A DNA stretch of 32,355 bases, from the NCBI GenBank assembly GCA_964529985.1, contig CAZGYL010000002.1, forward strand, positions 1 through 32,355, given 5' to 3'. How positions within the stretch are numbered: the first letter of the stretch is position 1; each line of letters starts with the position of its first letter. The notes beneath the pieces are model-generated. The model saw nothing but the letters and a program-made list of their open reading frames with translations. It was not told the origin of the DNA and ran no database searches. This document shows, one piece after another, positions 1 through 32,355 of this stretch. The position numbers were made by a program, and so were the translations under genes. This DNA comes from an uncultured Planctomycetia bacterium. GTDB taxonomy: Bacteria > Planctomycetota > UBA8108 > UBA8890 > UBA8898.

Positions 1-314
1 CCCTCGCCGTTAAGGGTACGGTGGATGAGCAGCTCGCTGCACAAAGGTCTTTGGTAGAGGCGCTTTCGCAAACCTACCGCCTTGCTAAGATGCGCTATGA
101 GACCGGAATCGACAGTTACCTGGGCGTCCTTGACGCGCAGCGGTCCCTTTTTGCGGCCCAGCAGGGGCTCATTTTGCTTCGTCTGGCCAGGCTCGCTAAT
201 CGGGTGAGGCTTTACGCAGTACTGGGCGGGGGCGGTGAATCAGGAGACAGTGATCAGGAGACAGGAAACGGCGTTCATGAAAAGGAGAAAGCGGCTGAAA
301 CGGCACAAAAATAA
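1..314 (+). CDS. Outer-membrane efflux factor (TolC/NodT/OprM-type, OEP family), C-terminal fragment; the gene starts upstream of the window
   Basis: The frame is already open at nt 3 (LAVKGT precedes the listed GTG at 21). Stop TAA at 312-314. SLVEALSQTYRLAKMRYETGIDSYLGVLDAQRSLFAAQQGLILLRLARLANRVRLYAVLGGG reads like the last helical repeat and LGGG C-terminus typical of outer membrane factors of tripartite efflux pumps. A charged low-complexity tail follows. Confidence 0.7.
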   Translation, partial: LAVKGTVDEQLAAQRSLVEALSQTYRLAKMRYETGIDSYLGVLDAQRSLFAAQQGLILLRLARLANRVRLYAVLGGGGESGDSDQETGNGVHEKEKAAETAQK

Positions 315-662
315 CACCCCCCTCGCCGCCGGCCCCATGGCGCCGGGTTTGCGGGTCGATTCCTCGCAGGCGCCGCCCAAAGGCGGCCCGGAGACGGCCG
401 AGGCCTACGGCCGGCGCGCTTCAGTAGCCCGGTTTCCCCGATGCAAACGCGAATCGAACTCACGTCCGTTTTCTGTTTGGGGGAAACGTGGAGAAAAAAC
501 ATTTCCCGCGCAGGGACGCGGAGAACGGCACTTGGAAGCTTTCAAGGCATTGTAAATAAAAGACTTTTGATGTGTCATGGCTGGGGAGACCGAATTTCTG
601 GAAGGCGGAGAGCCGTCCACCATTTATGCCAAGTGCTTGCGGGGTGGGATACCTTTCGATAT

Positions 663-2420
663 TTACGGCGAAGTCCCCCGGAAGGTCACGATGACCTGGT
701 AGACTCCTCTTGCGCCTTTAGAACCGGTTAGTGTGGCGTGGACCTCCGTGTTTCCCGCCCGTAGTTTTACGCCCTCAACCTTTACCGAATCCGCTCCTGG
801 GAGAACCGCAGTACGTCTTCTTACCCCTGCAACCTGAAGCGTCAAGGTTTCTTGCTCTTTTCCGGGATATATCAAGACCTCGAAGTCATAGAGGCCCGAC
901 CGCTCTATCTTGACAACCCACCAGCCGATGCTGTTGCGCGCCCATGTGCCGCCGCGCCAATCCTGTCGCGTCAGCACGGTCGGATTCTCAGCTGGAGATC
1001 CGATATGAATCCGAGGTGGCGCGTAATTGTCGGGTCTTGTTGAGGAGACATCGTCGAACCAGGCGTCATACGCCGCCTTTAATTGCTTTACCAGGTCAGG
1101 TTTTTGGGAGGCCAAGTTATGCCTTTCGCCTGGATCGCTGACCACGTCGTAAAGCTCGAAGTTGGGTTTCCCTGTAAAACGTTCCCTCCCGAAACCACTC
1201 GCATGAAGGAGCTTCCACCTACCGCGGCGGATCATGAAATTGTGATACCGGACAGGCACGTCTCCGCGGTGCGATTGAATAACAATGCTGCGTTCCGGCA
1301 GCGATTGCTCTGCGCCCGTCAAGAGGCCCCAGAAACTTCTTCCGTCAAGGCGGAGGCCCTCAGGTTTGGGAACCCCTGTGATGTCCAGGATCGTCGGTAC
1401 GATGTCTATATGTGCAACAGGCTCGTGGTACGCAGCCCCAGGCTTTATCTTCCCGGGCCAGCGGATCCAAAGCGGCGAGCGGATTCCTCCTTCGTAGACG
1501 TCGGCCTTCTTTCCTCGAAACGGGCCCACGTATCTGCGCGTGTTGGGGCCGTTGTCCACAAGGAAGAATATCACCGTGTTCCGTTCTATTCCCCATGCGT
1601 TCAGATACCTCAGCAGCCGCCCGATGTTGTCGTCGATATTTGTGATCATGGCGGCGATTCGCGCGAGTTTGTCGACTTCTTTAGCCGTAGGCTGCCCTAT
1701 TATGAGCTTCTTTAGGTGTTGGGCCTTTGCCAGGTAATGGTGATACCAAGCAGGGGGTACATCATGAAACGGTCCGTGCGGCGCATTGGTAGGAATGTAG
1801 CAGAAGAACGGGCGGCCGGCGTTTACGGCTTTTCTGATAAAGCGAAGCGCCGCTTCGAAGTAGACGTCGGTGCAATAGCCGCGGCACTGGACCTGCTTTC
1901 CGTTATGGAAAAGGATAGGATCCGTGTAGCGCCCGTGATTCTCGCGCGGCTCGGACGGTTGAGCCAGACCACCGCCGCGCAGCACAAGCGCCTCTTGGAA
2001 TCCTTGGTCGATCGGGCGCATGGGATAGCAATCACCCAAATGCCATTTGCCGAAGATGCCGGTCGCGTATCCGGCGGGCCGAAGCAGTTCGGCTATCGTA
2101 ACTTCGGCCGGATCCATCATGCTCCTGCCCACGTAGGTATCGATTACGCGCGTGCGGTAGTTGTACCGCCCGGTCATAAGGCAGGCCCTGGTGGGGGAGC
2201 AGACGGGGGAGACGTAGAAATTCGTCATCCATGCGCCCGCTGCGGCCAGAGAGTCCATATGGGGCGTTTCAATCGCCTCGTTGCCGGTCACGCCGAAGTC
2301 GCCGTACCCCTGGTCATCAGTCATTATGATAATGACGTTGGGGCGTTGAGCGCCGGAAGTGCTCTGGTTGCTTAATGCAGCGAAAAGCAAGAACAGTAGA
2401 AAAACTCGGATTACACGCAC
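663..2420 (-). CDS. Secreted Cys-type sulfatase (arylsulfatase / S1 family) with an additional C-terminal beta-rich domain
   Basis: Maximal ORF is 663..2438. It has a hydrophobic signal-like N-terminus (VRVIRVFLLFLLFAALS), the metal-site motif IIIMTDDQGYGD, the formylglycine signature CSPTRACLMTGR (C-x-P-x-R), and later GKWHLG and NAPHGP. I placed the start at GTG 2420 because GGAGG (2429-2433) lies 8 nt upstream. TTG 2438 is the alternative start. Confidence 0.9.
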   Translation of the reverse strand: MRVIRVFLLFLLFAALSNQSTSGAQRPNVIIIMTDDQGYGDFGVTGNEAIETPHMDSLAAAGAWMTNFYVSPVCSPTRACLMTGRYNYRTRVIDTYVGRSMMDPAEVTIAELLRPAGYATGIFGKWHLGDCYPMRPIDQGFQEALVLRGGGLAQPSEPRENHGRYTDPILFHNGKQVQCRGYCTDVYFEAALRFIRKAVNAGRPFFCYIPTNAPHGPFHDVPPAWYHHYLAKAQHLKKLIIGQPTAKEVDKLARIAAMITNIDDNIGRLLRYLNAWGIERNTVIFFLVDNGPNTRRYVGPFRGKKADVYEGGIRSPLWIRWPGKIKPGAAYHEPVAHIDIVPTILDITGVPKPEGLRLDGRSFWGLLTGAEQSLPERSIVIQSHRGDVPVRYHNFMIRRGRWKLLHASGFGRERFTGKPNFELYDVVSDPGERHNLASQKPDLVKQLKAAYDAWFDDVSSTRPDNYAPPRIHIGSPAENPTVLTRQDWRGGTWARNSIGWWVVKIERSGLYDFEVLIYPGKEQETLTLQVAGVRRRTAVLPGADSVKVEGVKLRAGNTEVHATLTGSKGARGVYQVIVTFRGTSP

Positions 2421-2548
2421 GGATCGTTCCTCCAGCAAAAACGTGGGGGCACCTGAAAGCTGGTGCCATTGTAGCTGCCCGGCGGCTTTGATGTGAAGGC
2501 GTCCGGGCTCCCGCAGGCGGCCTGTGGCCTGAAAGAGCCCGGCCGAGT

Positions 2549-2575
2549 TTGATGTATCACATCGTGTGGGATAAT
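2549..2575 (+). promoter_or_regulatory. Candidate sigma70-type promoter for the desulfoferrodoxin gene
   Basis: TTGATG (2549-2554), a 15-nt spacer, then TGgGATAAT (extended -10; hexamer 2570-2575), about 70 nt upstream of ATG 2646. The spacer is short and promoter consensus for this taxon is unknown. Pattern match only. Confidence 0.25.
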
Positions 2576-2645
2576 ATTGCCCTCCTCATGGGCAGGGCAT
2601 TTCTTTCAGCAAATGTAGTTTTTGTCAGTTAAAGGAGACCCAATA

Positions 2646-3020
2646 ATGACAAAGCAATTTGAGGTTTACAAGTGCGAAGTGTGCGGTGCGATCGTTGAGG
2701 TGCTTCAGGGCGGCGGCGGCTCTCTTGTATGCTGCAACAAACCAATGATTCTTCTCCAGGAACAGACGGCGGATCAGGCCACTGAGAAGCATGTCCCCGT
2801 GGTTCAGAAGGCTGCAAGCGGAATGAAAGTTGTTGTCGGCAGCGTTCCGCACCCAATGGAAGAAAAGCACTACATCCAGTGGATTGAAGCCATTGCAGGC
2901 GGAAAGATCCACCGCGTATTTCTCAAGCCGGGTGGTGCTCCGGAGGCCGAGCTGCCTGTTGATCCCCAGGGGGCTCTGGTAAGGGAGTACTGCAACCTGC
3001 ACGGCCTTTGGAAGGCATAG
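2646..3020 (+). CDS. dfx: Desulfoferrodoxin (2Fe superoxide reductase)
   Basis: The N-terminal desulforedoxin-like FeS4 site reads [10 protein letters not shown]...LVCCNKPM. The centre II ligand pattern is [18 protein letters not shown] and YCNLHGLWK. Length about 124 aa. Start placed at ATG 2646 with AGGAG (2633-2637) 8 nt upstream; the track ORF starts at 2622. Confidence 0.9.
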
Positions 3021-3103
3021 ACTTCCGGCGGCAGTTACGGCGGCAGTTAGATTCTTCTGAAGCCCGGAGGCCGACATCGGCTCCGGCGCTTGAGGGCTCC
3101 GGA

Positions 3104-3149
3104 TCAAAAAAAGAAGGCGCAAAACGGCATTGGAGCCGCTTTGCGCCTT
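3104..3149 (-). terminator. Rho-independent terminator of the glutamate-synthase-family gene
   Basis: On the minus strand, 18 nt after the TGA stop, the sequence is AAGGCGCAAAGCGGC-TCCAAT-GCCGTTTTGCGCCTT. That is a 15-bp stem (one G-U pair) with a 6-nt loop, followed immediately by CTTTTTTT (the A7 run at 3106-3112 on the plus strand). Confidence 0.8.
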
Positions 3150-3166
3150 ACCGCGGCTTGTCTACT

Positions 3167-4750
3167 TCAGGAATCGATGATGGCAAGGGCTTCTTCGCGG
3201 TATGCCTCCATCACATACGGTATGCCGGTGATTTTCGCGCACTCTTCGGTGAGCGACACCAGGTCGCGCCGATTGATAAGGTCGACCTTCCATTTTCTGG
3301 CCCCCGCCATGAGTTGTTGGAGGCCGACTTTGATTTTCTGAACTACGTTGTAAATGCCCAGCGCGCCGAGCGGAAAGGAGTCGACTTCCTCTCCGTATAT
3401 GGTTTTCAGCTCTTCATAGCAGACAAAGAGCTCTTGTTTCTTGGATCCGTACTGTGCCAGCTGTTTCGGAAGCCCGCCGTTTTGGCCGCTGATCCATTTT
3501 TCAGCGTTCTTGCCGACCATTCCCGGGATCATCAGTGCGCGCCCCATGCACACGGCTTTGCAGTAGGGCGCACCCAAGGCTAAAGCCTTGAAAACATGGT
3601 CTTCCGTTGAAAAAGCTCCTGCAAAAGCCAAATGCGGGACGAATTGTTTCTTCTGCGCCAAACGCTCGCACAGCTCGTAGGCCATAGCGTGCAGATAGAT
3701 GGCGGGAATACCCCATTCACACATCATGCGCCAAGGGCTCATACCAGTACCGCCGGGGGCTCCATCGATGGTCAGAAGATCGATTTCCGCCTCGGAGGAC
3801 CATTTGATGGCCATGGCAAGCTCGCGCATCGGATAGGCCCCGGTCTTAAGGGTGACGCGTTTGGCTCCGAGCGAGCGAAGGCGCTCCACCTCTTTCATGA
3901 AGCTTTCCCTGTCCACAAAGCCGAGGCGCGAATGCCGCTCGAACTGTTTGATCGCTCCGCTTCGAAAAGCCTGCTGAACAGCGAGATTTTCCGGGTCGGG
4001 CGTTACTATGTAACCCCTTCGTTTCAATTCTATGGCGCGCTCCAGGGTATTGACCTTGATCTCACCGCCGATGCACTTTGCACCTTGTCCCCACTTGAGC
4101 TCTATGGTCTCGACCCCAAGTTCTCCGATCACGTACTCCGCGACTCCGAATCTGGTATCTTCCACGTTAAGCTGAACGATCATATCCCCCTTGCCTTGGT
4201 GGTAGCGCCTGTAGCTCTCCACGCGCCTGCGCATTTCGGGGGATTCCACAACATTTCCTTTACTGTCCACTTGAAGTTGCGGGTCGATTCCACAGACGTT
4301 TTCACCGCACACGATGGTGATGCCGCTTATCGCAGCTCCGACTGCAAAATGCTCCCAATTTTTCCTTGCAATATCCGTGCTGCCCAGAGCGCCGGTGAAT
4401 ACGGGGACCGACATGGTGACCGGTGATCGGCGGCCGTAGGTCGTCTCCGTGTTCACAGCAGGGAAGATCGCGTGGTCGGGATCGGCCTGGATGCCTTCTG
4501 CACCAAGGGCGTATCCGAGAATGTTCAGGTGAGAGTAATCCACAGGGTAGTCCTTGTCAGAGCCAGCGGTGACTTCTCCGAAAGGCCCGGGATACAAGAG
4601 CTCCCTGCCCCGGAAGGTGGCGGTGAAAAGGTCACAGCCGCCCCGGCACCCGTCTATACACCTGGTGCAAATGCCCGACTGAGGGGCCACGTTACGCGAT
4701 CGGTTGAAAGTTTGAAGAGCTTCGTTTGCATTGGGTCTTGAAAGGTTCAT
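3167..4750 (-). CDS. FMN-binding glutamate synthase family protein (GltB central-domain-like, stand-alone) with an N-terminal Cys cluster
   Basis: 527-aa product. The N-terminal motif is CTRCIDGCRGGC (C-x2-C-x3-C-x3-C). The body matches glutamate synthase FMN-domain proteins (TIDGAPGGTGMSPW, LAFAGAFSTEDHVFKALALGA, CMGRALM). Start placed at ATG 4750 with GGAGG (4759-4763) 8 nt upstream; GTG 4756 is the maximal ORF start. No amidotransferase or GXGXG-domain partner gene lies next to it. Confidence 0.8.
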   Translation of the reverse strand: MNLSRPNANEALQTFNRSRNVAPQSGICTRCIDGCRGGCDLFTATFRGRELLYPGPFGEVTAGSDKDYPVDYSHLNILGYALGAEGIQADPDHAIFPAVNTETTYGRRSPVTMSVPVFTGALGSTDIARKNWEHFAVGAAISGITIVCGENVCGIDPQLQVDSKGNVVESPEMRRRVESYRRYHQGKGDMIVQLNVEDTRFGVAEYVIGELGVETIELKWGQGAKCIGGEIKVNTLERAIELKRRGYIVTPDPENLAVQQAFRSGAIKQFERHSRLGFVDRESFMKEVERLRSLGAKRVTLKTGAYPMRELAMAIKWSSEAEIDLLTIDGAPGGTGMSPWRMMCEWGIPAIYLHAMAYELCERLAQKKQFVPHLAFAGAFSTEDHVFKALALGAPYCKAVCMGRALMIPGMVGKNAEKWISGQNGGLPKQLAQYGSKKQELFVCYEELKTIYGEEVDSFPLGALGIYNVVQKIKVGLQQLMAGARKWKVDLINRRDLVSLTEECAKITGIPYVMEAYREEALAIIDS

Positions 4751-4836
4751 TGGCACTACCTCCGCAGGTACGTTGGGTTCGAAGGGAAACAGGGTCCGTT
4801 TTCGATAAGATAGCTAAGTTTCCGGCGAGCATCAAC

Positions 4837-5070
4837 GGCAATGAGTTGCCACACAGACCTGCCATAAGCTGCCGCTTCTAATAGGTTCTTTGTGGGGTTG
4901 CGGGGCCCCTGGTGCGAAGTTGTCGGACGTTGGGCAACATTCTTGGCAATTTTGCCGGCAAAGTTGCCGGTAGAGGAAATTTTCTTGGGTTGATTTGCCG
5001 TCTCTCTGTAGACAAGGCGGCACGGACTTGTAAAATGGCAACCCAGTGCTTACGCAACGGCAGTTTTGCC
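4837..5070. promoter_or_regulatory. Array of GGCA-Nx-TGCC palindromes (candidate operators) in the divergent spacer between the GltB-like and NrpR-like genes
   Basis: GGCAATGAGTTGCC (4837-4850), GGCAATTTTGCC (4945-4956) abutting GGCAAAGTTGCC (4957-4968), and GGCAGTTTTGCC (5059-5070). Half-site-like GGGCAAC (4932-4938), TTTGCC (4994-4999) and TGGCAA (5036-5041) are also present. Confidence 0.35.
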
Positions 5071-5112
5071 GCTTGACAATGCTTGTCTGCACGGAAATGG
5101 AGGCCGGTTCTC

Positions 5113-6141
5113 ATGCCTGGTAAGCTTTCCACCGAAAGAAGCAGCCGCAAAAAACTGGCTGTATTAAGGACACTCAGAGAGGCCAATAAGCCCGTAACGA
5201 GTGCTGAGATCACAAGGAAGCTGGCAAGCGAAGGGTATGAAGTCAGCGAAAGAACGGTGCGCCTTTACCTTCAGGCGCTCCAGGAACAGGGCCTCGTTGA
5301 AAGGGTGGGGAGGGGACTTCGCAGGATCACGCGGCGGGGCGAAGAGGAGCTCCAGCAGGCCCCGGCGTTCGAGAAAGTAGGTTTTCTCGCCGCGCGGATC
5401 GACCAGATGACGTATCGCATGTCCTTCAGCCTGGAGAAGCGGACGGGCACGGTGGTTGCCAACCTTACGTTTATAAAACCGGACGACCTGCGCGGCGCTC
5501 TGCCCCATATCTGCAAGGTCTTTGAAAAAGGCTATGCCATGGGTTGCTTGGCCGGTATCTTCGGGCCCGGCGAGCTGGTGGCCGAAAACATCGTGCCTCA
5601 AGGTCATTGTGCCGTTGCGACGGTTTGCTCTGTAACGCTCAATGGGGTGCTCCTTGACCATGGGATACCTTCACACTCGCGCTTCGGAGGGCTGTTGGAG
5701 GTTGTGGACGGCAAACCGCGGAGGTTTGTGGAGATCATAACCTACAACGGTACGAGTCTTGATCCGTTGGAGATTTTTATCCGCAGCGGGATGACCGATT
5801 ACCGGGGGGCGGTGGCCACGGGCACCGGCAGGATCGGCGTTGGATTTCGAGAGTTTCCCGCTGAAAGCAGAGAACACGTTTCGGTTCTGGCGGAGCAACT
5901 GAGGCGCGTAGGCTTGGGGGGATTCATGGCTTTGGGTTGGCCCGGCCGGCCTTTGGTGGACGTACCGGTCAGTGAAGGGCGCTTCGGAGCCATCGTGATA
6001 GGTGGCTTGAATCCGGCGGCTATCCTGGAAGAGTTGGGCATACGAGTGCAGAGCCGAGCTCTTGCCGGACTCCTGCCCTATGAGCAACTGGTTCCCTACC
6101 ACGAGCTTGAAGCCCAGGCCGGCAGGCTCGGCCTTCTCTGA
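5113..6141 (+). CDS. NrpR-like transcriptional regulator (winged helix-turn-helix plus one NrpR/DUF128 domain)
   Basis: KLAVLRTLREANKPVTSAEITRKLASEGYEVSERTVRLYLQALQEQGLVERVGRGLRRITRRGEEEL is a wHTH segment laid out as in archaeal NrpR. The remainder (GTVVANLTFI..., GGLLEVVDGKPRRFVEIITYNGTSLDPLEIF) resembles the NrpR regulatory domain. Start placed at ATG 5113 with GGAGG (5099-5103) 9 nt upstream; the track ORF starts at TTG 5083. Family call is from memory of the family pattern, not an HMM. Confidence 0.6.
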   Translation: MPGKLSTERSSRKKLAVLRTLREANKPVTSAEITRKLASEGYEVSERTVRLYLQALQEQGLVERVGRGLRRITRRGEEELQQAPAFEKVGFLAARIDQMTYRMSFSLEKRTGTVVANLTFIKPDDLRGALPHICKVFEKGYAMGCLAGIFGPGELVAENIVPQGHCAVATVCSVTLNGVLLDHGIPSHSRFGGLLEVVDGKPRRFVEIITYNGTSLDPLEIFIRSGMTDYRGAVATGTGRIGVGFREFPAESREHVSVLAEQLRRVGLGGFMALGWPGRPLVDVPVSEGRFGAIVIGGLNPAAILEELGIRVQSRALAGLLPYEQLVPYHELEAQAGRLGLL

Positions 6142-6218
6142 ACAGGGCTGTTTTCCTGCGTGCTCTCTTGGGGCATGATGGCGCAAACAGACGGAAAAAC
6201 AGCTTTGGAGGTCAAGCG

Positions 6219-9200
6219 GTGCACATTACACTTCTGCTTTGCAGCTTTTGGTCAAGCACTCCTACCGCCGAACCGGTTCTTCTTTTAAGAGACCGCTGGG
6301 GGATTCCCCATGTTTTCGCTCAAACCGACGAAGGTGCTTTTTACGGTCTGGGATATGCTACAGCCCGTGACAGGGCTTTTCAGATGATCTACTCCTTGCG
6401 GATCGTGCAAGGCAGACTCGCTGAGACTGTAGGGTTGGTGCGAAACAACCGGCGGCGTATGACCTCGATCGACAGCGACAAGCGGTATCGTACCTTCGGC
6501 TTTTTCCGAGCCGCGCAGCGCTGCGCCCGTAATTTGGACGCGAAAAACCTACGGCTTCTTCAGGCGTACTGCGAAGGGGTGAACGCCTACCTTTTCGACC
6601 CGCAGAGCGAACTGCATCCTCTTTTTGAGGAACTTGGTGTAGAAATCGAGCGCTGGACGCCTGCCGCGTGCATTGCGACGTTCTGGTATATCGGACAATT
6701 CTTCGCGCGAGACGGCACCCGCGAGCTTATAGCCCGCAGGCAAAGGGCTTCAGGGCGGCGCGCTCGAAGCCGGCCGGCGCGGGATGAGGAAGCCGCCGTC
6801 GTCAAGCGCGAAGATGTTTCTGAAAGCTGGATCAAAGAGTTAGTGAAGTACGCTCGGGAGCACGGCCTTCCCGCGCGGTCGCAGGGCGCGGACAGCCCGC
6901 GCTTCAGCCACGCCTGGGTTGTGGGAGGTCTTCGTTCGGATTCAGGAGCTGCGGTTCTGGTAAGCGATCCTCAGACGCTTGTACGCAATCCTTCGCTTTG
7001 GTACGAGTTTCACATAAAGGGGGCGACCTTCAACACGCGAGGTATCGGCGTTCCCGGTTCGCCTTTTATCCTCATTGGTTTCAACCCTTACGTGGCATGG
7101 GGTGTAACAGCGCTCGGGGCTGACCAGGCCGATCTTTTCATCCTGAAGGGGAGCGGGTCGGAGAGCTATCGTTTCAACGGAGTGTGGGTTCCGGTGGTCC
7201 GGCACCAAGAGCTGATTTCGGTTAAGGGAGCCCGGCCCGTGCCTTTTGTAGTCAGAGAAACCCACTTGGGACCTATTGCGACCGCCCTTTGCTTTGCACG
7301 CCCGGGCGAGGGACCGGTGGCGCTTAAACGTATACCGATATGCGAGACGGACCGCGATACGATACAAGCTTTGCTTCCGATGATTCAGGCTCAGAGTGCC
7401 GAGGCGTTTGAGAAGGCGCTGGCAAAGTGGCGGTTCCCGAGCGTAAACATACTTTTCGGCGACAAGCGGGGCGGTATCGGCTACAAGGCTCTTTGTGCGG
7501 TGCCTGTCCGTTCCAGGCGCGATCGGTCGCAAGGCGCAGTAGCTCACCCTGCGCGTGACGATGCAGACGACTGGCAGGAAATCCTGCCCTTCCACCTTCT
7601 TCCGACGGTACGCAACCCTGCGGGCGGCGTGCTTTTCAGTGCCAACCACAGGCCCGTTGAATCTTGGTATCCGATTCCGCTTGGAGTCATGACGGGAGGA
7701 GGCGGGGATACCGTGCGGTCCTGGCGCCTCCGAGAGCTCTCGAGCGGAAAAAAGACCTTTGCTCCGTGTGAAGTGCTTTCGGTTCACTTCGATTCGGTCA
7801 ACCCCGCACGAAGAACCATAGTCCAGGCAGCCTTGTATCTCAGAGACCGCAAAGAAGGCCGGCTTTCGGGCGAAACGCTTAAAGCTCTGGAGGTTCTTGA
7901 GCCTTGGTACCGGAACGGTGCGCGATCCGATCTAAGGTATCCGGGTGCTGCTTTGGCCCTGGAGATAAATACCTTTTTCAGAGCCTCCCGCACTCCCCTC
8001 GCCCTTAAATACGGAGGCGGCGAGACAGGACTTGTTTTCTTCCTGAAACAGGTTCAGCGGCGGTTGGAAAGCTCAAAACAGGCCGAGTTTACACCACAGG
8101 AGGTGCGTTTCTTTGATGACTGCCTTGCTTCCGCCTGGCGCTCCGCCCTCCGAAAGTACGGCTCTGATCCGGGTAATTGGAACGAACGAGCCCTGCGGGC
8201 GATTGCTTCGCGCAAGATGGGGGCGTTTGAAGCGCTGCACGGTTTTCCCTCTCTTAACAAATCCCTGGACAAGAACCTTCCGGATCTCTACCGAGTCGAT
8301 CCGGGAACAATCGCCTGTCAAACAAGCCAGTCGTACACGCAATGGGTACCGCTTGATGATCCTGACAAGGCCCTTAGTGTCTGCCCGCCCGGCCAATCCG
8401 AGTCGCCGCGGAGCCGGTTTCGATTCAGCACCTACGATTTGTGGGCGAAAGGCGAGCTGCACCCTGCGCCTCTTTCGCGTAAAACCGTCGAGAAATACGT
8501 TGTAGAACGAACGTTGCTTCGCTTCAGAGAGCCTCCGACATATCGTAATCCGATTATTGAAAGGCGGTTGGCCGATCCGACCGTGATCTTCTACAAGGGG
8601 ACTTATTACCTTTATGCAACGAACGATGTAGACGGAGACAGAGGCTACCGGGCCTACTTGTCGAAGGATTTGGTCCACTGGAAGCGAGGCCCCGTGGTTT
8701 TCAAACCCGGAAGACCTCATGTCTGGGCGCCTGATATAAATCGCGATCCTCAAACGGGGCTCTTCTACTTGTACTACACAGCGGACCGGACGGTCGGTGT
8801 TGCAAAAGCTTCAAGCCCCCTGGGACCCTTCCGTATCGTGCGGGACCTTGTCCGCGGAGCCATAGATGCCCATTTCTTTCGGGATACGGACGGAACCCTT
8901 TACCTGTACTACGTAAAGCTCCCTGGGTTCCGCATCACCGTTCAGCCGATGGCTTCGCCTGTAGAGCCGGAGGGCGAAGCCAGAGTACTGCTCCAGCCCG
9001 AAAGCCCCTGGGAGATCCGAAACGGAAGGGTCACGGAAGGTCCATGGCTGCTTGCGCGCAGAGGCCTTTATTATCTCCTTTACAGCGGATCGGGCGCGGA
9101 TACACCTGATTACGCGGTCGGATATGCCGTATCGAGAAGCCCTATGGGCCCCTTTGTGCGGGCCGAGCACAATCCCGTTCTGCACCGGTCTGAAGGAGTC

Positions 9201-10190
9201 TTCGGCCCGGGGCACGGCTGTGTTGTTGAGGACGGGACAGGAGCGCTTTGGTTCGTGTATCACCAAAAGCGATCAAGCCTTCGCAAATGGGATCGATTTA
9301 TTTGTATGGACAGGCTTTTCTTAAGCTCCCGAGGAAAGCTCACAGGCACTGCAACGCGAGGGAAGGATCTCCCGGCCCCGATTCCTCACGCGCAGACTGT
9401 GCGAAACCGCAGCTTGGCTGTAAGGTTCGATGCCGCAAGCCGCCGCCTTGGTTTCGAGCAGCTTTCGGCAGGTGTTAGGTGGTGTGAAACCGTCGGTGCC
9501 GCGGAAAGGTCCGGCAAAGAGCTGACCGGTGTGGATCCTTACTCCAAGAGGTTGTCGTTTCGCTTCGTGGGGTGGGCCGAGACCCCGTCCGGGGTTCAGA
9601 CCGAACTGCCGGTTTCAATGACAGTGCTGCTTGATCACCAAGATCCCGTTGTCACCCTGCGCCTGGAGGCTCAAGGCGCGCCGGCAGGTACTGTTGTTTC
9701 CTATCCTTTCCTATTTGGAAGTATGGAAGGCGGGACCGTGGTACTTCCAAGTTGCGAGCCGGAGGTTCACCGGACTGAAGCACCGCTCCAAAAGTTGCGC
9801 TTTGTGGAAGGAGCATGGCGGTACCTTCCCTGTTTCGGTTTAATCGCGCGCCGCGGCGCCGCGGCTTTGCTTGTCGTGCTCGAGACGGCGGGAGGTCAGG
9901 CAAAGCTCAACCGGCGTAAGGACGGTGCGGCGGTGGGAGTTTCTTGGCGCATCGAAGCTCAAAAACCCTTCGTTCTAAAGCTTTTCTTTGAAGAAAAAGG
10001 AGGACTTGCCGCTTTACGGGAGAGGTTCCGCAGGTGGTTCGCCCGGTATCAGGCGCCGCAGTTTCTCAGGGATCTTGCGCGGGGGGATCCTTCCGTGCGG
10101 AAGCTTGCTGCAAAGAGGTGGGAATGGTTTTTTGCCCCCGGTCAGGTGCGGCCTCCCGATTTTCCGGACCGACGTGAAAAGCGCCCGTAG
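6219..10190 (+). CDS. Secreted tri-partite fusion: penicillin-acylase-family Ntn hydrolase (about 6219-8537), GH43 five-bladed propeller (about 8541-9370) and an unassigned C-terminal domain (about 9371-10187)
   Basis: Acylase part: LLLRDRWGIPHVFAQTDEGAFYGLGYATARDRAFQM, the putative beta-chain nucleophile block SHAWVVGGLRSDSGAAVLVSDPQ, and GVPGSPFILIGFNPYVAWGVTALGADQADLF. GH43 part: ADPTVIFYKGTYYLYAT, HVWAPDI, GLFYLYYT, IDAHFFRDTDGTLYLYY, TEGPWLL, YYLLYSG. Start placed at GTG 6219 with GGAGG (6207-6211) 7 nt upstream, giving a short hydrophobic N-terminus; TTG 6168 is the maximal ORF start. Confidence 0.85.
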   Translation: MHITLLLCSFWSSTPTAEPVLLLRDRWGIPHVFAQTDEGAFYGLGYATARDRAFQMIYSLRIVQGRLAETVGLVRNNRRRMTSIDSDKRYRTFGFFRAAQRCARNLDAKNLRLLQAYCEGVNAYLFDPQSELHPLFEELGVEIERWTPAACIATFWYIGQFFARDGTRELIARRQRASGRRARSRPARDEEAAVVKREDVSESWIKELVKYAREHGLPARSQGADSPRFSHAWVVGGLRSDSGAAVLVSDPQTLVRNPSLWYEFHIKGATFNTRGIGVPGSPFILIGFNPYVAWGVTALGADQADLFILKGSGSESYRFNGVWVPVVRHQELISVKGARPVPFVVRETHLGPIATALCFARPGEGPVALKRIPICETDRDTIQALLPMIQAQSAEAFEKALAKWRFPSVNILFGDKRGGIGYKALCAVPVRSRRDRSQGAVAHPARDDADDWQEILPFHLLPTVRNPAGGVLFSANHRPVESWYPIPLGVMTGGGGDTVRSWRLRELSSGKKTFAPCEVLSVHFDSVNPARRTIVQAALYLRDRKEGRLSGETLKALEVLEPWYRNGARSDLRYPGAALALEINTFFRASRTPLALKYGGGETGLVFFLKQVQRRLESSKQAEFTPQEVRFFDDCLASAWRSALRKYGSDPGNWNERALRAIASRKMGAFEALHGFPSLNKSLDKNLPDLYRVDPGTIACQTSQSYTQWVPLDDPDKALSVCPPGQSESPRSRFRFSTYDLWAKGELHPAPLSRKTVEKYVVERTLLRFREPPTYRNPIIERRLADPTVIFYKGTYYLYATNDVDGDRGYRAYLSKDLVHWKRGPVVFKPGRPHVWAPDINRDPQTGLFYLYYTADRTVGVAKASSPLGPFRIVRDLVRGAIDAHFFRDTDGTLYLYYVKLPGFRITVQPMASPVEPEGEARVLLQPESPWEIRNGRVTEGPWLLARRGLYYLLYSGSGADTPDYAVGYAVSRSPMGPFVRAEHNPVLHRSEGVFGPGHGCVVEDGTGALWFVYHQKRSSLRKWDRFICMDRLFLSSRGKLTGTATRGKDLPAPIPHAQTVRNRSLAVRFDAASRRLGFEQLSAGVRWCETVGAAERSGKELTGVDPYSKRLSFRFVGWAETPSGVQTELPVSMTVLLDHQDPVVTLRLEAQGAPAGTVVSYPFLFGSMEGGTVVLPSCEPEVHRTEAPLQKLRFVEGAWRYLPCFGLIARRGAAALLVVLETAGGQAKLNRRKDGAAVGVSWRIEAQKPFVLKLFFEEKGGLAALRERFRRWFARYQAPQFLRDLARGDPSVRKLAAKRWEWFFAPGQVRPPDFPDRREKRP

Positions 10191-10204
10191 CGGTATGCCG
10201 CCTC

Positions 10205-10233
10205 TTGACGATTCCTGCCGCTGCCGCGATAGT
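10205..10233 (+). promoter_or_regulatory. Candidate sigma70-type promoter for the Gfo/Idh/MocA gene
   Basis: TTGACG (10205-10210), a 17-nt spacer, then GATAGT (10228-10233), about 60 nt upstream of ATG 10296. Pattern match only. Confidence 0.25.
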
Positions 10234-10295
10234 GGGCGCGTGGGACCGGAGGCCGAGGAACCCGGAGTCTGAGCCTGCCACAGGAGGAAAGCACA

Positions 10296-11411
10296 ATGGG
10301 TAGGGAACCGGTAAAAGTCGCGATCATAGGCCTTGGTTTTGGCGCGGAGTTCATTCCTATTTACCAGAAGCACCCGCAGGCGGTCATGTATGCGATTTGC
10401 CGGCGGAACGAGTCCGAGCTCAATCGCCTTGGAGACGCCTTCGGGGTTGAGAAGCGGTACACGAAGTATGAGGACGTTCTGGCGGATCCGGAGGTTGATT
10501 TCGTTCACATCAACACGCCGATTCCGGATCACGCATGGATGTCGCTTGAGGCGTTGAAAGCCGGAAAGCATGTCATGTGCACGGTGCCGATGGCCACTAC
10601 GATCGAAGACTGCGAAAAAATTGTAGACATGGTCAGGGAAACCGGTCTCAAATACATGATGGCCGAAACCGTGGTGTACAGCCGCGAGTTTCTCTTCGTG
10701 AAAGAGCTTTACGAAAAAGGCGAGTTGGGCAAGATCCAATACATGGAGGCTTCACACACGCAGGATATGGAGGGGTGGCCGGAATACTGGGAGCGAATGA
10801 TTCCCATGCACTATGCAACTCATGTTGTGAGCCCGGTCCTGGGGCTTGTCAAGGGGCGGGCAGAATATGTTTCCTGTTTCGGTTCCGGTACCGTGAACGC
10901 AAGGATCGCGCGCAAATCGGGTAATCGGTTCGCGATCGAGACGTGTCACATAAAGATCCGTAACTCGGACCTTGCGGCTCATATTTGGAGGTTTCTCTAT
11001 GATACCGCAAGGCAGTACCGCGAAAGTTTCAACGTGTACGGAACGAAGAAAAGCTTCGAGTGGGCGCTCATTGAGGGGGAGAAACACGTAATTCACACGG
11101 CGAAGCGGCCTGAGAAGGAAATCCCGGAAAGGGTGGAGGTGCCGGATTACGCCCACCTTCTTCCCGAACCGATCCGGCCTTTTACAAGGACGATACAGGA
11201 CGCCGAACACCTTTCGTTTATTCAAGGCGGAGGCCACGGAGGCTCCCACCCGCATCTGGTTCACCAATTCGTCTCCGCTTTGGTCGAGGATCGCGATCCT
11301 TGGCCTGACGCCGTTACAAGTGCGAATTGGACGTGCGTCGGTCTCTGCGCCCACCAGTCCGCCTTGAAAGGAGGAGACCGGGTGAATCTTCCCGAGTTCA
11401 CGCTCACCTGA
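10296..11411 (+). CDS. Gfo/Idh/MocA family NAD(P)-dependent oxidoreductase
   Basis: N-terminal Rossmann motif VKVAIIGLGFGAEF, followed by DFVHINTPIPDHAWMSLEALKAGKHVMCTVPMA (family-typical EKP-like block). AGGAGG (10282-10287) lies 8 nt upstream of the ATG. Confidence 0.9.
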   Translation: MGREPVKVAIIGLGFGAEFIPIYQKHPQAVMYAICRRNESELNRLGDAFGVEKRYTKYEDVLADPEVDFVHINTPIPDHAWMSLEALKAGKHVMCTVPMATTIEDCEKIVDMVRETGLKYMMAETVVYSREFLFVKELYEKGELGKIQYMEASHTQDMEGWPEYWERMIPMHYATHVVSPVLGLVKGRAEYVSCFGSGTVNARIARKSGNRFAIETCHIKIRNSDLAAHIWRFLYDTARQYRESFNVYGTKKSFEWALIEGEKHVIHTAKRPEKEIPERVEVPDYAHLLPEPIRPFTRTIQDAEHLSFIQGGGHGGSHPHLVHQFVSALVEDRDPWPDAVTSANWTCVGLCAHQSALKGGDRVNLPEFTLT

Positions 11412-11648
11412 CGTGAGGTGCGTTCGGCAGCTGGAGCCCGGCGGCGTGCACCGAGAGCTCCTGCAGGTGCGTAGCCCCAGCCCATGACCGCGTACGGCCG
11501 GTAACGCCGCTTCGGCTTCCGAACGAAACTCCTTTCGCGGCTTTTTGCCGGAACAGGTATGATGCCGGAAGTGAGCCACCGAAGACCTGACCCGTTACAC
11601 CTCCCCGGAGGGAATCCGGCGGGCTCGGTTTTGTGTGCTGCAGTCAGG

Positions 11649-14600
11649 TCAGAGCGAAGCCTCGCAGCCCAGGTCTCCGTCGGGAGCTTGCGGATCCACT
11701 GTGGCGTCGACTCCCGGGTCGGGGTACGGTGGCAGCGGCGGCGGTCCGTGTCTGAACCTGAAATCGACCAACCAGATCGCATCGCTTAGATCGACCCTGC
11801 CGTCATCGTTTGCGTCCGCTGCGTCCATGCAAGGCGGCGGCGGTCCGTCCCTGAAGAGGTAGCTGAAGACCCAGATTGCATCAGCCACATCAACACGGCC
11901 ATCATGGTTCGCATCGCCGCGCACAAGCTTAGGCGGGATGATTTCAGCTTCACAGGGCTCTGAGGCTGCTGTGCTGGGACCAATCGAGGCTATCGCCCTG
12001 TAGGTGTAAGTCCCGGGCGGTACCCTCTCGTTGACGTAGGAAGTCGCGTTACCGGGTAGAGGCCCGAAGTAATCGGTACCCTCCGGACCCTCTCTTTCGA
12101 TAACTATCGAGTCATAAGTCCCAGCAAGGCTCCAGGTTAAGGTCACCCGTCCTTCCAAACCAATGACAACAGCCGCGCAAATGAAATCGGCGGGCGGGGA
12201 GACAACCTCCACCTCGCAGTATGCAGGCGGCGTCACTCCACTGGTTTCACTTTCTGCATACAACAGGTACTGGTGGGTTCCAGCAGGAACCCCCTCGTCC
12301 TTCCACTCGGTCACAGTGCCTTCAAGCACCGCAACCTCAACGGCATCACGATACACATGGATCGTCTGATACTGCCAGCTGTTTGTCCAGGCCAGCGTAA
12401 CGGTGTCGTCATGAGCTTCGCAGTTGACAAGCACAGGCGGCGGAAGAACTTCGACTTGACAAACAGCCGCTGCACTGACGCTGCCAAGGGCGAAGCCGAT
12501 CACCTCATATGTCCACGTGGCCGGTGTGGGGAGCTGATCCACGTAGCTTGTGGTGGATCCGTCAAGGCCCTGCGCAATAACTTCACCGTTGCGGCGCACC
12601 GTGATCGAGTCGTAAACCATGGGGTTCGTCCAGCTCAAGCGCACCTCATTTGCAATCGGTTCTATCGCGCAGGCAAGTTCACCCGGAGCCGGTATGACGT
12701 TGACTGTGCAAGCGGCGGGGCCGCTCAGGCTTTCACCGATTCGGCCGCGCACTTCGTAGTTGTACGCACCCGGCTCCAGATCACTGTCGGTGTACTCGCT
12801 TACATCGCCGGCAAGACCCTCTTCAATCACCGTACCGTTTCTTGTGATCTGAATGCTGTCGTAGGCGTCGGTATCAGTCCACCTCAGGTGAACGGTCGTG
12901 CCTTCAGCGCTGCAGACAAGGTCGACCGGCGGCCGAGGAATCGTAAGAGTGCACTGAACCGCAGGCGCGCTGCTGGGGTCTACGATTCCTATAACTTCGT
13001 ATGTGTAGGTGGTTCCGGGTTCAACGTCCGTGTCGCGGTGCGTGGTGGTTGTTCCCGGAAGCTGAACAAGTTCTTCACCGTTTCTCAGGATCACGATCGA
13101 ATCGTAAACCTCAGGCAGGCTCCAGCTCAAGGTAACGCCTGTTTCATCAGCAAGACAATGCAATTCGGCAAGCGGCTGTGGAGCATGCACGCTGCAGGAA
13201 GCTGGATCGGAAAGACTTGAACCCGCTTTGGCCACGATTTCGTACTCGTAGTCGCCCGGTCCGAGCGGTCCGTCCTCATAGCCTGTCTGATCGCCGGGCA
13301 AAGCGGCGACAAGCTCGCCGTTGCGATACAGCTTGAGTTCCTGGTAACCGGCCGGCACGGTCCAAGTGATACTTACGGTTCCAGCTCGGCTTGAGCAAGA
13401 CAGATCGCCCGGGGGCGCAATCGTGGAGATCGTACAGGAAGCAAGCTCGCTTATTGCAGCTCCTTGAACGGTCCGCACTCCGTACTCATACGTACCGGGA
13501 ACGCTGACCGTCTCCTCGAAAGTCGTAGCATCACCGGGAAGCTGGGCTACAACCTGGCCGTCCCGCAACACTTCGACTCCGGCTGCCGGCCCGGGCAAAG
13601 TCCAACTCAAGCGCACGGTCGCACCTACGGTCTCACACGCCAGATTTTCCGGAGGCAACGGAAGCGAAATCGAACAGGCGGCAGGTGCACTCAAGTTGCC
13701 GTCGATCACTCCGACCACTTCGTACTCGTAGGTTTGACCTGCTTGTGCGGTTTGGTCCAGATACTGCGTTGCATCACCGGGAAGCGAGGCCAGCACCTCT
13801 CCGTTTCGAAGAACCTTCACTTCGCTGTAAGCGTCGCCGTTTTGCCATGTGAGGGTGACTTGAGGCCCTTCAGCGCTGCGGGCAAGATCAAAAGGAGCGC
13901 CCGGCGCCACAACCTCACAGTCCACCGCCGCGCTTATCGATGTCCCGAAGCTCGCCACAATCTCGTAACGGTGGGTTCCCACTTCAACACCTGAGTCCAT
14001 GTACTGCGTTGTGTCACCCGCCAACTGGGCGACCAACCCGCCGTCGCGGTAAAGAGCGATACTTTCGTAAGTGGCGGTATTGGTCCATTGCAACGTCACG
14101 GTATCGGCCACAGCGCTGCATGTTAAGTCGGCAGGCGGAGTCAAAACAACGATCTCGCATGCTGCAACCGCGCTTGCAGAGCCTTCCACCTCTCCGAACA
14201 GTTCGTAGGTATGAGTTCCGGGCGGCACATCTTGATCTTGATAAGCGGTGGTTCCACCCGGAAGTCGCGCCAACTCCTGGCCGTCTCTGAGAAGAACGAT
14301 TGTCTCGTACAACTCCCCGTTCTCCCAAACGAGGCTCACCACGGTCGCTTCGGCTGAGCAGGCCAGATTGGAAGGTGGCACCAAAATCTTCAGTATGCAG
14401 ACAACAGGGTCGGAGAGGTTCCCGTCCTTTTCTCCCGCAACCTCAATGCGATAGCTGCCCGCTGCAAGCCCTTCAACAATGTACTCGGTTGTATCTCCGC
14501 TGACTACGATGTCGCCCAGTCCGGGAACGAGAATATGAACCGCATCGTACTGAACGGGCGAAGACCAGCTGATTGTTGCATTTTCTCCCGAAGCCGTGCA

Positions 14601-16907
14601 CGAAAGGTTCTCAGGAGGAGCAACAACAAGTACGGTGCAGCTTGTTGTATCCGAGAAGTTGTCGCCTATGATCCCGCGTACTTCATATGTATGCTCTCCG
14701 GGCGGGACTCCCGTCTCGGTGAATGTGCCCAAACCTCCCGGGAAAACCGCAAGCAGATTTCCGTCCCTTGTGATTTCCACTTTCTCGTAAGGATCCGGTT
14801 CGTTCCACCGCAGTGTTACAGTACTGCCGGTAACCTCGCAAACCAGATCGCTCGGAGGCTGGACCACAACCACCGCACAAGAAGCAGAGACACTTTCATA
14901 CGGATCAATTCCCGTCCAAACTTCGTATGTGTGAGGGCCGAAAGGCACGCCCTGATCTTCGTAGCTTGTAGCTGTGCCCGGAAGCTCGGCCATGACATCA
15001 CCGTCACGCGCAACCACAACGCCTCCGACGCTTCCCGTCAGGCTCCATGTGAGAGTTACGGTTTGACCCCGGGCCGCGCAGCTCAGAGAAGCGGGCGGGG
15101 GAACTTGAATCCTTATCTCGCAGGAGACGCTTCCGGTGGTAACTCCGTCTGATTTGCCTCGAACTTCATAGGTGTGCGGCCCGACAGGGACCTGAGTGTC
15201 GGTGTAGGTGGTTGCGTCTCCGGAAAGTTGCGCAAGCAGTTCGCCGTCACGCAGGATCTCAACAGAATCATAGTTGTAAGGATTGCTCCAAGTAAGTTTC
15301 ACAGTATCTTCCTCAGGAGCGCAGACCAGGTCGGTCGGCCGAGGGATCGACTCCCCGGTAAATACGCTTACCTGGCCGGCGCAAGGTCCGCCCAGAAGAC
15401 TTTGGAGCGGAGCACCCGCGGCAACGTCGCTTCCTTCGTTTCCACTGTGGTCGCCCAGGCCTGCAACGGATGAAGCGAAACGGGCTCTTGACCTTTTAGC
15501 TTGAATGCGGATTCCGTAGTCAGGCCATTGGTGGAGGCTGAGCATCACGGGCCAGTCGGGGCGACCGAAAAGGATATAGAGCGCTCCGGCGTTGGGGAAC
15601 GAGGCCGGGGTAGCCCTCGGAGCTCCTACAGCAAAGTCATCCTTGCCGTCGGCATTGAAGTCACCGATTGCAGCAACAGCCGCTCCCGTGCGCCACCAAT
15701 CGTTCTCACCTTCTATTACGACACCGAAGGAGGCCATATCGAAGAAGGTTATGGTTTCAGGATAACTGTCGGCTCCGAAGACCAGATATACGCGCCCGCG
15801 CTCGCGGCCGTGCGAATATTGTATAAAGCTCCTGGAGTAAGGCGCTCCTGCAATAAGGTCAGGCCGTCCGTCGGCGTTTACATCACCGCCTGCAACCGAC
15901 CAACCCAGCCGCTCTTCAATCGAACCTGCAGCAAGACGAAAACCCGCACCGTTCAATGGAGCCCGGGCATCGATTACAGGAGGAAGGTTCGGCGAGCCGA
16001 AAAGAACAAGCACCCGGCCGCCGTTGACAAAACCACCCGGATCCTCAAAAGGAGCTCCTATCGCAATATCCGGAGAACCATCACCGTTAAGGTCCCCTAC
16101 TCCTGCAACCGACCATCCCAGCCGGCCGTAAGCTTCGCCTCCTTTAATGGTGACATCAGCGTCTTTTTCCAAGTCAAGCACTGCGGGTCTGCCGGGCCGC
16201 CCGTAGATTATGTAAGCTTTTCCGGCTTGGACTTTGTCCCCTCTTTGAGCTCTGGGAGCTCCTACGAGTAAATCTGCAAGCCCGTCGCCGTTTATGTCGC
16301 CTGCTCCTGCAACAGCAAATCCCGCGTTTTCGGCAGGTCCCGCTCCTACTACTCTGGTTGCAGAGAGAGAGTCTATGTCAATGGACTGCGGCCACGAATC
16401 CGTGCCGTAGATTATTTGCACCGCGCCGGTGAAAGCGACTCCGTCGTCGTTGTCTCCGTCGATGTGGCCGGGAGCACCCGGTAGGCCGACGGCTATATCC
16501 GGGGAGCCGTCACCGTCGAAGTCCCCGATACCGGCCACCGAAGTGCCGAGGAAAGCTCCGGGCACGCTGGTTGATATCTCGGTGTAGGGACCGAAGCCCG
16601 GAGGAACCTGCGTTGTTCCCGTGATTCCCGGTTTGCCGAAAAGAACGAAAGCACGACCTGCCTTGGGAGCGGTTGCACAAGAGTCGGGAGCACCGACAAG
16701 AAGGTCTCCCAACCCGTCGCCGTTCAGGTCACCGGCAGAGCCCAAAGAAGTGCCGAACCTCGCCTCACCCTCGGTTCCTTCATAGATAATGTCTCCCGGT
16801 ACGGAGCCCGGTCCGGTCGCACAGTCGTCATTAGCCCGCGCAGGACTGTGGCACACAAACAGAAGAACCAAAACCAATAAGACTAGGACTGACCATCGAG
16901 TGACCAT
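11649..16907 (-). CDS. Giant secreted protein: signal peptide, 7-bladed FG-GAP (integrin-alpha-like) propeller, 14 Ig/FN3-like repeats and a dockerin-like C-terminal module
   Basis: Seven FG-GAP calcium-loop repeats are present (GDLNGDGLGDLLVGAP, GDFDGDGSPDIAVGLP, GDINGDGLADLLVGAP, GDLNGDGSPDIAIGAP, GDVNADGRPDLIAGAP, GDFNADGKDDFAVGAP, GDHSGNEGSDVAAGAP). Fourteen tandem repeats follow, and the tail reads GDANHDGRVDVAD...DANDDGRVDLSD. Start placed at ATG 16907 (MVTRWSVLVLLVLVLLFV...) with GGGAGGAGG (16910-16918) just upstream; GTG 16937 is the maximal ORF start. Confidence 0.9.
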   Translation of the reverse strand: MVTRWSVLVLLVLVLLFVCHSPARANDDCATGPGSVPGDIIYEGTEGEARFGTSLGSAGDLNGDGLGDLLVGAPDSCATAPKAGRAFVLFGKPGITGTTQVPPGFGPYTEISTSVPGAFLGTSVAGIGDFDGDGSPDIAVGLPGAPGHIDGDNDDGVAFTGAVQIIYGTDSWPQSIDIDSLSATRVVGAGPAENAGFAVAGAGDINGDGLADLLVGAPRAQRGDKVQAGKAYIIYGRPGRPAVLDLEKDADVTIKGGEAYGRLGWSVAGVGDLNGDGSPDIAIGAPFEDPGGFVNGGRVLVLFGSPNLPPVIDARAPLNGAGFRLAAGSIEERLGWSVAGGDVNADGRPDLIAGAPYSRSFIQYSHGRERGRVYLVFGADSYPETITFFDMASFGVVIEGENDWWRTGAAVAAIGDFNADGKDDFAVGAPRATPASFPNAGALYILFGRPDWPVMLSLHQWPDYGIRIQAKRSRARFASSVAGLGDHSGNEGSDVAAGAPLQSLLGGPCAGQVSVFTGESIPRPTDLVCAPEEDTVKLTWSNPYNYDSVEILRDGELLAQLSGDATTYTDTQVPVGPHTYEVRGKSDGVTTGSVSCEIRIQVPPPASLSCAARGQTVTLTWSLTGSVGGVVVARDGDVMAELPGTATSYEDQGVPFGPHTYEVWTGIDPYESVSASCAVVVVQPPSDLVCEVTGSTVTLRWNEPDPYEKVEITRDGNLLAVFPGGLGTFTETGVPPGEHTYEVRGIIGDNFSDTTSCTVLVVAPPENLSCTASGENATISWSSPVQYDAVHILVPGLGDIVVSGDTTEYIVEGLAAGSYRIEVAGEKDGNLSDPVVCILKILVPPSNLACSAEATVVSLVWENGELYETIVLLRDGQELARLPGGTTAYQDQDVPPGTHTYELFGEVEGSASAVAACEIVVLTPPADLTCSAVADTVTLQWTNTATYESIALYRDGGLVAQLAGDTTQYMDSGVEVGTHRYEIVASFGTSISAAVDCEVVAPGAPFDLARSAEGPQVTLTWQNGDAYSEVKVLRNGEVLASLPGDATQYLDQTAQAGQTYEYEVVGVIDGNLSAPAACSISLPLPPENLACETVGATVRLSWTLPGPAAGVEVLRDGQVVAQLPGDATTFEETVSVPGTYEYGVRTVQGAAISELASCTISTIAPPGDLSCSSRAGTVSITWTVPAGYQELKLYRNGELVAALPGDQTGYEDGPLGPGDYEYEIVAKAGSSLSDPASCSVHAPQPLAELHCLADETGVTLSWSLPEVYDSIVILRNGEELVQLPGTTTTHRDTDVEPGTTYTYEVIGIVDPSSAPAVQCTLTIPRPPVDLVCSAEGTTVHLRWTDTDAYDSIQITRNGTVIEEGLAGDVSEYTDSDLEPGAYNYEVRGRIGESLSGPAACTVNVIPAPGELACAIEPIANEVRLSWTNPMVYDSITVRRNGEVIAQGLDGSTTSYVDQLPTPATWTYEVIGFALGSVSAAAVCQVEVLPPPVLVNCEAHDDTVTLAWTNSWQYQTIHVYRDAVEVAVLEGTVTEWKDEGVPAGTHQYLLYAESETSGVTPPAYCEVEVVSPPADFICAAVVIGLEGRVTLTWSLAGTYDSIVIEREGPEGTDYFGPLPGNATSYVNERVPPGTYTYRAIASIGPSTAASEPCEAEIIPPKLVRGDANHDGRVDVADAIWVFSYLFRDGPPPPCMDAADANDDGRVDLSDAIWLVDFRFRHGPPPLPPYPDPGVDATVDPQAPDGDLGCEASL
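11652..11927 (-). other. Dockerin-like duplicated calcium-loop/helix module (C-terminus of the FG-GAP protein)
   Basis: RGDANHDGRVDVADAIWVFSYLFRDGPPPPCMDAADANDDGRVDLSDAIWLVDFRFRHGPPPLPPYPDPGVD...GDLGCEASL. It contains two D-x-N-x-D-G-x-x-D-x-x-D loops, each followed by an amphipathic helix. Confidence 0.7.
11928..15335 (-). repeat. 14 tandem coding repeats of about 243 nt (81 aa), Ig/FN3-like, each bracketed by two conserved cysteines
   Basis: The repeat consensus read from the translation is (D/N)L.C...G.TV.L.W.N...Y(D/E).I.(I/V).R(D/N)G..(L/V)A.LPG..T.Y.D..V.PG.H.YEV.........S....C.V.V..PP. There are 14 units from DLVCAPEEDTVKLTW to DFICAAVVIGLEGRVTLTW. The units have diverged at the DNA level (no near-identical copies). 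Confidence 0.8.
15336..16800 (-). other. FG-GAP / VCBS-type seven-bladed beta-propeller region of the 11649-16907 protein
   Basis: Seven evenly spaced copies of x-G-x-S-V-A-G-x-G-D-x-N-G-D-G-x-x-D-(L/I)-x-V-G-A-P lie between the signal peptide and the first Ig-like repeat. Boundaries are approximate. Confidence 0.75.
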
Positions 16908-17069
16908 AACCTCCTCCCATGTTTGGACTTCGACCACCCGTTGTGGGTTTTTACGGGGGTTCGACCCGCTGCCGCCTCAGACCCACAGCCTTGTTGCCTG
17001 TTGGAAACAGAATCCAGTTTAAGCCTTCTTGGCGGGCCGGATCAAGAGCCGCCGGGCCGTGAAGGGGCC

Positions 17070-18122
17070 TTAGAGGCCGCCGTAAAGCTCGCAGGATAGG
17101 TCATCCGGAGTCGGATCCAGGCCCAGATCCGGGAAAGGAGGGGGCAGGGGGGGCGCTCCGCCGAACAGGAAGCCCAGAATGCGGACCGGGTCTGCTATGT
17201 CAATTACACCGTCGTCGTTTGCATCGGCCGTATCCAGGCACCCTACGGCCTTGTTGGAGAAAAGGTAGCCCAGCACCAGAATTGGATCCGCGATATCGAG
17301 GGAACCGTCGCCGTTTGCATCGCCCCGCATAAACAACGTCCCGCAAGCAAACGAGCCTTCGGCGCAGTCCGTTCCGTTGCAAACCTGTACGGCAACGTTT
17401 TTCGGCTCCCCGCAATTGTAACTCTCAATGATGATTGTGTTCTGGTCCACAAGGGTGAATTCCTGTGCAACCCCCTCAACAGATACCTGTGTCTGAGGGA
17501 TGAACCCCGAACCTTGAATGGTTACCGTTGCTACGTTGCCTTGGTACTCTGCGCTCACTTCCGAAATAGAGATCTCAGGCCAGGTTACGTTCAACGTGCC
17601 GTCACGCAGCGCGGGGAATATGTCGTCCAGCGCCTCGTTGGTCGCATATGCGTTTCGAAGGAGCGCTCCCGTACCGCCTTCGCCCGTGCGGCGTCCTTCC
17701 TCGGGGAGGTGCAGCGCGTAGACACCGGGCGGAATGCCGGGATTCAGCTTACAGGTGAAGCCTCCCACCGGAATATCAGTGCCGCCGGGCAACGTAGTAC
17801 CGTCATACGGCGGCAGGAAGTCCATGATCCAACCGAAGGCCGCCCAAGTATCTGTCACAATCGAGTCGGACCACTCAGGGGCAGGATCGCTCGGCAGAAT
17901 AAGATCTTGGACTTGGAACATACCCGGGTCATATGCAACGACCGCGGTTAAGCCGGCGATATTATCTTCAGCGGTAAGGAAAAAGGAAACGGAGAAGGTG
18001 CTTTCAAGAGCCGATACGTTCACGTCACCGACCCTAAGAACAGGCTCCCCCGCAAACAAGCCGCACTTGTATACACAAAGCACAAGCACCGAAAACAACA
18101 AAGATTGTCGGAGTAATCGCAT
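17070..18122 (-). CDS. Secreted 350-aa protein: cohesin-like domain, IPT/TIG domain and dockerin-like module
   Basis: Signal-like N-terminus MRLLRQSLLFSVLVLCVYKCGLFAG. Residues about 27-175 (LRVGDVNVSALESTFSVSFFLTAEDNIAGLTAVVAYDPGMFQVQDL ... GGFTCKLNPGIPPGVYALHL ... DGTLNV) follow the cohesin strand pattern. An IPT-like segment is present (ISEVSAEYQGNVATVTIQGSGFIPQTQVSVEGVAQEFTLVDQNTIIIES). The tail reads RGDANGDGSLDIADPILVLGYLF...DANDDGVIDIADPVRILGFLF. AGAGG lies 6 nt upstream of ATG 18122. Confidence refers to the CDS; the cohesin assignment alone is about 0.55. Confidence 0.85.
   Translation of the reverse strand: MRLLRQSLLFSVLVLCVYKCGLFAGEPVLRVGDVNVSALESTFSVSFFLTAEDNIAGLTAVVAYDPGMFQVQDLILPSDPAPEWSDSIVTDTWAAFGWIMDFLPPYDGTTLPGGTDIPVGGFTCKLNPGIPPGVYALHLPEEGRRTGEGGTGALLRNAYATNEALDDIFPALRDGTLNVTWPEISISEVSAEYQGNVATVTIQGSGFIPQTQVSVEGVAQEFTLVDQNTIIIESYNCGEPKNVAVQVCNGTDCAEGSFACGTLFMRGDANGDGSLDIADPILVLGYLFSNKAVGCLDTADANDDGVIDIADPVRILGFLFGGAPPLPPPFPDLGLDPTPDDLSCELYGGL
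17073..17330 (-). other. Dockerin-like module (C-terminus of the cohesin-like protein)
   Basis: MRGDANGDGSLDIADPILVLGYLFSNKAVGCLDTADANDDGVIDIADPVRILGFLFGGAPPLPPPFPDLGLDPTPDDLSCELYGGL. Confidence 0.7.
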
Positions 18123-18548
18123 AGCGCACCTCTGCTCGATCTTCTCATTACTATCCTAGAGCTTCTGCCAACCAAAAGCAACCGGCCGGGTCGGAGCATG
18201 GCATGTTTGCTGTGACAGCTCTTTAACAGAATGCGCCTGAGACCGGAACGACCTCAGGCGCCGCCCGAGCCGCCTTGGCGCAGCGGCACCGGTTCCCATA
18301 CAATAGAAAGGTCAGCAGGGCGTCGGCCTATAACGGTTGAAAAGTGCGATGGAACGGTTTCGGTTCACTATGGGAGAGGTCCCGTCCTTCATGTCGTTCC
18401 CGTTCGGGCTTCTCGGTTTTCACAATAGGTTTAACAGCGCCTTACTGGTCCGAGTAGGTGTAGTGCGAATCGGTGCAGTTTGAACGCAAGCTGTACAGCT
18501 CGGAACAGGATCCCGCTTTTTCAGTTTGAAACGGAGGTAGCTTAGTTA

Positions 18549-21500
18549 ATGGGCGGTGATAATAACATGGGCATCTTGAGAAAAGTTACAGCGCTTCCGA
18601 CGTTGTACGCATTCGTATTGCTGCAAAGCGCGTTGGCAGGGCCTTACGACGTACGCATCAACGAACTTCATTACCACCCGGCGGGTGAAGACCAGGCGCT
18701 TGAATTCGTTGAGCTTCACAACACCGGGGAGACGGACGTTGACCTTTCAGGCTGGTCGTTCACCTCGGGAATCACTTACACGTTTCCCTCTGGTGTTGTG
18801 ATACCGGCTTTCGGCTACTTGGTCGTCGCCAAGGATCCCGCCGCGCTTCAGGAAGTTTTCGGCCCCCTGCCTGTTGTAGGCCCTTACGAAGGATTTCTTT
18901 CGGACGGTGGCGAATGGATCAGGCTTGAAGATTCACGGGGAAGGGTGATTGAAGAGTTCAGCTGGAGTGATTCGGCGGCTTGGCCCCAGAGGGCGGACGG
19001 CCGGGGTGCTTCGCTTGAGCTTATCCGCCCGCGCGCGGAGCCTGATTGGGGTGACAGCTGGGCCTCAAGTGTGGTCGTAAACGGCACCCCAGGTTCGGTA
19101 AACAGCCATTCCGAAGGGTACGAAGAGCAGACGATCCTCACCGAGGGCGCGCAAGGGCGCTACTTCAAGGGCGTAGCCGATCCTCCCGCCGATTGGACGG
19201 ACCCTGATTTTGATGACTCTTCGTGGCCTTCGGGGCCCAGCGGTTTCGGTTACGGGGACGGGGACGATGCCACCGTGCTTACGAATATGCAGGGCAATTA
19301 CAGCACCGTTTACGTGCGCATGTATTTCAGCCTGACCGATACCGATTTCCGGAAACTTTCCCTTTCGGTTGTTTTTGACGACGGATTTGTCGCTTACCTG
19401 AACGGCCAGGAAGTGGCGAGGTTTCTGGCTCCCGGTTCCCCCGGAGAGTTTGTGCCTCATACAGCTTTAGCCGCTGATCTCCACGAATACACCGACGGAC
19501 CTGCCGCAGTGGACCTGACGGCGTTTATTCCGCTGTTGCGTGAAGGTGACAACGTTCTTGCTCTTGTGGGTCTTAATGAATCGCTTGATTCCTCAGATCT
19601 TTCGCTCGCGCCCACTCTTTCGGGGGTGAAGCGGGTTTTGGGCATCGATGAGGTAATGGGCCGGCGTGTTGTGGAATCGGTTATTCGGCAGGGAGAACGG
19701 TGGCGTTATTTCAAGGGCACGGAAGAGCCGCCCGAGGGCTGGACGGCCGTTGATTTCGACGACAGTGCGTGGCCTGAGGGGGTGGCGGGCTTCGGCTACG
19801 GCGACAACGACGACGCCACCGTGCTTGAGGATATGCAGCGGATTCCCGGGACCCAGCCCGGATACAGCACGCTTTACCTGCGCCGGACCTTTTCCCTGCA
19901 GGGAGACCCCCAGTCGGTGCACCGCCTTTACCTGCGGATCGATTACGATGACGGTTTCGTCGCCTATCTCAACGGTGTAGAGGTGGCCCGCAGCCCGAAT
20001 GTCACCGGATCGCCGCCTGCCCACGATGCGCTTGCAACCGCGCAACACGAAGCAGGCGCTGTGGAAACCTATGATATTACGGCGTTTCGCGGGCTGCTCA
20101 GTGACGGAGTGAACTGCCTGGCCGTTCAAGGGCTCAACACTTCACTTGAAAGCTCAGACTTTTCTCTCCACCCGGAGCTTGTGATCGACCACACGGTAAG
20201 AGCGCGGCCTGAGGCATTGAGCTGTCCGGTTGAGATCAACGAGATCGCGCCTTCTGCCGTGGGAGGGTGGATCGAGCTTTTCAATCCATCGGACGCTCCG
20301 TGGGATTTGAGCTCTTACCGTTTGGGACTCTCACCTCGGCAGACGGCGCTTTACGGTTTTCCCCAAGGCACCATCATTCAGCCGCACTCTTTCTTGGTTG
20401 TGAACGAGCAGGATCTCGGCGCTCAGATACCGACCGCCGGTGTGGTTCTTCTTACTGATCCTGCAGGGCTTCTTCTTGTCGACAGCCGCGCTTACGATCT
20501 CAAAGGCGCGGCGGCCGGCTCCTGCGCGCGGTATCCTGACGGCAGGGGGCCCATGAAGGTGGTTCCCGGCGCCACGCCCGGTGAACCGAACACACCTTCT
20601 CTTTCACACGACGTGGTGATCAATGAGATTATGTATCACCCCGCAGCAGCGCCCGGGGAAGTGGAGCCCGAATGGATAGAGCTCTGGAACACTGGCTCTG
20701 AAACTTTGGACTTAACGGGTTGGGCTTTTACCAGGGGAATAGACTTCCGCTTTCCCGACGGAACCACTTTGCCTGCAGGAGGTTTTCTTGTTGTCGCCAA
20801 GGATCCCGACCGGCTTACAGCCGAGTATGGGACGACCAATGTGGTGGGGCCGTTTGAGAGCGGACTTAAGAACGACGAAGAGTTGATCCTCCTGCGGGAT
20901 AACTATGGCAATCAGGTGGACAGAGTTCATTACGCCGACGACGGCAGGTGGCCCACAGAGGCAGACGGCGGGGGGCCGAGCATTGAGCTTATCAATCCGG
21001 CGTATGACAACAGAAGCGGCCAAGCGTGGGCTGCAAGCGCCGGAGCCGGAACCCCGGGCGCTATGAACAGCGCATATCAGGCGGATGTTCCACCCCTTGT
21101 AAAAAGAGTCCGCCACAGCCCGGCTGTACCTTCTTCCGCCTCGCCTGTTACGATCTCCTGCAGTGTGGAATCGCCGACTTCGCCCATCGCCCGTGTGACT
21201 TTGTACTGGAAGATAGACGGCCAGGATGACTTCACCGCTACTGAGCTTTCCGATGATGGAGCCTCGGGTGACGGAGAGGCAGGCGATGGGGTTTGGGGAG
21301 TGATTCTCAATCCGTTTCCCGCCGGCACGGTTGTCTGTTTCGCCATTGTAGCTGAAAGTGAGACGGGCAAAAGCCGCACAGTGCCGGCCTCCTGGGCTCA
21401 AGACCAAAGCGTGACAATGCTTTTCCAAGTTCAGGACGATTTGCCTTTCTGGTCTGATCCCACCTACCGGATCGTGATGACGGCTGATCGGATAGATACA

Positions 21501-24500
21501 TTGCGCTCGCGTTCCATTTGGAGCGATGAGCTGCTGGATGCGACCTTTATCGCCGGTGAGGAGATCTTCTACAACGTGGGGATCCGCTACAGGGGCCGCA
21601 GCGCGCGGTACCACACGCCCAAGAGCTACCGCGTGCAGCTTACCGACGACGAAAAATTCCGGGATATGAAGCGGATCAACATAAACGGATACCGCCCGGA
21701 GACACAGCACCTGGGTATGGGCCTGTTCCGGGTAAGCCGGGTTCCCGCACCTATAAGCCGGCCGGTGAGGTTTGTTTTCGACAACAAGGTTGTCAACCGC
21801 TATGTGCACATGGAAGCGGTCCATGAAGGGTTCTTGCGGAGGCGGTTCCCGGGCGATGACGAAGGAAACCTCTACCGAGGGGAGCAGCGGGCCAACCTGG
21901 ATTGGCGCGGAAGCGATAAAGAAGCGTACCGCCCGTATTACCTTAAGCGCACAAACGTCGAGGAGGACGATTTCTCAGACATTATGGAGCTTTGCTATGT
22001 CTTCGACCGGGATACGACCCCTGATGACGAAGTCTTTTACCAGCGGCTCCAGGAGCTTGTCGACATTGAGGAGTGGGCCAGGTTCTTTGCGGTTCATACG
22101 GTTATAAGCACCCAAGAGGGCGGGATTTACAGGGACAAAGGCGATGATTATTACCTTTACCGCCGGCCGAGCGACGGCAAATGGGTGCTGATTCCTTGGG
22201 ACGTGGACGACAGTTTTCTGAATCCGACCGAACGACTTTTCCGGCCGACCGTTCCTTCTATCGTGCGCTTTCTGCATCACCCCGCCGTAACGCCTTACTA
22301 CTACGCTGCGTTGAAGGAACTTACAGGAGGCGCATTCTCCGAAGAGACGATCGGAAGAAAAATCGATGAGCTCATAGGGATAATCTCAGAGAACCGCGCC
22401 GAAGAGCTGCATGCCTTCGCGCAGCAAAGACGTACTTTCATTGACGAACGAGTTCCGACGGAATTCCATGCTTCGCTCGGCCCCGATACGCTCGTAAGTG
22501 CGGAGAGCGAAACTTGGCGCTATTTCCGGGGAACGACGGAGCCTTCCGGCGGGACCACCGCTTGGACCGCCGTGGATTTCGATGACAGCTCGTGGCCCAC
22601 CGGACCCGGGGGGTTCGGATACGGCGACGGTGATGACGCGACAGTGCTTGACGATATGCGGGGCAATTACACCACCGTTTATCTGCGGCATACTTTTACG
22701 GTTGACGATCCTTCTGAGATCCAGAGCCTGGCTTTGGCCGTCCTAGTAGATGATGGTTTTGTAGCTTACCTGAACGGCACTGAAGTGGCTCGATTCCATG
22801 CGCCCGGCGTACCGGGTGATCCGGTACCTGCAGGAAGCACGGCGACAGCGGATTGGGAGGCGCGAACGCCGCTTACCTTCCGCATTGAGAATGCAGGCGG
22901 GATCCTTCGCCGCGGCACAAACGTGCTTGCGCTTCAAGGGTTGAATTCGTCCCTCAACAGCAGCGACTTTTCCCTGGCCGCCACCTTGGGCCGAGGAGTT
23001 CTTGTTGCTGAAGGCTGCCCGGGTGACTTGTATGTGGCGGGAACGGATCTCCTTATCTCAGGCGTGACTTCAGTAGCCGACACCTTTCACGTGGCGGTAA
23101 ACGGAGAGGAGATTCCTTTCGATCCCATGACCGGCGAATTTGAGGCGTTGGTTTCGATCGCCGCCGGGGTGGAGCACATAATCGTCGAGGCGCTTCGAGA
23201 GGATCTGAGCATCTACGACCGCGCTGAGTTTACAGTAACGGTGGTTCAATCAATAGGCGGAGTGCTGCCCGGCGACAGGACGCTCGAAGCTTCCGGCGGC
23301 CCTTACCTTGTGGGGGGATCTCTCGTCGTACCGGCAGGCGTGACCCTCACCGTCGAGCCCGGCACGGAGCTTATCTTCCGAGAAGGGGTGACCGTACGGG
23401 TTGAGGGTGGAATTTCAGCTGAGGGAACGCAGGACCTGCCGATCGTTCTAAGCGGCGTAAGTTGTGTTGAGAACTGGGGCGCTTTTGATCTGCGGGGAAC
23501 GACCCAGGACAATAGATTCGCCTGGTGTGTCTTTAAGGGAGCGGGTGCTTTGGGAAGCAGTCCTGCTGCCCTTACCGTGCGCTCCGGAAATGTCGCTCTT
23601 TCGCACTGCACCTTTGAAGACATCTCGGGCGACGCCCTCTTCGGAGCTTCTTCGACGATAAGCGTGGCCGATACAACGATCCGCCGGGCTGACCGAGGCG
23701 TTGTACTTGAGTGGTGTCCTTCTGCTGCCATCGAGCGCACGTTGATCGAGGACCTCCAAGGCACCGGAACGTGTATATCGGTAAACGGCTCAATGGCTTC
23801 CCCGGTAGCGATCGTTGATTGCACCGTGGGGGACACGCCCGGTGTGGGCGTAACCGTTGAGAATGGAGCGGTCCGCGTTTCAGGGTGCACGATAAGCGGT
23901 TGCGGCAAGGCCGGACTCAGCCTCTACGGATCCCAAAGGAGTATCGTTGAGAAAAGTCTGATCCATCACAATCATATCGGGATCGCTCTGCACGACAGCC
24001 ACAGAGCGCTCCTTGATCACAATACGATAGTCGACAACACAAAGGCCGGAATCGTTTGTTCCGAGGCGACCGAAGGTCGTGGAAGCGGACATGCGGAGGT
24101 ACGAAGCTGTATTGTCTACTTCAACGGAGAAGCTTTGCAGATCGATGATCTCGGCACGGCGGCCTTTGCGTTCAGCGATATCGAGATGACTCCTTTGCCG
24201 CCCGGCGAAGGGAATTTCAACTCCGATCCGCTTTTTACCGACCATGGAGCTGCGCAGTACAGCTTGAGTGCGGACTCCCCCTGCATAGGTGCCGGGGAGA
24301 ACGGTACAGATGTCGGTGCAATACCTTACACGGACGTGCCGGGGGCGCCTCGATCGCTGCGCGTTGTGGGAGTTACCTCAAGCAGTATCGCGCTTGCTTG
24401 GGACGATGCTTCGGTGAACGAAGATGGATTTGAGCTTTACCGCAAGGGACCGGGAGAGGAGGATTTTCAACTTATTGCCGCATTGGCCGCCGACACAACA

Positions 24501-26798
24501 AGTTACGTTGATGTAGGCTTGACGCTTTTTGAGACCTACACCTACCGCATCAGGGCCTTCAACGATCAAGGGTACTCCGATTGGTCCAACGAGATAAGCG
24601 TGCAGGTTCAACCCACGCCTTCTGCTCCCACGGATTTGGTGGTGCTTGAAGTTACTGCAAATGCAATAACCTTGGGGTGGAAGGACAACTCGGACGATGA
24701 GAGCGGTTTTGAGCTCTACAGGACCGAACCGAACGGTGAGACCTTTTCCCTTCTTGTTCGGCTTGGACCCGATGTGACCACCTACCGGGATGATTCGCCT
24801 CCCCTTGAACCCGGAGCTTTGTACCGTTACCGCGTGCGGGCGTACAATGCAAGCGGAGCTTCCGGTTGGTCGAATACGGTTGAGCAGCGCACGGGTATCC
24901 CTCCTTCGGCACCTGAAAATCTTTCCGTCTTAAGCTACGGGGTCGACGGCATAACGATCGGGTGGACCGATACCTCGGACAACGAGCAAGGTTTTGAGAT
25001 CCAGATAAAGGAGCCCCAAAGCGGCGAGTGGCGGGTTCGCGCCACCGTTGCTGCAGACACTACGAGGTTTGAAGACACTGGATTGCAGCAGGATACCGTT
25101 TACAGCTACAGGGTCCGTTCCTTTAATGAAGCAGGAGCTTCGGCGTGGGCCGGCCCTGTCAGCCGGAAGACGGGCAAAGTGCCGGAACCGCCCCAGGACT
25201 TCTCGGTTGTTGATGTCGGAGCTGATTGGATTCTCCTTGCCTGGGGAGAGGCGGAGGGAACAGGCTATGAACTTGAACGCGCCGTCGAGGAAGGCCCGTT
25301 CGAACCCCTCTCTTTGTTTACGCCGGGAACACTGTCCTACGCGGATACCGGGCTTGCTCCCGGAACGACCTACCGCTACCGCCTGCGCACCATAAACGCC
25401 TTTGCAACTTCGGCCTGGTCGTCTGTTGCAGTCGGAACTACAGGGCACCTGCCCCAAGCCCCCGCCGATCTGGCGGCGGCTGAGGTTGCAGCCTGGCCTC
25501 CGCCTGATACGCAGCCCAGGCCGCTTCCCAGTGAAGTGACATACACCGTGACTCTTACCTGGGACGACCGCGCGGACAACGAGGTGGGCTTTGAGCTTCA
25601 GCGCCGGATCGGGGAGGAACCGTGGAGCAGTTTGATCGAGCTTCCCGCCGACTGGGAAAGTTACACCGACCGGGATATTCCGCCCGGAGCGTCCCTATCT
25701 TACCGGATCCGCGCTTTGAACCGATTCGGGCATTCCGAGTGGAGTAACGAAGTATCGCTGCGCATTGCAACGGCGCCCTCTGCGCCTGCAAATGTGCGTA
25801 TCACGGAGGTCGGGGTGAGCTCGCTAACGGTGCAATGGGAAGATCGTTCGGAAAACGAGCTCTGGTTTGAGGTCGAAAGGCGGCCTGAAGGCGGGCGGTG
25901 GCAGGTAGCCGGTGTTGTCAGTGCAGACCAGACGACGTTCCGCGATCAAGATCTTCAGCCTGACACAAGCTACACGTATAGAGTTTGGGCACGCAGCCCT
26001 TTCCAGTACTCTTTGCCCTCCGAAGAGGTAACCGGCCGCACGGGGCGGGCTCCGAATGCACCTTCGTCTTTGCACGAGAAAAGCTGGAGCACAGAGGCCA
26101 TAACATTAGGGTGGGAGTATGAGCCTGCTCCGGGGACCGAATTGGTCGTAAAGCGGCGCTCAGGGCGGCAAGGCCCGTGGATCGAAGTTGCACGCTTTCC
26201 TGGAGAGGCAACGAGCTGGACGGATCAGAACGTCGAAAGCGGAGAAGTTTATGAGTACCGGATCGAGGCCCGGAACGAGTTCGGTTCCTCAGAACCCAGC
26301 TCGGTGCTGCTGACCTGTGCAGGCGTTAAGATCCTCCAGATCGCGCCTGCTGAAGGGCATATCGAAGGAGGTGATCCTGTTGAAATAAGGGGGATCCATT
26401 TTGAAGAGGGCCTTGAGGTGACTTTCGGCGGGCGGGTGCTCGGAGGGCTGAGTGTCGTTGATTCCGGGCGCTTAACCGGTGTAGTCCCGCCCGGCAAGAG
26501 GGCCGGAGCCGTCGATGTGGCTCTTACCTGGAATTCTCTAAGCGATGTAGTTCCGGCTGGATACCGTTACAGCTTGGGACTGCTTCATGGAGATGCCAAC
26601 GGAAACAACTTCGTAAGCATTGCGGACGCGATTTACATTCTTTCCTATCTCTTCCGTCACGGCGAGGCGCCTTATTGCAAAGCGCTTGCGGACGTCAACA
26701 ACGACGGATCGTTGGATATAAGCGATGCGACGTTCCTGCTTAATTATCTTTTTGGAGGCGGTCCCGCACCTTATCCGGAACGGGTGGACTGCAGGTGA
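18549..26798 (+). CDS. Giant secreted protein (2749 aa): LTD, 2 unassigned jelly-roll-like modules, 2 LTD, Ig-like domain, CotH kinase-like domain, third module, Ig-like domain, right-handed beta-helix, 7 FN3, IPT/TIG, dockerin-like module
   Basis: Signal-like N-terminus (ILRKVTALPTLYAFVLLQSALAG). Lamin-tail-domain motifs: VRINELHYHP...EFVELHN...VDLSGWSF, VEINEIAPS..GGWIELFNPS, VVINEIMYHP...EWIELWNTG. CotH blocks: YRIVMTADRIDTL, FYNVGIRYRGRSARYHTPKSYRVQL, GDDYYLYRRPSDGKWVLIPWDVDDSF. Parallel beta-helix repeats: VTLTVEPGTELIF ... NTIVDNTKAGIV. Seven FN3 domains, an IPT domain (VKILQIAPAEGHIEGGDPVEIRGIHFEEGLEVTFGG) and the tail GDANGNNFVSIAD...DVNNDGSLDISD follow. GGAGG (18533-18537) precedes ATG 18549. 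Confidence 0.9.
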   Translation: MGGDNNMGILRKVTALPTLYAFVLLQSALAGPYDVRINELHYHPAGEDQALEFVELHNTGETDVDLSGWSFTSGITYTFPSGVVIPAFGYLVVAKDPAALQEVFGPLPVVGPYEGFLSDGGEWIRLEDSRGRVIEEFSWSDSAAWPQRADGRGASLELIRPRAEPDWGDSWASSVVVNGTPGSVNSHSEGYEEQTILTEGAQGRYFKGVADPPADWTDPDFDDSSWPSGPSGFGYGDGDDATVLTNMQGNYSTVYVRMYFSLTDTDFRKLSLSVVFDDGFVAYLNGQEVARFLAPGSPGEFVPHTALAADLHEYTDGPAAVDLTAFIPLLREGDNVLALVGLNESLDSSDLSLAPTLSGVKRVLGIDEVMGRRVVESVIRQGERWRYFKGTEEPPEGWTAVDFDDSAWPEGVAGFGYGDNDDATVLEDMQRIPGTQPGYSTLYLRRTFSLQGDPQSVHRLYLRIDYDDGFVAYLNGVEVARSPNVTGSPPAHDALATAQHEAGAVETYDITAFRGLLSDGVNCLAVQGLNTSLESSDFSLHPELVIDHTVRARPEALSCPVEINEIAPSAVGGWIELFNPSDAPWDLSSYRLGLSPRQTALYGFPQGTIIQPHSFLVVNEQDLGAQIPTAGVVLLTDPAGLLLVDSRAYDLKGAAAGSCARYPDGRGPMKVVPGATPGEPNTPSLSHDVVINEIMYHPAAAPGEVEPEWIELWNTGSETLDLTGWAFTRGIDFRFPDGTTLPAGGFLVVAKDPDRLTAEYGTTNVVGPFESGLKNDEELILLRDNYGNQVDRVHYADDGRWPTEADGGGPSIELINPAYDNRSGQAWAASAGAGTPGAMNSAYQADVPPLVKRVRHSPAVPSSASPVTISCSVESPTSPIARVTLYWKIDGQDDFTATELSDDGASGDGEAGDGVWGVILNPFPAGTVVCFAIVAESETGKSRTVPASWAQDQSVTMLFQVQDDLPFWSDPTYRIVMTADRIDTLRSRSIWSDELLDATFIAGEEIFYNVGIRYRGRSARYHTPKSYRVQLTDDEKFRDMKRININGYRPETQHLGMGLFRVSRVPAPISRPVRFVFDNKVVNRYVHMEAVHEGFLRRRFPGDDEGNLYRGEQRANLDWRGSDKEAYRPYYLKRTNVEEDDFSDIMELCYVFDRDTTPDDEVFYQRLQELVDIEEWARFFAVHTVISTQEGGIYRDKGDDYYLYRRPSDGKWVLIPWDVDDSFLNPTERLFRPTVPSIVRFLHHPAVTPYYYAALKELTGGAFSEETIGRKIDELIGIISENRAEELHAFAQQRRTFIDERVPTEFHASLGPDTLVSAESETWRYFRGTTEPSGGTTAWTAVDFDDSSWPTGPGGFGYGDGDDATVLDDMRGNYTTVYLRHTFTVDDPSEIQSLALAVLVDDGFVAYLNGTEVARFHAPGVPGDPVPAGSTATADWEARTPLTFRIENAGGILRRGTNVLALQGLNSSLNSSDFSLAATLGRGVLVAEGCPGDLYVAGTDLLISGVTSVADTFHVAVNGEEIPFDPMTGEFEALVSIAAGVEHIIVEALREDLSIYDRAEFTVTVVQSIGGVLPGDRTLEASGGPYLVGGSLVVPAGVTLTVEPGTELIFREGVTVRVEGGISAEGTQDLPIVLSGVSCVENWGAFDLRGTTQDNRFAWCVFKGAGALGSSPAALTVRSGNVALSHCTFEDISGDALFGASSTISVADTTIRRADRGVVLEWCPSAAIERTLIEDLQGTGTCISVNGSMASPVAIVDCTVGDTPGVGVTVENGAVRVSGCTISGCGKAGLSLYGSQRSIVEKSLIHHNHIGIALHDSHRALLDHNTIVDNTKAGIVCSEATEGRGSGHAEVRSCIVYFNGEALQIDDLGTAAFAFSDIEMTPLPPGEGNFNSDPLFTDHGAAQYSLSADSPCIGAGENGTDVGAIPYTDVPGAPRSLRVVGVTSSSIALAWDDASVNEDGFELYRKGPGEEDFQLIAALAADTTSYVDVGLTLFETYTYRIRAFNDQGYSDWSNEISVQVQPTPSAPTDLVVLEVTANAITLGWKDNSDDESGFELYRTEPNGETFSLLVRLGPDVTTYRDDSPPLEPGALYRYRVRAYNASGASGWSNTVEQRTGIPPSAPENLSVLSYGVDGITIGWTDTSDNEQGFEIQIKEPQSGEWRVRATVAADTTRFEDTGLQQDTVYSYRVRSFNEAGASAWAGPVSRKTGKVPEPPQDFSVVDVGADWILLAWGEAEGTGYELERAVEEGPFEPLSLFTPGTLSYADTGLAPGTTYRYRLRTINAFATSAWSSVAVGTTGHLPQAPADLAAAEVAAWPPPDTQPRPLPSEVTYTVTLTWDDRADNEVGFELQRRIGEEPWSSLIELPADWESYTDRDIPPGASLSYRIRALNRFGHSEWSNEVSLRIATAPSAPANVRITEVGVSSLTVQWEDRSENELWFEVERRPEGGRWQVAGVVSADQTTFRDQDLQPDTSYTYRVWARSPFQYSLPSEEVTGRTGRAPNAPSSLHEKSWSTEAITLGWEYEPAPGTELVVKRRSGRQGPWIEVARFPGEATSWTDQNVESGEVYEYRIEARNEFGSSEPSSVLLTCAGVKILQIAPAEGHIEGGDPVEIRGIHFEEGLEVTFGGRVLGGLSVVDSGRLTGVVPPGKRAGAVDVALTWNSLSDVVPAGYRYSLGLLHGDANGNNFVSIADAIYILSYLFRHGEAPYCKALADVNNDGSLDISDATFLLNYLFGGGPAPYPERVDCR
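21441..22460 (+). other. CotH (atypical protein-kinase-like) domain, copy 1
   Basis: Family-typical blocks IRYRGRSARYHTPKSYRVQL, NLYRGE, IEEWARFFAVHTVI, DDYYLYRRPSDGKWVLIPWDVDDSF. Boundaries are approximate. Confidence 0.75.
24339..26324 (+). repeat. Seven tandem FN3 domains (about 95 aa each) in the 18549-26798 protein
   Basis: Each unit reads P.AP..L.V..V....I.L.W.D.S.NE.GFEL.R.......(W/F).......AD.T.Y.D..L...T.Y.YR(V/I)RA.N..G.S.WSN.V, for example PGAPRSLRVVGVTSSSIALAWDDASVNEDGFELYRKG...TYTYRIRAFNDQGYSDWSNEISV. The fifth unit carries a Pro-rich insertion. Confidence 0.8.
26580..26795 (+). other. Dockerin-like module (C-terminus of giant protein 1)
   Basis: LLHGDANGNNFVSIADAIYILSYLFRHGEAPYCKALADVNNDGSLDISDATFLLNYLFGGGPAPYPERVDCR. 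Confidence 0.7.
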
Positions 26799-26816
26799 CA
26801 TGCGCAGGAGGTCTTC

Positions 26817-29800
26817 ATGAGAACGCGAGGAACGAGAGTCGGCCGCGGTCTTGGAGCGGTTCTCGTTGCAGCTGTATTTGCGTTTGCAGGCGCTTTGAGC
26901 GCCGGCTCGCCCTTTGCGCTTAAGATCAACGAGCTGAATTACCACCCCGCCTCGGACCAAGAGAGCTTGTCCTTTGTCGAGCTTTTCAATGCAGGAGGCG
27001 GACAGATCGATTTGACAGGGTTTCGGCTCGAGGGGGATGTGCGCTACAACTTCGGCCATGTAACTGTAGGGCCGCGGGCCTATTTGGTTGTGGTGAAAGA
27101 CCTTCAAACTGCGCGCAGCGCTTTCGGCGAAGTGCGTATGGTCGGGAATTTCAGCGGAAATTTGGGCCACGGAGGCGGGCTGGTACGCCTTGTTGATGCA
27201 GGCGGCCGCGTTGTTGACGAGGTTCGTTATGATGATTCTTACCCCTGGCCGGAGCGCTGCGACGGCAGGGGCCCGAGCCTTGAAAGGCGCTCTCCTTACG
27301 CGCCTGCCCAGTGGGCTGACTCTTGGCATGCAAGCTTGACGCTTAACGGAACCCCCGGCCTTAAGAACAGCACTTACAGAGCCTTGGAGGACCAGGTTCT
27401 GGTTTCGCAAGGCGCTTTGTGGCGCTACTTCAAAGGAACCGCCGATCCGCCCGAGGGTTGGCTCCTTCCCGGATTCGACGACTCTTCCTGGCAGAGCGGC
27501 GCGAGCGGTTTCGGATACGGCGATGACGATGACGCCACGATTCTTGATGATATGCAGCAGATTGCAGGCCAGCAGGACGGCTATACCACGCTTTTTATAC
27601 GAATCCGTTTCACGCTTTCGAAGCTCAATTATCTCAGGCTCCACCTGCACGTTCGGTACGATGACGGCTTTGTGGCCTACCTGAACGGGGTCAGAGTGGC
27701 GCGGGCATATGCCCCTCAAGAGCCGATCACACACGATATGCTTGCAGCAGGCCTGCATGAGGCGGGACCTTCTTTCCAGGTTTTCGACATCTCAAACGCT
27801 GTTTCGGCCCTTAGAGTAGGTGAGAACGTACTTGCGCTTGTAGGCTTCAACGCCAGCCCCGATTCCTCGGATTTTACGCTTGATCCTTATCTGACGGCTA
27901 CGAGAGAGGTCACCGGGCTTGAGGAAATAGGCGGGCGGCCCGTACGTGAAACAGTGATACCGGCAGGGGCCTCGTGGCGCTATGCAAAAGGAACCGGGGA
28001 GCCGGATTCCGCTTGGAGGGCGGTTGACTTTGATGACACGGCATGGGAAGAAGGGCCTGCTGGTTTCGGGTACGGAGACGACGATGACGCAACTGTTTTG
28101 TCCGATATGCGCGGGAATTACACAACGGTTTACCTGCGCCGGAATTTCACCATCGATGACATGACGGGGCTTGTCGGGGTTCACTTGGTGATCGATTACG
28201 ACGATGGCTTTGTTGCGTACCTGAACGGAACGGAGGTGGCGCGTTCACTTGCTCCCGGGCAACCGGGGGATCCGGTTCCCTACAACGCCACGGCGACGGG
28301 CTCGCACGAGGCGGGAACGCCGGTTGATTTCGACATCTCTTCGGCGCTCGATCTCCTTGTAGCGGGAGAGAACTGCCTTGCTGTCATCGGGCTCAATTCG
28401 AGCCTGACAAGCGGAGATTTTTCTCTTAATCCGCGTTTGGATCTCGTGCGGGAAATTCCGGCTGATTCCGGGGCCTTGCAGTGCAAAGTGCGGATAAACG
28501 AAATCGCACCGGCGTCGCGCGGGGGCTGGGTTGAGCTTTTTAACACAGGCGGAGCGCAGTGGGATCTTTCGGGGTACTGCCTGAGTGTTGATCCGCGAGC
28601 ACCCTGCGCCTACACATTCCCTGAGGGCACGCAGATTCCTGCGGGGGAATTCCTGCTGATTGATCAGGCGGAGCTCGGATTTGAGCTGCCGGACGAATCT
28701 ACGATTACGCTTACGGATCCGAGCGGTTTTATCCTTGTTGATTCGATCTCCTACGCGCTTGGGGTCGCCGGAGCTTCCTGCGCGCGCTACCCCGACGGCT
28801 CGGGAACGCCGCAGGTGGTGCTTGAGGCTACCTCAGGTGCACCTAATGCTCCGCCACCCCGATTCGGCGTGGTTATAAACGAGATCATGTACCACCCGCT
28901 TACACCCGGTGGAGGGAAAGAAGTCCACTGGCTTGAGCTTTTAAATACAAGCGGCCAAGTGCTGGACTTAAGCGGTTTTCGATTCACAAAGGGACTTGAC
29001 TTTGAAATCCCCGAGGGCACAACCATTGATCCGGGAGGGTTCCTTGTCGTTTCGCCGGATCCCCAAGCCGTATCAGACGCTTACGGTATAAGCAGGGTTG
29101 TGGGAGGATTCGACGGCGGGCTTAAGAACGACGGTGAGGTTATTGAGCTTCGCGACAACCTGGGCAACATCGCAGACACGGTGCCCTATGCGGACGACGG
29201 CTCCTGGCCGAGGGAGCCTGACGGAACGGGCCCGAGTCTTGAGCTTATCAACCCTGAGTATCCAAACGAGGTCGGATCGGCGTGGGCCGCCTCAACCGGC
29301 ACCGGAACCCCCGGAGAGGCGAACTCCGCTTTCAGTGACAACCCGCCGCCTATAATCGCATGGGTCCGGCATGCGCCTTTAGTGCCCACCTCAAACGATG
29401 CGGTGCTTGTGACCTGCCTTGTTGCAAGCCCTTCCGAGCCGGTTGAAAGCGTCACGTTGTCTTGGCGGCGTGACGGGGAAGACAACTGGAGCGAAGTGCC
29501 TATGGCGGATGACGGAGCGAACGGGGACGGCGCTGCCGGTGACGGGATTTGGGGTGCGCAGATTGATCCTCAGCCTGACGGCACGATCGTTTGTTTCCGT
29601 GTTACAGTGCTCGCTCGGGACGGAAGGCAGGCTTATGCACCGCTCCGGTACAGCACAGATCCTTCAGCGTGCCTGCTTTACCAAGTGCAGGACGCTCTCC
29701 CATTGAGCGATCTTCCCACATATCGCATTGTCATGAAGGCTTCGGACCTTGCAGAACTGCGGAACCGCGATCCTGCAAGCGATGAACTTCTCCCCGCTAC

Positions 29801-32355
29801 TTTCATTGCAGGCGGCAGGGTTTATTACGATGTCGGGGTGCGGTTCCGAGGGGATGACACGCGCGCGGCCGAGCCGCATAACTTCAGATTGGATTTCCCG
29901 GACGCAGAGAGGTTCATGGGCCGCAAGCACCTTGATCTGAATGCACACTTCCCTTGGAACCAGTACCTTGCATTCAGGCTCTTCGCCGCAGCCGACGTGC
30001 CTGCTCCCGGCGCGCGTCTGGTGAGGGTTCTGCTTAACGGTGATCTGCGCGAGCCTTACGTAGAAGTGGAAGCAGTGGATAAGCCTTTTCTGAAACGCCT
30101 CTTTGCAGGCGACGACGAGGGCAACCTTTACCGAGGCGCGGCCGAGGCCGATCTGAGTTACCTCGGCCCTGATAAGGAGGCGTACCGGGGTCGTTATCAA
30201 AAGCGGACTAAACGCGAGGAGGATGATTGGAGCGATCTTATTTCGCTTTGTAAGGCCTTTACCGATTCAAGCGACCAAGAGTTTCCCTCAGCAATCGAGG
30301 CTTACATAGATGTGGACGAATGGCTCCGGTATCTTGCCGTACAAGCTGTCATCGGAAATGCAGGAGAAGCTCTCCAAACCGGCGTTGGAGATGATTACTT
30401 TCTTTACCGCAGGCCGAGCGACGGCAAGTTCGTGATCATACCCTGGGACATGGATGAAGCGTTCAGCCTGACCGACGGGGAGCTTACAGGCGGCGCGGTG
30501 CAGCCGCTTGAACGCCTGCGCTCGCACCCGGCTTTAAGCGGCCGCTATTTCAGCTACGTTATCTCTTTCTCTCAGAGCTTTCTCAGCCAGGACGGTATGG
30601 CCGCTTTTCTGGGAGATATAGCACAGGATATACCTCAACAGGAGATAAACCGGCTTACGAATTTCGCCTCGCTCAGAAGTGCTTTCATAGAGCAAGCCGT
30701 CCCCACTTCTCTTACGGTTGAGCTTGAATCCGGAACCTTGGCTGAAGCGGGCCGCATGTGGCGCTTCTTCAGGGGAAAACAGGAGCCGAGCGGCGGGACA
30801 CTCCAGTGGACCTCCCCTTCTTTTGACGACAGCTCCTGGGAAGAGGGCCCCGGGGGTTTCGGCTACGGAGACAACGACGATGCCACCGTGCTTGCGGACA
30901 TGATGAATTCCTACAGCACGGTCTACATACGCACTCGTTTCTTTGTTGAAGATCCTTCGGAGATAAGTGAGCTGGCCCTGTCCGTTGACTTTGATGATGG
31001 GTTTGTGGCGTACTTGAACGGTGTTGAGATCGCTCGTGCCAATGCACCGGGGGAAGCAGGCTCGCCGGTGCCTTTCGACGCCCTGGCGACAGCGGACCAT
31101 GAGGCGGGCGCACCTGTTTCCTTCAGGATCCCCGATCCGCAAGCCGTGCTTGTCGCAGGTGAAAACGTGCTTGCGGTCCAGGGGCTTAATGTGGCGCTCG
31201 GAAGCAGTGATCTGTCGCTTGCCGTTTCTTTGGGCCTGGGTTCTGTCGTGGATAATGAGTGCCCGGGCTTGATCTATGTTGCAGGAGCAAGCCTGATCGC
31301 CGCCGGTACAGCTCCCGTGATTTCAACTGCTGAGGTGCGGATCAACGGCACTAAGGTGGCTTTTGACAACCTAACCGGCCGCTTCGAGGGACAAGTCGAA
31401 CTTGTGCCCGGGGAGCAATCGATTGTGGTTGAGGCTCTTGATTCAGATGGGTTGGTAGTGGAGAGCAAGACGCTTGACCTTATCGGAGTCAGCACTTTGG
31501 GCGGAACGCTTACAGGTGCAGTGACGCTTTCGGCCGAGCGCAGTCCGTACTTCGTTTCCGGGACGGTGACCGTGCCTGCAGGGTCGAGTTTGACGATCGA
31601 GCCCGGCGTACGCTTTATCATCGATTCGCGGGGCAGGTTCCTTGTACGGGGAAAGATTCAGGCGCTCGGCACTGAAGAAGCGCCGATCCTCTTTGAGCGC
31701 AAGCCGTGTATCAGCTATTGGGGCGGAATACGCCTTGAGAATACTCGCGAAGACAACGTGCTGCAGTGGTGCCGCATATCGAGGGTGTCTGCGATCGGGG
31801 CTGTGTACGCCGGGTCAAGCAAGCTTACCGTGGACAGTTGCCTTATAACGAGAATCGACGGCGAAGGGCTTTACACTCCCGGGTGCGATCTCCATGTTTA
31901 CAACACGGAGATTTCCTATACACACGAGGCGATAAGCGCCGACGGCTGCAGGCCGGCGGTTTTTGAGTACCTCTACGTGCACAATCTCATCGGAAAGGCC
32001 GATTGTATAGATCCCAACGCATGTCATCCTGCTTATATCCGGTATTGCCTCTTGGAAAAGACAAGTGATGACGGAATAGATGCAGACCGCGGAACCGTTG
32101 AGGCCATAGGGAACGAGATCAGGAACTGCGGAGATCAGGCTATAAGCCTTGTTGGCCGCGGGAACAGCTATTTGGCGTTCAATGTACTTCACCATTGTAA
32201 TTACGGTGTGGCGCTTAAGGACAGCCACCGGGCCGTATTGGATCACAACACGATAGTTGACAACCGCACCGCGGGGATCAGGCTTTACGAAAAAAACGCC
32301 GGCCGGGGCGGGGGCCATGCAACGGTGAAAAGTTGCATTGTGTATTTAAACGGCC
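26817..32355 (+). CDS. Tandem paralogue of the preceding giant LTD/CotH/beta-helix protein; 3' end lies beyond the window (at least 1846 aa seen)
   Basis: This ORF is not in the supplied track because no stop occurs before the window edge. AGGAGG (26806-26811) lies 5 nt before ATG 26817, which is 18 nt after the upstream TGA. My translation begins MRTRGTRVGRGLGAVLVAAVFAFAGALSAGSPFALKINELNYHPASDQESLSFVELFNAGG. I spot-checked the frame at 27420, 27975, 29340, 30180, 31260, 31620 and 32280; all were in frame with no stop. The domain order is co-linear with copy 1: LTD, WRYFKG modules at 27420 and 27975, two LTDs, Ig-like domain, CotH (29697-30705, GDDYFLYRRPSDGKFVIIPWDMDEAF), a module at 30759, then beta-helix repeats to the last codon (…HATVKSCIVYLNG). 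Confidence 0.85.
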   Translation, partial: MRTRGTRVGRGLGAVLVAAVFAFAGALSAGSPFALKINELNYHPASDQESLSFVELFNAGGGQIDLTGFRLEGDVRYNFGHVTVGPRAYLVVVKDLQTARSAFGEVRMVGNFSGNLGHGGGLVRLVDAGGRVVDEVRYDDSYPWPERCDGRGPSLERRSPYAPAQWADSWHASLTLNGTPGLKNSTYRALEDQVLVSQGALWRYFKGTADPPEGWLLPGFDDSSWQSGASGFGYGDDDDATILDDMQQIAGQQDGYTTLFIRIRFTLSKLNYLRLHLHVRYDDGFVAYLNGVRVARAYAPQEPITHDMLAAGLHEAGPSFQVFDISNAVSALRVGENVLALVGFNASPDSSDFTLDPYLTATREVTGLEEIGGRPVRETVIPAGASWRYAKGTGEPDSAWRAVDFDDTAWEEGPAGFGYGDDDDATVLSDMRGNYTTVYLRRNFTIDDMTGLVGVHLVIDYDDGFVAYLNGTEVARSLAPGQPGDPVPYNATATGSHEAGTPVDFDISSALDLLVAGENCLAVIGLNSSLTSGDFSLNPRLDLVREIPADSGALQCKVRINEIAPASRGGWVELFNTGGAQWDLSGYCLSVDPRAPCAYTFPEGTQIPAGEFLLIDQAELGFELPDESTITLTDPSGFILVDSISYALGVAGASCARYPDGSGTPQVVLEATSGAPNAPPPRFGVVINEIMYHPLTPGGGKEVHWLELLNTSGQVLDLSGFRFTKGLDFEIPEGTTIDPGGFLVVSPDPQAVSDAYGISRVVGGFDGGLKNDGEVIELRDNLGNIADTVPYADDGSWPREPDGTGPSLELINPEYPNEVGSAWAASTGTGTPGEANSAFSDNPPPIIAWVRHAPLVPTSNDAVLVTCLVASPSEPVESVTLSWRRDGEDNWSEVPMADDGANGDGAAGDGIWGAQIDPQPDGTIVCFRVTVLARDGRQAYAPLRYSTDPSACLLYQVQDALPLSDLPTYRIVMKASDLAELRNRDPASDELLPATFIAGGRVYYDVGVRFRGDDTRAAEPHNFRLDFPDAERFMGRKHLDLNAHFPWNQYLAFRLFAAADVPAPGARLVRVLLNGDLREPYVEVEAVDKPFLKRLFAGDDEGNLYRGAAEADLSYLGPDKEAYRGRYQKRTKREEDDWSDLISLCKAFTDSSDQEFPSAIEAYIDVDEWLRYLAVQAVIGNAGEALQTGVGDDYFLYRRPSDGKFVIIPWDMDEAFSLTDGELTGGAVQPLERLRSHPALSGRYFSYVISFSQSFLSQDGMAAFLGDIAQDIPQQEINRLTNFASLRSAFIEQAVPTSLTVELESGTLAEAGRMWRFFRGKQEPSGGTLQWTSPSFDDSSWEEGPGGFGYGDNDDATVLADMMNSYSTVYIRTRFFVEDPSEISELALSVDFDDGFVAYLNGVEIARANAPGEAGSPVPFDALATADHEAGAPVSFRIPDPQAVLVAGENVLAVQGLNVALGSSDLSLAVSLGLGSVVDNECPGLIYVAGASLIAAGTAPVISTAEVRINGTKVAFDNLTGRFEGQVELVPGEQSIVVEALDSDGLVVESKTLDLIGVSTLGGTLTGAVTLSAERSPYFVSGTVTVPAGSSLTIEPGVRFIIDSRGRFLVRGKIQALGTEEAPILFERKPCISYWGGIRLENTREDNVLQWCRISRVSAIGAVYAGSSKLTVDSCLITRIDGEGLYTPGCDLHVYNTEISYTHEAISADGCRPAVFEYLYVHNLIGKADCIDPNACHPAYIRYCLLEKTSDDGIDADRGTVEAIGNEIRNCGDQAISLVGRGNSYLAFNVLHHCNYGVALKDSHRAVLDHNTIVDNRTAGIRLYEKNAGRGGGHATVKSCIVYLNG
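29697..30705 (+). other. CotH (atypical protein-kinase-like) domain, copy 2
   Basis: YRIVMKASDLAEL, YYDVGVRFRGDDTRAAEPHNFRLDF, NLYRGA, VDEWLRYLAVQAVI, DDYFLYRRPSDGKFVIIPWDMDEAF. Boundaries are approximate. Confidence 0.7.

Follow-up and report, generated by a model that had tools for sequence, protein, structure and literature searches.

The stretch analyzed here, a 32,355-nucleotide (nt) window on a contig of an uncultured Planctomycetia bacterium, contains four adjacent genes, designated A to D. Gene A (positions 11649 to 16937, minus strand; delimited by an open reading frame search and domain searches) and gene B (17070 to 18122, minus strand; 350 amino acids [aa]) face away from gene C (18549 to 26798, plus strand; 2,749 aa) and gene D (plus strand), which starts at 26817, 18 nt past the C stop codon, and continues past the window end at 32355. 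These coordinates match the arrangement described in a sequence-only reading of this DNA, namely, four neighboring genes, two per strand, around a 426-nt spacer. D is a paralogue of C (48% identity); its tail was read from the parent contig (42.6 kb), where the full-length protein, P0127, comprises 2,721 aa. All four sequences begin with hydrophobic, signal peptide-like segments, in line with the same reading, and the four products are predicted to be secreted. Searches of A, B, C, and D for SLH domains, sortase signals, and lipoboxes found none. The segment VLVLC in B was considered as a lipoprotein anchor and discarded, as it is not a canonical lipobox and is missing from the orthologue P0002. 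A GH43 fusion protein encoded in the window outside the cluster (6168 to 10190) carries no dockerin.

The spacer between B and C (18123 to 18548, assigned to neither strand) presumably holds both promoters, and a hairpin with a 13-bp stem lies within it (18233 to 18261). Comparison with the equivalent spacers of three related loci (L001, L003, and L005) revealed no sequence conserved across the four, no Rfam family was matched, and promoter and terminator scans gave background-level results. We propose no regulatory element in this spacer.

Three C-terminal tails had been quoted as two-segment dockerins, and each was found verbatim at the end of A, B, or C. In all four proteins, the tail consists of two tandem segments of about 22 residues, each with a 12-residue loop (D-x-[DN]-x-[DN]-G-x-x-[DSN]-x-x-D) that leads into a helix, and the segment spacing of 33 aa is the same as in the family at large. 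A calcium-loop pattern run over the six frames of the window returned exactly six loops, all of them paired at the C termini of A, B, and C, which excludes chance; with the dockerin that ends D, the tail is present on four of four cluster proteins. The Pfam Dockerin_1 gathering score (PF00404; 22.9 bits) was passed by A (25.4 bits for the whole protein; 32.3 bits, E 1.2e-7, for the tail alone) and by C (28.0 bits; tail alone 35.5 bits, E 1.1e-8). B fell just under it at 19.5 bits, and its tail of about 85 aa alone matches hundreds of PF00404-annotated planctomycete proteins with E values of 1e-25 to 1e-36. By sequence, the tails of A, B, C, and D are dockerins, with predicted cohesin binding and calcium dependence.

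Two forms of the module occur in the cluster. The dockerins of A (11652 to 11936, minus strand; ...PPPLPPYPDPGVDATVD...DLGCEASL) and B (17073 to 17339, minus strand; ...GGAPPLPPPFPDLGLDPTPDDLSCELYGGL) have a long extension, which in A is Pro-rich and Cys terminated. The dockerin of C (26568 to 26795, plus strand; first loop DANGNNFVS, tail end ...GPAPYPERVDCR) is of a short-tail subtype, as is that of D (...ENVDCR). The first loops of C and D have N/N or N/R at positions 5 and 6 and S at position 9. Among homologues, members of the C/D clade that have a B gene next to them (P0121 to P0127) share a private subtype, recognizable by a DxNGN[NR]xx[ST] first loop and a short tail of the ...VDC type; C homologues that are more distant and lack a neighboring B carry other dockerin tails. 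Two cysteines, one between the segments and one near the C terminus after a Pro-rich stretch, are predicted to form a disulfide clasp; they are specific to the lineage and were seen in 410 of 476 modules.

Gene A spans 1,762 codons when counted from the first GTG, although the true start is likely the ATG at 16907 that was called on the parent contig, giving 1,752 aa. Its product consists of a signal peptide, an FG-GAP beta-propeller region (approximately aa 40 to 530; Pfam E 7e-46), a stalk of about 14 fn3-like repeats (fn3 E 2e-17), and the C-terminal dockerin. Each repeat is about 80 aa long and is bracketed by two cysteines, in line with the propeller on a 14-domain stalk that had been proposed for A.

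Protein C comprises, in order, a signal peptide, a lamin-tail domain (LTD), two galactose-binding-like jelly rolls, two further LTDs, a CotH domain, a third jelly roll, a right-handed beta-helix, about seven fn3 domains, a TIG domain, and the dockerin; D likewise ends in TIG and dockerin. The LTD/CotH/beta-helix makeup that had been assigned to these two giant proteins was borne out by Pfam, which recognized LTD (three copies), CotH (E 1e-32 and 9e-36), Beta_helix, fn3, and TIG. CotH (PF08757) scored 114 bits in C and 124 bits in D against a gathering score of 23.8, and the CotH domain of C aligned with the solved Bacillus cereus CotH (5jd9; E 4.7e-8), including the IPWD-x-D motif. Fold searches placed three galactose-binding-like jelly rolls in each protein. 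The repeated WRYFKG domain was considered as a rhamnose-binding CBM67 on the basis of an NCBIfam rhamnosidase match and the structure 3w5m; the fold search pointed instead to a generic domain of the galactose-binding-like type, as present in GH2 enzymes. Because of the three jelly rolls and the beta-helix, which is of the pectate-lyase type, C and D may have a glycan-directed role.

Protein B consists of a signal peptide, an N-terminal domain of about 155 aa (aa 26 to 181; 17580 to 18047, minus strand), a single Cys-rich Ig/TIG-like domain (17340 to 17579, minus strand), and the dockerin. The N-terminal domain had been described as a cohesin-like region of about 150 aa. Pfam Cohesin (PF00963) matched only aa 29 to 73 at 13.4 bits (E 0.093), below its gathering score of 24.1, and no cohesin emerged when PDB sequences were searched by phmmer and by profile, with the B domain or the B family as query. 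A word-indexed homologue search with the domain alone was likewise empty even though a 99%-identical protein was in the collection, a result that we treat as a sensitivity artifact. Assignment of the cohesin therefore relies on fold matching and transitive profile homology. Specifically, an hhalign comparison of B-family N-terminal domains with PF00963-positive planctomycete cohesins gave 97.2% probability (E 3e-11; 144 columns), and the profile of the latter matches solved clostridial cohesins (e.g., 3ul4_A at 3.9e-5). The AlphaFold2 (AF2) model of B has a pLDDT above 90 across most of aa 30 to 180, displays the nine-stranded beta-sandwich (jelly roll) of cohesins, and aligned in Foldseek to the type I cohesins 6kge_A, 3ul4_A, 1aoh_A, and 1ohz_A with TM values of 0.75 to 0.80 (target normalized, about 160 columns) and an rmsd of about 3 Å. 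Single-domain Foldseek matches were mostly cohesins; the cohesins of Archaeoglobus fulgidus (2xdh; rank 4) and Clostridium perfringens GH84C (2w1n; rank 46) were among the fold matches. Together, profile homology and the predicted fold identify the N-terminal domain as a cohesin despite its score under the Pfam threshold, with dockerin binding putative.

With this assignment, B has the order cohesin-Ig-dockerin, like a monovalent adaptor scaffoldin. The Ig-like domain matched TIG (16.8 bits) and the "choice-of-anchor Z" repeat CoaZ_rpt_PGGG (30.4 bits; cutoff 30); one copy is present in B and six in orthologues of 643 to 669 aa. The model shows three helices in the dockerin (aa 278 to 320). 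Among the best Foldseek matches of full-length B were 4fl4 and 3kcp, constructs of Clostridium thermocellum CipA (Coh9-X-DocII), which share with monovalent adaptor scaffoldins and with B the order of cohesin, Ig-like module, and dockerin. Ruminococcus flavefaciens ScaC is also a single-cohesin adaptor. In contrast to these systems, B belongs to a Gram-negative-type planctomycete, its cohesin has diverged beyond the Pfam threshold, its spacer is the Cys-rich TIG/choice-of-anchor Z repeat rather than an X module, and its dockerin has a predicted Cys clasp and a Pro-rich tail; the cluster lacks both a carbohydrate-binding module (CBM) and carbohydrate-active enzyme cargo, and binding by B is putative.

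To place the pair of B and C in its genomic context, related loci were compared. A B-family gene divergently adjoins a C orthologue in the window and at five further distinct loci (L001, L003/L004, L005/L006, L007, and L014), with C orthologues 51 to 65% identical and B cohesins 37 to 60% identical in the five-locus comparison. With about 82% identity each to the L005 orthologue, L007 and L014 may represent one sublineage. B-family members in the conserved loci have the same cohesin, one or six Ig repeats, and a dockerin, and every member found on a sufficiently long contig has a C-type neighbor. Genes flanking the pair vary from locus to locus, although additional LTD-CotH genes lie downstream of C wherever the contig reaches that far. 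The linkage of B and C is thus conserved, but among rather close relatives only (C identity of 50% or more); no cohesin gene adjoins the more distant C homologues (L008 to L012). Gene A is not kept beside B in the five loci, so that of the four-gene neighborhood proposed from sequence, the divergent B-C pair stood and A dropped out. Other FG-GAP proteins adjoin more distant C homologues; the one at L011 was examined as a dockerin protein and rejected, as its match was faint and its 100-aa N-terminal and 120-aa C-terminal stretches contain no clear dockerin. A scan of GTDB species genomes with a B-cohesin profile recovered one locus only, which reflects either true rarity of the family or overly strict patterns, and the count is not a reliable census.

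The tail itself is far more widespread. Its profile matched 49,989 representative proteins at E ≤ 1e-3, of which 25,718 remained at a cutoff of 1e-10, and the module, Cys/Pro-rich extension included, is lineage-wide, occurring on peptidases, cohesin proteins, FG-GAP, PKD, and esterase proteins, and most LTD-CotH proteins. Subtilase-dockerin proteins are present elsewhere in the phylum, and 99 of the 120 best C homologues end in a dockerin. Genes for the partners of the cluster proteins could therefore lie at any place in the genome. With the tail in more than 25,000 protein clusters, proximity argues only weakly for pairing, and the description of the locus as a self-contained assembly system does not hold. 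A lineage-wide tag without neighborhood conservation had been named as the outcome that would speak against an assembly system; the tag is indeed lineage-wide, but the linkage of B and C is kept.

The cluster is not a cellulosome. Multi-cohesin scaffoldins with a CBM define such complexes of the clostridial type, whereas B has one cohesin and no CBM family matched in A to D; nor was any glycoside hydrolase, polysaccharide lyase, or carbohydrate esterase family significant in the four dockerin-bearing proteins, which are not classical cellulases; the families that reached significance were Beta_helix/NosD, CotH, LTD, fn3, and FG-GAP only. The cargo is therefore not made up of carbohydrate-active enzymes, as had been proposed, although calling it non-cellulosomal overstates the case: the C. 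thermocellum cellulosome includes the dockerin-bearing proteins Cthe_0044 (CseP; CotH-dockerin) and Cthe_0239 (LTD-LTD-Fn3-CotH-dockerin) (PMC6083626). These combine LTD, fn3, and CotH with a dockerin as C and D do, a likeness at the level of Pfam domains. At 62 to 117 kDa, they are smaller than C and D (about 300 kDa), which additionally contain the three galactose-binding-like domains, beta-helix, seven fn3 domains, and TIG.

Another precedent is the "planctosome," a cohesin/dockerin complex that Andrei et al. (ISME J 2019, PMC6461901) proposed purely in silico for freshwater Planctomycetes and in which a giant LTD protein with a cohesin serves as anchor, a small dockerin-HYR-cohesin protein as adaptor, and M12B/M14 peptidases as cargo. 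Since LTD proteins and a dockerin-cohesin adaptor have thus already been proposed in this phylum, the novelty first ascribed to the locus is not sustained. Both systems are non-cellulosomal, belong to Planctomycetota, and include giant LTD proteins and a small adaptor with both modules, here B. They differ in that the LTD proteins here, C and D, end in dockerins rather than bearing cohesins and would be the cargo, not the anchor; in the adaptor order, which is cohesin-Ig-dockerin in B; in the cargo, CotH/beta-helix and FG-GAP proteins, with no dockerin-bearing peptidase in the window or the rest of the contig; and in the host, which is from a different planctomycete lineage.

Non-cellulosomal cohesin and dockerin modules were reportedly surveyed by Peer et al. 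in 2009. Like examples such as 2xdh and 2w1n, the cluster combines one cohesin with dockerins on secreted proteins that are not cellulolytic; what sets it apart is the genetic linkage of candidate receptor and ligands, kept across several lineages, and a distinct dockerin subtype with a predicted Cys clasp.

We give about an even chance to a reading in which the locus belongs to a Planctomycetota-wide cohesin-dockerin network. B would be a small secreted monovalent adaptor whose N-terminal cohesin captures, in a Ca2+-dependent manner, the C-terminal dockerins of C and D and possibly that of A, while the complex would in turn be docked, through the generic dockerin of B itself, onto another cohesin protein encoded elsewhere, either an anchoring or a polymerizing scaffold. 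Very large adhesin- or enzyme-like proteins would thereby be displayed on or around the cell, presenting either an FG-GAP propeller raised on a stalk of 14 domains or a combination of jelly rolls that resemble sugar-binding domains, a CotH kinase-like domain, and a beta-helix. Alternatively, the dockerin could be a lineage-wide surface attachment anchor onto scaffolds encoded elsewhere, with the B cohesin binding some other dockerin and the four genes co-located through co-regulation or a related surface function rather than mutual binding. The abundance of the tail and its presence on subtilases and many other protein types agree with this, as do its occurrence on C homologues both with and without a cohesin gene in the vicinity, the many dockerin-cohesin-dockerin or multi-dockerin layouts in planctomycetes that suggest a genome-wide network, and the matches of NCBIfam "choice-of-anchor" domains to B, C, and D. 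We nevertheless find such a generic anchor possible but somewhat doubtful, as the adjacency of B and C persists in five further loci where all other flanks change, and the dockerin subtype private to the C/D clade is seen where a B-type cohesin is present.

Two other explanations appear improbable. The dockerin of B might bind the cohesin of another B molecule, forming chains or a matrix to which the large proteins are attached or from which they are independent. Both modules do reside on a single chain, orthologues differ only in the number of Ig spacers (one versus six), and dockerin-cohesin-dockerin proteins are common in the phylum. However, the cohesins and dockerin of one scaffoldin chain differ in specificity in the characterized type I/II systems, and the AF2 monomer model of full-length B reaches a pTM of only 0.61 and so offers no indication that the cohesin and dockerin of one chain meet in a confident contact. 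It is just as hard to favor a role for the tails as Ca2+-dependent, disulfide-clasped EF-hand pairs that serve folding or stability, glycan or cell wall retention, or export, with the B domain a generic Ig-like or carbohydrate-binding beta-sandwich. The extra Cys pair and Pro-rich stretch are absent from classical dockerins, the B cohesin is under the Pfam threshold, and dockerins far outnumber recognizable cohesins, a Pfam cohesin being carried by 13 of 66 sampled proteins with the cluster-type tail. Yet the same 13 proteins indicate that cohesins and these dockerins co-occur in the same lineages, the two modules are found together, within single proteins and within lineages, much more often than expected by chance, and the B domain is clearly homologous to Pfam-positive cohesins, with a fold match (TM of about 0.8) specific to cohesins and not to other beta-sandwiches.

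Within the adaptor reading, it is conceivable, although we consider it unlikely, that the B cohesin reads the private C/D dockerin subtype only and that a hierarchical assembly with two specificities evolved in Planctomycetota independently of Firmicutes. If true, the generic, Cys-clasped, long-tail dockerin of B would plug the loaded adaptor into the genome-wide cohesin network, and extracellular CotH-kinase/beta-helix machines of about 300 kDa, together with an integrin-like FG-GAP adhesin, would be placed on the cell surface; a compact, linked receptor-ligand set of this kind could reveal the role of non-cellulosomal cohesin-dockerin pairs.

Overall, we conclude that the cluster is a real example of a known assembly system and is not unprecedented. 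Our literature search found no tested planctomycete cohesin-dockerin pair and one published model, the computational planctosome (PMC6461901), although the cluster-type dockerin is present in planctomycete protein clusters by the tens of thousands. At this locus, the constructs needed would be few, namely, one 155-aa cohesin and four dockerins, which fall into two subtypes; with candidate receptor and ligands genetically linked across lineages, specificity experiments would be cheap. Such a system would give a first handle on the role of extracellular LTD-CotH giants, which are equally unexplained in the C. thermocellum cellulosome.

The window takes in 32.3 kb of JGI metagenome contig Ga0366836_1000831 (42.6 kb, sample 3300033156), has a G+C content of ~57 to 59% all along, and finds its closest protein matches in Planctomycetota MAGs. 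An ORF map placed genes A (11649-16937) and B (17070-18122) on the minus strand and genes C (18549-26798) and D (from 26817, running past the end of the window) on the plus strand. As the sequence-only reading had claimed, the four genes diverge from a B-C spacer of exactly 426 nt, and hydrophobic, signal-peptide-like N-termini are present in 4/4 products. Only 18 nt separate C from D; the B-A gap is ~130 to 160 nt, depending on the start chosen for A. Within the B-C spacer, a hairpin at 18233-18261 (13-bp stem, 9 G-C pairs; GCGCCTGAGGTCGTTCCGGTCTCAGGCGC) lacks a following T-run, and orthologous loci show no conservation of the spacer. Downstream of D, the parent contig encodes an AXE1-like esterase and an FG-GAP_3/UnbV_ASPIC protein, in neither of which a dockerin was found. 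Elsewhere in the window, a single ORF (6168-10190, plus strand) encodes an unusual 1340-aa fusion protein without a dockerin, in which a complete penicillin-amidase (Ntn hydrolase) domain (442 bits) is combined with a GH43 domain (175 bits). The gene at 5083-6141 (plus strand), adjoining a glutamate-synthase-like gene, combines a strong NrpR match (NRD1_2, 249 bits) with a winged-helix domain; the NrpR family of nitrogen repressors is known for the most part from archaeal methanogens.

The C-terminal tails of A, B, and C previously quoted as type I dockerins occur verbatim in the sequence, and a calcium-loop regular expression run on the six-frame translation of the whole window returned six loops, every one paired at these three C-termini. 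Against the Pfam Dockerin_1 threshold of 22.9 bits, A scored 25.4 bits as a whole protein and 32.3 bits as tail alone, and C scored 28.0 and 35.5 bits; B was not listed as a whole protein, and its tail alone fell narrowly under at 19.5 bits. The ~85-aa tail of B alone retrieves hundreds of PF00404-annotated planctomycete proteins (E 1e-25 to 1e-36). The end of D, recovered as a 2721-aa protein from the same contig (P0127), also consists of TIG and a C-terminal dockerin; therefore, all four proteins are tagged. The dockerins of A to D are real.

The three window tails were combined into a profile, and an exhaustive search of 1.84 billion representative proteins with it gave 49,989 matches at E 1e-3, 25,718 at 1e-10, and 539 at 1e-30, many with 3 to 13 matched stretches. 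Dockerin_1 was present in 66/66 sampled top matches, which included 13 with Pfam Cohesin too, 6 subtilases, and 3 FG-GAP proteins; 99 of the 120 best homologues of C carry a C-terminal dockerin. Judged from these matches, this tail is a lineage-wide tag, which is one half of an outcome (such a tag together with no neighbourhood conservation) that the sequence-only reading had named as counting against its assembly system. The tag is not strictly C-terminal, since the dockerin follows directly behind the signal peptide at the N-terminus of an FG-GAP protein of 1980 aa whose gene (L009:3813-9755) is divergent from that of a C homologue. The planctomycete dockerin has one Cys in the linker between its two segments and another near the C-terminus past a Pro-rich stretch (typically ...PPxPxPFPxxGxDPTxDxLxC), and both are present in 410/476 modules (window 11652-11936, 17073-17339, and 26568-26795 plus 298 retrieved proteins). 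Clostridial dockerins are not known to have this signature. It is reasonable to infer that the two Cys may form a disulfide clasp.

The cohesin identity of the B N-terminal domain was not established by sequence models alone: Pfam Cohesin scored 13.4 bits against a threshold of 24.1, and neither the domain nor its family profile picked up a cohesin among PDB sequences. A word-indexed homologue search with this domain returned no match although the 99%-identical protein P0001 was in the collection, so its negatives are unreliable for short diverged queries. An AF2 model of B built on seven family members reached pLDDT >90 over most of aa 30 to 180, and its single-domain Foldseek matches in the PDB were almost exclusively cohesins, among them C. 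acetobutylicum CohA2 (6kge_A), C. thermocellum OlpA (3ul4_A), and CipA cohesins (1aoh, 1anu, 1ohz_A), with target-normalised TM of 0.75 to 0.80 and rmsd of ~3 Å over ~160 columns. The top full-length matches were CipA Coh9-X-DocII constructs (4fl4, 3kcp), which share the cohesin-Ig-dockerin order of B. Moreover, a profile of B-family N-domains aligned to one of Pfam-called planctomycete cohesins (probability 97.2%, E 3e-11, 144 columns), and the latter matches solved clostridial cohesins by hmmsearch (e.g., 3ul4_A at E 3.9e-5). As predicted fold and transitive profile homology are independent lines, we accept the domain as a diverged cohesin; the claim that B begins with a cohesin thus stands on these grounds, and not by the Pfam threshold. 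B is a cohesin-Ig-dockerin protein with the layout of a monovalent adaptor scaffoldin.

B orthologues retain the cohesin and dockerin and differ mainly in the copy number of a Cys-rich Ig ("choice-of-anchor Z"/TIG-like) repeat, which occurs once in window B and two retrieved relatives (P0002, P0003) and six times in 643- to 669-aa forms (L003:7568-9571, L005:7803-9770, L014:7735-9744). Such variation would make B an adaptor of variable reach. In a scan of species-representative genomes, the B-type domain was found only in "Planctomycetes bacterium ADurb.Bin069"; in this reference MAG, the B-like gene (L007:9731-11662) goes out of frame directly before the dockerin (...VACAAGARSASGRSCSRWW...*), reflecting either an assembly error or a pseudogene, and the dockerin is intact in its close relative at L014.

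Pfam bore out the domain makeup described earlier for the large proteins. A combines FG-GAP (E 7e-46) with fn3-like repeats, and its stalk consists of ~14 repeats of ~80 aa, each with Cys close to both ends; C and D contain three LTDs, CotH, a right-handed beta-helix, fn3 repeats, and TIG, and the CotH region can be aligned with 5jd9, the CotH of B. cereus (E 4.7e-8). Each giant also has three copies of a ~170-aa domain with near-invariant motifs (WRYFKG...GFGYGD.DDAT...DDGFVAYLNG), at 19131-19655, 19677-20201, and 22491-23015 in C and at 27396-27920, 27951-28475, and a third site in D. No Pfam family of its own was found for this domain at the thresholds used. Its AF2 model (pTM 0.83) is a galactose-binding-like jelly roll, as at the N-terminus of GH2 enzymes, with a poorly modelled loop at aa 40 to 53 (the GFGYGDxDDAT stretch). 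No CAZy catalytic family was detected in A to D; given the jelly rolls and beta-helix, a glycan-directed role for C and D may still be considered.

In every locus long enough to judge, a B-family gene divergently adjoins a C orthologue: L001 (B 51% and C 65% identical), L003/L004 (GCA_041308185; 667-aa B-like protein, C-D tandem P0122/P0126), L005/L006 (655-aa B-like protein), L007 (ADurb.Bin069), and L014. Orthologues in L007 and L014 are each ~82% identical to that in L005, and these two loci may represent one sub-lineage. The lack of neighbourhood conservation named earlier alongside the lineage-wide tag does not hold for the B-C pair; of the four-gene neighbourhood, A is not kept beside B in any of these loci. 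Flanking genes outside the pair differ from locus to locus, which argues that selection, and not residual synteny, has kept the two together. ADurb-like loci include three further LTD-CotH proteins ending in long-tail dockerins. No adjacent cohesin gene was found beside five more distant C homologues (38 to 47% identical). An FG-GAP gene sits immediately upstream of, or divergent from, three of the five. Its product in L008 (865 aa) combines an A-like stalk repeat with a C-terminal dockerin, in L009 it is the N-terminally tagged protein, and in L011 (737 aa) it has no convincing dockerin. Another neighbour that recurs is a HEAT_2-repeat protein, which the window lacks; it lies directly downstream of distant C homologues (38 to 44% identical) in three unrelated contigs (L010:18667-20055, L011:15330-17567, L012:12511-13803).

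A and B carry the generic long-tail dockerin. C, D, and orthologues P0122 to P0126 share a private subtype, with a first loop of DxNGN[NR]xx[ST] in place of DxNxDGxxD and a short tail ending ...P.P..VDC[RE]. The clade with this subtype is precisely the one in which a B-type cohesin lies next door; in outlying C homologues (P0128 to P0133), the tails differ and no B lies alongside. The coincidence hints at specificity of the B cohesin for C/D dockerins; as the sample is small and the lineages related, we take it as a lead, not as evidence of binding.

The modules are present, B has the fold and homology of a cohesin, and its genetic linkage to C is conserved. We propose that the B cohesin would bind the dockerins of C and D, and perhaps of A, in a Ca2+-dependent manner, that the loaded adaptor would dock, through the dockerin of B, onto a further cohesin protein whose gene lies elsewhere, and that the complex would be extracellular or surface-exposed; the mechanism as a whole we regard as evenly balanced between right and wrong. 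The main rival sees in the dockerin a generic anchor whose partners are encoded elsewhere, and in the gene arrangement no more than co-location; it fits the breadth of the tag and fits the recurrent B-C pair less well, and we judge it rather unlikely. B has both modules needed for head-to-tail polymerisation, but this arrangement seems improbable. We give similarly little credence to a cohesin-independent role of the tails.

Non-cellulosomal cohesin and dockerin modules have long been known, reportedly from Peer et al. in 2009. A planctomycete "planctosome" was proposed by Andrei et al. (ISME J 2019, PMC6461901), in which an LTD giant with a cohesin would be the anchor, the adaptor has the order dockerin-HYR-cohesin, and peptidases carry dockerins. 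This scarcely cited proposal shares the idea and the small adaptor with our cluster, whereas the LTD proteins C and D carry dockerins and the cargo is not peptidases. The cluster is of a kind that is known and has been the subject of hypotheses before. The cargo, earlier called non-cellulosomal, indeed lacks CAZymes, but the cellulosome of C. thermocellum genuinely includes LTD-Fn3-CotH-dockerin and CotH-dockerin proteins (PMC6083626), which makes the cargo less alien to cellulosomes than had been held. The locus is no cellulosome: it has a single cohesin and neither a CBM nor CAZyme cargo. Overall, what the sequence-only reading observed holds true, and its interpretation does so in part. We regard the cluster as a true cohesin-dockerin locus of a planctomycete, in which the pairing of adaptor and giant protein is conserved and the binding relations are putative; it offers a compact, genetically linked module set for probing planctomycete cohesin-dockerin specificity.

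Follow-up and report, generated by a model that had tools for sequence, protein, structure and literature searches.

What is the function of a small, apparently secreted protein which carries both a cohesin-like and a dockerin-like module and is encoded among giant genes of a planctomycete? The 350-aa protein in question lies in a window of 32,355 nucleotides (the whole stretch of DNA that was analysed), and the original prediction offered two functions for it: a self-polymerising connector, or an adaptor between the giants and an anchor encoded elsewhere. Judged from the sequence, the data favour the adaptor, because the protein's own tail is of a generic "long" type whereas the tail of the paired giant is of a "short" type. 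We propose, with a probability of roughly 0.5, that the 350-aa protein is a secreted, non-enzymatic connector of the monovalent-adaptor kind in a non-cellulosomal cohesin–dockerin system, which would link the giants to another scaffold. The features of the window on which the argument draws are as follows.

17070..18122, minus strand: gene of the 350-aa signal peptide–cohesin–TIG–dockerin protein (ORF translation, JGI gene call, orthologues)
18048..18122, minus strand: Sec-type signal peptide, aa 1–25, MRLLRQ and a hydrophobic core, then ..LFAG/EP (hydrophobicity, AF2)
17577..18047, minus strand: divergent type-I-like cohesin, aa 26–182 (AF2, Foldseek, PDB profile matches, alignment with relatives)
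17337..17576, minus strand: IPT/TIG Ig-like spacer, aa 183–262 (Pfam, NCBIfam, orthologue Pfam matches, AF2)
17073..17336, minus strand: dockerin, aa 263–350 (PDB sequence match, AF2, Foldseek, invariant columns)
17286–17321, minus strand: dockerin Ca loop 1, aa 268–279, D268-A-N-G-D-G-S-L-D-I-A-D279
17190–17225, minus strand: dockerin Ca loop 2, aa 300–311, D300-A-N-D-D-G-V-I-D-I-A-D311
11649..16907, minus strand: 1752-aa giant with FG-GAP propeller, ~15 fn3-like repeats and "long" dockerin (Pfam, dockerin HMM)
11652–11924, minus strand: "long" dockerin tail of the 1752-aa FG-GAP giant (dockerin HMM)
18123..18548, no strand: divergent intergenic region between the 350-aa gene and the 2749-aa giant (gene coordinates)
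18549..26798, plus strand: 2749-aa giant with three LTD, CotH, beta-helix, six or more fn3, TIG and "short" dockerin (Pfam, dockerin HMM)
26331–26537, plus strand: TIG of the 2749-aa giant (Pfam)
26586–26795, plus strand: "short" dockerin tail of the 2749-aa giant, ending ..ERVDCR (dockerin HMM, tail subtype)
26817..32355, plus strand: 5' part of a 2721-aa LTD–CotH–beta-helix giant, a paralogue of the 2749-aa giant, which runs off the window (Pfam)

The open reading frame of the 350-aa protein runs on the minus strand, a point the original prediction left unstated; it starts with ATG and ends with a stop codon at 17070–17072, and the JGI annotation of the source contig contains an identical gene call. 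Full-length relatives at 99, 59 and 51% identity establish it as a genuine, conserved gene. Residues 6–25 form the only hydrophobic stretch of the protein and are modelled by AF2 as part of a helix (residues 2–22, low pLDDT) in keeping with a signal peptide, after which we infer cleavage behind aa 25. A hydrophobicity scan of 19-mers revealed no second hydrophobic segment, and neither Pfam nor NCBIfam detected an anchor family (SLH, LPXTG or other) in the protein. A lipoprotein is ruled out: the orthologues lack the Cys residues of the signal peptide, which do not sit in the context of a lipobox, so that no conserved lipobox exists. The earlier statement that the protein carries no anchor beyond its signal peptide is thus borne out. 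Scanning the surroundings of the gene for promoters and terminators gave nothing above shuffled expectation, and the aligned divergent intergenic regions of five loci share no conserved element. The region at this locus contains a palindrome with a 13-bp stem (18233–18261), which is not conserved among the five loci.

The reading of the protein as three modules, cohesin-like, IPT/TIG and dockerin, proved correct on the basis of AF2, Foldseek, profile matches and the Pfam matches of orthologues, each module of the protein itself staying under the curated Pfam cut-offs. For the N-terminal module, Pfam Cohesin (PF00963; gathering cut-off 24.1 bits) gives no match at E ≤ 0.1. Residues 26–182 align in register with the Pfam-passing Cohesin domains of the distant relatives P0087 (33.6 bits), P0124 (25.4) and P0127 (24.4), and the nine top matches of a 24-sequence profile of this domain against the PDB are all cohesins (best 3ul4_A, E 4e-4). 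The AF2 model has a pLDDT above 90 over most of residues 30–140 and again at 171–190, with two loop blocks at 66–83, and displays the nine-stranded beta jelly-roll of the type I cohesin fold. The refutation test named beforehand for the cohesin-like assignment, an N-terminal domain with some other fold, failed to refute it: Foldseek superposes the modelled module onto 6kge_A, 3ul4_A, 1aoh_A, 4uyp and 1ohz_A with TM scores, normalised to the target, of 0.74–0.80 and an rmsd of ~3 Å. When the full-length model is used as query, all single-domain matches among the top 50 are cohesins and none of the 50 is a carbohydrate-binding module. A family-specific D-F-L-P-P-Y-D-G..LP.G loop follows strand 6. 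A cohesin HMM finds only this one cohesin in the whole window, and an alignment scan of genome contigs and metagenome contigs with the N-terminal domain yielded no confirmed matches. An exact 36-mer taken from the end of the window had no match among the metagenome contigs.

The cohesin is followed by a beta-sandwich (AF2, pLDDT 80–93), which scores 16.8 bits against Pfam TIG (PF01833; cut-off 20.9) and 30.4 bits against the NCBIfam CoaZ repeat (cut-off 30). Pfam TIG passes in the orthologues P0003 (23.0), P0120 (104) and P0121 (57.6), and in orthologues of 655–669 aa the TIG part is enlarged to ~400 aa. Four Cys residues of the spacer (237, 248, 253 and 260) are conserved. The C-terminal module contains two tandem 12-residue Ca loops of the dockerin pattern D-x-N-x-D-G-x-x-D-x-x-D, both canonical and each followed by a helix (aa 278–289 and 310–319 in AF2) as in type I dockerins, and then a Pro-rich extension. 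The loop columns are invariant or nearly so across 30 dockerin tails; Cys295 and Cys344 are invariant. Its score for Pfam Dockerin (PF00404) is 16.3 bits and thus below the cut-off of 22.9, which is passed by P0003 (23.0), P0122 (24.5) and both giant neighbours (25.4 and 28.0). The top phmmer match in the PDB is the dockerin 2y3n_B (E 1.5e-4). A model of the dockerin alone (pLDDT 91.8, pTM 0.83) matches dockerins in 21 of its 22 Foldseek hits in the PDB, with target-normalised TM scores of 0.70–0.81 and rmsd values of 1.4–2.2 Å, in agreement with a dockerin fold.

The same kind of tail also terminates the 1752-, 2749- and 2721-aa giants, as had been claimed for the neighbours and as the dockerin HMM corroborates. 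One cohesin thus faces three dockerin tails in the window and four on the contig, the fourth belonging to the 2721-aa giant, whose C-terminus beyond the window is a short dockerin ending ..ENVDCR (full protein P0143, locus L010). The tails fall into two subtypes. That of the 350-aa protein is long, with IADP/IADP motifs and a long extension, a type that hundreds of secreted proteins of planctomycetes share; in the LTD–CotH giants the short dockerins comprise ~70 aa and carry the motif (I/V)ADA/(I/L)SDA. An IPT-dockerin cassette had been described as shared with the 2749-aa giant and attributed to domain shuffling. The common architecture holds, but only the dockerin is detectably similar (37% identity over 92 aa), and since the dockerin part alone aligns, shuffling of the cassette is weak and is rejected in the form stated.

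Related loci define the presumed partner more closely. In every one having enough flank, the gene for cohesin–TIG(n)–dockerin stands head-to-head with an orthologue of the LTD–CotH giant. This arrangement recurs at L001, L003, L011/L012, L013 and L014, i.e. in five to six lineages, and is missing from all 80 control loci, which cover 1.15 Mb in the surroundings of less closely related LTD proteins; HMM searches confirm the tails and modules at the paired loci. At L001 the neighbouring giant is 65% identical to the 2749-aa giant, and at L003 the neighbour gene matches giant residues ~1300–1640 at 52–55% identity; the cohesin proteins of the paired loci share only 38–58% identity with one another. 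Wherever the C-terminus of the giant is visible, in four lineages, it is a short VDC(R/E) dockerin. A dockerin tail is present in 82 of 120 LTD–CotH relatives; the short type occurs in only seven of them, all within the ~2,700-aa class. The control loci contain 49 dockerin tails and no cohesin of the family of the 350-aa protein, and their sole short tail stems from the L014 lineage. Dockerin tails abound in these genomes, so that chance would in part account for a dockerin protein next to the cohesin gene. Information comes solely from the subtype-specific pairing, for which a small number of loci is available.

On this basis we propose the following scenario for the adaptor. The 350-aa protein would be exported by the Sec pathway to the outside of the cell, where its cohesin might bind, in a calcium-dependent manner, the short tail of the giant whose gene diverges from that of the adaptor, or the tails of both paralogous giants present here; this step is suggested by gene neighbourhood and tail subtype. 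The TIG module would serve as a rigid spacer. The adaptor's own long dockerin, in which a disulfide between Cys295 and Cys344 probably acts as a clasp, might then dock the giant-loaded adaptor onto the cohesin of some scaffold or anchor whose gene lies elsewhere. The contrast between long IADP and short ADA/SDA tails would imply a "type switching" between the cohesin and the dockerin of the same chain, as in cellulosomal adaptors. No cohesin that would receive the long tail of the adaptor was found; the window contains no cohesin besides the adaptor's.

The assignment of the short tails to this cohesin can be questioned, as the cohesin could instead serve the several long-tailed LTD–CotH proteins which share the L013 and L014 clusters. 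This would be expected of a general cross-linker, i.e. a promiscuous connector which binds the common long dockerins in a surface mesh rather than a dedicated LTD–CotH adaptor, an explanation we consider improbable. It would fit the position of the long-tailed FG-GAP giant downstream of the 350-aa gene on the same strand (start in the JGI annotation at the ATG at 16907, with GGAGG upstream), across a gap of 162 nt in which the scan detected no terminator-like site. A conserved link to this giant is, however, ruled out, since the FG-GAP giant is absent beside all orthologues (L001, L011/L012, L013 and L014) and no other lineage shows it linked to the cohesin gene. Small cohesin proteins are also encoded directly 3' of genes with long-type tails at L006 and L007/8, where Pfam reports no families on the neighbours of the L006 and L007 proteins and their tails are seen only by a custom dockerin HMM; but at 29% identity or less these cohesin proteins are only distantly related and are not orthologues. 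Moreover, a general cross-linker leaves unexplained why the short-tail giant class constantly accompanies this cohesin subfamily.

In the self-polymerising connector, the cohesin would bind the dockerin of another copy to build chains linked head to tail, perhaps capped or decorated by the giants, or a surface matrix resembling a gel. Both modules indeed reside on one chain, and since the rigid spacer of the AF2 model holds cohesin and dockerin apart, binding in cis appears sterically unlikely and binding in trans possible. Network formation would also be in line with the dockerin–cohesin–dockerin architecture or up to five tandem dockerins of many planctomycetal proteins, and the nearly symmetric dockerin repeats of the 350-aa protein (IADPILVLGYLF / IADPVRILGFLF) would permit dual binding. 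On the other hand, the own tail is of the type common to hundreds of unrelated proteins, so that a cohesin for it would not be self-specific, and the partner conserved in the neighbourhood bears the other subtype. In characterised adaptor and primary scaffoldins, furthermore, the cohesin and dockerin of the same chain usually differ in specificity. We therefore regard self-polymerisation as unlikely, despite the precedent of Amy4 from the amylosome of Ruminococcus bromii, whose cohesin was seen in experiments to bind the dockerin of its own chain in addition to others, which enables Amy4 to multimerise (PMC4611034). The same paper cites other systems with same-chain pairs that presumably multimerise (PMC4611034).

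The modules might also never pair with each other's kind, the ligand of the jelly-roll being a glycan or some other component of the surface, and the tail with its Ca loops acting generally in stability or cell-surface retention, as may hold for many non-cellulosomal "dockerins". The low Pfam scores of the 350-aa protein are compatible with this explanation, as is the large excess of tails over cohesins at the control loci. In addition, the only planctomycetal cohesin–dockerin model in the literature searched, the "planctosome", is explicitly hypothetical and comes with no demonstrated interaction (PMC6461901). Conversely, the Foldseek matches are specifically cohesins and dockerins, with no carbohydrate-binding module among the top 50 of the full-length model, and 20 of the 120 best matches carry both Pfam Cohesin and Pfam Dockerin, far above expectation for unrelated functions. 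The tail is not a C-terminal sorting signal either, because it is also found N-terminally, internally and in five tandem copies. Non-pairing modules thus seem as doubtful as self-polymerisation. Least probable of all is a cohesin reading its own or any long dockerin in addition to the short tails, whose calcium-dependent head-to-tail chains would make up a fibre or mesh outside the cell on which the ~300-kDa LTD–CotH giants are displayed; it would represent a structural, non-catalytic use of cohesin and dockerin in building a planctomycetal cell-surface matrix.

Non-cellulosomal cohesin and dockerin modules have been catalogued for years. The novelty of the locus was overstated earlier, as the definition of adaptors (PMC11557425), the hypothesis of a planctomycetal adaptor (PMC6461901) and self-recognising pairs (PMC4611034) are already published. 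New is that a cohesin gene stands head-to-head with the gene of a ~2,700-aa LTD–CotH–beta-helix giant whose C-terminus, where visible, is a short dockerin of a distinct subtype. It offers a concrete, clonable and testable pair consisting of a 157-aa cohesin and 70-aa short dockerins, for which the long dockerin of the protein itself can serve as internal control. If the adaptor indeed binds the short tails, the pair would provide the dockerin subtypes of planctomycetes with their first specificity rule, explain how ~300-kDa LTD–CotH surface proteins are retained on a cell without the usual Gram-positive anchors, and give protein-assembly engineering another orthogonal cohesin–dockerin pair. 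If it does not, this would suggest for the abundant "dockerin" tails a role other than cohesin binding.

The closest relatives in terms of architecture are the monovalent adaptor scaffoldins, defined by one dockerin and a single cohesin, such as ScaC of Ruminococcus flavefaciens and those of Pseudobacteroides cellulosolvens and Paenibacillus guangzhouensis, which are proposed to switch the dockerin type and to extend the complex (PMC11557425). Like them, the 350-aa protein has exactly one cohesin and one dockerin (each matched by an HMM), a secreted-type signal peptide and no anchor, and the solved ScaC cohesins 4uyp and 5lxv are among its best structural matches. It differs in its host, a planctomycete instead of a cellulolytic Firmicute, in the divergence of its cohesin beyond recognition by Pfam, in the IPT/TIG spacer between the modules, and in the Pro-rich extension of the dockerin with the proposed Cys clasp. 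Unlike the loci of these adaptors, the present one encodes no dockerin-bearing glycoside hydrolase; the sole glycoside hydrolase of the window is a GH43 fused to a penicillin amidase and carries no dockerin. Nor is the locus a cellulosome, its dockerins sitting on LTD–CotH–beta-helix and FG-GAP/fn3 giants.

The planctosome was hypothesised for freshwater Planctomycetes by Andrei et al. (2019, ISME J) and consists of a giant LTD protein with a cohesin as anchor, a dockerin–HYR–cohesin adaptor and dockerin-bearing peptidases as cargo (PMC6461901). The two models, both hypothetical, share a non-cellulosomal planctomycetal cohesin/dockerin system with a giant LTD protein and a small adaptor that has a signal peptide and both modules. 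The present locus departs from the planctosome in three respects: its LTD giants bear dockerins, and none of the 120 LTD–CotH relatives, locus giants included, has a cohesin of this family; the adaptor has the reversed order cohesin–TIG–dockerin; and Pfam finds no peptidase gene within the window.

Amy4 resembles the 350-aa protein in combining cohesin and dockerin on one polypeptide, but is a 1,356-aa GH13 amylase, while the planctomycetal protein has no catalytic module and its self-binding is hypothetical. In GH84C of Clostridium perfringens, likewise non-cellulosomal, a cohesin is directly followed by an Ig-like module, and its cohesin–FN3 pair (PDB 2w1n) is Foldseek match 5, aligned across both domains; GH84C is, however, a large toxin-complex glycosidase whose cohesin does not share one small chain with a dockerin. 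The giants finally find a counterpart in the Clostridium thermocellum cellulosome, which contains dockerin-borne CotH or LTD–CotH proteins (CseP Cthe_0044 and Cthe_0239; PMC6083626). In both organisms LTD and CotH modules are fused to a dockerin as cargo of a cohesin scaffold, the loading in the planctomycete being proposed; compared to the clostridial proteins of 62–117 kDa, the planctomycetal giants of ~300 kDa add a beta-helix, fn3 and TIG modules and the distinct short dockerin subtype.

The open reading frame from 18122 to 17070 on the minus strand starts with ATG and encodes 350 aa; JGI's annotation of the source contig (Ga0366836_1000831, 42.6 kb; sample 3300033156) has the identical gene. 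Full-length relatives in other metagenomes (99%, 59% and 51% identity) retain the module order and many invariant residues, which shows that this is a real gene under selection. Its named relatives and nearest genome loci all belong to uncultured Planctomycetota, an origin matching the rest of the window with its sulfatase, GFO/IDH/MocA oxidoreductase and other typical genes. The cohesin–TIG–dockerin composition of the product of 17070–18122 is confirmed.

A Pfam search with the 350-aa query gave no Cohesin match. With the N-terminal domain (aa 26–182) as query, phmmer run exhaustively against 1.84 billion representatives retrieved 23 relatives at E ≤ 1e-3, and in several of these Pfam Cohesin matches at or above the gathering score coincide with the aligned stretch (25.4 bits in the related protein P0124, 24.4 in P0127 and 33.6 in P0087). 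A separate homologue search with this domain alone (157 aa) yielded no match although the 99% identical relative P0001 is part of that database, where it was found with the full-length query; negatives from short queries are not trustworthy there. When the PDB sequences were searched with a 24-domain profile (A2), the nine best matches were cohesins, headed by 3ul4_A (E 4e-4). The AlphaFold2 model, based on a 7-sequence alignment, reaches pLDDT values above 90 across most of aa 26–182, and its superposition onto PDB structures by Foldseek indicated type I cohesins (6kge_A, 3ul4_A, 1aoh_A, 4uyp_A/C, 1ohz_A) with target-normalised TM scores of 0.74–0.80 and an rmsd of ca. 3 Å. Foldseek returns no carbohydrate-binding module among its top 50 PDB matches; the domain is therefore predicted to fold as a cohesin, and the alternative fold that would have refuted the original proposal is not seen. 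In this subfamily a loop directly after strand 6, D-F-L-P-P-(F/Y)-D-G-x-T-L-P-x-G, is strongly conserved. The nearest non-orthologous relatives (P0124–P0142) carry two to four tandem copies within proteins of ~950–1,330 aa, built from Big_5, an FG-GAP propeller, the cohesins and usually a dockerin; their architecture resembles that of polyvalent scaffoldins, and they are candidate receptors for the dockerin tails.

The middle module (aa ~185–260), modelled as a beta-sandwich, scores 16.8 bits for Pfam TIG in the query (cut-off 20.9) and 30.4 bits for the NCBIfam CoaZ-repeat (cut-off 30); TIG lies above the Pfam cut-off in the orthologues. The sole hydrophobic stretch of the protein is the N-terminal signal peptide, whose two cysteines are not conserved positions in the orthologues, so that no conserved lipobox exists and the predicted lack of any further anchor holds. 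The four conserved cysteines of the TIG module and the invariant tail pair Cys295/Cys344, presumably a disulfide clasp, are consistent with an exported, oxidised protein. The tail (aa 263–350) contains two canonical calcium loops (D268..D279 and D300..D311), with a helix after each one. Its sequence is matched by solved dockerins (2y3n_B, E 1.5e-4). A separate model of the tail, built on an alignment of 30 tails, has a pLDDT of 91.8, and 21 of its 22 Foldseek matches are dockerins (TM 0.70–0.81, target-normalised; rmsd 1.4–2.2 Å), in agreement with the dockerin assignment made originally. The protein is thus a secreted, anchor-less chain of cohesin, Ig-like spacer and dockerin.

When all six frames of the window were scanned with HMMs of the cohesin subfamily and of the tail, exactly one cohesin and three dockerin tails emerged; a fourth giant begins 19 nt past the 2749-aa gene and extends beyond the window.

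17070–18122, minus strand: 350-aa cohesin protein; dockerin tail 1
11649–16907, minus strand: 1752-aa FG-GAP/fn3 giant, 162 nt downstream of the cohesin gene and on its strand; dockerin tail 2
18549–26798, plus strand, divergent: 2749-aa giant with three LTD domains, CotH, beta-helix, fn3, TIG and dockerin; dockerin tail 3
26817–32355, plus strand, reaching about position 34982 of the source contig (10001–18166 in locus L010 of that contig): 2721-aa LTD–CotH paralogue

The paralogue is ~47% identical to the 2749-aa giant, opens with the same three LTD domains, CotH and beta-helix, and ends outside the window in a short-type dockerin. The IPT–dockerin cassette proposed as common to the 350-aa and 2749-aa proteins is shared as an architecture; in sequence, similarity is detectable in the dockerin part only (37% over 92 aa). 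Each LTD–CotH giant further contains three copies of a ~160-aa module without Pfam match, W-R-Y-F-(K/R)-G ... GFGYGDGDDATVL ... DDGFVAYLNG-x-EVAR, placed in the 2749-aa protein at ~19146–20190 and ~22509–22990 (aa ~200–548 and ~1321–1480); a shorter relative at the orthologue locus L003 opens directly with it. The FG-GAP giant consists in part of about 15 tandem fn3-like repeats of ~88 aa, each framed by conserved cysteines (C..V.L.W.....Y..I.I.R.G..IA.L.G..T.Y.D......Y.Y.V........C). A truncated gene downstream of the orthologue P0122 (L003 2765–2992) opens with a similar-looking repeat, and BLAST of this gene against the FG-GAP giant gave no match.

All related loci whose flanks are long enough show a head-to-head pair of a cohesin–TIG(n)–dockerin gene and an LTD–CotH–beta-helix giant, and the HMM scans confirmed one cohesin per locus.

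L001: cohesin protein 51% identical; N-terminal 988 aa of the giant 65% identical
L011/L012 (NCBI MAG GCA_041308185.1): 667-aa cohesin protein beside two tandem giants
L013: 655-aa cohesin protein
L014 (ADurb.Bin069 lineage): 669-aa cohesin protein
L003: first 358 aa of the divergent neighbour match residues ~1300–1640 of the giants at 52–55%

Across lineages the cohesin proteins are only 38–58% identical to each other and differ mainly in spacer length: the 350-aa class has a single Ig-like module, the 655–669-aa class about 400 aa, a variation expected of a spacer arm. Linkage of the FG-GAP giant is not conserved at L001, L011/L012, L013 and L014. The giants adjoining the cohesin gene bear a short dockerin with loop 1 D-A-N-G-N-x, without Pro-rich extension and ending in ..VDC(R/E). 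A terminal dockerin is present in 82 of 120 LTD–CotH relatives and is of the short type in only seven, all of the ~2,700-aa class. As a control, 80 loci (1.15 Mb) were scanned that surround less closely related LTD proteins of GTDB species representatives; they contained 49 dockerin tails and no cohesin of this family, and their sole short tail belongs to the L014 lineage. The conserved divergent partner thus carries a dockerin subtype different from that of the cohesin protein.

At L013 and L014 the cohesin gene lies among four or five clustered LTD–CotH genes that differ in their middle modules (PKD, CBM_4_9, L-type lectin, beta-helix); only the ~2,700-aa member carries the short tail. Genes ending in long-type tails (L006 1374–4759; L007 1–3411/L008 2–2533, there masked by an opposite-strand public gene call) directly precede more distant cohesin-protein genes, P0085 (two cohesins and a dockerin) and P0120 (cohesin, two TIG, dockerin). 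The divergent promoter region contains a GC-rich palindrome with a 13-bp stem (GCGCCTGAGGTCG..CGGTCTCAGGCGC, 18233–18261), which lies ~110 nt before the start of the cohesin gene; there is no upstream gene that would require termination there, and the palindrome is not conserved among the orthologous intergenic regions.

Judged from sequence, we give roughly even odds (about 0.5) to a monovalent, type-switching adaptor: the cohesin would capture the LTD–CotH giants by their short dockerins, and the protein's own long dockerin would attach the complex to a cohesin whose gene lies elsewhere. Promiscuous cross-linking of long-type tails appears rather doubtful; the protein's own tail is of this generic type (IADP in both repeats, PPPFPxxGxDPTxDxLxC extension), found C-terminally, N-terminally or in tandem on hundreds of other planctomycetal proteins. 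Head-to-tail self-polymerisation, originally proposed beside the adaptor option, is still less probable, the conserved pairing with a different dockerin subtype favouring the adaptor. That the two kinds of module do not pair at all is equally improbable.

Small dockerin–cohesin–dockerin proteins of ~380 or ~550 aa are numerous among the other planctomycetal proteins fetched via the tail (P0004, P0005, P0010, P0011, P0016, P0087 and others), and some consist of five tandem dockerins only; these architectures suggest network or multivalent assembly. Elsewhere in the window, a 1340-aa ORF (6168–10190, plus strand) carries a full penicillin-amidase domain (442 bits) joined to GH43 (175 bits), an unusual combination, and has no dockerin tail. 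An NrpR-family regulator gene (249 bits; 5083–6141, plus strand) diverges from a glutamate synthase domain-related gene (3167–4756, minus strand). NrpR is a nitrogen repressor best known from methanogens, and the two genes may form a planctomycete nitrogen-control pair.

Non-cellulosomal cohesin and dockerin modules, planctomycetes included, were reportedly catalogued by Peer et al. in 2009 (FEMS Microbiol Lett 291:1). A cellulosome was rejected because the locus contains no dockerin-bearing glycoside hydrolase; dockerin-borne CotH and LTD–CotH proteins are part of the C. thermocellum cellulosome (PMC6083626). Self-recognition and multimerisation are experimentally documented for the cohesin–dockerin protein Amy4 of R. 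bromii, with other systems cited, including Archaeoglobus fulgidus, in which such pairs presumably multimerise (PMC4611034). With one cohesin, one dockerin and no anchor, the 350-aa protein has the composition by which monovalent adaptor scaffoldins, typified by ScaC, are defined (PMC11557425). The hypothetical "planctosome" of freshwater Planctomycetes, postulated in 2019, likewise has an LTD giant together with a small adaptor bearing both modules (PMC6461901); however, its polarity differs, the LTD giants here bearing dockerins instead of a cohesin, and the module order of the adaptor is reversed. The kind of protein is known. The novelty lies in a divergent cohesin subfamily that conserved synteny links to a dedicated short dockerin subtype on LTD–CotH giants of ~300 kDa; receptor and ligand of a so far hypothetical system can thereby be tested directly as a pair.
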